A DNA stretch of 64,000 nt. Source: a virus (Duplodnaviria > Caudoviricetes). Location: positions 1,258 through 65,257 of IMG/VR virus record IMGVR_UViG_3300037067_001478; one strand, 5' to 3'. Every line of letters starts with the position of its first letter. Within the stretch, counting starts at the first letter, position 1. A program made the translations under genes and the position numbers. Under the pieces are notes generated by a model. That model saw only the letters and a program-made list of their open reading frames with translations, was not told where the DNA came from and did no database searches. Of this stretch, positions 1 to 64,000 are shown piece by piece.

Positions 1-894
1 CAATTCATCGTTGATAACGAGATCGATTTTCTTCTTCGCTCCAAACTTTGCAAGGTTGTATCCGAGAATCAACTGGTCGTAGAGTGCTGCCTCGAAACTG
101 AATATTCCCATCTTCTCATAGAGAGTGAGAACTTCATCAGGATAGTTCACGCGCTCGATTGTATTCAGACTTGCGATGAAACTTTTGTTCATGTTGTTGA
201 TCTTCAGCATTTCAGTCGGGTCAGGTTGGATGTTCTTCGCATTGTGACGTGCTTGCATAATCATCTTGTTATCCTTCCTCGTCGGCATGAAAAGCATGTA
301 ACAGAACCTTCGTCCTAAACCGCTAGCCATATCAATCTTCGCTGGCTGAACTCCCGTCCAAAGTGTGACACTTGTATCGAACTCGTGCATACCACAAGCC
401 AACCGTTTCACGACATGACCACCATCAAGGATCGTCAGTAATTGAGAATCCATCTGGTTATTAGTCGTGGACTTCATCGCTTGGGTGATACCACTGAACT
501 CATCGACAAGCATTAATCCGTCCTTGTAAATTTCTGCTGCTCCTGGGATAGAGCGCTGTTCTCCAAATCCATCCTTTCCCAGAGTTCCGACCAGGCCTGC
601 TTCAGTCATTGATTGTTCATATCCAACTTTCATACCAGCGTTATTAAAGATACCAACATCTTTGTCACCAGCCATGTTCGTCAGATAATACGACTTCATA
701 AAACCTGCTGGACTCACGAATAGAATCGGCAGCCGAGCGTTAAGAATTTTCTTACCCTCATAGTATATCCTTCTCTTGCGATTCATGATGTTGAAATTAT
801 GAACTGCGAAGGATATAGTGTAGAACGGGGAATACTTCTCGTAGAGGTATGCCTTCCTGTCTTTGAGTTCTTCAAGCACCATATCATAAATCAT
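1..894 (-). CDS. MCM-like AAA+ helicase, partial (runs off window); not in ORF track
   Basis: Manual translation from ATG at 894 (MIYDMVLEEL...), open to position 1. Variant Walker A SPAGFMKS, MCM-like MTEAGLVG and PGAAEIYKDGLMLVDEF (Walker B), arginine finger LGRRF. Confidence 0.75.
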   Translation of the reverse strand, partial: MIYDMVLEELKDRKAYLYEKYSPFYTISFAVHNFNIMNRKRRIYYEGKKILNARLPILFVSPAGFMKSYYLTNMAGDKDVGIFNNAGMKVGYEQSMTEAGLVGTLGKDGFGEQRSIPGAAEIYKDGLMLVDEFSGITQAMKSTTNNQMDSQLLTILDGGHVVKRLACGMHEFDTSVTLWTGVQPAKIDMASGLGRRFCYMLFMPTRKDNKMIMQARHNAKNIQPDPTEMLKINNMNKSFIASLNTIERVNYPDEVLTLYEKMGIFSFEAALYDQLILGYNLAKFGAKKKIDLVINDEL

Positions 895-912
895 TGTTCC
901 ATCTCCTTAAAA

Positions 913-1539
913 TTAAATTGTATTGAGCATGGTGAGAATTTTCTTGGCTTTAATCGCACCAATGCCTTTAGTCGTTGCAAGTTCCGTTGCTGAAACTTTC
1001 GCTATCTTTGTTAAACATCCATGCTTCAGATGGAGTTCGTTATATTGTGGTATGGTGATTCCAAGATACCTGGCGATGAGTGCTTCGGGGTGCGCCTTTG
1101 TTGGCACATTCCTATTACCTTCATCGACATTTTCCATGTAGCCAACCATTACATTGAGAGCGTTCTTCTCATCCTCAATCCACATAATTTCAAAGTCATA
1201 ACGACATGCAATATCATCAATACACGAGTAGATAATCTTCTCGTTAATGAACTTCTTGTATCGCCGCATGGTCTTAATATAGTCTGGCAGCGAGCCAGTA
1301 ATCAAGAGCATGAGTTTCATGTCGTCGAATTGGGCCATACGATTAACCTGTGACCAGATGCGTTTGTCCATGATTGAACCATAGAGGTCGCCAATCTTTT
1401 TGCGTTCACAGAGAACTTTTGTGCTTCGGTAGTCACCCTCTTTTAATGTTTCGAGGGCGAAGGTATCTTTGGGAAAAGTTTTTTGGAGATATTTTATAAT
1501 TGTCTTTGGCTCACGAGTATCTACTGCGATGTCTGTCAC
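913..1539 (-). CDS. ERCC4/XPF (Hef/Mus81-like) nuclease with C-terminal HhH
   Basis: VDTRE, LKEGDY, ERKKIGDL motifs; C-terminal KGIGAIKA HhH. Confidence 0.85.
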   Translation of the reverse strand: MTDIAVDTREPKTIIKYLQKTFPKDTFALETLKEGDYRSTKVLCERKKIGDLYGSIMDKRIWSQVNRMAQFDDMKLMLLITGSLPDYIKTMRRYKKFINEKIIYSCIDDIACRYDFEIMWIEDEKNALNVMVGYMENVDEGNRNVPTKAHPEALIARYLGITIPQYNELHLKHGCLTKIAKVSATELATTKGIGAIKAKKILTMLNTI

Positions 1540-1886
1540 AGAAATTCTCCAATGAGTTCATCGACTTTGGACTTGATATATCCTTCGAGGACACCCTCTT
1601 TGTATGTTGCGAATGATTCATCACTGATGATAAATCGCAGATACTTTGGAGCGTCTGGATCAGTCCATGCTTTCAGATAATATTTATATCCGATACCGAT
1701 AACTCGTTTCTCTTGGAAGTCGAGATCAATTCCTCGCTCCTCTTTAACGCTTTTAATAAGCGTCCTCATATATTCACCGACTTTCATTCTTTCACTTCCT
1801 TTACATAATATGAGTTCATCTCTCCACACATAGGACAGAGGTACGACACACACTTGCCTTCTTGTTTCTTCACGATGGAGCCACAT
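1536..1886 (-). CDS. hypothetical protein
   Basis: ORF coupled to neighbours; true start may be downstream (MKVGEY). Confidence 0.45.
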   Translation of the reverse strand: MWLHREETRRQVCVVPLSYVWRDELILCKGSERMKVGEYMRTLIKSVKEERGIDLDFQEKRVIGIGYKYYLKAWTDPDAPKYLRFIISDESFATYKEGVLEGYIKSKVDELIGEFL

Positions 1887-1913
1887 TTAAGGCATTTGTA
1901 TTTCTGTTTGCTT

Positions 1914-2162
1914 TTAGTTCCTTTTGCCACAGAACACCTCGACAAAGTTCAAATAGAATCCATACGCCATCGTAGGAATAATAATGAACCATGAATAAAA
2001 TTCAAGCATCTTCTCACCGAGATCATTGATAGTAACAATGACTGCATCATAGCCACCGAAGTAAGCCATATACCATATGACAAACATTAGGGCTGCGAAA
2101 AGTGCTGTCGCTAACAACGAATAAAGGCGTATCAAATACTTGACTTGCTTCCACGTTATCAT
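1914..2162 (-). CDS. small membrane protein
   Basis: Two hydrophobic segments. Confidence 0.55.
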   Translation of the reverse strand: MITWKQVKYLIRLYSLLATALFAALMFVIWYMAYFGGYDAVIVTINDLGEKMLEFYSWFIIIPTMAYGFYLNFVEVFCGKRN

Positions 2163-2758
2163 TATATCTTACCCTTTCCTAGATAGTAATTACCATCTGC
2201 GAAGATGATAACATTGGCGAGAATGAGTTCTTCTACCAGACTGTATAAGAGATTGTCCAACTGTGCATGGACGTTTCCGTGTTCACTCGGAGAGTGACAG
2301 GGAAATAGATTCTTCGGATGGTTGTCTTTCTTATTGAGGTTTATGTGATGCACATGCTCGTCGCTCGATAACTTTCTACCGATGACTTCCTCAACAACTT
2401 TACGGTATGGACGCATCGCACCAGTGGCAACGAAGTCATGTTCGTTATAAGGAACTGGATGTGTCAATCCTTTACGGAGTTTCTCCTTCATCTTCCTCAC
2501 GGAAGTAGTCGTCCGTTTCATCTCTTTTGCTATCTCCTTATTCGGAAGGTGCATCAGAGATTTGAGCATACGGATATTCGCGTATGTCCAGAACTTTGTA
2601 TTGGTTGCAATACGACGACCATTCTTTTTCAGTTTGAGAAACTTCAATCTCGTTTCGACTGACTCCTCGCTGTGACCAACCCACTTCGACAACTCGTATG
2701 GATTCATATGAGCATACTGTTCTCGAAGAAAAGTATCTTGGGTTTCAGTCCACTTCAT
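2162..2758 (-). CDS. HNH endonuclease with N-terminal HTH-like repeats
   Basis: HVHHINLNKKDNHPKNL...H; N-terminal WTETQDTFLR / WTYANIRML helical repeats. Confidence 0.8.
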   Translation of the reverse strand: MKWTETQDTFLREQYAHMNPYELSKWVGHSEESVETRLKFLKLKKNGRRIATNTKFWTYANIRMLKSLMHLPNKEIAKEMKRTTTSVRKMKEKLRKGLTHPVPYNEHDFVATGAMRPYRKVVEEVIGRKLSSDEHVHHINLNKKDNHPKNLFPCHSPSEHGNVHAQLDNLLYSLVEELILANVIIFADGNYYLGKGKI

Positions 2759-2760
2759 TG

Positions 2761-2997
2761 TTACACCCGTAAGTTCAGCACGTCAAACATATATTCAACG
2801 GTGCGGATTTTATAAACTTTGTAAAGATACTTCTGGAAATCCATCACAGAGAATTTAGTTGAGTCGTCGATTTTGAAGTCACGAATGAAATCATCGAGAA
2901 CCTTCTGAACCTGGAAGGGAGTGAGGTCAGACATACTGACATCGACCATTCCGATAGTAAAGCCGCGCTTATCCTTCACTAGATATTTCATCCTCAA
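2761..2997 (-). CDS. hypothetical protein
   Basis: ORF in tight minus-strand operon. Confidence 0.5.
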   Translation of the reverse strand: MRMKYLVKDKRGFTIGMVDVSMSDLTPFQVQKVLDDFIRDFKIDDSTKFSVMDFQKYLYKVYKIRTVEYMFDVLNLRV

Positions 2998-3220
2998 CCA
3001 CCACTGGTTTCAACGTATAGTCCATTGCCTCATACGTTACAATTCCATTGTGGAACTTGAACCATCCCTTGACGCTACCATCAATGAGGATGTATTCATA
3101 AATCACTCCATCAGCACCATCGCGGCGCTTAAGGAGAACATGCTGTGCAACGAGAGCATTGATGTGTTTATTCTTAAACGCCTCGTATGCTCGCTGCCTC
3201 TGTTTCATTGGGTTAGCCAT
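2969..3220 (-). CDS. hypothetical protein
   Basis: ORF in tight minus-strand operon. Confidence 0.5.
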   Translation of the reverse strand: MANPMKQRQRAYEAFKNKHINALVAQHVLLKRRDGADGVIYEYILIDGSVKGWFKFHNGIVTYEAMDYTLKPVVVEDEISSEG

Positions 3221-3488
3221 TGTTGTTCATCTCCTTCCTTATCTTTCTCGCTGTTTCATCGAGTGCTTTCATCAAGCAGTTGATAGAACAGTAGTCAGTT
3301 TCACGGAGATAACTTTTATTAACTCCGTTGCCAACACGCGCTTGTAGACCATCGACATAGATTGTTTTCTCTGTCGGATGTTCCATACCGCAAACATTAC
3401 AGATTGCTCTTTGAACTCTTACCATGATATGATACTCCCTGAATGATACAACGCCTGGACTTCTGCTGCTGACATGAAGTGACCACAT
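3213..3488 (-). CDS. small Zn-finger protein (start likely near 3425, MVRVQ)
   Basis: CNVC ... YCSINC. Confidence 0.5.
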   Translation of the reverse strand: MWSLHVSSRSPGVVSFREYHIMVRVQRAICNVCGMEHPTEKTIYVDGLQARVGNGVNKSYLRETDYCSINCLMKALDETARKIRKEMNNNG

Positions 3489-3555
3489 CGAACACAGGTC
3501 AGACCTTCAGGCGACCACTTCATCAGATGGATTCCAATGAAGCATAAAAATTTTC

Positions 3556-5721
3556 CTATGAGCATTTGCTCGCGCCACAGTTTAGGCATACTTGGCAACC
3601 TTCTTGTAAAGCATACTTGGGGTTGTCACAACACGCTTTCTTTGATTCTGGCAGGGTCTTATTAGATGCTGCTGGAATAAAAGTTGGAGGTGTGGTACAA
3701 TTCAGTTCATTGATACAATTCAAGCGATTGATCACGTTATTAATGCTCTTGCCAATTATATCTGAACAAGATTTTCCACCAGAGGTTTTACTGGTCATCG
3801 CTGTGTTACATTTCACACGGCTGAACTGACGCACGTAGTTCTCTGCTGGTGTGCCGTAATCAAGACCTGTGCTGATTGAACGCCCAAGACCTGCCATACT
3901 CGCAGCGCATCCACCATTACCAGCGCCTTCGACAAACACCTTTGTTGGTGCTTCACCATCATGACCGACGATAACATAGAATGAACCGCATCCAGAGCGC
4001 ACCTTATAGATGTATGCTGGAATGACAGCCTCATAGAACTCATCCTCAACCCAGTCGATAATACCATCACCATTAATGGGAGTGGTAATCATCTGCTGCT
4101 TTGGGGATTCCTGCTTCGTCAGACAAAGCACTTCAGTTTCTCTCGAACCCGAACGATAGATAGTCAGACCTTTACATCCAAGTTTCCATGCTTCGATGAT
4201 GACGGCTTTGATGTCGTCCTTCGTTGCATTGGGTTTGAGATTGATGGTTTTGCTGACTGCATTATCGGTGTGCTTCTGGAAAGCGGCTTGCATCTTGACA
4301 TGGGTTAATGGTGAGATGTCGAGCGCACTCTTGAACAACGCCTTAAACTCTTTGCAGAGTCCGACTACATCCTGTATCGTTCCCTTCTCCATGACGTGTG
4401 CTATCACTTCATCGTGAAGCACCTGATCTTCCATCGTTGCATCCCACAGAGCCGCTTCAAACAGTGGGTTGATTATGATGTGTTCTCCGAGAGTATCCTT
4501 TCTCTTATACGCCCATGAGAACACTGGCTCAATACCACTCGACACGTTGGCAAGGATGCTGATTGTTCCTGTCGGTGCAATAGTGGTCCTGGTTGCATTG
4601 CGGTATCCTTCCTTTGCATTGAGCGCTGGATAGAAGCCGCGAGAGATTGCAAGCACCATAGACTGTCTATCTGCAATCTGTGAGATGAAACCCATAACTG
4701 AATCTGCTATCTCAATTGCTTCCTTTGAGTCGTATGGAATCCCCATCTTTATGAGCATGTCGTGGAATCCCATAACACCAAGACCAATCTTACGAGTGGC
4801 ATTGGATGCTTCTTTGATTGCTTCCAGTGGATACTTATTAGCGGTTATGACATTATCCAAGAACACAACTGCATCACGAACCACTGGTTCAAGACGGTTG
4901 TAATCAATGATACCTGAAGCAGTCACGAAGTTTGAGAGATTGATACTTCCGAGGTTGCATGATTCATTCGGAAGAAGTGGCTGCTCACCACATGGATTAG
5001 TCGCAACCATATCTCCAAGTTGAGGAGTTGGGTTGAACTTATTAATTGTATCCTTAAAGAGAATACCTGGTTCTCCGTTATTATAGATACCATCGACGAT
5101 AGCATTAAGGATGTCAGAGTTTTTATTTCCTAATCCTCGCTTGTCGAGATCAAGAATCTCATTCATGAATATGTCATCAACCATGACGGAGATGTTGAAA
5201 TTCTTGATTGTTCCTTCGACTGTTTTACATTTAATGAAATTGAGAATCTCTGGATGAGTGTATTCAAGCACACCCATGTTTGCACCACGACGTTTGCCAC
5301 CTTGCTTGATAGCATCAGTCGCAGCATCGAACACTTGCATGAATGAAACTACACCAGACGCAACACCACTCGTAGATTTAACTACGCTTCCTGAAGGACG
5401 AAGTGCTGTGAATGAGAAGCCAGTTCCACCACCTGTCTTGTGGACAAGAGCAGCGTTCTTAACTGCTGTGAATATACTGTCGATGCTGTCATTCACTGGA
5501 AGGACGAAGCAAGCAGATAACTGCCCATTGTCTGTGCCAGCGTTCATCAGAGTTGGTGAGTTCGGTATGAAATCCTTGTTAATCATCAAATCATAGAACA
5601 TCTTCTGTTCTTTAGCGTCTGTTGCGATTGCGTTCATAACTCGCTCCACGACATCCTTCCAAGAGGATTCGTTGCCAATGCAATACCGTTCCTTCAATAG
5701 TTTATCTTCAAACTCTCCCAT
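3556..5721 (-). CDS. nrdJ: class II (adenosylcobalamin-dependent) ribonucleotide reductase
   Basis: PNSPTLMNAG, QLSACFV, ATNPCGEQ, ESCNLGSINL, TIAPTGT, SKTIN, GLTIYR; C-terminal TSCPD-like domain and Zn ribbon. Confidence 0.95.
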   Translation of the reverse strand: MGEFEDKLLKERYCIGNESSWKDVVERVMNAIATDAKEQKMFYDLMINKDFIPNSPTLMNAGTDNGQLSACFVLPVNDSIDSIFTAVKNAALVHKTGGGTGFSFTALRPSGSVVKSTSGVASGVVSFMQVFDAATDAIKQGGKRRGANMGVLEYTHPEILNFIKCKTVEGTIKNFNISVMVDDIFMNEILDLDKRGLGNKNSDILNAIVDGIYNNGEPGILFKDTINKFNPTPQLGDMVATNPCGEQPLLPNESCNLGSINLSNFVTASGIIDYNRLEPVVRDAVVFLDNVITANKYPLEAIKEASNATRKIGLGVMGFHDMLIKMGIPYDSKEAIEIADSVMGFISQIADRQSMVLAISRGFYPALNAKEGYRNATRTTIAPTGTISILANVSSGIEPVFSWAYKRKDTLGEHIIINPLFEAALWDATMEDQVLHDEVIAHVMEKGTIQDVVGLCKEFKALFKSALDISPLTHVKMQAAFQKHTDNAVSKTINLKPNATKDDIKAVIIEAWKLGCKGLTIYRSGSRETEVLCLTKQESPKQQMITTPINGDGIIDWVEDEFYEAVIPAYIYKVRSGCGSFYVIVGHDGEAPTKVFVEGAGNGGCAASMAGLGRSISTGLDYGTPAENYVRQFSRVKCNTAMTSKTSGGKSCSDIIGKSINNVINRLNCINELNCTTPPTFIPAASNKTLPESKKACCDNPKYALQEGCQVCLNCGASKCS
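3647..3676 (-). promoter_or_regulatory. 30-bp dyad TAATAA element (copy inside nrdJ)
   Basis: Minus strand TCCAGCAG CATC TAATAA GACC CTGCCAGA; 16/16 arm matches to consensus. Confidence 0.7.
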
Positions 5722-5838
5722 TAAAACAACTCCTCGAATAAATCTTTTTCTTCTTCTTCATTCTGTTCAATAACTTCCAAACCGAGGAAGTCATAGACGA
5801 ACACAAATAATGCGTCGAACATACTCCCTCTAAAAAAT

Positions 5839-6081
5839 TTAGAAGTCGATCCGACCTGACGATGGGAGTCCGAATGACACACTGTAATCAGTGTATTTGT
5901 TCATCCAGTTTACGAAGTGAGGAATGTTGTAAGGCTTCTTCATGGTGATACAATATGTCTTAAACTCTGACACGTATCCACGAATCTCACGGACGACTTC
6001 ATTCTTCATATCGCTGCACCTGCATTGGAAGTAAACATCGCTGTCATACATTCCATCATTTACTTTCAGTTTTATCATCAT
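5839..6081 (-). CDS. hypothetical protein
   Basis: ORF overlapping upstream stop. Confidence 0.5.
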   Translation of the reverse strand: MMIKLKVNDGMYDSDVYFQCRCSDMKNEVVREIRGYVSEFKTYCITMKKPYNIPHFVNWMNKYTDYSVSFGLPSSGRIDF

Positions 6082-6863
6082 AGTTCTACCTCTTTAATAT
6101 CACAAAGACCACAGTACGAATACATTACCATCGAGCATGACCGCGGCCAGATGTTCATATCGAGAGCATCTCGAAGTGCTGCAATCTGTCGGTCAATTGT
6201 TGTCATGCTTCTCTTTGGAATGTCGTAGACCTCTGCCTTCTGAAGCACAGGGTTGATAACGCTGCACGTTGTTGCTGGAAGCGTTGGGTTTACTTCATCC
6301 CAGAGTTTCTTATAAAGCGCTGACTGCAATTTAATCTCGGCTGGCTTTATCTTCGCTCCTGTTTTGTATTCGACAATATTTACAGACTCTCCATCCTCAT
6401 TCATATCAACACGGTCAATGAAACCAGTGAGATACTGCGTCGGACTTTTGAGTTTCTTTTCAACGCACAGTGGTTTCCATAATGCGTGTCCGAGTTTGTT
6501 ATAGCGCTCCCATTCGTAGTCAATAAACCAACGGGCATTTTCTTTTTCTGCCTCGGTGAATTGCTTTGGGATACATTCATGCCATGCGCCAGGTTGAAGC
6601 ATGTCGTTATTGATAACGAACTTCTCCGCAAACTCATGGAACCTTGTTCCCAACTCCATCGCTGGTGTCGGAGGACTTCGGATTTTCAGAATGTAACGCT
6701 TGTAAAACTGCATCGGACAAATCGAATAGGTTGCCAACTGCGATTTACTTATGTACCACGTCGCTGAAATGTTCTTCACTTCATCTGACTTCTTATCAGT
6801 GAAGGATTCCAGCGTCGGTGGCTTTGTAAGTTTCTTCTTGAAAGCCAAATTAATCATCCTCAA
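6078..6863 (-). CDS. Cas4/RecB-like PD-(D/E)XK exonuclease
   Basis: SKSQL..Y..CP, LGTRFH, GFIDRVD, EYKTG, Q..LY, C-terminal C..YCGLC. Confidence 0.85.
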   Translation of the reverse strand: MRMINLAFKKKLTKPPTLESFTDKKSDEVKNISATWYISKSQLATYSICPMQFYKRYILKIRSPPTPAMELGTRFHEFAEKFVINNDMLQPGAWHECIPKQFTEAEKENARWFIDYEWERYNKLGHALWKPLCVEKKLKSPTQYLTGFIDRVDMNEDGESVNIVEYKTGAKIKPAEIKLQSALYKKLWDEVNPTLPATTCSVINPVLQKAEVYDIPKRSMTTIDRQIAALRDALDMNIWPRSCSMVMYSYCGLCDIKEVEL

Positions 6864-7581
6864 TTCTCGGTGCTACGAGTAAGGTCATTGAGAGATACTC
6901 GTTTTCCATGCTTATCTGACATGGGAAATTAGTACCGATAGAGATTTTGATTTTCTCTGCTTTTGTTTTCTTGATAATCTTCGCAATCTTCAGAAGATAA
7001 TCAAAACTGAATCCAGACCGATGCTTCGACTTCTCTCCTTTCTCGACGCTTATCATGTCGAATTCACTTTTAGTTTTCTCACGCAATTCATTCAGGGAAT
7101 ACAGCGTGAACTTCTTGTTATCGTATTCCAAGAATACCTTAACTGGTAAGGTTCCCTCATCGGCTCCCATCTTCTCAATGGATTCAAGGAACTCGATGTA
7201 GTCAACAGCCTGTACCTCGATGATTGCAGGATACTCCAATGGTGGTGGGTCTTTCTGCGCTCGAAGAACTGCTTCGACGAGTGACATTATATCCCGTTCA
7301 ATCTTCCCGCCTTTGAAGTGGCAATGCTGTCCGAAGTCAATCGTTATGGTTTTGGTTTTCAAAGCATTGAGTGTGCTGTAAAATTTCTGCACATCTATCG
7401 CCATACGCAGAGTTTCAGGTGTTTCAACTTTAAACTCCGCAGCGATGAATCCGACGTTTGCTACATCGGAAGAATGGAATGAAAGTTTACCATTGCCGAT
7501 AACGAGTAATCCCTCGTCTGCTTGCTCTTTCAATGCGAAGAAAAACTGAAGTAATTTCTCTCGCTCAAACTCAATCTTCAT
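6850..7581 (-). CDS. pcn: PCNA-type sliding clamp
   Basis: 243 aa; DEGLL..G...DVANV, FSFDYL, terminal LLVAPRIE typical of PCNA. Confidence 0.85.
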   Translation of the reverse strand: MKIEFEREKLLQFFFALKEQADEGLLVIGNGKLSFHSSDVANVGFIAAEFKVETPETLRMAIDVQKFYSTLNALKTKTITIDFGQHCHFKGGKIERDIMSLVEAVLRAQKDPPPLEYPAIIEVQAVDYIEFLESIEKMGADEGTLPVKVFLEYDNKKFTLYSLNELREKTKSEFDMISVEKGEKSKHRSGFSFDYLLKIAKIIKKTKAEKIKISIGTNFPCQISMENEYLSMTLLVAPRIEDD

Positions 7582-8350
7582 ACATGACCACTTCCATCAG
7601 TTCTTCCCTCGTGATATACTTGGCTGCTCCTGCATATACTTTGTTAGCATCATCCATTCGCTGCTCGTAGATATGAGGGAAACCCGAATAGACTTCGATG
7701 TATCCACATTCAACTTCGAGGGCTTCAGCCATAATCTTTTGTAACGCATGGAGTCCATTGTTATTCGACAGTGACGCATCGAGCATGTCATTGCTTCGGA
7801 AGTGAGCGTTCATCCTCAACTTTCCATCGAGGATTGAGAACTGTATATCCTGAAGGCAGGGGCAATGTTCCATGAATATGTCAGTCATTGGAACCCAAGT
7901 GTGCGCCATACATCGACGAGTGATTGGTGATTCCTTAAGGTTCTCATAGATTTGTTTTATCTGATCGAATCCTTTGTTGTCACCATTACCGACTGTTGCG
8001 ATGTCATCTTCCCAATGATAGCCACCAAGTCCTTCTTCACCCGCGACTTTTACTTTCTTCGTCACAGGATAATCGAACAAACGGTTTGGGTATGTATAGG
8101 AGTGACCAGTATTCTCAACGGTGAGAAACTTATCACAGTATTCGATGATGGACTTGCTCTTGAATTTACTCAACGCATCGCAAGTCTTTGGTTCCATGAA
8201 GGGTTTATTAATGTGTACCACGAGTGGCTCGTATAGAGTCATGGCGTTGTTCCCATATTCGGTAGGAATCAATACACCATGAGTCTTAACCATTACGACG
8301 GCTTTAATCCATGCTTGTGCAATTGAATCTGCCGTCACCATATACGCCAT
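7571..8350 (-). CDS. thyA: archaeal-type thymidylate synthase (ThyA fold)
   Basis: YTYPNRL, TRRCMAHTW, catalytic PCLQDIQF, FRSNDM...N. Confidence 0.85.
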   Translation of the reverse strand: MAYMVTADSIAQAWIKAVVMVKTHGVLIPTEYGNNAMTLYEPLVVHINKPFMEPKTCDALSKFKSKSIIEYCDKFLTVENTGHSYTYPNRLFDYPVTKKVKVAGEEGLGGYHWEDDIATVGNGDNKGFDQIKQIYENLKESPITRRCMAHTWVPMTDIFMEHCPCLQDIQFSILDGKLRMNAHFRSNDMLDASLSNNNGLHALQKIMAEALEVECGYIEVYSGFPHIYEQRMDDANKVYAGAAKYITREELMEVVMYED

Positions 8351-8359
8351 TGGGCCACC

Positions 8360-8653
8360 TCAATAATGAATCTCGACTGCGCCTACGCCCTGGTCTTTGA
8401 TGTATTCGATGATGAGTTCCTTAACTTCACCGAAGGATTCCAACTGCTCTGGACAACTGACTCCCATGAATATATCATCTTTGATGAAGATGTCCACGAA
8501 GATTTTCATGAATGTGAATGTCTGCTCGGTTGGCTCACCGTAGTCAATCTCGATAATAAATTCATCATTCAGTTTCTCGATGACTACATCTTCTGGGTTC
8601 ATGTAGACGTGCGTTACTGTTTCTCCAATTTTGTTCTTTAAGTGTTCTGTCAT
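8360..8653 (-). CDS. acidic hypothetical protein
   Basis: ORF in operon. Confidence 0.5.
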   Translation of the reverse strand: MTEHLKNKIGETVTHVYMNPEDVVIEKLNDEFIIEIDYGEPTEQTFTFMKIFVDIFIKDDIFMGVSCPEQLESFGEVKELIIEYIKDQGVGAVEIHY

Positions 8654-8655
8654 AA

Positions 8656-9024
8656 TTACTCTCCTTCATATGTAGATTTGAACTTTTCTGTAATCGATTT
8701 ACAGTAGTCATAAAATTCTTTCATCGTTCTATCAGATTTAGTTGAGTTACATTTACGACAGACAATCCAAATATTGTCATATCGTATTTCATCTTCGTTA
8801 TCAATTCTATCCATCGATGGAGAATTGGAAGAATATCCAGTTCCCAATTCATGATTTAACTCGCAACCACATATAGAACAATGTGTCGATCCGACGAGTA
8901 AACCTTCTAAATAAGAAGTGGGAATTAAAGTTCTGATACCGCACGAAGCATGTTCTCTTAAGATAGCACCCGCCCTACATCTATCAGGGTTGTTTTTGCG
9001 CCAGGCTTTTATGTTATCCTTCAT
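8656..9024 (-). CDS. HNH endonuclease (start reassigned to 9024)
   Basis: CSICG, SPSMDRIDN..Y..DNIWIVCRKCNSTK. Confidence 0.8.
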   Translation of the reverse strand: MKDNIKAWRKNNPDRCRAGAILREHASCGIRTLIPTSYLEGLLVGSTHCSICGCELNHELGTGYSSNSPSMDRIDNEDEIRYDNIWIVCRKCNSTKSDRTMKEFYDYCKSITEKFKSTYEGE

Positions 9025-9952
9025 CGTAAACACAATCTTTGGGTTGCTTATCTTCACGAATACGAATGAATCTAGGATGCCTAAACATTCCCGTTTCAAA
9101 TCGTTCCATGTATTCAACTTCAATCACAATTTTAGGTGCGACTTTACGAAGGATGTGTCCAAGTTCTCCTTTGGTAGATGGATATGTTGAGAACTCTGGT
9201 TCTTTCATCACAGCAGCATGTAATAACGCTCTGGTAGCATCATCGAATCCACTTGTCGCACCAACAACTTTGACATTCCCTTTGGTGTCGTATTGACCCA
9301 TAATAAGACTGCCAAATAGATTCTCGAATTTACCCTCGCCTTTCATTAGACCTATCACAAAGCAGTCTGCGGTATCCTGCTTCTTAACCTTCAGCCAATC
9401 AGCACTCCGCTTACCATCTTTGTAGATCGAGGACTTTTTCTTCAGGACAATGCCTTCACCACCAGCAGCGATAACAGTATCGAACAACTCATTGAATCGT
9501 TCTTTGTAGTTTTTCACTTGCTGGATATTCTTGAATGAATTAACATCGAAGAATGTGTATAGCAATTCATCACGTTTGTAATGAGGATGACTTCGCATGT
9601 TCACATCATTGTATTCGAGGATGTCGAACACCATGAATTTAACATCGTAGTCCTTGCGCGTTTCCACGGCCAGGCCGGTGAGAAACTCCTCTTTACCATC
9701 TGACTTGCGGAAGAATACTAACTCACCATCAAGGACAAACTTCCTGACATGAGTGAGTTTCAATTCATCAACGATGTCTGGATACTCCGAGGAGAGTTCA
9801 TTCTTCCCACTTCGAGTCTGGAGTTCTACTCCATTCTCATCTCGCTTTGCGATGATACGAGTGCCGTCATGCTTGCGCTGTGCGATGAAACTGCCTTCAT
9901 ATTTTTTGAGATCAGTATCTTTGCACGACTTAAGCAGCATTGGCTCAATCAT
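9014..9952 (-). CDS. lig: ATP-dependent DNA ligase (start reassigned to MIEPML)
   Basis: QRKHDG (motif I), LDGEL, FDIL, EGIVLK, WLKVK, RHPRFIRIREDK. Confidence 0.92.
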   Translation of the reverse strand: MIEPMLLKSCKDTDLKKYEGSFIAQRKHDGTRIIAKRDENGVELQTRSGKNELSSEYPDIVDELKLTHVRKFVLDGELVFFRKSDGKEEFLTGLAVETRKDYDVKFMVFDILEYNDVNMRSHPHYKRDELLYTFFDVNSFKNIQQVKNYKERFNELFDTVIAAGGEGIVLKKKSSIYKDGKRSADWLKVKKQDTADCFVIGLMKGEGKFENLFGSLIMGQYDTKGNVKVVGATSGFDDATRALLHAAVMKEPEFSTYPSTKGELGHILRKVAPKIVIEVEYMERFETGMFRHPRFIRIREDKQPKDCVYDEG

Positions 9953-10196
9953 TCTTCTCTCCTGGCACAGTAATGTTACCAGTTTCACAAAACTCGACAA
10001 GCCAGTTTGTATAGACTTGCGCTTTCTTAACATCTTCGATACCGTTCTTGAATCCCTCACGCATGACATACTTTACGATGTTGCCTTTGAGGAATCCCTT
10101 AAAGGCTTCAGGTGAAAGACTTGCTTGCATGAACCGAATTGGTTGTATCTTCTGAACCATATAATGATTCAGTTCTGCTACATTTTTCTCTACCAT
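9945..10196 (-). CDS. DUF3310-family protein
   Basis: NHY...QPI, GFLKGNIVKY..R.G.KNGIEDVKKA..Y. Confidence 0.8.
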   Translation of the reverse strand: MVEKNVAELNHYMVQKIQPIRFMQASLSPEAFKGFLKGNIVKYVMREGFKNGIEDVKKAQVYTNWLVEFCETGNITVPGEKND

Positions 10197-10370
10197 GATG
10201 AACCTCTTGATTTCGGTTTCTGTTTGTATTTTGTTTCACCAGTTCTCTCGAAGTACGCTTTGTCCTCTGCCTTTTGGGATTGTCGCATACCTTTAAGAAT
10301 TGGAGTGATGTCGTGATGACAGAATTTACTGGCATCTTTATCCTGTATCTTCTGTCCTTTCACTCTTGTT

Positions 10371-12638
10371 CTACGGATTGTTCTGCTCATCTTCATCATC
10401 TCTATCGTAAGTGTTGATGAACTGATCGAATGAAGTCTGACCAAGAATGACGCTGTTCCAATTAACACCGAGAGATTCAACCAGACTTCTCATCTTCTGC
10501 GTGACGGTTTTATCACACATGATTGACCAGTCGATTGTGATGCGGTTGATAACATCCTCGTGCTTCGTATCATCCCTGAAACAAATCATCTTCACTGGTG
10601 CTTTACAGTAGAGCAGTTTAGGTTTATCACTCTGGTCGAAACGTATGCCGAGATATTGTTCACCAGCACGTCGCCCTTTTCCCCATGCAGTTTCTTTCTT
10701 GTCTGCCTTTACTGCTTTCGGGATTGCAACCTGATGAATGTCAATCTTTCCTGCCTGAACATCTTTAATTGCTTTGCTGACGAGAGCAACGGCTCCTTCA
10801 ACATCGGCTCTGATGAGAACCATCTCAAAGAAATCTTCCATGAGTTTTTTAGTGAGAGGCGCAGTATCGGAACGATTGATTTCAATACCAGTGTAAGCGA
10901 GTTCGTCTTTGTCATGTCCATCTTTCCATACGAGGTGACCAGCATACTTCTTCTTTGCTGCTTCTTCACTCCCGATTTTCTTTTTGAACATCACACGGTC
11001 ATAGAGTTTCTCAAACTTAATCGTCGGAGCAAACTCTGGTTTGACGTGATGCCGAACCGCCCACTGTTTCAGGTATTCATTGACGAGTCGTTGAATTTCA
11101 AGTCCTTCTGCCACCGTTTTAACTGTGCTAATGAAGGTTGAATCTGTGTCACCGTATTCGATGTGATACCCCAATCCGATAAGGTAGTTGCGTAACTCCT
11201 CGGCGATTTCTCGCCCAACTCTGGTAATTTGTTTAGCACCTTCAGGGTAATACAACCTGGCGTAGATACTTCCAAGATAACCATAAAAGGCGTTTGCCAC
11301 GTATTTGAGTGACTGCTCACTAGTTTCAGTTGAATCATCTGCTTCTCCTGACATCCTCAATGCACGTAATTTCTCACGCTCGTTGAGGACGTATGTGATT
11401 GTCTTTGGAATCATCCCGTCAATGTCGGGTGAGATGTTGAACGCAAGAATGATTGAAGGATACAACGCTTTTAAGTCCAGACACGCCACCCATTGCTTCA
11501 TGCCAGGCGTTGGCTGGTGAACGTATGCACCCTCGAATGTTTCGCGCTCTCTATCTTTCTTCACTGGTATGGGTTTGATTCCTTTGCGCATGAGTAGAGT
11601 TTCGACGAGGACAGTTCTCTTAATGATGTCGTCCATCTTTACGCCGATTAATTTACGGAGTGATTCGTGATACTTCCATAGTCCGAAGCGCGCATCGATT
11701 TTTTCCAGAGCGATAATATCATTCTCTAGGTATTCGACGATGGCTTCCCATTTATCTGCGGCGATTAACTCACAGATATGCGCTCCTTGTTCTTCATACT
11801 TGAAGTCACAGAATGTCCTGGCGATATACTTCAAACCATACGACGGCTGCTGACCCATTGGCTTTGACCAATCTTTGAACAGCAGATACATATCAGCATG
11901 GCTTCGTCCAGGAATCTCCCATTCATTTGGTGGCATCTTCCTCATACGAGAAATACCAGAGATGTCAGCGTGAACTAACTTCGCTCGGTTTCTTATATAG
12001 GGAAAATCAAAATCATCGCTGCACCAACCAGTAACGATGTCTGGGTCAAGAGCGTGGATATATTCTGCAAAAGCCACCAATAACTCTCGCTCTGTTTTAT
12101 AGTCTGTATGATGGTCATTGATTTTTCTCCCTGCTCCGAATGTGTATATGGTGCGTTCTTTAGTGAACGAATCACTCATGCCGATTGCGACGATAGGATA
12201 CTCTTGATGTGCCTCGTCTATACCTTTCTCCGAAGGAATCGCAACTTCAATATCGAACATTACGATACGTGGCATTAAGAATGGAACCTCGATGGGTTTT
12301 AAGTTCTCATCGAAGCCATACGATATGCCTTTATCAATGACGAATTTGTAATCCAGCGATATATCGGACTCGAAAGTTTCAATCTTCTGACGCTTATACT
12401 GTGTGCGTTCAAGGCGTGATAACTTTACCGAGTCGAATGTAACCTTCGAGATAGGTTGTCCGTAGCAGTTCAAGAGGTCGCCTTGTGCGTCCTCAATGTA
12501 GTAATACGGCTTGTAAGTATTGACACCGAATCGTTTTACTTCTCCTGTGTCCACGTCGCGTCCAAAAATTAATACCATTGGAGGCTTGTTGGCTACCTCA
12601 TGATAGGTGGAGGATTCCCATACATAACGTGCCATCAT
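10371..12638 (-). CDS. polB: family B DNA polymerase
   Basis: Exonuclease FDIE; DLKALYPSII, K...NAFYGY, YGDTDS, KKKYAG; C-terminal PIP-like QTSFDQF. Confidence 0.96.
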   Translation of the reverse strand: MMARYVWESSTYHEVANKPPMVLIFGRDVDTGEVKRFGVNTYKPYYYIEDAQGDLLNCYGQPISKVTFDSVKLSRLERTQYKRQKIETFESDISLDYKFVIDKGISYGFDENLKPIEVPFLMPRIVMFDIEVAIPSEKGIDEAHQEYPIVAIGMSDSFTKERTIYTFGAGRKINDHHTDYKTERELLVAFAEYIHALDPDIVTGWCSDDFDFPYIRNRAKLVHADISGISRMRKMPPNEWEIPGRSHADMYLLFKDWSKPMGQQPSYGLKYIARTFCDFKYEEQGAHICELIAADKWEAIVEYLENDIIALEKIDARFGLWKYHESLRKLIGVKMDDIIKRTVLVETLLMRKGIKPIPVKKDRERETFEGAYVHQPTPGMKQWVACLDLKALYPSIILAFNISPDIDGMIPKTITYVLNEREKLRALRMSGEADDSTETSEQSLKYVANAFYGYLGSIYARLYYPEGAKQITRVGREIAEELRNYLIGLGYHIEYGDTDSTFISTVKTVAEGLEIQRLVNEYLKQWAVRHHVKPEFAPTIKFEKLYDRVMFKKKIGSEEAAKKKYAGHLVWKDGHDKDELAYTGIEINRSDTAPLTKKLMEDFFEMVLIRADVEGAVALVSKAIKDVQAGKIDIHQVAIPKAVKADKKETAWGKGRRAGEQYLGIRFDQSDKPKLLYCKAPVKMICFRDDTKHEDVINRITIDWSIMCDKTVTQKMRSLVESLGVNWNSVILGQTSFDQFINTYDRDDEDEQNNP

Positions 12639-13036
12639 GTCCTCTTACAATAGAAGTCGAGAATGTGTTTAATCATCCTCGAACAATGTTTTTCAAGCAT
12701 TTCATTTTGGACTTCGAGTTCGATGCTGTGTTTTATTGCTGCATCTCTATCTTCACGAAGTTCTTCCTTCTCTTTTATACACTTCTGAAGATCGGTAAGA
12801 ACTTTGGTCATGTGGAATGATAGGTTATTATACTTCTCCTGAAGTGTGAGAACCTTACCAAGTATTTCACGACCAGAGATACGAACCAATGCTCCATTAA
12901 ACTCCATGATGTAGTTTCCATCATCATCTTCAATAGAAGTGATACGACATGGGAACGAACAATCTAATCTCTGCCCAACCAGGACTAAATCGCCTATCCC
13001 ATAATGATTCTGTTTCAGAATGTCGGTCGGAGCCAT
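12635..13036 (-). CDS. hypothetical protein with coiled coil
   Basis: ORF overlapping polB start. Confidence 0.5.
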   Translation of the reverse strand: MAPTDILKQNHYGIGDLVLVGQRLDCSFPCRITSIEDDDGNYIMEFNGALVRISGREILGKVLTLQEKYNNLSFHMTKVLTDLQKCIKEKEELREDRDAAIKHSIELEVQNEMLEKHCSRMIKHILDFYCKRT

Positions 13037-13719
13037 AAAACTTTCACCATTTTCCTTTTTATCAGAGGGTATTCATTGAGTGCATCGAGAGTTTTACCAG
13101 TGTTATGCCTAAACATTTTGGTAAATTCCTCTCTGATTCTCTCATCGCTCACAGTATTGAATAAATTCTCAACGTAAAGCGGATGATAGAGAATTGTTTC
13201 TGTGTCAGGTGCTATTGTGAACCCAAGAGTGATGGAGAACCGAAGGATACGAAGCACCCTTAAGTAATCTTCAGCACAACGAGTTTCAACATCACCAACA
13301 GCACGAATAGTTCGATTCTTTATGTCTGCCAGACCATTATAAGGGTCTACGAGCGACTGATCATAAGGATTCATGGCAATAGCATTGATTGTTAGATCAC
13401 GCCTTGCCAAATCTTCCTCGATAGTGCCTACTTCAACGCTTTCAGGGTGTCGTCCATCTTTGTAGATGCCTTCTTTACGACAGAGAGTGTAGTCGATAGG
13501 AACTTTGTCAACGATGGCTCTGATGGTAAAGAATTTAGGAGTTTCGACTTTGATGTCTGCTCCTTTTTCGAGGACAAAGGCTCGCATTTCCTCGTAAGAG
13601 GATGCTTCAACAGCAATATCAACGTCACTGTGCTTTGAGATAGGTGTGCCGTGAACTCTGTTGATGAGCATATCTCGAACCATGCCACCGACGTAGTATT
13701 CGTTTACCATTTGAACCAC
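13015..13719 (-). CDS. cca: class II tRNA nucleotidyltransferase (CCA-adding-like)
   Basis: VGGMVRD, DVDI, RRDLTINA, DPYNGLADI, EDYLRVLRILRF, SDERIREE. Confidence 0.9.
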   Translation of the reverse strand: MVQMVNEYYVGGMVRDMLINRVHGTPISKHSDVDIAVEASSYEEMRAFVLEKGADIKVETPKFFTIRAIVDKVPIDYTLCRKEGIYKDGRHPESVEVGTIEEDLARRDLTINAIAMNPYDQSLVDPYNGLADIKNRTIRAVGDVETRCAEDYLRVLRILRFSITLGFTIAPDTETILYHPLYVENLFNTVSDERIREEFTKMFRHNTGKTLDALNEYPLIKRKMVKVLWLRPTF

Positions 13720-14550
13720 CTAGATGTATTTCAGACCTGAACGCTTTTCAAGGAGATTGATAATGTCAACCCATGCTGGATTAACAACGACATCCTTCTC
13801 TGGATTGGGGAGTGGGCCGTCACGAGTCTTGATGAGAATGAAATTGTTTCCACCCTTACCATCCTTGCGGAGTTCTCCGACGTTATTCCACAGGAACTTG
13901 GTGTCCTTGTGCCAAACGCCATCGCGCTCCTCGGTCTTTTCTCCTTTGTCGTTATAGATTGAAACGGTTTTGAATGTGAGGACAACGTGCCATGAACATG
14001 CTCGCAGCGTCGTAAGGAAATCTGCCCAACGTCTGTTACGCTTTGAGTATTCAGTCTGCATGAGGAAACCAGAGTTCGTGTATTTCAAGTCCTTCTGCTC
14101 ATACAACCACTGTGTCAGCCATGTCCATACATCGGTAGCGCTGTCGATGACAATTGTTCCTTCCTCGCCTTCAGGAGTGTTGTGAATCTTCTCATCGAGG
14201 AGATTAATTGCACTCATTACTGCTTCGAGGCTCTCACCGTAATCGATTTTCTCTTTGCTACCTTTGACCTTAATGAACTTAAGAACTTCGAGGATATGAA
14301 TATCTTTCTGTTCATCTTCGGGGAAGTTCTTTGCAATCATACGTGCGCTGTTCTCTGTGTCAATGAAGTAAATTGGTTTCTTGGCGGTACATGCGAGGTG
14401 AGTTTTACCCACACCAGCGTCAGCCATGACACCGAGTTTACATCCTGGCACACGAGATAATTCGTTGGAAGGAGTGAACAAATCTGCGAGAGATGTTCCC
14501 TTCTCAACTGCTTGTTTCTTTCCGAAAGCCGCCATTATAACACCATACAT
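13720..14550 (-). CDS. AAA_24/Sak4-like RecA-fold ATPase
   Basis: ADAGVGKT Walker A, YFIDTE, IVIDSAT. Confidence 0.7.
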   Translation of the reverse strand: MYGVIMAAFGKKQAVEKGTSLADLFTPSNELSRVPGCKLGVMADAGVGKTHLACTAKKPIYFIDTENSARMIAKNFPEDEQKDIHILEVLKFIKVKGSKEKIDYGESLEAVMSAINLLDEKIHNTPEGEEGTIVIDSATDVWTWLTQWLYEQKDLKYTNSGFLMQTEYSKRNRRWADFLTTLRACSWHVVLTFKTVSIYNDKGEKTEERDGVWHKDTKFLWNNVGELRKDGKGGNNFILIKTRDGPLPNPEKDVVVNPAWVDIINLLEKRSGLKYI

Positions 14551-14709
14551 GCAAGGGCGATAGCGAGCATAATCAGGCCTGCAAATATCTCCGTTGCTTG
14601 TTTCTTTGTATCGTGTTCAAACGCGCCGACAATTACATTGGCGACACCGCTAAACACCCAGATGTAGAAGATTAACTGCAAAAATAAATTATAGTTTACA
14701 GTTATCATT

Positions 14710-15711
14710 CTACGCCTCGACCATTTCTACATCATCGTCGAGGAAACTGTCTGATGTCGATTCAGGGTTGGTGAACATACCTACCCATGACGGGCTTGCA
14801 TCCCACTCGCCCTTCGGCGTTCCCTGAACGAACAGGAGAATTGTTTCGGTTGTTGGTTCGGCGAGTTCTGTTGCTGCTGCAACGTCCTCGTTTCCTGCGA
14901 AACCAGTGACACCTTTCATATTGTCAGCGTCATATACTCCGAGTCTCCAGCCGCCGTTGGAACATTGCATCTTCGACTTAACGAAGGCGTTAGTGATACC
15001 AAACGTATAGGGCTTGAGTTCTCCCATCTCGTCGAGAGATACAGAGCGTGGATCTTCTGCTGCTACATCGTAGAGCATATCCCACATCTCGCCCTTTGCG
15101 AGTGTGCGGAGCGATGAGATACCAGACTTGCCGACACGAATCATTCCGTTCGGTTTCTTCTTGCCGTATATCTGATACTCCCTGCCGAGTTGTGCGTCGT
15201 AGTCACCGACTACTTCGACAATCTCACTGTCAACGATGAAGTATCCCTGGCGTTCATTCGAGTGGCGCAGAGGTTTACCGAACCCGAAGTTGGTAATCTT
15301 TCCTGCCTTGTCGATGAACTCACGGTTATCGATGATTGCGTAACCGATTGCACCAGTGTTGTCGTCAGTGACTTCCTTGATGTCGCCCTTCTCAATGAGT
15401 TTCTTAAGAAGTGCTTTGTTGGCTGGCAACTGTGCGTTCTCGGCGATGGGCTTGAACGTATCAAATATCCGTCCATTCCTGTCGCGCTTGCGTCCATATC
15501 CGACACATACACCAGTGAATTTCTCACCTGATGCTGCTGTCAGTTTCATCTTTACGAGGTGCTGTGTGATGACTGCGGTAATCTTATCGTCAGTGACATC
15601 TTCACCGTACTTCTCGCGTGTCTTTGCAACCCACTCTTTTACTTTTGCTTCGGCTGCTTTCTTCTCAACACCAGACCCAACGAGGTCTGCAACAAATTTC
15701 TTTATATCCAT
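14710..15711 (-). CDS. probable ssDNA-binding protein
   Basis: Next to Sak4-like ATPase; beta-rich; acidic tail SFLDDDVEMVEA. Confidence 0.5.
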   Translation of the reverse strand: MDIKKFVADLVGSGVEKKAAEAKVKEWVAKTREKYGEDVTDDKITAVITQHLVKMKLTAASGEKFTGVCVGYGRKRDRNGRIFDTFKPIAENAQLPANKALLKKLIEKGDIKEVTDDNTGAIGYAIIDNREFIDKAGKITNFGFGKPLRHSNERQGYFIVDSEIVEVVGDYDAQLGREYQIYGKKKPNGMIRVGKSGISSLRTLAKGEMWDMLYDVAAEDPRSVSLDEMGELKPYTFGITNAFVKSKMQCSNGGWRLGVYDADNMKGVTGFAGNEDVAAATELAEPTTETILLFVQGTPKGEWDASPSWVGMFTNPESTSDSFLDDDVEMVEA

Positions 15712-15742
15712 AGTTAGTTCTCTCCTTAATCAATTGTTTTGT

Positions 15743-15997
15743 TCACGTTATCTTTACATCATCGAGTGCGTTATACTGTCGGAGTTGTGCATACCACTCC
15801 GCTTTTGCGTAATAGATAGAATTTTCTATCTTGATTTTACACAACTTGCCTTTGTCTACGAACTTCTGGCAATAGTATCTTGCTTCTCGATTGGTCAAGA
15901 CAAACTTCTTCGAGATGAAGGCGGGATCGTATATGACGTGTAAATCCCATTCATTCTCTATCCAGTTTGCTATCATCCCCTCTCGCTCATTAATCAT
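15743..15997 (-). CDS. winged-helix DNA-binding protein
   Basis: REARYYCQKFVDKGKL..IKIENSIYY recognition helix and wing pattern. Confidence 0.5.
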   Translation of the reverse strand: MINEREGMIANWIENEWDLHVIYDPAFISKKFVLTNREARYYCQKFVDKGKLCKIKIENSIYYAKAEWYAQLRQYNALDDVKIT

Positions 15998-16243
15998 AAA
16001 TCCTCATATCCTCATCGGAATGTCTTAACATTTTACCGTAGTTAAACAGAAATGCTTTAACATTATCAGGATTTTCTACGAGTGGTGTAAGGAATACAAT
16101 GTGATAGGTTACAAAGTGTTCCCGACATGCAGCCTTGAAAGCCGCCCACTTGATCTCGAATGACTTCGGTGATATTACAAAGAAGTAAGCGTTTGTAACG
16201 TCAGTCAATACAATCTCACCATCGTAATTGTTCGATGTCAATA

Positions 16244-16681
16244 CTACCAGCGACATAATTTATCACGCTCGCTACTGACTATCAAACAACACTTGCCATT
16301 TTCATCGACCAGTGTATTCCAATTCGATTCAATGAGTTTCATGAAATACTGATACGAGAAAGCGCAACCCTTCTCTTTGGTTAACACGATATAGATAGGT
16401 CTTACTGGCGTATGTGGCTTGCGAGTAATGAGTATCTGTTCACGTATCAAATCCAAATAGTGTTCTGTCTTGGCGCGCCTAGCATTTCGCTTTTCGAGTT
16501 TGTCCTCGAAGAATTTGATTAAATCCAAGATGTTCAAAACACACTTCCTATATAAGATTGTTTTAAAAGTATTTAAATGCTCGTTTTCAGGCGTTATTTT
16601 GAACGCCATCACCATACATTTCTTCACAGTCACAGCAGTCTGCCATATCGAGTGGCCAAGGGCATGGTTCACCACGCTCAC
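16244..16681 (-). CDS. hypothetical protein
   Basis: ORF in operon. Confidence 0.4.
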   Translation of the reverse strand: MSVVNHALGHSIWQTAVTVKKCMVMAFKITPENEHLNTFKTILYRKCVLNILDLIKFFEDKLEKRNARRAKTEHYLDLIREQILITRKPHTPVRPIYIVLTKEKGCAFSYQYFMKLIESNWNTLVDENGKCCLIVSSERDKLCRW

Positions 16682-16687
16682 ATGGGG

Positions 16688-17173
16688 TCATTCATTCACT
16701 ACCATTGTGAAAGTTCCGATGAGAAGTTTCTTCACTTCATCATAGATACCAGGCGACGTAGACTCTCTGTTGCCAGCGATATTTACAATCTTGTAACTAC
16801 CGATAGCGCATCGAATCTGATACGCTGTACTTCCCGTCATATCCATGAGAGGTTTGTGATACTGCGCGCACTTACGCTTTGTCGCTATGAATCCTGGCGT
16901 ATCACCCTTACCAAACCAGAGAGTGATGTCAGAATTATAGACGTTAAGTGCTGTTCTCACTGGATACCCTGAACCTGAATCAATCAGTCCAAACTCACGG
17001 AGTGAACGGTCACGTCCATTCTCTGTGAGGTAGCCGCATGGTGCATACCCACCAGTTTCAAGACCACACTCCTTTGCAGCCTCTAGTCCAGCGCGGTCAA
17101 CACCAGTTTGCCCACCTGAAATAATTTTAATCATCATGGTATCATCCCTGGAAGCATATAAGCATGGTTCCAT
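16688..17173 (-). CDS. SLOG-superfamily protein (putative molybdenum carrier / cpYpsA-like)
   Basis: IISGGQTGVDRAGL, RTALNVYNSD, VNIAGNRES. Confidence 0.85.
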   Translation of the reverse strand: MEPCLYASRDDTMMIKIISGGQTGVDRAGLEAAKECGLETGGYAPCGYLTENGRDRSLREFGLIDSGSGYPVRTALNVYNSDITLWFGKGDTPGFIATKRKCAQYHKPLMDMTGSTAYQIRCAIGSYKIVNIAGNRESTSPGIYDEVKKLLIGTFTMVVNE

Positions 17174-17682
17174 TGAGGCGACACATAATAATAAATCTCA
17201 TCGACAGAAGTATCAGAATGTATCGTCTTAAATTTAATACGATTTTCTTGAAGAACTTTGATGAGTGCCTCACCAATTTTATCCGATTCCGATTCAGTCT
17301 GGTTACGTCCAGCAGGATTATACTCCTTCGTCCTCGTGATATAGAGATTGATGTTGTCGAACTCATCCCACTTTTCTCTGACGAGATACTTGAAATTACG
17401 ACTCTGCTTCTCCCCATAATAGAGTGAGAGAATGAGAGGCGAGTCGGTAATGATATACTCGACTTTATCTTTCAGACGGAACTGTGCGTTGTATTGCTTT
17501 GCAAACACATACAGTTGGTCTGTCAGAATGTTCTGCGCTCCACGCCAAGTTACTCCTTTAGCATACTCGGCAACCAGTTCACAGTTAACGCCTTTGCGTT
17601 TGAGATATGTGAACATCGCTGCTGCATGAGTGGACTTACCAGCACCAGGCGCTCCAACAAAGTTGATTACTTTCTGTTTCAT
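17134..17682 (-). CDS. AAA_28/NadR-like P-loop kinase
   Basis: GAPGAGKST, VAEYAK, ITDSPL, GRNQTE. Confidence 0.8.
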   Translation of the reverse strand: MKQKVINFVGAPGAGKSTHAAAMFTYLKRKGVNCELVAEYAKGVTWRGAQNILTDQLYVFAKQYNAQFRLKDKVEYIITDSPLILSLYYGEKQSRNFKYLVREKWDEFDNINLYITRTKEYNPAGRNQTESESDKIGEALIKVLQENRIKFKTIHSDTSVDEIYYYVSPQWNHAYMLPGMIP

Positions 17683-17708
17683 TGCATCACCAAAATCAAA
17701 ACTACTGT

Positions 17709-17738
17709 TCCAGCAGCATGTTATTAGACCCTACCAGA
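17709..17738 (-). promoter_or_regulatory. 30-bp dyad TAATAA element
   Basis: Minus strand TCTGGTAG GGTC TAATAA CATG CTGCTGGA; 38 nt upstream of ATG 17682, GGTGA RBS in between. Confidence 0.75.
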
Positions 17739-17790
17739 AAAAATAATTATCGTTCTGCATAATTGTGCATGGCATATTGCCAATGCCTTA

Positions 17791-18966
17791 TTACGCTTTC
17801 AGATTATAGACAGGTTTCAGGTAGTAGAGAATCTTTGCTGTCGGTTCAATGGCTGCACTTATCATCTGATAGTCTTTGTAACAATCAGGACACTCATCGA
17901 GAGTGCTTGCATTAACACTCGTTGAACAAATACCTTTCATGTCAGCAACATACTTATCGAGTGAGAGATTCTTCTTCGCCTGTGTTCTACTCATTACTCG
18001 ACCAGCACCATGAGGCGCAGAGAAGTTCCATTCAGGATTACTCTTGCCCTCTGCTATGATAGTTCCATCACGCATGTTGAATGGTATAACCATCTTCTCT
18101 CCCTCGTAAGAACGGATGGCTCCCTTACGGATAACCATATCATTCGGGTCAACGTAGTTGTGAATGGACTCAACAATCTCTGTGATGCTGCACGAAAGAG
18201 TATCAGAGATTACATCAGCAATTAAACGACGGTTCGATGCTGCATACTGCTGTGCAAAGAACATATCGACGAAATATTCGTATGCTGCTTCTCCTTCGAG
18301 GTAGGCCAGGTCAGACTTTCCTGCTTTCTTCTGGTGGTAGTTTGCAATCTTAAGTCCGAAGTTACGAGAGCCAGAGTGAACGACGAGCCATACTTTATTC
18401 TCCCTGTCAATATCAACCTCAATGAAATGGTTTCCACCACCGAGTGTTCCCATTGCGTTAATCACTTGTGCTTCACTTGCTATTACTTTCTTACAGAGGT
18501 TAGTGAAGAACCCATGTTCATAATAATCAACGGGAGTGTAGTCAGTTCCAAGCATGTCATTGTAATGTTTAGTGAAAGTGTTTAACTGTCGCTGTGCTTG
18601 GACGGTGATATATGAAGTGAGGAATGTTTTACCATTGTGAATGTTGAATCCAAGAGGAATATTTGAACGAATCTGCTCGTCAAGAATCTCAAAGGTAAAG
18701 TCTGCTTCATCGAAATCCAAGTCGTATTTATATGCGTCCACACCACAGCCAATATCTACGCCGATGGTATTAGGACATACCTTTCCATTGCACTTCTCGG
18801 TGAATCCAATTACTGAACCCTTACCTTCGTGAGTATCGGGCATAATACGAACTGGATTCGTGAATGGAGGCGTGTTCAACATCGAAAGAGTTTGAGAGAT
18901 AACGCCTTCCTCGACGTTATCAATCATTATGAGTGCTTCCCCATACTTTCCTGTCAGTGGTATCAT
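17791..18966 (-). CDS. rtcB: RtcB RNA ligase
   Basis: MPDTH.G.G, IGVDIGCG, GTLGGGNHFIE, HSGSR, SAPHGAGR. Confidence 0.95.
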   Translation of the reverse strand: MIPLTGKYGEALIMIDNVEEGVISQTLSMLNTPPFTNPVRIMPDTHEGKGSVIGFTEKCNGKVCPNTIGVDIGCGVDAYKYDLDFDEADFTFEILDEQIRSNIPLGFNIHNGKTFLTSYITVQAQRQLNTFTKHYNDMLGTDYTPVDYYEHGFFTNLCKKVIASEAQVINAMGTLGGGNHFIEVDIDRENKVWLVVHSGSRNFGLKIANYHQKKAGKSDLAYLEGEAAYEYFVDMFFAQQYAASNRRLIADVISDTLSCSITEIVESIHNYVDPNDMVIRKGAIRSYEGEKMVIPFNMRDGTIIAEGKSNPEWNFSAPHGAGRVMSRTQAKKNLSLDKYVADMKGICSTSVNASTLDECPDCYKDYQMISAAIEPTAKILYYLKPVYNLKA

Positions 18967-19877
18967 AATTGATCCCTCAATGCGATGGCAATTGCTTCAG
19001 CGAACCTCACTGGAACAGCATTGCCTATCATCTTATAGACGTTATCAAGCGTCGTCGATTTGAACTTGAATGAATCACGGAACGTCTGAATCCTGGCGCA
19101 CTCGTGAGTCGATAGACGGAACGCTTTAGATGGGTTGTCAAATTCCCATACGTCAGTGTCAACTTTGTGCATCGGTGATGAGTCTGGATGCAATGGTGTC
19201 TGCCTTCCACTTGCCATGATGGTAAACGATGGCTGATTCCATGTGCGTCTGCGATTACGCGCCATATAAATTGGTGAGTAACTTCCCTTCCATCGGAGAG
19301 GATCGTCAATGTTCACTGGTAAATCTTTAAGCGCGTCTTTGAGAACGAATGAAACTGGAATGTTATGTGGGAATGAAAACAACTGTTTGTCTTTCATCCC
19401 GACGATGATTACTCGCTTGCGGTCCTGGGGTACGCCATAGTCTGCGGCGTTTAAGAGTTTGTATGCGACGGTATATCCAAGTTTCTCAAACTGGTTGATG
19501 ATGTCATTGAACGCATCACCGTGATGCTTTGAGAGAATCCCTGCGACATTTTCTGCGACAAAGAAGCGAGGAGATTTATCTTTGAGGACACGGATATACT
19601 GATTGAATAACTGTCCTCGTTCATCTTTGATACCACGCATCTCACCAGCAGTAGACCACGACTGACACGGCGGGCCACCAATGATACCATCACTGTCAGG
19701 TATCTCATACGATGGTATGTCTTGAATCTTCGCTGTATTTAAAACGCAGCGATGATTAAGTCCATAAGTAGTTGCAACGCTACTCTCGCAATCGTTAGCG
19801 AAAGAGATAAAAAAGCCAGCATTTTCAAACCCTGTATCCAGACCACCGCATCCTGAAAATAAGGATACTAATCTCAT
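18963..19877 (-). CDS. C5 cytosine DNA methyltransferase, M.HaeIII-like
   Basis: LFSGCGG, GGPPCQSWS, ENV, QDRKR; target recognition region GSYSPIYMARNR...ASGRQ..LHP recalls M.HaeIII (GGCC). Confidence 0.9.
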   Translation of the reverse strand: MRLVSLFSGCGGLDTGFENAGFFISFANDCESSVATTYGLNHRCVLNTAKIQDIPSYEIPDSDGIIGGPPCQSWSTAGEMRGIKDERGQLFNQYIRVLKDKSPRFFVAENVAGILSKHHGDAFNDIINQFEKLGYTVAYKLLNAADYGVPQDRKRVIIVGMKDKQLFSFPHNIPVSFVLKDALKDLPVNIDDPLRWKGSYSPIYMARNRRRTWNQPSFTIMASGRQTPLHPDSSPMHKVDTDVWEFDNPSKAFRLSTHECARIQTFRDSFKFKSTTLDNVYKMIGNAVPVRFAEAIAIALRDQL

Positions 19878-20281
19878 TTCTTCTTCCTCATATCAGGACG
19901 TTCTTTCCTCAACTTTGCTGGCGTTGGGTTGTATGGATGGAACGGATAGAGAGGACAGTTCTTACAGCCACAGTCACCAATTCCATCGACGTAGTACGCC
20001 ATACATTCATAGCATTTTGCCTCAATGGATTCACGCAGATTGAGATGCTCTCCCTGAATGAACGCAACGAATGAGGTCTTTCCTGCTGCCTTCGTTTCAT
20101 CTTCCATGTTTGCAAGCGTAGGATAGTCTGGCTCATAGACGCGCTTTGCTGGCGCTTTAACTTCGACCTTCTTCTCTGTTTTCTTTGACGCTTCGACAAT
20201 GGTTTGTTTCTTCACTGGATTTGGTGCGTCCAAATCTTTTCTAGGAGTTTTCATCATCCTATCATTTTTCTTGACAAACAT
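19874..20281 (-). CDS. Cys-rich hypothetical protein
   Basis: AKCYECM...CGCKNCPLYPF. Confidence 0.6.
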   Translation of the reverse strand: MFVKKNDRMMKTPRKDLDAPNPVKKQTIVEASKKTEKKVEVKAPAKRVYEPDYPTLANMEDETKAAGKTSFVAFIQGEHLNLRESIEAKCYECMAYYVDGIGDCGCKNCPLYPFHPYNPTPAKLRKERPDMRKKK

Positions 20282-20730
20282 TATTCCACCTCGTACATTT
20301 TCCTTCCAAGTTGGTCAACAATACGTCTTACGATTCCACCAAGAGAACCATCGCTGAAATACCCGATATAGAATCTAGTTCTATCAGCGAAAATAATCTC
20401 ATCAACACGATGGTATCCTCTGTAAATCTCATTTAACTGATGAGGTTTCTTAAGGTTGTTCACGATGGTTTTCTGTTCACATCTAAAGCAAACCCAGTCC
20501 TTATAGACGAGGGCGTTCTTTAAATACTTCTCGAAGTGAATGAGATACATCTCACCACAGCAAGAACACTTGACATACACCCATGTTGCGTGTTCGATTT
20601 CATGAAGTTCTTTCTCGTTAATTTTATTCTGCGCGAGAATCTTCGCATGTTTCTTTTTGAAACACTCGTCTTTGAACCGCATGTAGTTATAGGTGCGCGT
20701 CGCTTTATCGACTGTTAATCCTTTGCTCAT
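20281..20730 (-). CDS. Zn-finger hypothetical protein
   Basis: CSCCGE ... WVCFRC. Confidence 0.55.
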   Translation of the reverse strand: MSKGLTVDKATRTYNYMRFKDECFKKKHAKILAQNKINEKELHEIEHATWVYVKCSCCGEMYLIHFEKYLKNALVYKDWVCFRCEQKTIVNNLKKPHQLNEIYRGYHRVDEIIFADRTRFYIGYFSDGSLGGIVRRIVDQLGRKMYEVE

Positions 20731-20844
20731 TCTTCATCCTCTCCTGGGCATCTACCATAAGGTTCGAGGTGAACTTGGCAGACGCAATCTTTATATCGAT
20801 GTTCGCAGTCCTTTTCTTGAAATCCACATTCAACGAGAAGTTCA

Positions 20845-21222
20845 TCAGACATACCTTCCCAACTCCGTCGTGTTACAAACTATTCCATCCCAATACTTTG
20901 GAAGATTCTTCGTCCACATTGGATCGTCATCGACGTAGACATCTGCAAGCAACACCCGTAAATAGTTCGCCTTCATCATATATAAATACTTGGGTTCCGT
21001 TATACCAAGAGGATTCATTAAAAGAACCTTCGGTGTTACACCAAGTTCTTTCAGATGTGCAAGAGTTAATTCACGTCTTGTTTCAGGACGACCAGTGATA
21101 ACATACTTGACCTTCACTGGGTTGACGCATGGATTAAGGAACCTTCTTCCCGTCGGTTGATGAGTCCATGCTCCCCAAAGATTGAGGTCAACTGTTCCAT
21201 CAATATCGTAAACTATTCTCAT
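20845..21222 (-). CDS. small HAD-superfamily phosphatase
   Basis: YDIDGT (motif I), ITGR (II), K, YVDDD (IV). Confidence 0.8.
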   Translation of the reverse strand: MRIVYDIDGTVDLNLWGAWTHQPTGRRFLNPCVNPVKVKYVITGRPETRRELTLAHLKELGVTPKVLLMNPLGITEPKYLYMMKANYLRVLLADVYVDDDPMWTKNLPKYWDGIVCNTTELGRYV

Positions 21223-22058
21223 TTAACATACCCCAATCTTTTTCTCTGTGCTTTCTTCTCTGATTCTGTGAGTGCTATCCCCGTTTGATAATGGTAATTG
21301 TTTCCATTAAACATCTGGAACCAACACTCCTCGGAGCAACACCCATCTTGGTGATGCTCCATCTCTTTACCACAGATAATGCAGTAAGGCATTATAATAC
21401 CACAGTAAGGATAAAGAGAAACGCAATTGTCGTTACAAATATACCAGAGAAAAACCCTCGTGTGAAGGCTTTATTAACCTCTGGCTTTGGAACATACTCC
21501 ACGCATGGAGATGAACCTGCTTGTGCTGCTACGAAATCTTCGTCACTCATACTGGCATCAGTCCGAATAATATATTAATAATATATACGTGATACTTCAC
21601 ACCAACGCCTATGAAAAACATGAATACAATGAAGTAAACGATGTATCTCATGGATATTTCTGTCGCATCATACTCCATAAATCTTGTCCTGGCAGGTCTG
21701 ACAGTATCCCGCTATTCTAAATTCACGTCGGCTCAATTCATCTCTGAATGAATTAACATCGACGAACTGTTCACAACGAGGGCATTTGCCTTCTCGTCTT
21801 AACTCAAACTTTCTTGCTAGACTCACCATCGAAGTATCTCCATGACCATCCGACAAGTTTACCAAGTCCGAAGAATCTCTGTCGTCCATCTGGAACTTTA
21901 CCATAGCATGTATGCACTACGTCACGATGATACATATTGAACACGACGATAGGTGGCTGTTCAAGAATGTCCTCACCAAAATTAGTGACACACATCACGT
22001 CGAAGTATTCTCCACATTGAGAACACTTATAACGAAGGCAGATATTAACTTCTCTCAT

Positions 22059-22391
22059 TCACTCACCTTTGAGATTACGAAGTAGTTCCTTCGGTTTCAT
22101 TCCGAGGTCGAGTTGTTCTGAACGAGGACAGTGATTGCATATGCTATCCTTAATAAACTCGTCACACATAGGGATGAGGTCACACTTCTTTACTACTGCG
22201 CTTACCCATTGACAGAGAACTACTTCTCCGTCGCAGGTTCCATTACATTTTGAACACATGATTTCACTTCTTTGCTCTTGGGCATCGTTCCTTCGTACAA
22301 TACTCCGTCCGTTTGGAGTGGTGACAAAATGCACCACCTCGGACGATACCAATAACTTTGCATTTGGAAGAAAATTCATTCCATTCGTCAT
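22059..22391 (-). CDS. Cys-rich hypothetical protein
   Basis: CSKC, CNHCP. Confidence 0.45.
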   Translation of the reverse strand: MTNGMNFLPNAKLLVSSEVVHFVTTPNGRSIVRRNDAQEQRSEIMCSKCNGTCDGEVVLCQWVSAVVKKCDLIPMCDEFIKDSICNHCPRSEQLDLGMKPKELLRNLKGE

Positions 22392-22529
22392 CAGTCATCA
22401 TCTCTTTTCACCTTCATCAAAATCTTCTGTCTTGCAACGATGCGCTTTAACACATCTTGTTTCTGTTCTATTGTCGCTTCATCGAGAAACAATTTGGTTT
22501 GCTCTGCGACGAGTGCTTCAAGTTCTTTG

Positions 22530-22823
22530 TCATGAATTGTCATACTTATCATCTTCGATTAACTTCTTAAGAAAATCGCCATGACATCTCTTGGGCTTGC
22601 ACCAACAACCTAGACGCTTCGCCGTGAATAACTCGGAGATGTCGAGATGCCCGTCCTTTAACATACGCATGATATAAAGAGCGTAAGCATCGCAGACTGC
22701 ATCTCGTTCAGATTCATTGTGCATGAAAAAAGGATTACCCCAAGAGGTAGTCCTGTCAATTTTTACATCGCCAGGTTGACCCCATCGAGGAGAGCAACTG
22801 CGAATGTTTACGACTTCAACCAT
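22530..22823 (-). CDS. DUF4326-family protein
   Basis: IDRTTSWGNPF ... LGCWCKPKRCHGD. Confidence 0.85.
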   Translation of the reverse strand: MVEVVNIRSCSPRWGQPGDVKIDRTTSWGNPFFMHNESERDAVCDAYALYIMRMLKDGHLDISELFTAKRLGCWCKPKRCHGDFLKKLIEDDKYDNS

Positions 22824-22963
22824 TTATTCTTCCTCTAACTCCTCAATCTGTGAGAGTAGTTCTTCAACATCAACCACTTGTCGATACTGACAATCCTCTG
22901 GTCTAGCATCGAATGAATTGTTTCCAATCCATATACGTAAGGCGTTGGTCATGTCGTGTGCGC

Positions 22964-24241
22964 TCATGATTCTTCTTCCATATCCGACGAGCCTTCGAGT
23001 TTAATGTTGTCCTCTAGCACGTCGAACTCATAGGACTTATACTTCCATGCTTGCCACTGGTTGCAATCATTACGAATAACGACACCCTCTTTGATGTGGT
23101 GACCATCGAGAGTTGAACATCCGTTTGCATTTCCTTTACAGATTTCAACAAGTCTGTCGATGTCTCCACTAAACTCAAATGATTCGAGAATGGGAACTAC
23201 ATTTACACCAATCTGGTTACAACGAGTTACCATTTCTTCGGTGGTATAATCAACTTCATTACCATCCTCACCAGTGATAGACATACGATAGACATAGACT
23301 TCGTGCTGTCCTTCTTGACAACCATAGGTGAAGTTCATGTCCTTCCCGTAGCGTTTCGTCAGTTCTTTATCCTGAATCTTCTCTGTCTTACCACTCGGCA
23401 TGATGAGAGAACTTCCGAGAGTGTAACCGACGATTTCATAGTAGACAGTTTCGCCTGGTTTGAGTTTACCGTCGAAGTATTTGTCATGCAGTTCTTTACG
23501 GAAGCCTTCTTTCTCCTGATAGAAACCAGTGTGTCGCTCCCAATCCTTTATTACGGTGTTGCGAGTGCCGCATACATACTTCCATGTGATTGTAGGCTTG
23601 ATGAGTGTTCGTTTGCAGCAACGGTTTATTAAGGCTCCCCACCAAGTTTGCTGCGACATTAGTGCATGTGCTGAACGCTGTGATGTTCCATGAAGTTTCT
23701 CGGTTATCACAAGGTTCATGCCCTTCTCAATGTCGTCGAGTTTGTAGAGGATACGCTCTGTGTCGTGGTGCTTACGGAAGAATAAGAACTTCTCCTTCTG
23801 TGTTTCTGGTGCTGGATTCGTGCCAGTGTATGCGTTACGTTTAACGACGTACTTCTCACAGAACGGATGCCCATGAAATGTGTTTAGTTCTTCTCCTTCG
23901 TTGAGGTCGTCGATATTACCAGCATATTCAAGCGTCTTTAACGCTGTGAAGAAACCATTCGACTTCTGACCTCGGAGTTTCTGAACGCGCACCTTACCAT
24001 TCTCGGCAAAGATACCACCTGATTTTGTTCCATCTTCTGCAACCTTACGAACCAAGTCGTTGTATTGCAGATACTCTGGAAGCAGTCGTCCATCGGCAGG
24101 GAAGTAAAGTCCTAACTGTCCTTCTCTTGTATCCTTACCGACGACAACTTCTTGTCCGAACACATCACCGACGACAAGATTGTCGGCTTTGGGTATAGGA
24201 CGAAGGTTTTTAATCCTCGTCACATAAGCAAAGTAAGTCAT
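22964..24241 (-). CDS. ATP-dependent RNA ligase, DRB0094/Rnl2-like family
   Basis: N-terminal IKNLRPIPKADNL...YFPAD domain; TEKLHGT, VYYEIVG, EGVVIR, KYKS. Confidence 0.85.
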   Translation of the reverse strand: MTYFAYVTRIKNLRPIPKADNLVVGDVFGQEVVVGKDTREGQLGLYFPADGRLLPEYLQYNDLVRKVAEDGTKSGGIFAENGKVRVQKLRGQKSNGFFTALKTLEYAGNIDDLNEGEELNTFHGHPFCEKYVVKRNAYTGTNPAPETQKEKFLFFRKHHDTERILYKLDDIEKGMNLVITEKLHGTSQRSAHALMSQQTWWGALINRCCKRTLIKPTITWKYVCGTRNTVIKDWERHTGFYQEKEGFRKELHDKYFDGKLKPGETVYYEIVGYTLGSSLIMPSGKTEKIQDKELTKRYGKDMNFTYGCQEGQHEVYVYRMSITGEDGNEVDYTTEEMVTRCNQIGVNVVPILESFEFSGDIDRLVEICKGNANGCSTLDGHHIKEGVVIRNDCNQWQAWKYKSYEFDVLEDNIKLEGSSDMEEES

Positions 24242-24243
24242 AA

Positions 24244-24492
24244 TTACAGGCGGTGAAGTTGCTTCTTGTTCTTCTTGCTTGCGTCAGCAAAGAATATCTG
24301 CTTTGCTATCTGACGTATAGCGACTGCACCACAATGCTCGGAGTGAGTCAGTTCATCAATCATGTCAGATGCTTTACTATCCGTAATGTTAAACGGACAT
24401 GATGAACATGGGTGTTCACAGTTCCAGGTGGCGGCCAGGCCTGTAATCATCTTGTTGAATTTCTTCTGGTTTAACTTCAGTTTTGCAGTCAT
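24244..24492 (-). CDS. small Cys-motif protein
   Basis: CEHPCSSCPF ... HCGAVAI. Confidence 0.55.
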   Translation of the reverse strand: MTAKLKLNQKKFNKMITGLAATWNCEHPCSSCPFNITDSKASDMIDELTHSEHCGAVAIRQIAKQIFFADASKKNKKQLHRL

Positions 24493-24782
24493 GTATTATC
24501 TCCCCTTTCATTTACCTTTATAACGTGCGATGCCCAATCATTGTAAGCATCGACGAACTCACATGCCATACGATACTCATAACCATTCTCGACGAGAGCA
24601 TTTTTAATGTCCTCACTACTAACACCGAACTGGTTTATGAGATTGTCCATGAGGTAATAGAAACTAAACCTCACACATTTGAGTGTTTCTTTTTTGTCCT
24701 CGTTGCGCTCACTGTCAATCAAGTCTTTCATCTCGACGACAGATACAACACCGAAGGCAACACTCTCATTGATTTTCTTCAT
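24489..24782 (-). CDS. hypothetical protein
   Basis: ORF in operon. Confidence 0.5.
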   Translation of the reverse strand: MKKINESVAFGVVSVVEMKDLIDSERNEDKKETLKCVRFSFYYLMDNLINQFGVSSEDIKNALVENGYEYRMACEFVDAYNDWASHVIKVNERGDNT

Positions 24783-25338
24783 AGTAATCTTCCAGTGTTT
24801 AACATCTTAAGACTAACGATTGACATCTCCCATTGCGCCATCGTTATATTCGTATCTCGAATCAACCCATAATGAGGCGGGTCGTTGAGAGTGATGTGAA
24901 GCAGACGATAACTCTCCATGAAATCATCCCTCACATGAGCAACTCTCATTCCTTAACACCAACGACTTTCATCTTAAGATACGTGACGGTATCATTAACG
25001 TCGTTGACATGATGCGTTGCTTTGTTTCCAAGCCGAACCTCACGCTGATAAACATCGTCTATCATATCCGATAGTTCCTGCTTGTTATCCTTGAAAGTCT
25101 CAAGATTTTTCGCTACATCATCCTCGACAGTGACATCATAAACTTCCTCTGTCACACTCTGCCGAGCAAGCATAATCGTAACTCGTTTCATATTCGCTTC
25201 TCCCTATCTCCTCGATTCAATGCTGCGGGTCTACCACAGAAACGACATGAGAGAACTTCATCTTCGTCCTCACCATCTTCAACAAACTTCAATCCTTTGG
25301 GGTCGAACACCATGCCACAATACGGACAGCGTAAGTAT

Positions 25339-25704
25339 TCAACCACTGTAAACCATGCCTTCATTACTTTCCTCTGTCGTAATGTTGTTCGCTTTCACGA
25401 AACACTTCAATGCTTCGAGAGATATAAAGGCATGAGAGTAGTAATACACCGAATCAATCGTCATATCTTTGACGCTTGGGTCGTCTAAATCAATGTCATA
25501 TTTAGACTTGATTACCTCTTTAAACTTTTCCTCGTCGAAATATTTCTTCGAGTAATAAGCAAATTCAGATTGCAGTTCAGAGTTGAAAGCAGACACATCA
25601 TAAGTCTGCATCCTCTCGGTGATATTGTTATACTCATCGATAAATTTATCACGAATTTTATCGAGGTGTTCATTGAAAAGTTTTATGTCCTTCGTGCTAC
25701 TCAT
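25339..25704 (-). CDS. hypothetical protein
   Basis: ORF in operon. Confidence 0.5.
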   Translation of the reverse strand: MSSTKDIKLFNEHLDKIRDKFIDEYNNITERMQTYDVSAFNSELQSEFAYYSKKYFDEEKFKEVIKSKYDIDLDDPSVKDMTIDSVYYYSHAFISLEALKCFVKANNITTEESNEGMVYSG

Positions 25705-26228
25705 AGAAGTTTCACCTTCTCGATGTAATACTTCTGACTTCCCTTATCAACCACTCGACACCCACCTATTTCAACTGCATTACCCTCGGTAAGATTATAC
25801 ACACCGAAGTATTGTTCAGTTAAACCTGGCGTATTAACCTCGAAGATACCATAACCAATGTGGGTGACAGTAATATTCGGAGCCAATAGTGGTGAACCTT
25901 GAAGGAAGTCCAGAAGTATCAACCTTTTTTCTTCTGTGTTCTGAACGAATCTCATGAATCGTTTATTGCGAGTGATGATTGCATCGACTGACTTCTTACG
26001 TTTATCGAAGTATTCTTTCATCACTTCAACACCAGCATCAGAGATACGCATGTTAGATGGCACATTCTGAATCGCTCTGTCTGTTTCGATGTAGCCAGTT
26101 TTATAGAATGACTTCATCGTCGAAGAAGATATGCCTTTCGTTGCTACGAATGTATCTCTCCTTCCAGTTTCAACATAACGTCGATAGAGTGAAACAAGAA
26201 TCGCCCTTTGTTTAGGTGTAAGATTCAT
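25701..26228 (-). CDS. protein with N-terminal winged-helix domain
   Basis: LTPKQRAIL...SSSTMKSFYKTGYIE...RISDAG; first gene after a TATA promoter. Confidence 0.55.
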   Translation of the reverse strand: MNLTPKQRAILVSLYRRYVETGRRDTFVATKGISSSTMKSFYKTGYIETDRAIQNVPSNMRISDAGVEVMKEYFDKRKKSVDAIITRNKRFMRFVQNTEEKRLILLDFLQGSPLLAPNITVTHIGYGIFEVNTPGLTEQYFGVYNLTEGNAVEIGGCRVVDKGSQKYYIEKVKLL

Positions 26229-26254
26229 TAATTTCGCTTCTCCTCTTATTATTA

Positions 26255-26275
26255 TGTTCGCAAAACTATTTAAAT
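26255..26275 (-). promoter_or_regulatory. archaeal TATA promoter (TTTAAATA) with conserved downstream extension
   Basis: 20/21 identical to 30699-30719. Confidence 0.7.
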
Positions 26276-26341
26276 GTTTGTATCAGTCTGCATCACCGAG
26301 GAAATCATCGACGGTATCATCAGTATAAGGTGATGGTGGCA

Positions 26342-27298
26342 TCATAAACTTATCTCTTGTTCGAGGGCGAGTTTCAACTGATAGATGGCTGTCGTGCAGT
26401 CAACATATGTTCGCTTCGTGGCAACCTTTGTCTGCACACCCTTTGCTAGTGAATAGATTTTATTAACTGCGTTGAGGGTAGCAGTTGCAGATTGTAGAGG
26501 TTTCTGCTGAATCTTTCCAAGTTCGAGGGCGAACCATTTGGTGATAGCGTCCGATGCTTCCTTCTCTGCTTGCTTACATGCGGCGAGTGTTCCCCGCAGC
26601 ATCTTATTATATATCGGCAACACATACGAATTGTGATTGATATATACTGATGATGAACTACTGCCTATATAGTTGGTTACTTCGAGAGATGGGTTCTCTG
26701 CTTTCAGACGGTTAACCATATCGCTCATCATCTGCTGACGCATGAATGTGCATGTATCGGTGAGCAGGTCAGAGGTTTTCCAATCTGGTATGATGTATTT
26801 ACTGTTATTCTTTGGCAGAGTGACTACCTCGAACTTAAGATACTCACCGTATTGAACGATAGGTTTATCAATGCGAGTGAACTTGTTAGTCAGACGATAG
26901 AATTCCTTCTCTGCGTTCTTATCTTTCCAGATACAGACGTTCATCTTATATCCATCGTCGTCGAACTTCTCATCAATCTTCTCTTTGTATGTAGATTGAA
27001 GTTCGGCAAGCCTGGTGTCGTAGTCCTTCGCCTTCATGTGTTCATCGCCATAGATATATAACGATGGAACATTTGTCCTCGTGGCCAGACGCATTGAACT
27101 TATCTGTGTCGAAGCAATATACTTCGATGATGTTGGGTTCTCAATCAATGCGCCGTTAATTTCAATGAACGCACCATATCCGATGATGTTCGTCGGTACA
27201 TAATACGTCTTTCCGTCTTTGTAAATAATGATTTTGTCCGTCATATTAACCACTAAATTCTCCGTCCTCTGGTTCTTGAAAGTTGTGCTTCTCTGCAC
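26342..27298 (-). CDS. hypothetical protein
   Basis: 318-aa ORF, no recognisable motif. Confidence 0.6.
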   Translation of the reverse strand: MQRSTTFKNQRTENLVVNMTDKIIIYKDGKTYYVPTNIIGYGAFIEINGALIENPTSSKYIASTQISSMRLATRTNVPSLYIYGDEHMKAKDYDTRLAELQSTYKEKIDEKFDDDGYKMNVCIWKDKNAEKEFYRLTNKFTRIDKPIVQYGEYLKFEVVTLPKNNSKYIIPDWKTSDLLTDTCTFMRQQMMSDMVNRLKAENPSLEVTNYIGSSSSSVYINHNSYVLPIYNKMLRGTLAACKQAEKEASDAITKWFALELGKIQQKPLQSATATLNAVNKIYSLAKGVQTKVATKRTYVDCTTAIYQLKLALEQEISL

Positions 27299-27400
27299 AA
27301 GCGATGCAATAAATCTTTCCGTTCTTGTGAAAAAATACAGACGTAAAATCTATGTCCATAAGTTCTTCACACTCGTCACACATTGTCATTGACATATGAA

Positions 27401-27763
27401 TCAACAACAGCAGATACTCCGAGGTCTACGGCAGATACGACAGACGTTTCCTGTCTTTAAATCTTCCTCGACTTGCTTTACTCTATCCTCGATACATGCG
27501 ACGCACAGAAGTTCAGCGAACTGTCCGAATTTAAACTCGGACTTCGCGCCTTCCCATCCACACTTTGAACAACGTGCCACGCCCTTCATTACTTTATGGT
27601 GCATGAACTTAAGCGCACGTTCAGGGTCGAAGCGATACATATCTTTCTCGGTGGGTTTAATATACCATGCCGATGAACCTTTGTCTATCCATGCCGATAC
27701 ATCTTTCTTATCATCGCTGACGTGGATGATACATACTCCGTCTGATGTTTTGTATTCTGTCAT
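27401..27763 (-). CDS. Zn-finger hypothetical protein
   Basis: CSKC, CVAC, CRIC..CCC. Confidence 0.55.
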   Translation of the reverse strand: MTEYKTSDGVCIIHVSDDKKDVSAWIDKGSSAWYIKPTEKDMYRFDPERALKFMHHKVMKGVARCSKCGWEGAKSEFKFGQFAELLCVACIEDRVKQVEEDLKTGNVCRICRRPRSICCC

Positions 27764-28036
27764 GATTTCACTCCAAGCAATTGCCTTTGTTCATAAACTG
27801 TTTGTAGTTGTAACCGTTGAAATATACATCGGCTACCGATGACGCATCGAGATTCGCAGCCATGTTAGCCACGATGGTTTTGATAAACTTCTTCTGCGTT
27901 ACCACTTTCTCACTCGTCATAATATCCTGGCGAGGATACAACCGATACTCTCGGATAAAGCATCGTCCATTCTCGACGGTGAGTTTCATCTGTCTGTCCA
28001 CGAAATAATTCCGAACCGTCATAATAAAGAGTTTAC

Positions 28037-28654
28037 TCATTTCAGCATCTCCACAATGAACTTCGTTGTGTTCCTCTTACTGTAACACAGACGGCATGAA
28101 TCACATGCCATCTTGCATGTCGCCTTATACTCTGGATGAATCTCCAGATATTCAGGAGTGACCACGTTGAAAACCATATCGGCTACTGATGAACGTGGGA
28201 ACTCAATCACGGCGTTGATTAACGGATTGCTCTCGATAATCTTAAGGTTGTCGGGCTTAAGATGAATCATATCTTCGAGCATATCACAGCGCTTCGAGTA
28301 GATTACATGCTGTGTCTGCGGGTTATTATAGCAGATGTTGAAGATATTTACGACGTGAGTGTGGTTGATAATCTCACCGAAGGAATGAAACCTCATGAGA
28401 TAGTCGCCATACTTCGGCAGTTCTTCGAGAGCGAGGACGCGCTCACTTAAGATGCGTCCATTTTCCTCGACGTGATTCCTCAATGACTGACGGAATCCAA
28501 CGAGGGCAGTCGCATAACATTTCGTGCAGATAATTCTGTCGTTGTTGCAGTTGTGCATCGCCTGACAGAACTCATTGCTCAACGGATTGGTAGAGATGGA
28601 ACGAATACCTTCCATCTTTCCCTCGTGTTTCGTTATCCAAACTTGGGATTTCAT
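28037..28654 (-). CDS. GP88-like Cys-rich protein (possible Fe-S/radical SAM-related)
   Basis: C...ICTKCYA, RFHSFGE, C-terminal C...CDSCRLCY. Confidence 0.6.
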   Translation of the reverse strand: MKSQVWITKHEGKMEGIRSISTNPLSNEFCQAMHNCNNDRIICTKCYATALVGFRQSLRNHVEENGRILSERVLALEELPKYGDYLMRFHSFGEIINHTHVVNIFNICYNNPQTQHVIYSKRCDMLEDMIHLKPDNLKIIESNPLINAVIEFPRSSVADMVFNVVTPEYLEIHPEYKATCKMACDSCRLCYSKRNTTKFIVEMLK

Positions 28655-28682
28655 GGTGCCTCAAATTGTTTTGCTTTGAAAG

Positions 28683-28690
28683 TATTTAAA
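28683..28690 (-). promoter_or_regulatory. TATA box TTTAAATA
   Basis: Purine-rich BRE-like AAAACA upstream; 28 nt to ATG 28654. Confidence 0.65.
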
Positions 28691-30069
28691 TGTTTTCTTC
28701 TCGCCTAACACCAGGGCTAGGCTGACCTCGTATGTCGGATTGAACCGCACGTCTGATAACGCACACAAAAATTGATTAGTCTTTCCGCACACGCTCATAG
28801 GCATATGCGTTGAAATACATGATGCAAGTTACTGAATTATCAACGAGATGATGCCTCATACCATCGAGTGCTGCCTTCGTTACAATTCTACCTCGCTTGT
28901 CATTGTCCATAGACATGCGCACTCTCTTATCTTTTGTCAATGTCCACTTCATGAATCCATTTGAGTGCGTCCACCTGAACGACATAATAATTTTTTCTGT
29001 CATTATTTCACCAACGCAAAGTTCTGCGGATAGAAGTGAAGTTCCCACTTGTCGGCGTTCGGTTTATACAACTCGAACATATCGAGAATCTGTTCCCTCG
29101 TGCGAGTGTCATGTTTTGTCCACTCACCACGATATGCGATACCTTTTTTGTCGACGAACCAAGTCATTTCTCCACCGTATTTATTCGTCGATTTAAATTT
29201 CATTACGAGTTTGTCTGTCATTCAATAATCACCACTGAATTTACATCTGGTTTAGAGATACTTACAATCGTATCCATGTTCTGCCACTTTGCAACGTCAG
29301 ACATTGATAATGGTTTCTTACTGACGTATAAATATTTACCACCACTCTTATGTGTAGCGATAAAACACCATCCATTATGAGGGATGCAAGTTTCCGTCAT
29401 GGTTCCACCTGTTGCATTACCCTTAACTCCGATTGAACATACGCCCATTCATTACAGCGCGCATATTCAACATCTTCCTCGGTAGTATAGAGGTTGAATA
29501 CCTCACCATCGTTGAGGATAAAGGTGACACAAGTGCCATCACTACCGAGATACATATCCTTCAAACCATGTTCGAGGATACGCGCTCTCAACTTGTCGAA
29601 TGATACCAAGTCAGTTTCTCCCATGTTAATCAACCTCATATTCTACGGAGTAATAACACCCATCAATCATGGCACTCGCACCACACGACGAGTATGTGCA
29701 TACCCTCGTAAAGAATGATGGTATAGATTCATCGGGGAATGTAAGTAGATTATCGACGAGATAATGCAAGTCGAAACTACTGAAAGGAACTCTCTCCGTA
29801 TCTTGTCTGATATGGTCGAGAGTAACTCCGTCCTTCTTAAGATAGTAATATACTGTCATTAGTCCACCGTGATGTCGATTGCTTCGACGTGCATTGTTGT
29901 TCGCTTAATCGGCATTGCGTCGAGCGCTTCATACGTAAGTTTCTTCTTCGAGAAGAACCATATGAGTTTCCATGCGTCAGTCGTAACCCATACATTTGCC
30001 GCCGTTAAGAATTTACGGGTGCATTTACCAAGAAAATAGTGGTTGTCCACTATCATCCACATCGTTAGT

Positions 30070-30678
30070 TTAGTCATGCCAGCCTCTTATTACAGCCTCG
30101 TAGACGTGCTTCGTCAGTTCTTCGGGTATTACTGAACGTGACACGCTACCATGCGTGAGTTGGAACGAGCGATGTCCATTCCTCGCGTGATTGCATCGAC
30201 GAAACTCAATCGGAATGTTCGTCCATAAATCAGTCGGCTTCATCGACGTGCATCCATACATACAGTAGTCCACTCTCATTGGTGGTGTGAGTTTACCTAG
30301 GATGAATGGTTCAGGGAAGTAATACCTCGCACCTCGAACCCATGAGGGATTCTCGATGAGAAAGAACTTCGGCTTTACTGTATTGATTACAGAGATTGCC
30401 TTACCAAACCATGCCCTCGATAACTCCATCTGTTCAGGAGTGGTTGCCTTTGGTGTATTGTTAAACACTTGACGAGCAACACTGAAGTATGTGCATGGCG
30501 GTGACGCCAGGACCACGTCGTAATGTCGCTTCGGCTCAAAGTCCAAAGCATCCATTGTAAAGGTGCATTTAAACTTCGGTACAATATCGAGAGTTTCCAC
30601 ATCGTGACCACCCTCGATGAAAGGACGTTCCCACGACTGCTTCCCCGAATATAGTCCTAAAACTTTTAGTCGTTTCAT
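30070..30678 (-). CDS. small C5-type DNA methyltransferase (start reassigned to 30678)
   Basis: LGLYSG, ASPPCTYFS, IENP, DYCMYG, KPTDLWTN; promoter at 30699-30719 lies inside the track ORF. Confidence 0.75.
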   Translation of the reverse strand: MKRLKVLGLYSGKQSWERPFIEGGHDVETLDIVPKFKCTFTMDALDFEPKRHYDVVLASPPCTYFSVARQVFNNTPKATTPEQMELSRAWFGKAISVINTVKPKFFLIENPSWVRGARYYFPEPFILGKLTPPMRVDYCMYGCTSMKPTDLWTNIPIEFRRCNHARNGHRSFQLTHGSVSRSVIPEELTKHVYEAVIRGWHD

Positions 30679-30698
30679 GTCAGTCACCAATATAACTT

Positions 30699-30719
30699 TG
30701 TTCGCAATACTATTTAAAT
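30699..30719 (-). promoter_or_regulatory. archaeal TATA promoter with conserved extension
   Basis: ATTTAAATAGTATTGCGAACA; twin of 26255-26275. Confidence 0.7.
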
Positions 30720-30774
30720 CTGCTGCCCATATCGGGCTACACTTCGACAACGGTTTGACCCGCCGAAAAAGTAA

Positions 30775-31053
30775 TTAAAGTTTCTCCGCAATATGACGTG
30801 CCAAATATTTTATAGCGATGATAGCGCATTGAGTTTCTCCCGTCGTTGGAACATTCTTGATTGCCTTTTTTATAGGGAGATACATCTTACATTTCGTACA
30901 GTCAGAACCTTTGACGTAATTTGAGCAGCAATATAACACGCCGCCATCAAATTCATCGGCGAGAGTTTTGAATATACGCGCTGCAAATTCTTTGTCGTTC
31001 TCTTTCTCCTCAACAATAACGGTTTTCTTCGTAATAATTCTTTCAAACTTCAT
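30775..31053 (-). CDS. small Cys-motif protein
   Basis: CSNY...DCTKCKMY ... QCAIIAI. Confidence 0.55.
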   Translation of the reverse strand: MKFERIITKKTVIVEEKENDKEFAARIFKTLADEFDGGVLYCCSNYVKGSDCTKCKMYLPIKKAIKNVPTTGETQCAIIAIKYLARHIAEKL

Positions 31054-31547
31054 GATTTCACTCCTTCAAGTCTGCGCTTTTCGAGGTAAACTTCCCGTAG
31101 CACTTCACGGTTTTTCTTCAACTCAACGAGGGCTTTATCGATGGTAACTTTAACTTCATCCATCGACATATCCAAGTCACGGATACAATGAAGCCAATTC
31201 TCTGCGATACACGTCGGCATGATTGCGTCGTGCCACCATAAGTCCGACTGCTTATCATCGTGAGGCATATTACTTTAACACCACTGTTCCGTTAAGTCTT
31301 TCTGCTAAACCTTTGGCGCAATGAGGGAGCATAAAGGCGTATGCTTCCTCTTTGTTATCGGTGAGAACACCATGAGATTTGTAGTATTGCTTACCGACTT
31401 TCACGAGATAGAAACCGTCAAGCGTAGCCATCGACTGCACCCTCGTTCATTACCATCTGTCCATTCTCGATACTGTCAGGGAAATAACCGTATTCATAGT
31501 TATCTCCCATTGGTTCATCGTCATTGACGTAAGGCATCTCAATCATA

Positions 31548-31844
31548 TTACCAGTCCTCGAATGAAACTTCGAGATAATCCTCGATGTATTTCATGTTGT
31601 TCTTCTCGCAGAACTCTTTGATTATAGAGGTTTCGGAAGGATACTTCACGATAACTCCCGTAACGTGTCGCCTCGCTTCTTCTTCCGCTTCACGCGCCTC
31701 ATGATGCAGACGTGTGTATTCTGTGTGCGCCTCGGTGATTACGTCCTGGACTCTGGCCTTATCCTTCTTATTCACGAGGACAATTCCTTTAATGCCGTAG
31801 TCAGAATAGCAACCGCCATTATTTACGAGGACGATTTCCTTCAT
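31548..31844 (-). CDS. hypothetical protein
   Basis: ORF in operon. Confidence 0.5.
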   Translation of the reverse strand: MKEIVLVNNGGCYSDYGIKGIVLVNKKDKARVQDVITEAHTEYTRLHHEAREAEEEARRHVTGVIVKYPSETSIIKEFCEKNNMKYIEDYLEVSFEDW

Positions 31845-32019
31845 AAGCGCACCTCTAATGTCCTCATGTGTTCCAATGCGCGCTTCATGAGTGTCGCGTA
31901 TTCGTGAAGATACTTCAGACGGTTCCCCAATTCTGTCGCGCTCATCTCGTTGTTACGATACTTCACCGATATACTCTCGGCGAGATGCAATTCTGTCTTG
32001 TCAATGTCTGCGTCTGTAA

Positions 32020-32220
32020 TCATGCTTTCACCTTTGTTACGATGTAGTTCTCATACTCTACTTCGGCATACCACCGATGATAATCGGCGGGTGCTTCAAC
32101 ACATGCGCGCCCTGATGATGCGAGGGGAAACATAGTATTAAATACCTCGACCTTTACGCCCTGGGCTACGGCCTCTTTGAAGGCTTTCTTCGTCTTAAAA
32201 TCAGGATGAATGTGAACCAT
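32020..32220 (-). CDS. small virus-type hypothetical protein
   Basis: FKTKKAFKEAV ... HRWYAEV. Confidence 0.55.
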   Translation of the reverse strand: MVHIHPDFKTKKAFKEAVAQGVKVEVFNTMFPLASSGRACVEAPADYHRWYAEVEYENYIVTKVKA

Positions 32221-32394
32221 TACTCCTCACCACCAACCATAAACCATCCGATGTCGTTACCGTTTAAGTCACGAACATCGCCGTCTTGTTCTCCTGCTAC
32301 GATACGATTTCTGATGTTAAGGAGTATCTCTCCTATATCATCACGGTTCTGGAAGGCAGAACCACCACCGTTAAGGCATATGTCGCAATACATC

Positions 32395-33120
32395 TTAACA
32401 CATCTCGTTAATTGCGTCGTCCATATCTCTGTCGTCGTCCTTAAAGGCTTTGTCGCCCTTAAGGAACTCGATTTCAGAGGCGTTCAACTTCTCATACTCG
32501 TCGAGGAACGGGCATCCCTCGCATGTCTGCGACGTACATTCGTTGCACATCTTAAGCATGTCGTCCTCTAAACTGTCGGGGATATACTTATGAACCTCTT
32601 TGTAGTCGTCGTTGGAATAGAAGATACCCTCGTTGTAGAGGAACTCACCGATGATATACGCTTGCTTCTCCGTGAACACACAGAATTTTCCGTCGTCTTT
32701 GAGGAGTTGGTGTTCGATTTTCTTCGACTTGTCCATCGTCTTAATGAACATCATCGTATCGGAGATATACTTCGAGGCTTTCATGCCGTGAATAATCCCA
32801 TTGTGAGCGACGGCAACCTTACAATGCGCCCTCGTATTCTGCATCTCGTGAACGTCGTCAGTGATAGGGAACGGGTGGCAGTTACCTCGATTGACTGCGC
32901 CGTGTGTCGCCCATCGGAAGTGTATGCACACGTCTGCTTCCTTCACGGCTTGAAGGGATTTCCAGAGAGCATCCACGTCGAAGAATCCTTTGACGATATG
33001 AATCGTCTTACCTCGGCGATACATATATCCAGCGCCGTCTGGATTGTTCTCGAAGCAATTCTGGATGATGGTTTTCGACGGAAGGTTTGATTCTTTCGGC
33101 TTGACCACGATGATACACAT
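32395..33120 (-). CDS. class II (Ntn) glutamine amidotransferase (start reassigned to MCII)
   Basis: N-terminal nucleophile Cys, NPDGAG, HFRWATHG, NCHPF, AHNG, SDT. Confidence 0.9.
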   Translation of the reverse strand: MCIIVVKPKESNLPSKTIIQNCFENNPDGAGYMYRRGKTIHIVKGFFDVDALWKSLQAVKEADVCIHFRWATHGAVNRGNCHPFPITDDVHEMQNTRAHCKVAVAHNGIIHGMKASKYISDTMMFIKTMDKSKKIEHQLLKDDGKFCVFTEKQAYIIGEFLYNEGIFYSNDDYKEVHKYIPDSLEDDMLKMCNECTSQTCEGCPFLDEYEKLNASEIEFLKGDKAFKDDDRDMDDAINEMC

Positions 33121-33313
33121 TACTTGTTCCCCCATATTTTAACGGTGATAAATGCTATCGTGATGATGATAAGTCCGAAGCCTTCTTGGATTATCCATCC
33201 CATTAACATCCCCGCTACGAAGATGTTATAAGGGTACACGAGAAACGCTGCGATGGTGAGAACGCCCTTAAGAACGACGTTCATTGCGATTTGCTGTTTG
33301 GTAATTTTCTCCA

Positions 33314-34759
33314 TTACAATCCCCTCTCTGCGAGGTATTTCAGAAGTTCAGGGTAATCCTGAACGGCGTATTCCTTAATCTGCGCCCATGTCATATGCTC
33401 GATGGTATCCACGTCGAACACAGAGAGGCTGTGAAATAGACGGATTAACTGTATCGAGGCGATGATAGTGTTCACGTTTAACGTGCCTTTGAAGATACGA
33501 ACCTCGATAGTTTCGGAGTTGGTGAGGTTTACGCATGTGTATCTGTCGTAGCGCTTCTCTGACTTTGCCTCATCTACAACCTTATGAGTTATCGGCGTGG
33601 CTTCGGATACCTCACACATGCGCTTGGCGTATGCGTCGATTTCGTTCAAGACCTCGTCGTAGATGGTGAAGTCATGCTTCCGTCGTGAGAACTTGACGAT
33701 TTCAGTCCAGAACTTCTCGAAGAAGTAGATGAACGAGGTTATACGTTCCTCGGTTTTGCTGTCGTAGCAATCGCCGAAGGCTCGCCTGGACATATGAACG
33801 TGTAAACCACACGTCTTTGTTTCGTGTGAACGGTATCCCGCCGCCTTTGCGAGTTCGCAGACGTGTTCGTATGGACGGTGTTCCATTATCCACTCATACG
33901 TCATTGGGTGAGAGATAATCTCGAAGCCCTTCCATCCGAGTGAACCATCGTGGCAGCAGTAGAAATTGTCGGAGAGTTTCGACATATCGAATCGTGAAAC
34001 GTCGCCCTCGTCGATTTCCATCTCTGTTCCGAAGTAAAGCAATCCGTCGCCTTTGAAGTCGAGTTCAGGGCGGTAGCCGTATTTATGAATACCGTTCTCG
34101 TCTGGCCTACCATCGCGTCCACTTGTTTCCCAACACGACTGACAGTAGCAACCGTCGTTGTCGTCATTGTCGTCGCAGCACATATCGTCGCTGTGAACGA
34201 AGTTGCCACAGTCATTGCACCTCGTCCAATTATGGTTGTAACAACGGGTGCAGAGGGAACTATCGTTCTCGTCGTGATACATCTCGCGGTTGTTGAAATA
34301 CTCACCGCAGTCGATACAGACTGAATAGTTATCCTCGTAGCAACCATCGCATACGCATCCATCCTCGACGGAGTGCGCGTCGTCCATGTGGATAATTCTG
34401 TCGCACATATAACACGAGGTATAGTCGTCGTCAAAACACTTCTGACAGATGGCTGTTCCCTCGTATATGTGGCGCTCACCGTCAATGTCGTCGGTCATGA
34501 AGTCGCCACAGTCGTTGCACATCCAGAACTCGAAGATACTCCCGTCGAATATTTCCTCATACTCGAACCATGCGAGCAGTCTGGCGATGTCCTCGTCGTA
34601 GAATACGCGAGCGTTCAATTCGCAGTCCTCACTATCGTCACGTAGATAGTGTCTGACGAAATCGCAGTCGAGCGTTCCGTCTGCTTTCCTCGTCCAGACG
34701 AGTTCATGGGTGTATCTGCGCCCACTCTCGTCGATGTAAACCATGTCTGTCATGCTCAA
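33314..34759 (-). CDS. putative amidoligase (glutamine synthetase-like COOH-NH2 ligase) with N-terminal CxxC repeats
   Basis: FGTEMEI, HDGSL, FEIISHP, CGLHVH, RYTCVN, TIEVRIFKGT; eight CxxC in N-terminal half. Confidence 0.85.
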   Translation of the reverse strand: MSMTDMVYIDESGRRYTHELVWTRKADGTLDCDFVRHYLRDDSEDCELNARVFYDEDIARLLAWFEYEEIFDGSIFEFWMCNDCGDFMTDDIDGERHIYEGTAICQKCFDDDYTSCYMCDRIIHMDDAHSVEDGCVCDGCYEDNYSVCIDCGEYFNNREMYHDENDSSLCTRCYNHNWTRCNDCGNFVHSDDMCCDDNDDNDGCYCQSCWETSGRDGRPDENGIHKYGYRPELDFKGDGLLYFGTEMEIDEGDVSRFDMSKLSDNFYCCHDGSLGWKGFEIISHPMTYEWIMEHRPYEHVCELAKAAGYRSHETKTCGLHVHMSRRAFGDCYDSKTEERITSFIYFFEKFWTEIVKFSRRKHDFTIYDEVLNEIDAYAKRMCEVSEATPITHKVVDEAKSEKRYDRYTCVNLTNSETIEVRIFKGTLNVNTIIASIQLIRLFHSLSVFDVDTIEHMTWAQIKEYAVQDYPELLKYLAERGL

Positions 34760-34775
34760 TCATACTCCTTCAAAG

Positions 34776-34783
34776 TATTTAAA
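34776..34783 (-). promoter_or_regulatory. TATA box TTTAAATA
   Basis: Directly upstream of amidoligase start codons (34759/34753). Confidence 0.65.
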
Positions 34784-34856
34784 CCTTATGCCCAGGCGTT
34801 CCATCGTCGGGCTATGCGCTTCCTCGGTAATGAGCCGATAAAAAGCGTGGGATAGG

Positions 34857-35159
34857 TTACGGTTTCCCCGTAACGATGAGATTTCTGATGCTGTTCAGTT
34901 GGTTTATCGCCAGCCGCACTTCACACTTTTCAGGGTATTTCTTGCCGAGATTGGTGAAGTCCTCGACGTTCTGCGCTGCGTAGAGTTTACAGTGGAAACA
35001 GTCGTGAAATTCTTTGTTCGTCTTGAAACTCTCACATGAAACGTCGGAGAAAGCCTTCTCTAACGCCATTGCGCTCTCATTGGCTAACCGAGCGAGGTAT
35101 TCTTCGTCGTTCTCTTGTCGTGACTGCACGACTTTTATCGTCTGTCTTTCGTAGTTCAT
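34857..35159 (-). CDS. small Cys-motif protein
   Basis: SCE...DCFHCKLY ... KCEVRLAI. Confidence 0.55.
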   Translation of the reverse strand: MNYERQTIKVVQSRQENDEEYLARLANESAMALEKAFSDVSCESFKTNKEFHDCFHCKLYAAQNVEDFTNLGKKYPEKCEVRLAINQLNSIRNLIVTGKP

Positions 35160-35258
35160 GGTAACACCATAATTATACCGAGTAGTCCGAACGCGATACT
35201 GATTGTCGAGATTGACACAATTGCATTGAACGTGGTTTGATACTTCATGTTTTAACCT

Positions 35259-35288
35259 TCCAGCAACCCTTTATTACGCTCTGCGAGA
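35259..35288 (-). promoter_or_regulatory. 30-bp dyad TAATAA element
   Basis: Minus strand TCTCGCAG AGCG TAATAA AGGG TTGCTGGA; 22 nt to ATG 35248 of a short hydrophobic ORF. Confidence 0.6.
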
Positions 35289-35582
35289 AATGGTCGGCAG
35301 TATTCTGCATGGATACGCTATGGCAAAGAATGAACGTATGAGCATCTGCGACGCGCATACGAAGATGGTCGATAGTGCCACAGAGATTAAAACGACGTAG
35401 CCGATACAGGCCACGACGAGAATCACGTCTATCATGGGATTTCCTTCACGCTTATCGTCAGTTGAATGTGCTTACCCTCGTGACGTGCGATGAGTTCACC
35501 GAAAGAAAGAGAACCCGCGTCGTAGACTAACGACGGCAGTTCTCCGTATTTCTCGACTTTCCCACGTATGCTGACGGGCATG

Positions 35583-35945
35583 TTAATGCTCCGACGGGAG
35601 GATGATAATGCCGCCCTCAACCCATACCGAGAACTCGCCTTCAGGGAAGTCCGTCATTGAATACGACTGTTTGTAGAGGAGATTGTCGTTGCCATCCTCG
35701 ATGTATGACGTTGCTTTCCCGCCTTTGACGACGAGTTTCCAGACCTGAAAGTTGTGTGCGCGCACCTTCGGCTTCATGCGAGCGACGACGCTCATATCCG
35801 AAATCCACCAATGACACGAGGCTATCTCGATAAGGTCGGCAACTCCGTCTGTATGTGGCAGACAGAATCCGTTGCGGTGATACTGCGTCGTTCCGATGTG
35901 TCCTCGAAGCGCCGCCTTAAGTTCGTCAGTATTTTTGAATTGCAT
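35583..35945 (-). CDS. DUF6876-like protein
   Basis: HTDGV..L...A.CHWW.SD, FQVWKL, DGNDN, TDFPEG. Confidence 0.7.
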   Translation of the reverse strand: MQFKNTDELKAALRGHIGTTQYHRNGFCLPHTDGVADLIEIASCHWWISDMSVVARMKPKVRAHNFQVWKLVVKGGKATSYIEDGNDNLLYKQSYSMTDFPEGEFSVWVEGGIIILPSEH

Positions 35946-35966
35946 AATACTACTTCTCCTTATTAG

Positions 35967-35974
35967 TATTTAAA
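35967..35974 (-). promoter_or_regulatory. TATA box TTTAAATA
   Basis: 21 nt upstream of ATG 35945. Confidence 0.65.
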
Positions 35975-35983
35975 GCCATCGGC

Positions 35984-36286
35984 TTAATACAGTCCACCCT
36001 CGGTGGCTCCCATGAATCCGCACGTCGGGCATACGAACTCTCCGTCGCCTTTGCGCGCTACGTCCTCGTCAGTTTCCGTCTTACAGTTCGGGCATATGAG
36101 GAAAAGTTTCCCCGTTAATACACCTGGGTTCGGTGTTCCTGCTGTCGCTATGCCGTCACCGACCTTTAGAACGCTACCGCACGATGTGCATGTAGTGGTG
36201 TCGTCGGTGCTATCGTATTCCCCGTCTATTTCCTCGCCGCAGTTAGGGCAGTAATAGCGGAATACATCGGTAAAAGTTTTCTTCAT
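35984..36286 (-). CDS. double Zn-ribbon protein (start reassigned to MKKTF)
   Basis: CPNCG/CTSCG and CPNCK/CPTCG pairs. Confidence 0.65.
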   Translation of the reverse strand: MKKTFTDVFRYYCPNCGEEIDGEYDSTDDTTTCTSCGSVLKVGDGIATAGTPNPGVLTGKLFLICPNCKTETDEDVARKGDGEFVCPTCGFMGATEGGLY

Positions 36287-36362
36287 AAAATCCTTCTGCA
36301 CTCGATGGTGCGACACGTCGTAGAGGCATTGAACCTCTAAAAATAGGGAGCAATCTCCGACG

Positions 36363-36668
36363 TTACTCGTGGCGCTTGAACGTGAAGTTGTTCGCCTCAA
36401 GTTCCTTCTTGATACGTCTGGCCTCGTCGATGAGCGTGTTGAACGAACAATGTCCGTCGTAGATGCAGTTGTCGCAACGAACGCCAGCGCATACACAGCC
36501 CGACGATATTACTTCGAGTGCGGCGTAGAATTTGTTGTCCTCGATACGCTTGAGGATAATCTCTGCGTCGGTGATAGCGACTGTGTTATCCCGTATTTCT
36601 GCTCGCAATACATCGTTCTTCGCCTTTCTCTCGGCGACAAACGCAGTTAACTCTTTGACTCTCGACAT
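36363..36668 (-). CDS. small Cys-motif coiled-coil protein
   Basis: CVCAGVRCDNCIY..HCSF. Confidence 0.55.
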   Translation of the reverse strand: MSRVKELTAFVAERKAKNDVLRAEIRDNTVAITDAEIILKRIEDNKFYAALEVISSGCVCAGVRCDNCIYDGHCSFNTLIDEARRIKKELEANNFTFKRHE

Positions 36669-37020
36669 GATTCACCTTAACAAGTGGTTTCGCTCTGGAC
36701 GAGTACAGACGTTGACTCACCCGCGTCCATTGGGAAGCCGAGTTCTTTTGGCACGTCGTCGTACATCTCAACACCCATCTCGGTGGAGATACGGCAGATG
36801 AGAGCAATACGCTTGCCATGCGCGTCTACTGCCTCGACGGCAACGGAGTTCTTATAGGTCGATGCCTCAACGAGCCGAAGGAAGAATGGTAACTGCTGCT
36901 TCGGCGTTGCTTTAGTGAATATTCCTTTGAGTTTCATGATATTACCTGTCCTCGGTGATACGAGGTAGACGAACGTGTGGATATGAACCACTTAAGACGA
37001 ATACGCTATACGCGTTCGTT

Positions 37021-37052
37021 TAATATATAATATATATTACGCGCGTTCTGAC
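37021..37052. repeat. AT palindrome (9-1-9) forming imperfect inverted repeat with 40052-40086
   Basis: TAATATATA A TATATATTA followed by CGCGCGTTCTGA. Confidence 0.65.
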
Positions 37053-37464
37053 AACGAGGTGAAATTTATGGTATGGTTTGAGGGTTGGTTGATTTTGATG
37101 CTGCTTTTTTACGTCGAACATCGACTGACACCCACCAAAATCCCAAACCTACGCATATGCAAACCCATGTGGCATAAATTGGAACGTGCAGAAGGCTTAA
37201 TTTGTCGAAAGAAACCGTTAAAAACCTTTGAATACCACCATTTCCTGTGCAAATATGCCGATTAATCTGCGTTTATTTCGCAAATCTAACCGTTTTTCAC
37301 GCTTTAAATTTTTAAGCGGGTAACGTGCGTTTAATGCTCAAAATCGCGTTTATAACGGTAGAGATTTCTACACGTCGATGCAACGCCCTTTGAGTAATGC
37401 CACTCCGAGGAACGAACCTCGTAGAATTGACGCTTCAAAAGTGGTAGTTTTCCAGTGGAAATGC

Positions 37465-37776
37465 TTAAATCTCAATCACGTCTGGTAGCCTCGAAGAAAT
37501 CGTGGACTTTTTTGTTAATGCTTTTTGATTAACTACGGTTGCTTTGCACTTCTCTGCGCCTTTTAAGCGACTGACGTGATGCGCGCATACACGCTTCGGC
37601 TTTACTACGTCGATTGTGACGTTCTCATAGGCGACAGTTTCGTCTTTTAACGTGATGCTCACGACGTTTCCGAGGTTAATCGCCCTCGAATTGAAGTAAA
37701 CACGACTGTTTTTCAGACGATACGCATGACACTTGTATGTATCAAAGAGGGTTTTAATGACGATATACTGCGCCAT
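37465..37776 (-). CDS. basic hypothetical protein
   Basis: ORF coupled (TAATG) to an upstream 43-aa ORF. Confidence 0.45.
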   Translation of the reverse strand: MAQYIVIKTLFDTYKCHAYRLKNSRVYFNSRAINLGNVVSITLKDETVAYENVTIDVVKPKRVCAHHVSRLKGAEKCKATVVNQKALTKKSTISSRLPDVIEI

Positions 37777-38089
37777 TAAAGCATCCCCGTTAATACGTCG
37801 AACTTTTTCACGCTCATGTGCGCTATCGCGCTTTTTATGCGAGCCGCTACGCTATACGCCTGGGCCTGCGTTCGTACATCGTCTTTAAGAACGTCGAAGC
37901 GCTTCATATGTGAACCATCCAGCCACCGAAGGCATTTGTGTCGAGCATCTCGTATGGCACGAGGATTTTGTTGGCGAGTCTGACGTATTTAACGTCGTTC
38001 AGTTCGACGATTTCCATGACGATACTGCGCTCGTGAATGTTTAACTTCACAACGTCGTATTTCTGTGGTGTGTATTCCATGTTCTTACC

Positions 38090-38119
38090 TCTGCTACGCC
38101 CTTATTAAGGGCTACGAGA
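38090..38119 (-). promoter_or_regulatory. degenerate 30-bp dyad TAATAA element
   Basis: Minus strand TCTCGTAG CCCT TAATAA GGGC GTAGCAGA; 21 nt to ATG 38080. Confidence 0.5.
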
Positions 38120-39304
38120 ACACGACGTTTGACCGTCGCTGTTCCCCATAGTTGCTACGGAACGCTGCGCCCTTATAACACAATGCGCTCACACGCCGTA
38201 GATAAGTGAAAGAGATTCATCCGTCGTTGGTTACGTCGCAGTCGAGATTGGGCAACGTCGTAACCGCTGACGGCAATTTGTTTCACGTCGTTCTGTCGGC
38301 GTTGCACCCACACTACGATGTAATGTCCAGATGTCAAGGGCGATTTCAGACGTGTTCTCCGACGACATTCACGACGGTTCATACGAGGGAACGCATCTGG
38401 CACTCTCCTCATCTTCGTCGTTGCAGTCGTCAGCACATCGTTGTCGCCGATTGAGCCGACGGTTTACAGACGAGAGCGACGAAGCCACTGAAGGCTCACG
38501 AGATACAACGAAAGGTGTCTACGTCGAAACTCTGACGGCTCACTCCGCGCTGCTATCCGTTCTCACGGTAGACGGTGTTGGGTAGTTTACCCCGTCAGTT
38601 ACCTCGACGCATTTGATGCACCGCCTTTGTTCCCGTTGATTAACGCCTTAACCCCCCTGATTGACGATACAATCGCGGCATAGATTGTGTGCCGACTGTA
38701 TCCCGAAGGCTTCGACGTTGCTCACGAGGGTGTCCGAAGATAACAAGGATGCCACCCGACGAGAACTCCGACGGCTTTCACGACGCATCTCTCGTCGCTG
38801 TCGTCTGTTCCACCGATTGCTTCGTCATACGAGAACCTCGGATTTGGGATTCATCTCGTATCCATCGCCGTTTTAACGGCAAACCCTTCGACGGTGGTGA
38901 ACCGTCTTATCCGTCGTCGGAAAGGGTTATGCGAGGATAAGTGCTTCCTCGGTGCAGTAGTGCAGATTCATGCTGTCGTCGGCTATTACGACGAGGGTTG
39001 GTATGCGAGGGCTGTAACCTATGACGGTAGCCATCTCGGTAGCCATGTAGATTACCCTCTGTCCTGCGACGTATGGTTCCATTGCTTACACCCTCTGTGC
39101 CATTGTGCAGCGAACATCTACCTTCTGTCCACGCTCATACTGCCTTACTGCGGCAGTCGTCATTAGGTTGCTCATACACTGTGCGCGTTCTGTTATCGAC
39201 GTGCAGAGAACTACACTCCGAGGGAGAACGACGTATTTGCTCTCGTTGCTGTTCGTTTTTGGGCTTGCTTCGATTTTTTGCATGATGGAACATCGACTCC
39301 CAAG

Positions 39305-39312
39305 TATTTAAA
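39305..39312 (-). promoter_or_regulatory. TATA box TTTAAATA
   Basis: 21 nt upstream of ATG 39283. Confidence 0.55.
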
Positions 39313-39797
39313 CCTTTCGCTCTGACGAGAAACACGTCGGTGACGTCTGACCTCACGAGAGAGCCATCGACCTGCCCATCGTCCTTCTTCTCCCCGAACA
39401 TCGACGTGACCTCCGAGGTGTTCAGGCGTGGAGTGCCTTGCCCTCCCACGTCGTACCAGACGAGCCACACGTCAGTAGCCACCTCGACCCATCGACGTGA
39501 GCGCACCACCCCGCCCGCACCGTCGAAGAATCGAACGCGAAGGCACACGTCAGTGTCACCCCGAAGCCAACGTCAGTGTCCGAGGTGCGTCCTCTACGCG
39601 CACATCTACGCTATGCCTATGCGCATACGTCACATCTATGTGCCTACGAGTGTGTTATTACGTGCTACGAGCATACGTGTGTGTTACTTATGGGTGTTAC
39701 TACCAACTATGGCGTATGGCTTTCTCTTATTAGTAAGGTCCTGGAGATAAGTATATATAGTATAAGTATTAGTATATCAATCTTTCTATCCTTCTAT

Positions 39798-39838
39798 CAG
39801 ACGAGAACATAGACGAACATCAGACGAGAACATCGACG
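39798..39838 (+). repeat. short direct repeats CAGACGAGAACAT x2 plus AGACGAACAT
   Basis: Copies at 39798-39810, 39811-39820 and 39821-39833. Confidence 0.7.
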
Positions 39839-40051
39839 TTACTTTCCTCTTGCTTATCTACCTTTGGGCATAAGTATTTATACCAGGACTTACTTACTTA
39901 TGTGTATATAAGGCTTACGGCGAAAAATCAGGCCTGATAGGCGGCTTACATATAAAAGCAGCCACTTACGCAAAATTTTTCAGAAATTTCAACTCTCGTC
40001 CTCGTAGACCTATCGCATTTTAGTGATACCTTTATATACCTATCAGTGATA

Positions 40052-40086
40052 ATCAGAACGCACACGCGCGAATATATTATATATTA
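40052..40086. repeat. AT palindrome (7-1-7), partner of 37021-37052
   Basis: TCAGAACGCACACGCGCG AATATAT T ATATATT A. Confidence 0.65.
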
Positions 40087-40235
40087 TTCAGTGTTTCCTC
40101 GATCCAATTACTAAAATGCCTCAATTTAGTTCTCATTAGTAGTCCTTCGGACAAATTTCATGTACGGACTTTCTATCATAGTATTAACCAATCTCTATAA
40201 ATGCAGAGAAAAACCTTACATATTAAGGAATTACT

Positions 40236-40607
40236 ATGACCGAATTCACATGCAAAGCCTGTATCCACGCCGGAGAACCGCACACTTTTGGCGACTCCGA
40301 AGTTGTAGAGTGCAGATGCGCAGCAGTTACCATCAGCGGATTTCCTATCGTCAGAGCCGACTCATGGTGTACGCCGGGCAAACACGACTCGGTTGCGAAC
40401 AATGGCGCTTCTGGTGAGGAAATGGTTGATGAGGGCGAAGAATCAATGCACCCTGGCGACTACATAACCATGAACAATGGCGATGGTTCCTCAACTGTGC
40501 TACACGTTCCGACGACAATCATGAATCTGCACAGCAAAGTTAAGACGCTCGAACACGAAGTCGAACATTTAAGGAGCCGATCCCTGTGGCATCTAATAAA
40601 GCGCTGA
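40236..40607 (+). CDS. hypothetical protein, first gene of right arm
   Basis: CKAC, CRC, WC; C-terminal coiled coil. Confidence 0.55.
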   Translation: MTEFTCKACIHAGEPHTFGDSEVVECRCAAVTISGFPIVRADSWCTPGKHDSVANNGASGEEMVDEGEESMHPGDYITMNNGDGSSTVLHVPTTIMNLHSKVKTLEHEVEHLRSRSLWHLIKR

Positions 40608-41137
40608 TAGAACCAAAGAAGCCGTGTATGATGTGTGCCAAGAAAACACTTGGTAAGAAATGGACACAGGCTGTCATCACAGGCGAGAAAACATCAGTAG
40701 ATGCAGCAGCCGCGTTCAAATGTTCCATCGATGAAGTAGAGGAACACGTCTACAAACACGCCAAAGACACGACTGAAGTGGTCGCCGTCACAATCGTGCG
40801 CGACAAAGAATACTTCCTCACACAACTCGACGACATCAACGTCAAACTTCAAGAAGCCCTCGAAATTGTAGCCGAGGACATGGAACTTGACACGCGCAAA
40901 CTCACGAGCGTCACCAAAGAGATTCGTGAAACACTCAAACTCCTCGCTGAAGTATCAGGAGTCATCGGTGCTGACAACAGCGCTGCAATGGCGCAGCAAC
41001 TCACAGAGATGCAGCAGAAGTATCTGACCCTCACTGGACTTATCCTCGAAGAATGTTGTCCGGTCTGTCAGAAGAAAATCGTAGACCGACTCAAAGGTGA
41101 ACAGAATGTCCAGCCGAAAGAAATTACTTCAGCATGA
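40586..41137 (+). CDS. probable terminase small subunit
   Basis: Helical protein directly upstream of TerL. Confidence 0.55.
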   Translation: MASNKALIEPKKPCMMCAKKTLGKKWTQAVITGEKTSVDAAAAFKCSIDEVEEHVYKHAKDTTEVVAVTIVRDKEYFLTQLDDINVKLQEALEIVAEDMELDTRKLTSVTKEIRETLKLLAEVSGVIGADNSAAMAQQLTEMQQKYLTLTGLILEECCPVCQKKIVDRLKGEQNVQPKEITSA

Positions 41138-41202
41138 AGGGCATCTGTTTGAGTCTGAAATGACAAAAGAACAAACCATCACAGAGATTAACAATATGGA
41201 GA

Positions 41203-42693
41203 ATGAAGATGGCAGTAAAAACAAAAGTAGACCGAAGCGAGTATTTTTCTAAAGACGGCTATGAATACGCCTCTGTAATTCTCCGTATGCGCCAGGACCC
41301 AATCTGGTTTCTGCGAGAACACTGTGGCGTGGAGCCGTTTCCAGCACAGGAAGAAATGATTCGTGAGTTCTATCGAGCCAAATACAACCCAACTCTCCCG
41401 CCTTACCGTCATCTTGTCCTTGCACTTGGTATGCGGTCAGGTAAAACGGCGATGAGTGGGATGTTTGGAGCCATCGAACTCATGGACATATGCACTATTT
41501 CCAACCCATCGAAGCATTATAAACTGCTGAAAGGACAGGGCATTGCGCTTCTTGCGTTAGCCACTTCACTTGACCAGGCCCTCGAAGGAGTGTTCGGCAA
41601 CACAGTGAATCTCCTTGAAGGCTCCGAATTTGTGCAGACGTGGATGGATTTCAAATTTAAATCGGACACAATCGAATGTCCAGACAAGAATGTGTTCTTC
41701 AAGGCTCTCGGGTCTTGGGCAAGCACAGCAGTTGGACGTTCAGCAAAGGCGGTTTTCTTTGACGAACTTGATAACTTTGAAGATACAACATCTAAACGAG
41801 GTGCAACCGAGGTTTACTCGCGTGTTATTAAAGCCACCGATACGCTCGGTGCCGATGGACATACCTTCGCTCTGTCCTCACTCAAATCTCCAAACGGAAT
41901 AATGATGAACCTCTGTAAAGATGCAGAGGATCAGAAGCGTCGTCTTGGAAATGCTTGCAACACCCTTGCATACATCCGACCAACGTGGGAAGTGAATCCT
42001 TTCTTCAATAAAGAAACGCTGATGAAGGAGCATGAGAACAATCTGGCAGCATTTTGGAGAGATTTCGGATGTCAGCCGTCAATCTGGAACGCACTAGCGT
42101 TTCCAAATGGTGTTGTCCTCTCGAAGATGGACAATGTGCTTCTTGCACCGCCAGCAAGTGTCATCAACCAACCCTACCGTGTAATGGCAATCGATCCTGC
42201 CGTAAAGAAAGATGCCTTCGGTATCGCTTGTGGCTATCGTCATCGTTCAGGGAAGATAATTGTTGATGGTGTGCATCGTTTCCAGAAGAAAGAGGGTAAC
42301 ATCATGATTATGCCGTCAGAAATTAAGGCATATCTCAATCGTGTGCTGCCAACTCTTAACGTCAAAGTGTTCCTCCATGATACTTGGATGTATTCTGACA
42401 TCATAGAGGAGATAATCCACAAAGGAATAAAGACCGAGCAGCATATAGTCAACTACGATGATTACTCTACATGGCTCGATCTTGAATCCAGTGGAAAAGT
42501 GACCGTTGTTTATGATGATGTCCTTCGTTTAGAATGTGACAAACTCATCGTGACACCAGGACAGAAGCCAAAGATAGACCACCCATCGGCTGGTTCTAAA
42601 GATATGGCTGATTCTGTCGCAAATTGTATGAGATATATTAATGAAAACAAATTGAATACGCTCCCGAAAATGACGGGATATATGGGGTTTTAA
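41203..42693 (+). CDS. terL: terminase large subunit
   Basis: GMRSGKT Walker A, FFDE Walker B, AIDPA..DAFG nuclease, SKDMADSVA. Confidence 0.92.
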   Translation: MKMAVKTKVDRSEYFSKDGYEYASVILRMRQDPIWFLREHCGVEPFPAQEEMIREFYRAKYNPTLPPYRHLVLALGMRSGKTAMSGMFGAIELMDICTISNPSKHYKLLKGQGIALLALATSLDQALEGVFGNTVNLLEGSEFVQTWMDFKFKSDTIECPDKNVFFKALGSWASTAVGRSAKAVFFDELDNFEDTTSKRGATEVYSRVIKATDTLGADGHTFALSSLKSPNGIMMNLCKDAEDQKRRLGNACNTLAYIRPTWEVNPFFNKETLMKEHENNLAAFWRDFGCQPSIWNALAFPNGVVLSKMDNVLLAPPASVINQPYRVMAIDPAVKKDAFGIACGYRHRSGKIIVDGVHRFQKKEGNIMIMPSEIKAYLNRVLPTLNVKVFLHDTWMYSDIIEEIIHKGIKTEQHIVNYDDYSTWLDLESSGKVTVVYDDVLRLECDKLIVTPGQKPKIDHPSAGSKDMADSVANCMRYINENKLNTLPKMTGYMGF

Positions 42694-42819
42694 AAATGAA
42701 ATTGGACTATGGTAAGATTACTGATGAAATAATCGCCGAGTTTCCTGACCTCAAAAGACAGGAAGCGGTAGTGTTTGAAGTTGTGAAAAAAGTATCTCTC
42801 GCATATGGATGTGCATTAA

Positions 42820-44394
42820 ATGACTGCTTCAAAGAAAAAGACGACAACTAAATCGACTGCGCTGACAACCACAGAGAAGCATGAGTTCATGAATTCAGAT
42901 GTCAATTCTTTTACTCTGCCAAACTCTAATAAGATCATCGCAGGACAAATGATTACAGGAAACCTAACAGCATACATCATGGGAATGTCTAACTTCGACG
43001 CTCTCACTGACTGTCAGGTTTTCGAGCAGATGTATAAGCATGAGGCTGACATCGGCTCTGGTATAGACCGAGTATCTACCCTCGTATCAGAGGCGTTCAA
43101 AGGAATTGTTCCAAAGGACATCGGAACTAAACTCGAAAAGAAAGAGGAGCGCTGCCTGAAGGATGCAAAGAAAATCTATGAGGCAATGCGCATTGATAAT
43201 CTCGCTGAAGCATACACCGAAATTATAATGACACAGGGAAATCTATTTATCGACTACCGAAACAAACTCGCTCCGTCGATTCTTCCCAACAATCTTGTTA
43301 CATTCATTCCTGATATGCAGTATCGTAACAATGCGGCTATCGTTCTATTCACAGACCCGAAGTATCTTGTCGTCAATGAGCAGTTGAAACCACAGTCGCC
43401 AAGTTACGTCATCGAGCGCGAGAACTATATTCATATCAAGTATAAAGATTCACCCGTTATGGCGATGGACAATCTCTCCAGGACCACATTCGGCATCTAC
43501 TCAATCTCTCCTCTACATCGCTGTATTATTCCCGTCTGGTGGAAACGTCAGATCACAATGATTGATATTCTGCTTCGTGCAAAGATGATACCTAGAGAAC
43601 ACCACCAGATCAACGCTGAAATCTTCAGTCTGGAAGGTTATCAGGGTACTCCTGACCAGCAACGCGCTGCACAGGCCGCAGATGTTCAATTGTTTATCTC
43701 GAACTACATCAACACCATCAAGAATCAGGCAGTTGATCAGGGATACATCACACTTGACACAGTGGACATCAAATCCGTCGGTGGAGATAGTAAGTATCTT
43801 CAGAGCAACGATCTCCTGAAACAACTTCAGGGCGACATCTACACTGGACTGAACGTTCCTGCATCAATCGTCAATGGTAAAGATGCTGGTTCCTATGCTA
43901 GCGAACTAGTAGTATCCAATTACGTGTCAGCAAAGGTAATACAGATAGCCAAGAAGATTAAGTTCGTGCTTCTCAACATGATTCGTGACAGACTCTTATT
44001 AATAGATCCCACGTATCCAATAGAGATTGTAGACATCAAACTCGAACTGATCCTCTCAATGAACCGTCTTGAATCCTTCCGTCAGTTATCCCTCATGGTT
44101 GCTGCTGGTGTCTTTACACAGGACGAGATTCGTGCTATCGTGGCATACGACGCGCTGACTGATGAACAGAAGAAGAACATTGTTTCGACGGGTAAACTTG
44201 TCATTGGTGATCCAGGTGAGGAGCCAGAGGAACCAGAGTTTCCAAAGGCGCCTGGTGAAAAGATAGGTGTAACCGCCAACAATGTCGCTGCTAATGCAGC
44301 AAGAGGTGGCAACGGAGAAGATGCTGCCTATCCTGATACCGACGAAAGTGCTGGTTCTCATACCAGAGATGCGTCGCAAAACATTTTGAGATAG
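42820..44394 (+). CDS. portal protein
   Basis: 524 aa after TerL; TGLNVPASIVNG...SYASE, TQDEIRAIV. Confidence 0.75.
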   Translation: MTASKKKTTTKSTALTTTEKHEFMNSDVNSFTLPNSNKIIAGQMITGNLTAYIMGMSNFDALTDCQVFEQMYKHEADIGSGIDRVSTLVSEAFKGIVPKDIGTKLEKKEERCLKDAKKIYEAMRIDNLAEAYTEIIMTQGNLFIDYRNKLAPSILPNNLVTFIPDMQYRNNAAIVLFTDPKYLVVNEQLKPQSPSYVIERENYIHIKYKDSPVMAMDNLSRTTFGIYSISPLHRCIIPVWWKRQITMIDILLRAKMIPREHHQINAEIFSLEGYQGTPDQQRAAQAADVQLFISNYINTIKNQAVDQGYITLDTVDIKSVGGDSKYLQSNDLLKQLQGDIYTGLNVPASIVNGKDAGSYASELVVSNYVSAKVIQIAKKIKFVLLNMIRDRLLLIDPTYPIEIVDIKLELILSMNRLESFRQLSLMVAAGVFTQDEIRAIVAYDALTDEQKKNIVSTGKLVIGDPGEEPEEPEFPKAPGEKIGVTANNVAANAARGGNGEDAAYPDTDESAGSHTRDASQNILR

Positions 44395-44446
44395 ACTTAT
44401 ACAACCTATCTCTATTTAACGAAAGAAAAATATATACATAGGAATA

Positions 44447-45820
44447 GTGTTTGGTGATATTATGTTTAACTTTGGGGATGTAGTATGGATTGACTCTACG
44501 AATCTCAAAGTCCAAGGCGCAGCCATCACTAAAGGAATCTGTCGTTCAGCAGAAGGTAAGGAATTTGACTTTACTAACGAACTGATGACAAAAATCCTTT
44601 CGCATTTTGATAGTGCCGTACCAATTAAGATTGGGCATGGCGACACACCAGAAGTAGGACGTGCTTTCAAGATGGGATATGACTCAACTTCAAAGAGTCT
44701 ACCATTTGTAGGACACATCTACGGCGATGATAAACGTGATGAAATTGAATCTCATGGAAAGAACAAGATCAGTCCAGAGATCGACTTCACTTTTGACGCA
44801 ACTGGTTTACCTATTGATGGTGTCATAACTGCTCTTGCCCTCGTTCCAATACCAGCAATGGAAGGAACACAGGTAAGTTGTATGCCTATGACATTTAGCG
44901 CTCCCTCTCATCCTTGGGATTACGGTAAGGACGCAACTGGTTCTTGGGATAAGCCAAGCCTCGGCGACTTTACTAGTAAGAACTGGGGAGAGTTGGATGA
45001 GAAAGAGAAGTCAAATATTGCAGGCCACTTTGCTTATTCTGCCGAACTACCTGCGACATCTTTCGGTGATTTCAAGTTCCCACATCACAACCCCAAATCA
45101 CACGCGGTTGTATGGGCGGCTGTTGCTAACGCAATGGCTCGATTGAAACAGTCATCGCTTGATTCGTCTGATAGAAAGACAGTATATAATCATTTAGTTA
45201 AACACTACAAAGAGTTTGACAAACCTGTTCCTGCGATGTTTGAGAGTGACCATATGAAACAAGAAGGAATCATGGTATTCTACCCGAAGGGAACAGAAGT
45301 AGTCGAACCGATTACTCCTCCCGTCGTGGAACCAACTGGCTCTGCAAACTTTGAAGCAGAGATCAGTAAATATAAAGAGATGAGCGCTCGCTTCGAGGCT
45401 GAAGCAGTAGCAGCAAAGGCTGAAGTTGCATCCGCACACGCTGATGTAGCAGGTCTTAAGGCTGTTGCCGATGCTAAAACCGCAGAGAACGCAACTCTTG
45501 CTGCACAGATAAATGACTACAAGAGCAAGGTTGACGCACTCACGGCAGAGAACTCTGGTTTCATTCAAGAGAAAACAGATGTTGTCGTAGCGGAACTCAA
45601 AACGCTCGGATTCAAAGCGCCTGAAACTATCGCCGCAGATTTACCAGCGAAGCAGCGCATTGAAGTACTGAAGCAGATGAAAAGCAACTTTGTTGTAAAT
45701 GCTCCAGGTGAAACTCCCACGACTCCAGTAGTCGTTCCTCCCGCGAAGAAAACGGGTAAGGCCGCTGTGATCGAGAGCATGCCCGAAGAATTAAGAAAAT
45801 ATATTAAATCAGGTGAATAA
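44447..45820 (+). CDS. prohead protease-scaffold fusion with inserted domain
   Basis: H, ISPEI, TALALVPIPA (Mu-like protease); Ala-rich coiled-coil C-terminus. Confidence 0.7.
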   Translation: MFGDIMFNFGDVVWIDSTNLKVQGAAITKGICRSAEGKEFDFTNELMTKILSHFDSAVPIKIGHGDTPEVGRAFKMGYDSTSKSLPFVGHIYGDDKRDEIESHGKNKISPEIDFTFDATGLPIDGVITALALVPIPAMEGTQVSCMPMTFSAPSHPWDYGKDATGSWDKPSLGDFTSKNWGELDEKEKSNIAGHFAYSAELPATSFGDFKFPHHNPKSHAVVWAAVANAMARLKQSSLDSSDRKTVYNHLVKHYKEFDKPVPAMFESDHMKQEGIMVFYPKGTEVVEPITPPVVEPTGSANFEAEISKYKEMSARFEAEAVAAKAEVASAHADVAGLKAVADAKTAENATLAAQINDYKSKVDALTAENSGFIQEKTDVVVAELKTLGFKAPETIAADLPAKQRIEVLKQMKSNFVVNAPGETPTTPVVVPPAKKTGKAAVIESMPEELRKYIKSGE

Positions 45821-45822
45821 AC

Positions 45823-46269
45823 ATGTCAGGTGGATTTGTTAATGGTATCGAATATCCCGGCCGCAGGTTTACTGCTCATCAGGCAATAACCTATGCTGGA
45901 TCGCTCGTGAAGTTTGTTGCAGGTGTAGCAGACGAAGTTGACCTCGCAGTTGAAGGCGATATGCCCATTGGTTACGTCCATATGGGTTCTCTGTCGCTCG
46001 CTACTGGCGCAGTTGCATACGCGGCTGACGCATCCGTCGCAGTTAAAGGACTCGTTCCCGGAACTGTTGTTGAGATGCCCGTCGTAGCAGGTAACATTGA
46101 GATCACCATTGGTGCAGAAGTCGAAACCGCCGCAGGTGGCTGTGTCGATGGTTCTGACGCTGGTGCAGGATCAATGGTTGTCGGTAAGGCACTTGAACTT
46201 GTTGCCGCAGGACAGGCAGCAGGAACGTTTGTGAAAGTGTGGGTAGCACCGAGGTTCGTCCTCTCGTAG
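45823..46269 (+). CDS. head decoration/cement protein
   Basis: Gly/Ala/Val-rich, GKALE motif, between protease and MCP. Confidence 0.65.
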   Translation: MSGGFVNGIEYPGRRFTAHQAITYAGSLVKFVAGVADEVDLAVEGDMPIGYVHMGSLSLATGAVAYAADASVAVKGLVPGTVVEMPVVAGNIEITIGAEVETAAGGCVDGSDAGAGSMVVGKALELVAAGQAAGTFVKVWVAPRFVLS

Positions 46270-46277
46270 ATTAATTA

Positions 46278-47165
46278 ATGGAGATGAATAACATGACAAA
46301 ATACAATTTTTCAAGCGGTTACAACACCTCTGATGCAGACGCAATGCGCGCGATGCTGACTACCGAGATCGTCTACAACCTTGCAGACACTCTGTATGTT
46401 GGTGGACTGCTCATGCCAACCAGCACGACCCCTAACCTTCTGTACAAACTTGCAACCCCGACGACCAACACATTCGAGATGCAGGAAATTGTAGAAGGCG
46501 GTAAGGCTGATCTGTCTGACTTCCAGTGGTACGGACAGTACATCGAACTGAAAAAGAACCAGGTTCGCTACATCATTGACGATGAAGTCAAGGCAGTCGA
46601 GCAGGGTGCAGAGCAGGAAACTCTCAACGCACAGTATTCCGCACAGGCCCTCGCATACAAGAAAGACCGTCAGATTTTCACCGCAGCCCTCGCTGGTGCA
46701 GGTGACACGGTTGCCGCCGGTGGATTCTGGGATGCAGCCGCAAGCCAGCCCCAGGACGACATCCTGAAAGCAATCGCCAAGATCGTCAACAACACGACCA
46801 TTACCGACAGCGATCTTAAGAACATGGTTCTTCTGTATCCCGCAAAGGTATTCGGTCAGTTGTCCAAGCCGATTCAGATCGGTGAGATCCAGCAATCAGT
46901 TGAGGAATTTATCGGCAAGAAAGGCCTGAAGATCGCGTTCACTCGCGCACTCACGACCTCCGCAATTGTCGGTATCAACACTCCCCGTATGGGCCGCCAC
47001 ATGGTTCACGATGGATCAAAGATCCCCGGTGCCGAAACCTGGCGTGAAGTCGGTGTTGGTCAGGGATTCCTCGTCACCCAGTACTTCAACACGGCAATCA
47101 TACCGTATGCGTCTGGGCAGTCAACCTCCAAGTATCTCTGTACCATCACAGGCGTATCAGCATAA
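46278..47165 (+). CDS. major capsid protein (HK97 fold expected)
   Basis: Position, size, biased codon usage; ALAYKKDRQIF backbone-helix pattern. Confidence 0.8.
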   Translation: MEMNNMTKYNFSSGYNTSDADAMRAMLTTEIVYNLADTLYVGGLLMPTSTTPNLLYKLATPTTNTFEMQEIVEGGKADLSDFQWYGQYIELKKNQVRYIIDDEVKAVEQGAEQETLNAQYSAQALAYKKDRQIFTAALAGAGDTVAAGGFWDAAASQPQDDILKAIAKIVNNTTITDSDLKNMVLLYPAKVFGQLSKPIQIGEIQQSVEEFIGKKGLKIAFTRALTTSAIVGINTPRMGRHMVHDGSKIPGAETWREVGVGQGFLVTQYFNTAIIPYASGQSTSKYLCTITGVSA

Positions 47166-47198
47166 TCCTGATACAAATTTATTTTTGAGGCGTTAATT

Positions 47199-47618
47199 AT
47201 GGCAATCGATCTAGCAAGACTTATCCTCGATGTTCAGGTTAGTTTGTCTGATATTCCCGACAACTACGCCACTGATGAACAATTATATGACAGCCTCAAA
47301 ATGGCACAAGGTTATATCGACACACTCATTGATGATAGTGTCACAGAGGATTTAGAGGCTAAAGCAATTAGAGCGCTTGCCACGTATTTTGCGTATGTCA
47401 ATTATACAAGTTTAGTTGAACGCACTCGCGGCGAAGTATCACAAGCATCCTCTATTAAACTCGCTGCACTTCAACGCATAGCAGTTTCTTTTCTACGACG
47501 TATAACGACTCTCGCAATAAACGATGATACAACGGTTGACCAGTCGGCAGGAGCAAAGAAATTATGGGCAGCAGTAGGCATGTCCGTTTCAACTCTTGAT
47601 TCCAACATCTCAACCTAA
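47199..47618 (+). CDS. head-tail adaptor
   Basis: Helical 139 aa after MCP. Confidence 0.55.
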   Translation: MAIDLARLILDVQVSLSDIPDNYATDEQLYDSLKMAQGYIDTLIDDSVTEDLEAKAIRALATYFAYVNYTSLVERTRGEVSQASSIKLAALQRIAVSFLRRITTLAINDDTTVDQSAGAKKLWAAVGMSVSTLDSNIST

Positions 47619-47654
47619 CTCTTTTGTATCATATGAGAACGTGGCTTCTCTTGC

Positions 47655-47684
47655 TCTAGCAGCATCTAATAAGAGTCTAGTAGA
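47655..47684 (+). promoter_or_regulatory. 30-bp dyad TAATAA element
   Basis: TCTAGCAG CATC TAATAA GAGT CTAGTAGA; 38 nt to GTG 47711. Confidence 0.7.
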
Positions 47685-47710
47685 AATAATAATATGCTTG
47701 ATGGACAAGT

Positions 47711-48343
47711 GTGGGTGTTACTGTGATTCGATTGAAGTGGAAGCCTAATAAGTCTGTATCAAGACAGTTCAATAAAATTTTCAAAGGTAATCAACCAGCA
47801 ATCAACGAAGTCATGGAGAAGGCAGAAGCACAAATTCAAGAGTATTGGAAGGATAACGTCTATTCATACTTCGATGCTCGCGCAAAAGCAGGACTTCCAA
47901 ACACAGGTCAATTAGGCAGGTCTTTAAGAATAAAAGTTTCAGGAACTAAATTACAGTTCTTCATGGTTCCCATGCACAATGACAGGACGAAGAAAGTTGA
48001 GTTTGATTTTCGTATCCCAATGTTCTCTGGTAAGATGTCTTTTAAAGCATTTGTCATGCCAAGCATGGGAGTAGGTCGTATAAAAGATTACGACTATGGT
48101 GAACTATTAAGAAATGGTTTCAGCGCATCTAATAGTGGTGCATACAGTTACGAAAAGGACTGTAAGGTTGGCGTTTATACAGGCGGCTACCATCCTGGTT
48201 ATGATGCCAAGACCCGTTGGGTTCCTTGGTATGAGGACTTCTCTGGTGAAGCAAGACAAATCCTTGCCGATTTAATGATAGAAAAACTTAAAGCGGCAGG
48301 AGCAACTATTAAAGGACAGTGGAGAGTTGATATTGTAATATGA
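47711..48343 (+). CDS. neck/tail completion protein
   Basis: Synteny; TGQLGRSL motif. Confidence 0.5.
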   Translation: MGVTVIRLKWKPNKSVSRQFNKIFKGNQPAINEVMEKAEAQIQEYWKDNVYSYFDARAKAGLPNTGQLGRSLRIKVSGTKLQFFMVPMHNDRTKKVEFDFRIPMFSGKMSFKAFVMPSMGVGRIKDYDYGELLRNGFSASNSGAYSYEKDCKVGVYTGGYHPGYDAKTRWVPWYEDFSGEARQILADLMIEKLKAAGATIKGQWRVDIVI

Positions 48344-48693
48344 TTATCGCTGACATCGCAAAGGCACTCCAATCACACAAATACAAAGTAGATACGATGC
48401 TGATGAATAAAGAGGCGACGAATCATGTTTCTGTCGTTCTCGCTGGCTTTGACCCAATGCTCGAAACTGGTTCAACGTATCTTCCTGAAGTAGAGGTGCA
48501 TATAATATTTTATATGACTGATGGAGATCTCGCAATCGCACAGATAAAAGACATTATTGAGATCATACACGAAGATGTTGTTCTCACGAACTATCATCAT
48601 TTCAGATTTGATTCAGTAAATATAAATGCTACCAACAACGATCTTGAAATCAAAATGGTAATTAAATACAGGGATGTGATTAATCTTGGTTAA
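48340..48693 (+). CDS. tail terminator-like protein
   Basis: Synteny before tail tube. Confidence 0.5.
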   Translation: MIIADIAKALQSHKYKVDTMLMNKEATNHVSVVLAGFDPMLETGSTYLPEVEVHIIFYMTDGDLAIAQIKDIIEIIHEDVVLTNYHHFRFDSVNINATNNDLEIKMVIKYRDVINLG

Positions 48694-49573
48694 CTATGTT
48701 AAAGTCGGTAATGAATCCAATTTTGGAACACATGTTGCTACGACAGGTATCAATGTGTCTGATGTAAGTGTCGATGTTGATCGTTCACTTCTTATTGAGG
48801 AGAATATTGATAACTTCATCGCTGCAACTGCATACGGTGGCCCACTTAAAATCAGTGGTTCTATTGAGGGAACGCTTCGTCCGAAGCAACTCGAACTTAT
48901 GCTGAAAGCATTTATGGGTGATGCAACTGGCCCATATACATTCAGTGTTCCAACGTCGATGTCAATAGACATTGGTGAGGAACTGATGAACCAGGAAATG
49001 CAATGTGTTGGTTGTGGTATCTCGAAACTCTCACTGACATTCGCGGCAAAAGAGTTTGCAACATTCACGGCTGACTTCTTCGCAAAGAACTACTCACTCG
49101 TTGCTTTCTCCGAACCAACTATCACCGCCGAAGATCCAGCAGTATTCTACAATGCGAGTCTTACAATAGGAGGCACTCCATCAACCGAGATTAAAGAAAT
49201 CACAGTTGACCTCGATAGAAAACTCGATGATGATAACTTCGTCCTTAACGACTTCACTCTCCATCGTCTTGCACGAACTGGTGTGACTAGCGTTACTGGT
49301 TCAATTACATTCGCTGAAACTGCGTTTGATGAGTATAGACGCGCACTCACTGGAACAACTTCTGGTACTGCCGTAGATGCTAATAACACCGTGGGAAGTG
49401 CAGCACTCATTATTATCTGTACTAACATGGCAGGAACCGAATCATTCAGACTATCCATGCCTGTATCCGTATATGGAAAGGGTGGCAAGAAAATCTCAAA
49501 GGTTTCAGAAATTGAAAAGATTGTAGACTTCACCGCAACAGGTAGTGGAGTTACATTCACGGTGGCGGCTTAA
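48686..49573 (+). CDS. major tail tube protein
   Basis: GNESNFGT, GCGISKLSLTF, VTGSITF; beta-rich 295 aa. Confidence 0.75.
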   Translation: MVNYVKVGNESNFGTHVATTGINVSDVSVDVDRSLLIEENIDNFIAATAYGGPLKISGSIEGTLRPKQLELMLKAFMGDATGPYTFSVPTSMSIDIGEELMNQEMQCVGCGISKLSLTFAAKEFATFTADFFAKNYSLVAFSEPTITAEDPAVFYNASLTIGGTPSTEIKEITVDLDRKLDDDNFVLNDFTLHRLARTGVTSVTGSITFAETAFDEYRRALTGTTSGTAVDANNTVGSAALIIICTNMAGTESFRLSMPVSVYGKGGKKISKVSEIEKIVDFTATGSGVTFTVAA

Positions 49574-49575
49574 GT

Positions 49576-49923
49576 ATGATATTCATTAATGTCGAAGTGA
49601 AAAGTGGAGTGTATAAAATCCGCAAGCCAATGGGCAGGATGGGCGCACTCCACTTTGGTATTATCACAAAATACATGCCAGCAAATAAGAAGGCAGAAGG
49701 CGACCCAATGTCGCCAATGGAACAGGAACGTATCGGCGAAGGATTTGAACAGTGGGCGCAGAAAGTCCTGCCAAATCTCCTCATTTCTTTTACTCCCAAA
49801 GATTCAGCAGCACCGAAGGATTCAATAACAATCGACGATGTAAGTGGTGAAGATCAATACTCGTTATTCCTTGCTGTGTGTTCGACGATGGAAACGTCGG
49901 AAACATTCTTTCGGATTGTTTAA
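49576..49923 (+). CDS. tail assembly chaperone
   Basis: Between tube and tape measure genes. Confidence 0.55.
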   Translation: MIFINVEVKSGVYKIRKPMGRMGALHFGIITKYMPANKKAEGDPMSPMEQERIGEGFEQWAQKVLPNLLISFTPKDSAAPKDSITIDDVSGEDQYSLFLAVCSTMETSETFFRIV

Positions 49924-49930
49924 AAAGGAA

Positions 49931-50104
49931 ATGAAAGTTGCCCTCGGTATAGTAGCAATTGACACTGGTCAACGTCCATCAACTCTTTTAACTTGGACTG
50001 AAGAAGAAGATTGGATGGCTCGTTTACTTTTTGATTTTGATGTAATAAATACATATCATACCGAAGAAAACAAAGAGCAAAAGAAAGCGATGAAAAGGAG
50101 GTGA
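49931..50104 (+). CDS. second tail chaperone segment (possible frameshift extension)
   Basis: Open frame overlapping the previous ORF from 49844; ATG at 49931. Confidence 0.45.
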   Translation: MKVALGIVAIDTGQRPSTLLTWTEEEDWMARLLFDFDVINTYHTEENKEQKKAMKRR

Positions 50105-50107
50105 ACT

Positions 50108-51382
50108 ATGGCAGACCCAATCGGAACTCTTACAGTGGTCGTCGATGCAAGTGCATTGGATAAAGTGACGAAGAAATATCAAGGACAAGGTCTTGATGTT
50201 ACTCAACGTATGGGTGGTGTTGCTGGTAAACCTGGGCAAGCAGCGCTGCAAATAAGTGGTGCGGCTAGTAAAATTGCAGCAGCAACAGCCGCGTTGCCAG
50301 GTGGCACTCGATATGGTGCTAGAGTTCAGACGGCAGGTGCTGGTGTCACGCCTGGTATAACAGGATTTGCTAATCGTCTTAAAAATACATTCACGATGAA
50401 GAACGCTAAAGATATGAATAAGTCATTGTTCATGCTTCAGATGTCATCGTTGGGTGTTGCATTTTCATTCATGTCTATCATCGGACAGATGTTAGGATTG
50501 TTCTCTGGTCTACAAGATTTAGGAACAATGATTTCAACTGGTGCAATAGGAACAGCATTTGCTGGTATTGCAACAGGTGGTGAAGGTACAAACATCGCGG
50601 CATCAATGGGTGTAACAACTGAAATGCAGACGGCTGCATGGGCAGGATTTACAGCAATAGTCAATCAGTTCAAAGCCGTGTTCGATGCACTTGCAGTTAA
50701 AGTATTATCACCCGAAATGGTGGCAGCAATCCTCGCTGTCATAGATGCAATAGCAATTACTCTCGCCGATCCAGCAGTCGTGAAAGCATTACAGGAAATT
50801 ATTAAGGCAGTCCTCGAAATTGTGTTGGCTTTCTTACCACTGATTCCAGTTATTGCCAACGTAGTTAATTGGCTCGGAGATACAGGGTTACTGAAATTCT
50901 TACTACTCATAATCGTCGCAGCAGAAATATTACTCCCGACACTCGCATATCTTCAGTTTGCATTTACTGGAATAATGACGATAGTAACATTCTTACAGGC
51001 GGCAGCAGCATTGCTACTTATACCGATGAGTACATTGATTATTATTATCGGTGTAATAATTATAGTAGTTGATTTCCTGATTCACTTCTTCGAGAATCTT
51101 GCTATGGGTATGGATGTCGCAAGCGCATTTACAAATGCTCTCGGTCAGACCCTCGCTGATTTCGTCAATGTAATAATTGGTATCTATAATACAATCGCTT
51201 CGATCATACCTGGATTACCAAAGGCCCAACAGTGGTCAACCAGTACAGGAAGCGAAAATCCAGCGACGACAAAAGCAACAACAATCGTCAACAACATTAA
51301 CTTCAATAAGAATGTTGGTGTTGGTGATGGTAAGACGGCAGCAAAAATAGCAAATGATGCGGCGAACGCATCGATGGGGTGA
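50108..51382 (+). CDS. tape measure protein (short, 424 aa)
   Basis: Ala/Gly-rich helical with long hydrophobic stretches; synteny. Confidence 0.75.
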   Translation: MADPIGTLTVVVDASALDKVTKKYQGQGLDVTQRMGGVAGKPGQAALQISGAASKIAAATAALPGGTRYGARVQTAGAGVTPGITGFANRLKNTFTMKNAKDMNKSLFMLQMSSLGVAFSFMSIIGQMLGLFSGLQDLGTMISTGAIGTAFAGIATGGEGTNIAASMGVTTEMQTAAWAGFTAIVNQFKAVFDALAVKVLSPEMVAAILAVIDAIAITLADPAVVKALQEIIKAVLEIVLAFLPLIPVIANVVNWLGDTGLLKFLLLIIVAAEILLPTLAYLQFAFTGIMTIVTFLQAAAALLLIPMSTLIIIIGVIIIVVDFLIHFFENLAMGMDVASAFTNALGQTLADFVNVIIGIYNTIASIIPGLPKAQQWSTSTGSENPATTKATTIVNNINFNKNVGVGDGKTAAKIANDAANASMG

Positions 51383-51386
51383 TTGA

Positions 51387-51758
51387 ATGTCAGTCGTATT
51401 AACTGATTACACAACGCCCTTTACTACAATAACTTTTTATTCTAATGGTATCACTCTCACAAAAAAGAGTAATAACAAAATCACGCCAGTTAAAGGTTCC
51501 AATCCTGTTATCGTAAGACTAGGACGAACTACCCAAGTCCAGATGACTGGTCGTGTATATTCAGCAGCAGACTTCAATATCCTCAATGCTTGGGGTGGAG
51601 AAACTGTTGTCGTCGTATCTAGTTCTTCATACCTTCAATTACCAAATGCGTCGAAGTGGCTTATTAAGAATCTTGAAATCAAAGAAGCCAAAGGAAACCT
51701 CGGTTACTACGATGTTAAGTTCGATCTTGAATACTACTTCGCTGGTGCGGTGATATAA
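51387..51758 (+). CDS. distal tail protein-like
   Basis: Follows TMP; beta-rich. Confidence 0.5.
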   Translation: MSVVLTDYTTPFTTITFYSNGITLTKKSNNKITPVKGSNPVIVRLGRTTQVQMTGRVYSAADFNILNAWGGETVVVVSSSSYLQLPNASKWLIKNLEIKEAKGNLGYYDVKFDLEYYFAGAVI

Positions 51759-53476
51759 TGGCAGCATATACAGTCACAGTCAGTTCTGTTGATTATCCTC
51801 TTGCTGAATTTGAAGCAAGTTACACAGGTACAGAACTTGATAAATGTGAATTTGTATCGGCTGCATCATTCGCATTAAACGCAGCAATCACGATTGACGC
51901 AGATGGTTCTCCTCAATTCATCGGATACATCAAGGAGAAAGAAGAAATAGAACAGGGAGCATTGTATAAATATACTGCATACGAGGAAGCAGTCACATTA
52001 AAAACAATGCCCTATTTAAGTAGCAGCGCTGATGTATTTATCAAATCATCAATCTCTGTATTCAATCTCGCAACAGATATAGTAACCAGCACACCAGCAT
52101 CGGGTTGGACTATTGATGGAACAATGTCCGATGCGACTGTTGTTACCATGAATTTCTACATGGTTAACCGTCTACAAGCACTTAATAAGGTGCTGCGAGA
52201 GATGAGAGGTTACTATGTCATATTCAACTCCTTAACAAAAACAATTAAGTGGTTGAACGCAACTGGTATCAACGTAAACAGAGTCAGTGAAGGTAACATC
52301 GTTTATCAGAGTAAAACAATTCTATCATCGTCAATGCTACGTGGTATAACCCAAGTAGTTGTGATAGGAAAGGATTCAACGATACGAGGAGAGGCTGGCT
52401 CCAGCACATCATCAAGAGTTTACTATCAGATTGACGACATAGATACCAACGCACAAGCAGCATCAATCGCTGCGCAGATACTTGCAGACGTCGGTGTTTC
52501 ATATACAAAATACAAAGTAACAGTTGACCCGTCACAAACTCAATTCGACGTTCGAGATAAAGTTTTGGTTGACGGTGTTCAGTATTGGGTTCAATCACTC
52601 ATTCAAGGAATGGACGGTATTGAACTTATTATTGATGACGGACGCACTTCAGTAGTCGATTCATTCGGCTCACGTATCCATCTCATCGAGGGCGATTTCC
52701 CATCTGGTTCTGACCAACAGTGGAGCAACGCCTCACAGAATGTTTCAGGAACACAGAGCATCGTCACCAAATTCATATTCAACTGCAAGGACGCTTCCAT
52801 TCTCACAGCCTTCAATCTCAAAATAAACATCGGTAAATGGAAAGCGGGAGTAACAGATTCAACTCTTTATCTCTCTGAAGTTGATACAGTTTCATCATCA
52901 GCAGAAGATTCTAGTGAATATTCTGATGCAACTACCCACACCTTTCCCGTCACTTTAACAGCAATGACCAATGGATGGCAGCATGGGATGTATGCTTTTG
53001 AATTCTGGCCTATAAGATCATCTGCTGGCTATGTATATGTTTACATAGAATTGGCTAACAACCCATCATTCAGTGGTGCAACTACATTACGAGGAATATC
53101 ATATTATATGACAGGTGATGATGGTCGTCATTTTGTCAGTGGTTTATTCTCTGGTTCGACTTCATCAGCAACATGGTATTGTCGTGCAAGAGTTTATTCA
53201 TCAGCAGTTCATCGTATATTGGGTTACAGTTTCATCGTTGATAGAAACACACGACACAAACACACACTGACCCGTGAAACATCGGAACCCGAAGTAGCAC
53301 CTGCATCAGTTGAATACAGTTGGAATGGTGGCGCCTGGACTGAAGTTGCCAGTGATGCAGTTCTTACACCGACTGTTATAACTGGTGACAACACACTCGA
53401 AGTTCGTACTCATACAGATAATGTTCGGAGTTCAGTAATTCCAACCGCGAACTATCAAACCTTTGGCAAGTCCTAA
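51758..53476 (+). CDS. baseplate hub/tail tip protein
   Basis: RGITQVVVIG, DVRDKV hub-like motifs; synteny. Confidence 0.65.
   Translation: MAAYTVTVSSVDYPLAEFEASYTGTELDKCEFVSAASFALNAAITIDADGSPQFIGYIKEKEEIEQGALYKYTAYEEAVTLKTMPYLSSSADVFIKSSISVFNLATDIVTSTPASGWTIDGTMSDATVVTMNFYMVNRLQALNKVLREMRGYYVIFNSLTKTIKWLNATGINVNRVSEGNIVYQSKTILSSSMLRGITQVVVIGKDSTIRGEAGSSTSSRVYYQIDDIDTNAQAASIAAQILADVGVSYTKYKVTVDPSQTQFDVRDKVLVDGVQYWVQSLIQGMDGIELIIDDGRTSVVDSFGSRIHLIEGDFPSGSDQQWSNASQNVSGTQSIVTKFIFNCKDASILTAFNLKINIGKWKAGVTDSTLYLSEVDTVSSSAEDSSEYSDATTHTFPVTLTAMTNGWQHGMYAFEFWPIRSSAGYVYVYIELANNPSFSGATTLRGISYYMTGDDGRHFVSGLFSGSTSSATWYCRARVYSSAVHRILGYSFIVDRNTRHKHTLTRETSEPEVAPASVEYSWNGGAWTEVASDAVLTPTVITGDNTLEVRTHTDNVRSSVIPTANYQTFGKS
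52171..52200 (+). promoter_or_regulatory. degenerate dyad TAATAA element inside hub gene
   Basis: TCTACAAG CACT TAATAA GGTG CTGCGAGA; 13/16 arm matches. Confidence 0.35.
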
Positions 53477-53529
53477 TAAGCCACTTGCATAGTTGCTATG
53501 AACAATTATGCAGAAACATAATTACTTTT

Positions 53530-53559
53530 TCTAGCAGCATGTAATAAGCATCTGCTGGA
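53530..53559 (+). promoter_or_regulatory. 30-bp dyad TAATAA element
   Basis: TCTAGCAG CATG TAATAA GCAT CTGCTGGA; 40 nt to TTG 53588, GGTGA RBS in between. Confidence 0.75.
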
Positions 53560-53587
53560 ACATACAAATTGAAGTTTGGTGATCAAG

Positions 53588-53749
53588 TTGGCAGCAATAA
53601 CTCAACCAGCAAAAGTTGAAGTCACTTGTGATATTTATCACTATCGCAACGGTGTACTACTGGAGCATGTTAGACCATACTCCGAGGCATCGCTATTTGA
53701 CAAAGTCCTTTTCCATGTTGGACTGAAAAACTTAACACGGAGCGCATAA
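53588..53749 (+). CDS. 53-aa ORF, probable N-terminal part of the following tail protein; not in ORF track
   Basis: GGTGA RBS; VEVTCDIYHYRNGVLLEH. Confidence 0.5.
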   Translation: MAAITQPAKVEVTCDIYHYRNGVLLEHVRPYSEASLFDKVLFHVGLKNLTRSA

Positions 53750-53750
53750 T

Positions 53751-54104
53751 ATGTTATTGTTAAAAGGTATTCAGAATAGTGCGATTGCACTCGGAGCGAC
53801 ATACCTCGGAGTTGCGATTGGTACAGATGATACCGCCGAGAACATTAACCAGAACGCGCTGATAGCAGAGGCGCAACGTGTTGCTTCCACAAATACTATC
53901 GGCACGACAACTGTGGCAAATGATACCTCGGAGCATGAAGGTGATTTCACCATTTCAGCAGTATCTCTTGCAGTCAAAGAAGCAGGAGTTTGCACTACCG
54001 CAGATGTCGGTGGAGATTTCTGTGCAAGACAGATATTTGCTGTAATGAACTTTGTACAGAACGATAACGTCATTATTGTGTTTAAGTTTAAGACGAGTGG
54101 ATAA
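53751..54104 (+). CDS. virion tail protein (C-terminal part)
   Basis: AIGTDDTA, VKEAGV, GGDFCARQIF pattern of small viral tail/baseplate proteins. Confidence 0.65.
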   Translation: MLLLKGIQNSAIALGATYLGVAIGTDDTAENINQNALIAEAQRVASTNTIGTTTVANDTSEHEGDFTISAVSLAVKEAGVCTTADVGGDFCARQIFAVMNFVQNDNVIIVFKFKTSG

Positions 54105-54106
54105 AC

Positions 54107-54412
54107 ATGGCAGAACTTGGTGATGCCGTAGTCATCGTACCGACTTCAGTGAACGCTGCTGCAAGCCTCACCGTAAGACCGGCGAGTGGTGATGAATGGA
54201 TCATTCATAATATATTCTCCGAAGATGGATACCCCATTGAGGTGTATATTACGGATGGCACAAACACCATCAAGATAGATGCCAACGCATCTGGTGGTCT
54301 TTTAGGTTATGCTTTCCACTTAACTTACGCAGTATATATGACGATTAAGAATACTGATGCGAGCGCCCGTTATATATCATACAACGGAATCGTTTCCAAG
54401 GTCACAGCATAA
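54107..54412 (+). CDS. small beta-sandwich virion protein
   Basis: Synteny, composition. Confidence 0.5.
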   Translation: MAELGDAVVIVPTSVNAAASLTVRPASGDEWIIHNIFSEDGYPIEVYITDGTNTIKIDANASGGLLGYAFHLTYAVYMTIKNTDASARYISYNGIVSKVTA

Positions 54413-54431
54413 TTTTTCAGGAGATATTGAC

Positions 54432-55031
54432 ATGTCTTTAGATCACATTTTAAGAGCATTAAAACTTGACAGTGGCGCGACTATCACGAAGATCGACGCA
54501 ACTGGAACCCTCGCAGCGAACTCGGACTCGAATCTGGCTACACAGAAGGCAGTCAAGACTTACGTGGATGCACATGCAACTGCGGGTGTTGATACCGATG
54601 GTACTCTGGCGGCTGACAGTGATGTACTCGTTCCGTCGCAGAAAGCAGTAAACACATTTGTCGAAACATCTGTGGCTGCCGCTACTGGTGCGAAAGGAGT
54701 AATTGCATTCCCTCTGTCGTTTGAAACCAACGAGCAGATGCAGACGCTTATCTACTTCCCGATGAAAGTTACTGTCAACAAGATTCGTTCAACTGTGACG
54801 AAGGCTCTTGCAGGAACCAGCAATGGTACGATTACTTGTGGTAACGTCGGTGGAGCATCTGCAAACGGTGTAGTTACTGTTGCCCTTTCTGCGGCACTTG
54901 AAGATGACGACACGGCATCACCCACGACCAACAATGTGGTCCTGGCTGACGGCTATTACTACCTGACAACCGCAAAGGCTGACGCAGGTGGTAAGGTTCT
55001 CGTTACTCTCGAATATACAGTAACAGCATAA
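54432..55031 (+). CDS. tail fibre-like protein with two D.TL..NSD...(T/S)QKAV repeats
   Basis: IDATGTLAANSDSNLATQKAVKTYVD / VDTDGTLAADSDVLVPSQKAVNTFVE; ATG at 54432. Confidence 0.65.
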   Translation: MSLDHILRALKLDSGATITKIDATGTLAANSDSNLATQKAVKTYVDAHATAGVDTDGTLAADSDVLVPSQKAVNTFVETSVAAATGAKGVIAFPLSFETNEQMQTLIYFPMKVTVNKIRSTVTKALAGTSNGTITCGNVGGASANGVVTVALSAALEDDDTASPTTNNVVLADGYYYLTTAKADAGGKVLVTLEYTVTA

Positions 55032-55062
55032 GACTAATTCATTTATTTTTTGAGGTGAAAAC

Positions 55063-56145
55063 ATGCCAGCAAAAATCGAAGGAAGAAGTACAAAGGATAT
55101 TGGGATAGACTGTATCGGCAGGCCCACTTACGATAATCTAGATAAATTTCTAGATGCTACCAATAGTGCTGGTTTCTTCGAGGGTGGCACTATTACTGAT
55201 TCAGGTAGTGGGCAAATTGATATTGCTTCGGCGAAAGGTGTAATAAGGACAACCAACTCTGGTGTCGGTAATTTAGTCGCATTTGATATAGATGCTACTA
55301 CAAATGTTTCACTCACTGATAACTCAATGAATTATATCTATGTTGATTACAACAGTGGCTCACCAATTTGGGCAGTAACAACAACTTATACAGATATTAA
55401 CTTACAATCTAAAATTATAGTTGGTAGGGTTTATCGTCTTGGAAATGTTTTATTCATTGGTAACTTTGGACAAGACATTCAAGATTCTGTATTGAGGGAT
55501 CTTTATAGACTTCAAACATTAAGACGACTTGAATGGGCTAGTGGAGCAATGCTCTCATTCACAACAGCAACTCGTCAACCAACTGTTACCGAGGGAATGT
55601 TCTTTGCTAACTATGAAAAGATTATAACAGCAGCCTTTAATGCAAGTGGCGCTGATAGATTCGTTGCTTGGTATAGAAATGGTTCTGGTGGATGGTTATA
55701 TGTTACCGCACTCCAAGATATAGATAATACTTATTGGGATGATGGAACTGGAACTCTCAATGATTTAACTACTGGTGATTACGGGGTTCATTGGTTCTTT
55801 ATTTTATCAGATGGTTCTATTCATTCTGTATATGGACAAGCCAACTATGGAACTCTCGCAAACGCAAGAGCAGCAACATTCCCGACTACAATACCTCCTG
55901 CACTTCAAGGACTTGGTATCTTTATCGGAAGAATAATTATAAAGAAATCAGCAACAGTATGCACAGAAGCATCGTCTGCATTTGATTACACATTTTCTGG
56001 AACTACTACTGTAAACCACAATGAACTTGGTGGACTTCAGGGTGGAACCGTTGCTGAATATTATCATGCAACTTCAGCACAGCAAGCATGGCTCGCTATT
56101 GAAGCAGCAAAGAACAGACAAGTATTAATATATCTGGGGTTATAA
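55063..56145 (+). CDS. tail/baseplate protein
   Basis: HNELGGLQGG..EYYH motif typical of viral tail proteins. Confidence 0.65.
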   Translation: MPAKIEGRSTKDIGIDCIGRPTYDNLDKFLDATNSAGFFEGGTITDSGSGQIDIASAKGVIRTTNSGVGNLVAFDIDATTNVSLTDNSMNYIYVDYNSGSPIWAVTTTYTDINLQSKIIVGRVYRLGNVLFIGNFGQDIQDSVLRDLYRLQTLRRLEWASGAMLSFTTATRQPTVTEGMFFANYEKIITAAFNASGADRFVAWYRNGSGGWLYVTALQDIDNTYWDDGTGTLNDLTTGDYGVHWFFILSDGSIHSVYGQANYGTLANARAATFPTTIPPALQGLGIFIGRIIIKKSATVCTEASSAFDYTFSGTTTVNHNELGGLQGGTVAEYYHATSAQQAWLAIEAAKNRQVLIYLGL

Positions 56146-56147
56146 TC

Positions 56148-56474
56148 ATGACAGCAATCACAGTTAAAAATCTTGCTAATGGGCAACTCGCTGGTTCCAT
56201 TGGAGATTTATATACAGCGCCAGCAGTAACCACGACGATTATTAAATCAATCACTCTGGTTAATACTCACTCGGCAGAACTCGGTGTGAATCTCTATGTT
56301 CTCAAAGCAGGTGGAACTGCGAGGAAGATTATTCCAAGTAACATGACATTAGGTATTGGATACCTTTTAGTCTATGACGATGTATTGACGCTCGGTGCGG
56401 GAGATAAAATTCAAGGTGACGCAGGAACAGCCGCAAAAGTGGACTACGTTATTTCAGGTGTTGAGGAAGCATGA
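56148..56474 (+). CDS. small tail adaptor protein
   Basis: LYTAP..TTTIIKSI.LVN, L..GDKI beta-sandwich. Confidence 0.55.
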   Translation: MTAITVKNLANGQLAGSIGDLYTAPAVTTTIIKSITLVNTHSAELGVNLYVLKAGGTARKIIPSNMTLGIGYLLVYDDVLTLGAGDKIQGDAGTAAKVDYVISGVEEA

Positions 56475-57358
56475 GAGTATATGATGCAAGCGGGAAACTT
56501 CTGCAAATCAATGTTCCCAACAAACTTGCAGAATATACCGTCATTACTTATCTTGGTACGACTGATAGTACCATCTCTACATCCAAAGCAGTTAAGGATG
56601 TTACTGACACTCTTGCTACTAAAGCCGAGATCACTGACCTGGCCCCACTCGCTGACCCAACATTTACGGGAGTACCAGCAGCACCAACGGCTGCACCTGG
56701 AACAAACACGACACAGATTGCCACGACTGCACACGTCAAAGCAGCAGATGATTTAAAAGCAAATCTCGCTTCTCCTGCATTAACAGGAACACCAACTGCT
56801 CCGACAGCAGCACCGGGTACAAATACAACGCAGATTGCGACAACTGCACATGTTAAAGCAGCAAATGATTTAAAGGCTAATCTTGCCTCGCCTGGTTTAA
56901 CTGGCGTTCCAACTGCTCCGACTGCGGCTGTGGGAACTAACACCACACAACTTGCGACGACAGCATTTGTTAAAGCAGAGATAGCAGCAGGTTCAGCAGT
57001 TCCGTCGGGTCTTATTGCGATGTGGTATTCAAGTATCGCATCGATTCCATCTGGATGGGTTCTTTGTAATGGTTCGAGTTCCACTCCTGATCTTCGTGAT
57101 AAGTTCGTTGTTGGTGCTGGTTCAACATACGCCGTCGCCGATGAAGGTGGAGAAGCCACACATACATTGACCACAGCAGAAATGCCAGCGCATACTCATG
57201 GTGTTCCAAACGTCTTTGGTACTGGTACAGCGTTTGGTATTTTAGTTGGTGGAAGTCATATCGACCAGACACCAATAACTTCAGGTAGTGCTGGTTCAGG
57301 AAGCGCACATGAGAACCGACCACCATATTATGCAATCGTATTTATGATGAAAACATAG
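56471..57358 (+). CDS. short tail fibre with repeats and collar domain
   Basis: Three SP.LTG.PTAPT..GTNTTQ.ATTA.V repeats; collar PSGW.LCNG..TPDLRDKF; HENRPPYY. Confidence 0.85.
   Translation: MRVYDASGKLLQINVPNKLAEYTVITYLGTTDSTISTSKAVKDVTDTLATKAEITDLAPLADPTFTGVPAAPTAAPGTNTTQIATTAHVKAADDLKANLASPALTGTPTAPTAAPGTNTTQIATTAHVKAANDLKANLASPGLTGVPTAPTAAVGTNTTQLATTAFVKAEIAAGSAVPSGLIAMWYSSIASIPSGWVLCNGSSSTPDLRDKFVVGAGSTYAVADEGGEATHTLTTAEMPAHTHGVPNVFGTGTAFGILVGGSHIDQTPITSGSAGSGSAHENRPPYYAIVFMMKT
56640..56975 (+). repeat. three tandem 117-bp (39-aa) fibre repeats
   Basis: GATTTAAA(A/G)GC..ATCT at 56750 and 56867. Confidence 0.85.
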
Positions 57359-57365
57359 GTGACTT

Positions 57366-57572
57366 ATGCAAGCGAAGATTCAATCGGCAGCCAAACCTTT
57401 CACATTCACTTGTGCTAGGTGTGGCAAGCCCTTATTAAACCCTGTGGAAGAAACAAGTGTGTATGTCTTTGAAGTAGAAGATGTGCATGAGATTGACCCG
57501 AAGTTAATATGTGTAGATTGCGTAAGACCAACAGACCGTTATATATGGGGAACTAAAGAGGTGCTAGCATGA
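57366..57572 (+). CDS. small Zn-finger protein
   Basis: CARCG ... CVDC. Confidence 0.55.
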   Translation: MQAKIQSAAKPFTFTCARCGKPLLNPVEETSVYVFEVEDVHEIDPKLICVDCVRPTDRYIWGTKEVLA

Positions 57573-59479
57573 AAGTTTACAACGCAAGTGGTGTCCTATT
57601 AACGAGTGATCCTGATGCAGCACCACTCGATAGTCCAGACTTCACTGGTATTCCAACGGCAGATACAGCAGCAGATGGAACGGATACCTGTCAACTCGCA
57701 ACGACTGAATTTGTCCAGAACGCATTAGTGGATACGGCCTTAACTGGGAATCCAACTGCGCCCACTCCTGCTGATAATGACAATGACACATCAATTGCTA
57801 CGTCAGCATTTGTTCAGGGTTCAAAGAATCTTCCTCACCCGACTTTAATACCATTAACAGTTGCATCTAAAGGTGGAATATACAACGGTGATTTTGAAAC
57901 TGCACCGCCATTTACCGCCGCGCAAACTTCAAACGGTTATATTGTTGGTACTGCCGCCGGAAGTGCAACAGATGATAGATATGGATGGTATGCCTATGCA
58001 CCATCAGCAGCAATTTCAGTTCAGTTTGATACAGGTGTCACACACAATGGTCTTGTTTCATTGAAAGTATCTATGACAAATACAACTGGTCGTTGTGTAG
58101 TAGATCAGCCATATCAACGTCATTGGATGAAACTACAACCTTCCACTAAATATCGTTTATCAGTATGGGTAAAAACAAATAATGTTGCTACCGATGCAAT
58201 TTATTGTACTTTATTACAATATACATCTACATTTGGTGCAATAGGTTTTATTTACACACCAAAACTTTCTGGTACAAATGATTGGACATTATTATCTGTC
58301 GAGTTTACTTCTGACGCAACAGCATATTGCGGTCGTGTTCAGATGTATAACTACGTTGCTGGTAATGTAAGTGACGCATGGTTTGATGATTTAATTATCG
58401 AAGAAGTAGTTGAGGATACTGGTTACACAGGAACTTCACCAACACCATTACTAACGACAATCACTGGAAAATCAGATTACGTCGATATATATGATAATTA
58501 TAAATTGGGTGGAGATACAGATGCTACTTACTCCACTACTTATTGGCGTTCACAGCAATTCATACCGATACGACCAAAGATGGCGACTGCATCAGTGGTT
58601 TTGAAGAAAGTGGGTTCACCAACTGGTAACTTAACTTTTACAGTCGAAATCGATAATGGTTCAAATCTTCCAAATGGTGTTCCGATTGCTGCTACGACCC
58701 TGGATGTTTCGACATTAACAACTTCATACCTCGAATATACAATAAATCTTCCATGTAATTTGACTGTTGGTGCGAAATATTTTGTTACATTTAAAAGACC
58801 ATCAGCAGATGGTGTAACAAACTATGTCGTTATAAGATATAAAACTACTGGTGCGCCATTCACTGATTATACAGCAAACGGTGCTGGTTCGTGGGTTGCA
58901 AATAATGGTATTCAATATGATTTGAAAACCAATTTTGTAAAGCATACTGAAAACCCAACAATCATTTGTAATGGAGAGAAACTTTCTTTACAATCATCAG
59001 AGGAAGGAGTATTCAATAATGCAGTAATTGATCTCGATAAAGGAAAATATCTTTGGCAAAATGTTCCAACAACTGGTATTCCTCTTGAAGCAATCAATGT
59101 GTATGAAGCAAGTCAAGGAGGTCGTACAGATTCAGTATTGGCTGTAAATGGTTGGTATATGACCATGCTTGCCAGTGATACAAATGAATATCTAGCAACT
59201 AACGATGCAGTAATAAGATACTTAACTTTCAAAGTAGATACTTTACTGCCTATAAAACATTTGAAATTTAAATTTTTATTGTATTCAAATAGTGCTTCGG
59301 CAGAAAAACTAATACAAATATCAACTGATAACACCACTTGGACAACGATGAAAACTCTTGTTGGCGTTGGTCTTGGACGAACATTTTTTACTTGTGAGTC
59401 AGATGTAGCAAATGGTTATAGTGTTTTCTTCATCCGTTTCTATAAGCAGCAGTCGCCGATTATCTTGCTGGTGGTATAA
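57569..59479 (+). CDS. receptor-binding tail fibre, N-terminal part
   Basis: Fibre repeats; CBM4/9-like NGDFE...KYRLSVWVKT...WFDD domain; frame break near 59444. Confidence 0.8.
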   Translation: MKVYNASGVLLTSDPDAAPLDSPDFTGIPTADTAADGTDTCQLATTEFVQNALVDTALTGNPTAPTPADNDNDTSIATSAFVQGSKNLPHPTLIPLTVASKGGIYNGDFETAPPFTAAQTSNGYIVGTAAGSATDDRYGWYAYAPSAAISVQFDTGVTHNGLVSLKVSMTNTTGRCVVDQPYQRHWMKLQPSTKYRLSVWVKTNNVATDAIYCTLLQYTSTFGAIGFIYTPKLSGTNDWTLLSVEFTSDATAYCGRVQMYNYVAGNVSDAWFDDLIIEEVVEDTGYTGTSPTPLLTTITGKSDYVDIYDNYKLGGDTDATYSTTYWRSQQFIPIRPKMATASVVLKKVGSPTGNLTFTVEIDNGSNLPNGVPIAATTLDVSTLTTSYLEYTINLPCNLTVGAKYFVTFKRPSADGVTNYVVIRYKTTGAPFTDYTANGAGSWVANNGIQYDLKTNFVKHTENPTIICNGEKLSLQSSEEGVFNNAVIDLDKGKYLWQNVPTTGIPLEAINVYEASQGGRTDSVLAVNGWYMTMLASDTNEYLATNDAVIRYLTFKVDTLLPIKHLKFKFLLYSNSASAEKLIQISTDNTTWTTMKTLVGVGLGRTFFTCESDVANGYSVFFIRFYKQQSPIILLVV

Positions 59480-60432
59480 ATACAATTGAAGCAGATTTAG
59501 ATATTTCATCTGTTCCAATACCATTAGTTTATCCTCTTGGGATTAACCAGTTCACAGAAGAAATAAATACTCAAAATGCAGTTACTCGTATTTATTATAG
59601 AAAAAATAAATTCTGTAATAAAAATGAAATTGTAGTTCCTCATTTGGAATTTACAAATTCAACGGGAGTCTTTATTAAATCTCTCGCAATACCAATTGAT
59701 AATTCTTACGAGGCTGATCCATCAATTAATATTATTATTGCTGAAACTACAAATGGACAACAGGTGGGAACTGGTAGTGCGGATTCAACAACTGGATATA
59801 TCCTAAATGATGGAGAGTATATGACACTCTCATCTGCTGTTTCACAATTGAAAATAACATATCGTGTTGGTACTGGAACAACTTCATTTGGTAACATCAC
59901 TAAAAATTTAATTTTGTTATCGAATAACAGTCATAAATTGTCAGCAACCAAAGATGGTTCATCTCTTTGTACTTATAATTTCTGGTATAAAGTTCAATCA
60001 CTTATACGAACCATCACTGATTTAACCCAGAAAGTAAATTATTTATCAACTAAATGCAAAGAAGGAGTATGGCAACCATGGTATCCAACTGTGGCTTGGC
60101 AGACAGCAACACCAACTATTACTTCAGAAAGTTATCGTTGGACTAAAATAGGCAACACAGTGTTTGTCAATATAGGAGTTGTTTGTTCTGACGGTAACGG
60201 TTGTACTGGTGTAATAATACCATTACCAGTAAATGTTAGTGGTTCTTTGACATCTTCTTACTTTGCAGAAGTAGTCGGTAGGCAACGTGTTGACGCAACA
60301 CAGAACGTAACATACCCATACATCGGTGTTAATGTATCATATATCAGATGTTACCCAACAGAAGGATTTGCTGTGATGACCGATACGAAAACCAGTTTAT
60401 TGATTTTCCAAATGTTCTATGAGGTGGACTAA
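59446..60432 (+). CDS. receptor-binding tail fibre, C-terminal part (out of frame)
   Basis: Frame open from 59446 with no obvious RBS/ATG; ends in EG.W.P...KIGNTV...LP...YE fibre-tip domain. Confidence 0.65.
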   Translation, partial: AAVADYLAGGINTIEADLDISSVPIPLVYPLGINQFTEEINTQNAVTRIYYRKNKFCNKNEIVVPHLEFTNSTGVFIKSLAIPIDNSYEADPSINIIIAETTNGQQVGTGSADSTTGYILNDGEYMTLSSAVSQLKITYRVGTGTTSFGNITKNLILLSNNSHKLSATKDGSSLCTYNFWYKVQSLIRTITDLTQKVNYLSTKCKEGVWQPWYPTVAWQTATPTITSESYRWTKIGNTVFVNIGVVCSDGNGCTGVIIPLPVNVSGSLTSSYFAEVVGRQRVDATQNVTYPYIGVNVSYIRCYPTEGFAVMTDTKTSLLIFQMFYEVD

Positions 60433-60753
60433 ATGCCTGAAACCATTGAAGTTGGCGACCTTGCCAAACCGATTGCAGTCAGCGCGCTCACGAAAGATGA
60501 GTTTATCGCTATGACTGAAGCCGACAAGATTAAAGTTCTCGTCGCAGAAAAGGAAGAAGTCCTCGCAAAACAAGATGAGCAGAAAATGAAATCTGCTTTT
60601 TATATAGCGCGAGATGTTGAACTCAAAGCCTTTGATGAACAAGCAAAGATTCGTCTTGGAGATTTCCAAACTCAACTCTCCAATGAACGCACCATCATAG
60701 AAAAGAAATGGATGGATGCTGAAGCACTTGGCACATTCGTTATTCCACAGTAG
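60433..60753 (+). CDS. coiled-coil protein (possible fibre chaperone)
   Basis: Directly after fibre gene. Confidence 0.5.
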   Translation: MPETIEVGDLAKPIAVSALTKDEFIAMTEADKIKVLVAEKEEVLAKQDEQKMKSAFYIARDVELKAFDEQAKIRLGDFQTQLSNERTIIEKKWMDAEALGTFVIPQ

Positions 60754-60775
60754 GGTGTAATAACACTCTGCTAGA
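60746..60775 (+). promoter_or_regulatory. 30-bp dyad TAATAA element
   Basis: CACAGTAG GGTG TAATAA CACT CTGCTAGA; 36 nt to ATG 60800, GAGGA RBS in between. Confidence 0.7.
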
Positions 60776-60799
60776 ACATTACTTTTGAGGATTGAAACT

Positions 60800-61156
60800 A
60801 TGTCAAACCCAGTTTGTAGTATGTATTCAGAAGGTGCAACCGAGATTCTCACATCCGTTGCATCTCCAGGAACCGCAACAAGTATTGATACTCGCGGATT
60901 CCGAACAGGTATGATCGCCATTAGAAACTATGGTGGCGAGGATATGCACACGCTTCAGTACGTCATTAAAAGTTACGCTAACTATGCTGGTGCGACTGCG
61001 GGTGCAGAGGAAGTATCAATCGCAGACATCGCTCCTAATGCAACTGTCACATTCGTATGGACAGAGAAAGCACGAGCGCGCTTTGAAGTGACCATCACTC
61101 CGAAGGTTGTCGGCGATCAGAGTCAGTATAAGATTGAACACTGTCTTGCTCTTTAA
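60800..61156 (+). CDS. beta-sandwich virion protein
   Basis: Composition; RBS. Confidence 0.5.
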   Translation: MSNPVCSMYSEGATEILTSVASPGTATSIDTRGFRTGMIAIRNYGGEDMHTLQYVIKSYANYAGATAGAEEVSIADIAPNATVTFVWTEKARARFEVTITPKVVGDQSQYKIEHCLAL

Positions 61157-61167
61157 GGAGAACCTTT

Positions 61168-61593
61168 ATGGAAGTTAAATGTCTTGGTATGTATTTTAAT
61201 GAAACGTCCATCGACGAAGATGAAGAACCAAGCATAGACCTGACGATTAAGAAATATGATCTTGATCGCTCGTCTGGGTTTATCATTGGTCGTTTCAAAT
61301 TTGATATTGAGAGTCGCTCGAAACTTGTTTTCAGCGTTACCCTCGATGGTAAGAAAGTAGATGACTATGGAACTAACCTTCCTTACTTCGAGAAGTCTGG
61401 CATCTACGACACAACTCTGTTCCACTATCCTAATAGCGCGAGAGCCAACAAACCAGGTATCCACAGAGTCCACGTTGAATGTGGTCTGATTGATAAGATT
61501 GTTGAGTCTAGCGACAGGATGAAATGGTATCCAGCAAAGGCAAAGAGCGTCGCTGATTTCGTAATCAGACTTCTTCCTAACGAAACTGAATGA
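61168..61593 (+). CDS. hypothetical protein
   Basis: AGGAG RBS. Confidence 0.55.
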   Translation: MEVKCLGMYFNETSIDEDEEPSIDLTIKKYDLDRSSGFIIGRFKFDIESRSKLVFSVTLDGKKVDDYGTNLPYFEKSGIYDTTLFHYPNSARANKPGIHRVHVECGLIDKIVESSDRMKWYPAKAKSVADFVIRLLPNETE

Positions 61594-61734
61594 GGTGAAC
61601 CACATGGTTCAATTTTTAATCGAAGAAAAGTTTGCAGAGAAACTCCTCGAATATCTAGCGAGCAAACCATACAGCGAAGTGGTTGAACTCGTCGAAGGTA
61701 TGCGACTGCTCCGCAAATTTGAGGCTGATAAGAA

Positions 61735-62217
61735 ATGAAAGTCGGTGATTTAGTCGAGGATGAATCACTGTATGAGGAACCAGTAGCCATCCCGAAAACA
61801 AATGTGATGGTAATAAATCCCGACGATCCATACGACACGCCCGATGAACGCGCAGAATGTAACGACTTCATCTTCCAGAAATTTTTCTGTTGGTCTGGTG
61901 TTGATGGAACATTCTCAACCTGGCGCGAGCGTCATGTATTCCTTCGTGGATTCCGTAATGGATTTGGAACCACGTTATTCTCGAAGTTTGAATGTACCCC
62001 TGCAATGTGGAACGACGAGGCTCAATACTATGAGGCTGGTCAAGAGATGGGATACGTTATAAAGATTGGCTTCCAGATAAGCGCTGTATTCATCGCAACT
62101 CAACTCGGTGTCCTCACGGCACTAACGGGTGGAGTTGATGTGACCACCGCAGTCGAACCGAGTAAAGAACTTGTTTCAAAAATCGTAGATGCAATACTCA
62201 CTCGCATTGGTCTTTGA
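61735..62217 (+). CDS. hypothetical protein with C-terminal hydrophobic segment
   Basis: ORF in operon. Confidence 0.55.
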   Translation: MKVGDLVEDESLYEEPVAIPKTNVMVINPDDPYDTPDERAECNDFIFQKFFCWSGVDGTFSTWRERHVFLRGFRNGFGTTLFSKFECTPAMWNDEAQYYEAGQEMGYVIKIGFQISAVFIATQLGVLTALTGGVDVTTAVEPSKELVSKIVDAILTRIGL

Positions 62218-62226
62218 GGTGTTACC

Positions 62227-63084
62227 GTGGCTGTCGATGGTAAAGGTAGAGTTATCATTGGAAGTAAGATCGACGAATTCGGTCTTATGATTTTTCAAGG
62301 TAACTTCAATGAGTTCGGTAACTTTGCCAAAGCGCAGAGATTGTTCCATGTTATATTGACAGAGATATTGACAATAACGCATGTGAAGCATACAACCTTC
62401 AAACGATACGTCGATGAGCCAATACAGATTACAGTTTCCAGTGTGCGAGCGCTTTATAAGAGCCTTACAGAAACACTTACAATCACCACATCCAAATCAC
62501 TACAAGTCACCCGCACTATTGCTACCAGCATCTTATTAAGCATTGCTAGACACACAGAATTGAATCGTACGTACCAACAGATTGTGCATATCACTCCAAA
62601 CTATTACAAGCGATTCTACATAGTAATGTCATTAGAGATACTGCATCTCACTCAAACTGTTTCACCAATAAAGGCGATCATCACACGACAGGTTCCTGTT
62701 ATTATTTCTACGGTTAGAACTCTGTCCTTCAAACGCAATATATCTGAACCAGTAACAATATCAATATCGAGATATGTCAAGCGTCACTTCGATACAACGA
62801 TACATATAATAGACGCTAAACGCCATACAACTGTTCGCCGTATAATGAATACTACCGTAACAATAACTGCCATTTACGAAGCAGCAATACCATACATCAT
62901 GAGATACTTCTCGACTAAAGTTCGAGAGGTTGACAAGGCTGTAAATATATATCAGAATATCAAATCATCCTTCGTCAATCGAATAAGACAATCAGAAGTC
63001 CGACGTGTGAAAACACAGTCGCAGATTTATCCAGTTCATAAAAATTCCAACGTCGCGTTGGATGATGGTCGTGATGTGAAATGA
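62227..63084 (+). CDS. Thr/Ile-rich protein with ~18-aa degenerate repeats
   Basis: Recurrent (F/L)xRxLxExLTIT units. Confidence 0.6.
   Translation: MAVDGKGRVIIGSKIDEFGLMIFQGNFNEFGNFAKAQRLFHVILTEILTITHVKHTTFKRYVDEPIQITVSSVRALYKSLTETLTITTSKSLQVTRTIATSILLSIARHTELNRTYQQIVHITPNYYKRFYIVMSLEILHLTQTVSPIKAIITRQVPVIISTVRTLSFKRNISEPVTISISRYVKRHFDTTIHIIDAKRHTTVRRIMNTTVTITAIYEAAIPYIMRYFSTKVREVDKAVNIYQNIKSSFVNRIRQSEVRRVKTQSQIYPVHKNSNVALDDGRDVK
62521..62550 (-). promoter_or_regulatory. degenerate dyad TAATAA element, antisense inside a gene
   Basis: Minus strand TCTAGCAA TGCT TAATAA GATG CTGGTAGC; 13/16 arm matches. Confidence 0.3.
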
Positions 63085-63416
63085 GAATGAAACAAGGAAA
63101 TCTTTTTCCGTTTGAGTATATTCTTCAGTACGATGATGGTACTCCAATAGATTTATCTGGTGCAACTGTCACCATTACAATGACATTGGATGGAGCATCA
63201 TCTCCTACCGTCGATGCTGAAACGTGTGGTATCGTTGACGCTACTGCTGGTAAAATTAAATACACCTGGCAGAGTGGTGAAACTAATGATGTCGGAATGT
63301 ATATCATAGAATTCTTGGTTACATTCGTGGATACTTCTACGCTGTCTGTTCCTTCGGGTGACATCATATGGATGTTCATAATGCCAAGTCTTACTGCGAC
63401 GGTGGTTCCCCCATGA
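63081..63416 (+). CDS. BppU N-terminal-like Ig-fold virion protein
   Basis: MKQG, PIDLSGATV, GKIKY.W..G.T..G.Y..EF.VTF.D. Confidence 0.75.
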   Translation: MRMKQGNLFPFEYILQYDDGTPIDLSGATVTITMTLDGASSPTVDAETCGIVDATAGKIKYTWQSGETNDVGMYIIEFLVTFVDTSTLSVPSGDIIWMFIMPSLTATVVPP

Positions 63417-63838
63417 ACAAAACTTTTAACCGCGATACTTCTTCTCTCGAAAAGATTCGCTCTATGACAGAGCAACTCAACTGTAAGGAGAGAGAATTGG
63501 TGAGAGCCAATAAAAGGTTTCGCGCTATTCTTGATCATGCGCCAATCGGTATGTTGATGACATCGGGTCGTAAAATAATTGACGCTAATATCCGTGTCGG
63601 AGAGATGCTTGGATATGATACAAAGGACTTAATAGGGCAGTCCACTCGCATAATATATGATTCCGATGAAACATTCGATTACGTCGGTAGGCTTCTAGCC
63701 GAGGACAAGAAAGAGTTTACCTGTCGCGTGAACATGCGCCACTCCGATGGCGTTATAAAAGAATACACGCTCAAGGTCACAAAGATTACAGACGACGAAA
63801 ATGTCGCCAGCATTTACGTTGAATTTCGGGGTGTGTGA
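63413..63838 (+). CDS. stand-alone PAS domain protein with N-terminal coiled coil (start reassigned to 63413)
   Basis: RFRAILDHAPIGM, IIDAN..V.EMLGY...DLIG, R.NMRHSDG. Confidence 0.85.
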   Translation: MNKTFNRDTSSLEKIRSMTEQLNCKERELVRANKRFRAILDHAPIGMLMTSGRKIIDANIRVGEMLGYDTKDLIGQSTRIIYDSDETFDYVGRLLAEDKKEFTCRVNMRHSDGVIKEYTLKVTKITDDENVASIYVEFRGV

Positions 63839-64000
63839 TGATAGAAGGAGATTGGTCAGAGTGGCGTAACCACGTACTCAAAGAACTTGAACGTCAGAAC
63901 AACAACCTGGAAGCACTCGCCGAAAAGTTTGATGCTTATGAGAAGGCCTGTCTCCAAAAAGAAGGTGACCAGAAGGTCATTAATGCGAGATCGGAAGAGC
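63838..64000 (+). CDS. holin/XhlA-like coiled-coil protein, partial
   Basis: MIEGDWSEWRNHVLKELERQ...; coupled via TGATG; runs off window, TM part not visible. Confidence 0.4.
   Translation, partial: MIEGDWSEWRNHVLKELERQNNNLEALAEKFDAYEKACLQKEGDQKVINARSEE

Follow-up and report, generated by a model that had tools for sequence, protein, structure and literature searches.

The locus raises the question of what a short symmetric element, scattered along the genome of an uncultivated tailed virus that probably infects archaea, does at the places where it stands. The element is a 30-bp mirror-symmetric box with an AT-rich core, TCYRGYAG-N4-TAATAA-N4-CTRCYRGA, and it was sought in the window, the whole stretch of 64,000 nucleotides that was analysed. 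An earlier note on this DNA had listed nine copies. A pattern scan recovered all nine at the coordinates and on the strands given below. The strong copies at 3647, 17709, 35259, 47655, 53530 and 60746 have 0, 0, 2, 1, 0 and 2 mismatches to the consensus, respectively, and the weak copies at 38090, 52171 and 62521 have three each; TAATAA and the 14-nt spacer are identical in all nine. None of 100 dinucleotide-shuffled controls contained any match, and the analytic chance expectation is about 0.01 per window at up to three mismatches and 0.12 at up to four. The pattern has no copy in the other contigs (1.63 Mb) of the 1.69-Mb assembly; a reversed-pattern control also gave none. Nine is not the full tally, as three additional copies with four mismatches occur at 9209(+), 13325(+) and 40582(+) (contig coordinates minus 1257). 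The copies are as follows.

38090-38119, minus strand: dyad, intergenic; 21 nt between the end of TAATAA and the ATG of a 58-aa gene.
35259-35288, minus strand: dyad; 22 nt between the end of TAATAA and the ATG of a small ORF for a membrane peptide, with an amidoligase block downstream of that ORF.
17709-17738, minus strand: dyad between the RtcB and P-loop kinase genes; 38 nt from TAATAA to ATG.
3647-3676, minus strand: dyad within the 3' linker of the class II RNR gene.
40582-40611, plus strand: dyad with four mismatches, spanning the start codon of a small-terminase-like gene (V/M-A-S-N-K...).
47655-47684, plus strand: dyad between the major-capsid block and the following head/tail genes.
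53530-53559, plus strand: dyad at the head of the tail/baseplate block; 40 nt from TAATAA to the start codon, GGTGAT present.
60746-60775, plus strand: dyad upstream of the terminal module; TAATAA and ATG are 36 nt apart, with a GAGGA site.
52171-52200, plus strand: weak dyad within a 572-aa gene.
62521-62550, minus strand: weak dyad, antisense in a BppU-like gene of LxRxLTE-type repeats; position not conserved, doubtful.
9209-9238, plus strand: dyad with four mismatches, antisense in the DNA ligase gene; doubtful.
13325-13354, plus strand: dyad with four mismatches and centre TTATAA, antisense in the CCA-enzyme gene; doubtful.

The placement of the copies is not random. Eight of the original nine follow the local direction of transcription, as had been claimed (binomial P=0.02), and at least four of the nine fall where the window lacks a sense ORF of 30 or more amino acids, which is 4.5% of its length (P ~4e-4). 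Six copies (38090, 35259, 17709, 47655, 53530 and 60746) are both intergenic and co-oriented with transcription, at 20-22, 36-40 or about 50 nt upstream of a start codon. The distances of 21-22 and 36-40 nt proposed earlier hold for most of them; the copy at 47655 departs from this, with about 50 nt, and not 21, between TAATAA and the conserved start. An invariant 19-nt block (47619-47639) is located upstream of this copy. The 17709 copy has a T5 tract directly on its 5' side (17739-17743, plus strand) and a GGTGAT ribosome-binding site before the ATG. A T tract also lies directly 5' of the 53530 copy, and in all relatives a T5-T6 tract is found in front of these two copies; such tracts are an archaeal termination signal. 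The flanks of the dyad are asymmetric, with the T tract upstream only and an ACA...TTG stretch downstream only.

At least five related viruses from metagenomes, some of them with early proteins only about 50% identical, retain the element at matching positions (G001/G003, G002, L160/L161, L158 and L164; more distantly L165/L169/L172 and L168). The proposal had been made to depend on enrichment over shuffled sequence and on conservation in relatives, and it came through on both. The 38090 copy is nearly invariant in G001, L160/L161 and L164, the last with the centre TTATAA. The 53530 copy is kept in G001, G002 and L172, the copy at 35259 has its positional counterpart at L165:4434 (centre TAATTA, 20 nt to the ATG), and G002:24136 is the probable counterpart of 60746. 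In the distant relatives the flanks diverge and the arms change, and the centre stays TAAT(A/T)A, often TAATTA. The motif recurs in intergenic DNA at the heads of gene blocks, with both sequence and position conserved among relatives. Loose pattern scans of IMG/VR gave mostly chance matches, with L011 and L179 as the only lineage members. In the isolate phage collection nothing matched the contig at the DNA level, its portal, capsid and 424-aa tail protein had no protein match, and the terminase had only distant ones. For 46001-56000 the runs listed with matching DNA were the probable source run, from groundwater, and a landfill run with a small share; none was an RNA run.

Two copies show that constraint acts on the DNA itself even within coding sequence. 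At 3647 the sequence GCAGCATCTAATAAGA is invariant in three viruses with zero synonymous change, although the adjoining conserved codons vary, and the 40582 copy is kept in L158, L164 and L169/L172. The latter overlaps a start codon and the former is separated from the next gene by about 150 nt, which means that neither can be a simple promoter of the adjacent gene. Four other copies, at 52171, 62521, 9209 and 13325, are doubtful. The first two, listed earlier among the weaker copies, look like coding coincidences; 52171 is probably one because its orthologues carry synonymous differences that break the motif. The 9209 copy is also found in the relative L179, within coding sequence.

It is important to consider the internal structure of the box. 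The N4 positions, previously thought free to vary, are constrained to C-A-Y-N on the left and G-R-N-T on the right. At position +31, 24 of 30 copies have an A. Two 12-bp arms always flank a 6-bp spacer. The copies at 3647(-) and 17709(+) have the same arms with an inverted centre, which indicates that centre and arms are separate modules. In L168 and L172 the left and right arms are altered together. Within a site, the arms covary more than column composition would give (covariation score 0.315 versus 0.225, reached in 0 of 500 shuffles), a score to be read with the caution that kinship among sequences can produce covariation without function. These are inverted half-sites at a fixed spacing whose symmetry is itself maintained, as in a palindromic operator. 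Isolated half-sites number 21 against 10 expected; about half of them lie within dyads, and enrichment beyond the dyads is not clear.

Covariation above the shuffled level would also suit an RNA or single-stranded DNA hairpin acting as a terminator, a processing site, a 5' stabiliser or a hairpin promoter, and good one-strand folds can be drawn at 53530 (-13.8 kcal/mol) and 60746 (-13.0 kcal/mol). However, pairing is present in only 64% of cells, with mismatches in the middle of the stem. The stable strand switches between copies and between orthologues (mean z -1.6, both strands), no U tract follows, the T tract being upstream instead, and no Rfam family matches. We regard a hairpin as highly improbable. 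The preference for a DNA site expressed in the earlier note is upheld, and since the arms form no consistent hairpin, the best fit is a double-stranded site bound by a dimeric protein.

The same 12-6-12 geometry with an asymmetric spacer resembles the core sites of tyrosine recombinases (dif, lox), in which reading the dyad would serve exchange at cassette boundaries, or else packaging or replication. The spacer sets orientation independently of the arms, and some copies stand at borders of conserved and variable DNA: 60746 follows non-conserved fibre genes, and RtcB is present or absent beside 17709. Another copy lies in the small-terminase-like gene, and pac sites are often located within the small-terminase gene. 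A tyrosine recombinase (PF00589) was not found in the contig or in G001-G003, however, and the positions of the sites and the local gene order are conserved across relatives. About ten scattered copies are a poor match for a single pac site, and the fixed distance to the start codon, together with the conserved ribosome-binding site and start context, points to transcription. Such a role in DNA transactions appears very unlikely.

If the sites act in transcription, they should be compared with the canonical promoters of the same virus. The motif TTTAAATA occurs nine times against 2.9 expected, eight times on the gene strand with CGAAA-like tracts upstream. The boxes of this class are the following.

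39305-39312, minus strand: canonical TTTAAATA box with CGAAAGG directly upstream; 21 nt to the ATG.
Starts at 35967, 34776, 30711, 28683, 26267 and 16570, all minus strand: other boxes of the TTTAAATA class.

At 39305 the distance from box to ATG is 21 nt here, 21 in G001 and 22 in G002; the intervening sequence is variable, and the distance is conserved without a conserved ribosome-binding site. The spacing of 21-22 nt is shared by the dyads at 38090 and 35259 and the boxes at 39305 and 35967, and the counterparts of the dyads have 20-22 nt. Dyads at 36-40 nt from the start codon carry a ribosome-binding site. The two types differ in what precedes the box: a purine- or A-rich BRE (CGAAAGG, GAAAACA and similar) in the TTTAAATA class, and GCAGCATS at the dyads. 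The clean division into early and late promoters suggested before does not hold, since the dyads at 38090 and 35259 stand in the leftward arm among TTTAAATA promoters and a canonical-looking box is present at the first rightward gene.

The meaning of these boxes depends on the domain of the host. The contig was binned with a bacterial genome in which sigma-70 is present and TBP and TFB are absent. This would agree with a bacteriophage of the binned bacterium or another one, in which the dyad, wrapped around a -10-like TAATAA, is the operator for a repressor or an activator; transcripts would begin about 7 nt downstream and carry the ribosome-binding sites seen before each gene. Strong sites of this kind precede nearly all genes, and similar sequences occur even between TAATAA and ATG at 35259 and 38090, where bacterial -10 geometry fits too. 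The CCA enzyme is of the bacterial class II type and the ligase is LigD-like. Against a bacterial host, the contig is a tetranucleotide outlier in its bin (r=0.59 versus 0.93-0.99 for most contigs), and no spacer or short match links it or its relatives to the other contigs of the bin. The 260 other genomes of the bin's phylum yielded no terminase homologue and four other contigs of the bin carry distant ones, which suggests mis-binning. The dyads have no conserved -35 or TG motif where one would be expected and no extended -10, and sigma-70 consensus sites are not enriched at 44-64 kb (41 versus 48.7). The conserved box-to-ATG distance at 39305 likewise speaks against this reading.

The gene content itself leans toward archaea. 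ThyA is of the methanogen type (1.5e-45 versus 6e-13 for bacterial models), a Hef/Xpf nuclease and an MJ0330-type terminase are present, and the most complete matches of PolB are in haloarchaeal tailed viruses. A scan of roughly 70 proteins found no endolysin, sigma factor or RNAP. In the search for a host, the terminase alignment and the RNR gave no match against one genome per species, and no rRNA was found in the bin. Gene content and the promoters with BRE plus TTTAAATA point to an archaeal host as the better reading despite the bacterial bin, and a bacteriophage operator seems unlikely to us. Two further candidates were set aside. An ORF with a double zinc ribbon of TFIIB type (35984-36496) was a possible factor directed at RNAP; the relatives lack it, and its Pfam model also matches bacteria. 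A Bacteroidota-type -7 box (TAnnTTTG) matches three downstream flanks and was rejected because ribosome-binding sites are used throughout.

With an archaeal host, the symmetry could belong to the promoter alone. The arms would then be non-canonical BREs for the host TFB or a TFB paralogue, and one TATA box between a BRE and an inverted BRE would fire both ways without any further factor, giving sense mRNA and antisense counter-transcripts. BRE-TATA-BRE promoters of Pyrococcus furiosus are bidirectional, with start sites 49 bp apart (PMC6640164). The HF2 class II repeats retain about half of their activity when reversed, and long counter-transcripts occur (PMC8707807). Several relatives have the fully palindromic centre TAATTA. 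However, the arms (TCYRGYAGCATS) are rich in G/C and do not resemble the A-rich BRE before the virus's own TTTAAATA boxes, the flanks are asymmetric, and the orientation of TAATAA tracks gene direction in all but one of the nine copies. This makes a factor-independent symmetric promoter improbable.

With moderate confidence we propose that the dyad is a regulated promoter specific to this virus lineage, consisting of a weak TATA-like core within a symmetric operator for a dimer. The best reading is a second, regulated class of promoter beside the canonical TTTAAATA class. The centre TAAT(A/T)A would be a weak TATA box read by host transcription machinery of archaeal type, and the two 12-bp arms would be half-sites for a dimeric DNA-binding protein, probably encoded by the virus. 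The half-site centres are 22 bp apart, about two helical turns, which places both on one face of the DNA. The left arm would occupy the place of the A-rich BRE in the canonical promoters and the right arm would span roughly -19 to -12, so that a bound dimer would control the access of TBP/TFB. Transcription may start about 23-24 nt past the centre, in the conserved stretch ACAKWASWWWTTG. Repression or gating is slightly favoured, since the archaeal operators known to overlap BRE/TATA are repressive; alternatively, the protein might activate an intrinsically weak promoter. Two genes had been suggested as binders on account of their winged helices, and both do fold so.

25701-26228, minus strand: winged-helix gene with its own TTTAAATA box; residues 1-77 MarR-like; conserved across the lineage; candidate binder only.
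15743-15997, minus strand: winged-helix gene of 84 aa with Z-alpha, SelB and ArsR-like matches; candidate binder only.

A bolder version, in which the viral dimer clamps the arms and takes over the role of BRE-TFB recognition as a virus-private archaeal initiation pathway, is distinctly doubtful.

The earlier note did not recognise such a temporal switch from described archaeal viruses, but comparable virus-specific repeat promoters have been described for archaeal tailed viruses. The intergenic repeats of HF2 and other haloferacalesviruses, class I of 58 bp and class II of 29 bp, have been shown by experiment to be promoters and are conserved throughout a genus (Russ, Pfeiffer and Dyall-Smith 2021, PMC8707807). 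Both systems are short, virus-specific sequences recurring in the intergenic spaces of archaeal tailed viruses, where a TATA-like AT motif with conserved flanking blocks heads long transcription units, and in both sequence and position are conserved in related viruses. The promoter activity shown by experiment for HF2 is inferred for the dyad. No sequence similarity was seen or is expected; the HF2 repeats are not TATA-centred dyads, whereas here two inverted half-sites are symmetric around the AT core and two copies lie in coding DNA.

The operators of SSV1 F55, SvtR and AvtR overlap BRE/TATA or the start site, and those of SvtR and AvtR are imperfect inverted repeats (PMC5569661). The dyad would likewise be an imperfect inverted repeat for a small dimeric regulator that competes with TBP/TFB, or modulates their binding, at viral promoters. 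Those regulators act at one or a few promoters, at sites beside or across core elements, whereas one type of site, symmetric around the TATA core, is found here at 6-8 transcription-unit starts genome-wide. Mirror symmetry about one TATA box is shared with the promoters of Pyrococcus furiosus (PMC6640164). The arms there are ordinary A-rich BREs and the symmetry is thought to be a by-product, while the dyad arms are G/C-rich, virus-specific and conserved. Many dispersed copies of a short motif, oriented with transcription at gene or module borders, are also known from stoperators and PeSLs. The stoperators of cluster A mycobacteriophages are asymmetric, with repressor sites of 13 bp in temperate bacteriophages; the promoter-early stem-loops (PeSLs) of T4-type phages are bacterial sigma-70 promoters with stem-loops. 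Neither an integrase nor a lysogeny module was found in the present virus.

To our knowledge, very little is known about the timing of expression in archaeal tailed viruses: studies have covered only a handful of viral regulators and a single family of repeat promoters (HF2). This lineage provides a compact system defined by sequence, in which canonical and symmetric-operator promoter classes are found in one genome and arm and centre variants occur naturally in the relatives. Given a host or an in vitro system, it would allow a direct test of whether a dimer and TBP/TFB cooperate or compete on the same 30 bp. If the virus-private pathway were true, it would be a counterpart of phage sigma factors and of sigma appropriation by T4, separating regulated genes from host-type promoters. 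The dyad motif can also be used in practice to annotate transcription units and to recognise members of this group of uncultivated viruses.

All nine copies of the 30-bp dyad TCYRGYAG-N4-TAATAA-N4-CTRCYRGA reported in the earlier note were recovered by a pattern search of the window, with the same coordinates and strands. The arms carry 0-2 mismatches in the six strong copies and three in the three weak copies. The dyad is enriched over shuffled sequence, with no match in 100 dinucleotide shuffles; the analytic chance expectation per window is approximately 0.01 at three or fewer mismatches and 0.12 at four or fewer. A search at four mismatches gave three more copies, 9209, 13325 and 40582. 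The window comprises bases 1258-65257 of contig C3 (65,257 bp), part of a 1.69-Mb assembly of 175 contigs, and no dyad was found on any other contig of this assembly. Gene strands are minus up to about 39.5 kb and plus from about 40.2 kb, and eight of the nine copies are oriented with local transcription, as had been observed. Sense ORFs of 30 aa or more leave 4.5% of the window uncovered, and at least four copies fall in that fraction. The copies, named by start position, are:

38090 (-), weak; intergenic, promoter-like
35259 (-), strong; intergenic, promoter-like
17709 (-), strong; intergenic, promoter-like
47655 (+), strong; intergenic, promoter-like
53530 (+), strong; intergenic, promoter-like
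60746 (+), strong; intergenic, promoter-like
3647 (-), strong; in the RNR linker, apparently constrained as DNA
40582 (+), four-mismatch search; in coding DNA, apparently constrained as DNA
52171 (+), weak; doubtful, motif destroyed by synonymous-site variation
62521 (-), weak; doubtful, antisense in a repeat-rich protein, position not conserved
9209 (+), four-mismatch search; doubtful, antisense and intragenic
13325 (+), four-mismatch search; doubtful, antisense and intragenic

A terminase search of IMG/VR gave three contigs, G001 and G003 (one virus) and G002, with 80-86% protein identity and approximately 71% DNA identity to the window, together with several metagenome fragments. The dyad is present at matching positions in each of these relatives, and the reversed-pattern control gave zero matches. 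Homologues of ORF 25701-26228 led to more distant relatives, L165/L169/L172 and L168, whose early proteins share 45-55% identity with those of the window. The L165/L169/L172 relative retains the dyad at corresponding places, and L168 has one copy. The dyads of these distant relatives have different arms and often a palindromic centre, TAATTA; in L168 both arms are altered together (TCCAAAACATGC / ACATGTATTGGA).

Conserved islands stand out within diverged spacers when the 53530/17709 cassette and the 47655 region are aligned with their counterparts in relatives. The order in both is a tandem stop, a T5-T6 tract, the dyad, a ribosome-binding site (GGTGAT or related) and the start codon. The T5-T6 tract is directly 5' of the dyad at 53530/17709 and just past the stop codon at 47655. 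Only the 53530/17709 cassette has, between dyad and ribosome-binding site, CTGGAACA plus an ACA...TTG stretch. Just upstream of the 47655 dyad, a 19-nt block, TTTTGTATCATATGAGAAT (47619-47639), contains the palindrome TCATATGA. It is invariant or nearly so across five viruses, exceeding the dyad itself in conservation, and may combine a terminator with a second binding site. Counterparts of the fibre and carbohydrate-binding genes (55063-60432, +) are lacking in G001 and G002, in contrast to those of the flanking genes. The unmatched genes appear to form a swapped host-recognition module whose downstream border is the 60746 dyad.

In the RNR linker, the codons GCA GCA TCT AAT AAG show no synonymous change in three viruses, in contrast to the nearby conserved CCDNPKY codons, whose third positions vary at four of seven. 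The 40582 dyad spans the start codon of a small-terminase-like gene in the window and in all relatives. The motif has only one stop-free sense frame, and therefore all coding copies read ...S/L-N-K-x-L-x-E. The RNR C-terminal linker (3590-3676, -) and the small-terminase-like N-terminus (40582-40660, +) have a common peptide, A-S-N-K-x-L-x-E-(P/S)-K-K-x-C..C. The embedded dyad forces the first part of it, and the likeness extends a few codons further. The BppU-like protein (62227-63084, +) consists of LxRxLTE-type repeats. In G001 and G002 a dyad-like sequence in sense orientation is found some 220 nt inside the gene; the equivalent site in the window is degraded, with an antisense copy located 75 nt further downstream.

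The consensus of thirty instances is T-TCTRGCAG-CAYN-TAATAA-GRNT-CTGCYAGA-A, in which the arm positions are biased because the instances were pattern-selected; positions 0, 9-12, 19-22 and 31 are free of this bias. Copies 3647 (read on the minus strand) and 17709 (read on the plus strand) have near-identical arms with an inverted centre, which makes the centre a module distinct from the arms. A bidirectional promoter independent of any factor was among the alternatives weighed, as was an RNA hairpin. Pairing of the arms is poor: of 12 positions, 6-8 usually form Watson-Crick pairs and mismatches fall in mid-stem. The better-folding strand switches between copies and between orthologues (mean z = -1.6 on either strand). 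In a set of 27 copies, either intergenic or constrained and taken from both the window and the relatives, just 64% of cells are paired, yet covariation is above all 500 shuffles and above slid controls. The symmetry thus appears to be under selection, though below the level of a structural RNA, and no Rfam family matches the dyad. Selected symmetry with poor pairing is the pattern that a DNA site for a dimeric protein predicts, in agreement with the earlier preference for such a site over a hairpin. A recombination or packaging site was also considered; against recombination, no tyrosine recombinase was found in C3 or G001-G003.

The ordinary promoter class has the canonical box TTTAAATA, which occurs nine times against 2.9 expected; eight of these boxes lie in the leftward arm, on the strand of its genes. 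Tracts of the CGAAAGG or GAAAACA type precede the boxes. The distance to ATG is 21-22 nt, or 28-38 nt with a ribosome-binding site located where a transcript starting about 23 nt past the box would begin. At box 39305 the 21-22 nt spacing is held in three viruses despite changed intervening sequence, and a run resembling a ribosome-binding site is lost in G002. We take this arrangement to be archaeal box A/BRE geometry. The clean early/late partition proposed previously is not borne out, since dyads and TTTAAATA boxes are intermixed along the leftward arm and a conserved ATATAAAT box precedes the first rightward gene.

This ATATAAAT box is part of an upstream ATATTAACCAATC-ATATAAAT block (40150-40235, +) conserved in the window's virus, G002 and L169. 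The product of the first rightward gene, a 123-aa protein with a Cys cluster at the N-terminus and a coiled coil at the C-terminus, is a further candidate regulator; the stop codon of this gene falls within the 40582 dyad. The TTTAAATA promoters at 26250-26274 and 30695-30718 (-) have a common downstream block, GTWTTGCGAACA, which resembles the dyad right arm and flank (CTGCTGGAACA). Both classes of promoter may have a proximal element in common.

C3 is a tailed-virus genome. Its genes include:

Metabolism and replication: class II RNR, family B DNA polymerase, ATP-dependent ligase, ThyA, RtcB, RNA ligase, CCA enzyme
Modification: two C5-methyltransferases, amidoligase
Virion and packaging: terminase, portal, capsid, tail

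G003 links the late module to the RNR end, indicating that the genome is circularly permuted and C3 near complete. The assembly containing C3 is bacterial, with sigma-70 and without TBP and TFIIB; in the family to which it belongs, genomes span about 0.9-1.6 Mb. C3 departs strongly from it in tetranucleotide composition (r=0.59, where most other large contigs give 0.93-0.99), has no short matches to the rest of it, and its terminase has no homologues in 260 other genomes of the phylum. Distant terminase homologues (23-27%) on four other small contigs, C60, C96, C110 and C114, suggest that several viral contigs were co-binned.

The operator of a bacteriophage was weighed as well, and the gene content of C3 leans to archaea. 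ThyA fits a methanogen-type model (1.5e-45, against 6e-13 for bacterial models), a Hef/Xpf nuclease is encoded, the terminase falls in clusters with the MJ0330 N-terminal domain, and PolB aligns most fully to haloarchaeal tailed viruses. A scan of approximately 70 proteins gave no endolysin, sigma factor or RNAP, and the structural proteins have no match among 50,697 phage records. With the TTTAAATA promoters as the most telling feature, the host is quite probably an archaeon. The repair and nucleotide toolkit is of mixed domain origin: ThyA (7571-8350, -) is methanogen-type and the ERCC4 nuclease (913-1539, -) Hef/Xpf-type, the CCA enzyme is bacterial-type class II and the ligase LigD-like. 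Pfam finds two zinc ribbons of the TFIIB type in a 170-aa ORF (35984-36496, -), at 40.5 bits; this ORF is absent from all relatives sampled, and the Pfam model also matches bacterial genomes.

In alignment with the canonical box, the dyad centre corresponds to its 3' portion (TCTAATAA versus TTTAAATA), and both are at equal distance from leaderless-type ATGs. The left arm would occupy the place of the A-rich BRE and the right arm would cover about -19 to -12. The best reading of the sequence is that the dyad may be a second promoter class, intrinsically weak and gated by a dimer on both arms. Repression is the known effect of archaeal operators that overlap BRE/TATA (PMC5569661), and for this reason we lean slightly to it, with activation as the alternative. 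Predicted folds agree with the earlier assignment of two ORFs as winged helices. The model of 25701-26228 (pLDDT 85.5) matches MarR-type proteins over residues 1-77 (Z up to 7.4), and that of 15743-15997 (pLDDT 89) has Z-alpha and ArsR-like matches (TM up to 0.77). Both products are candidate dyad binders.

In halovirus HF2, an archaeal tailed virus, intergenic repeats have been proven by experiment to act as promoters and are conserved across the genus (PMC8707807), and Pyrococcus is known to have promoters with a symmetric BRE-TATA-BRE layout (PMC6640164). The dyad can thus be regarded as a variation on described promoter types rather than a new category, uniting both ideas and adding virus-specific G/C-rich arms.
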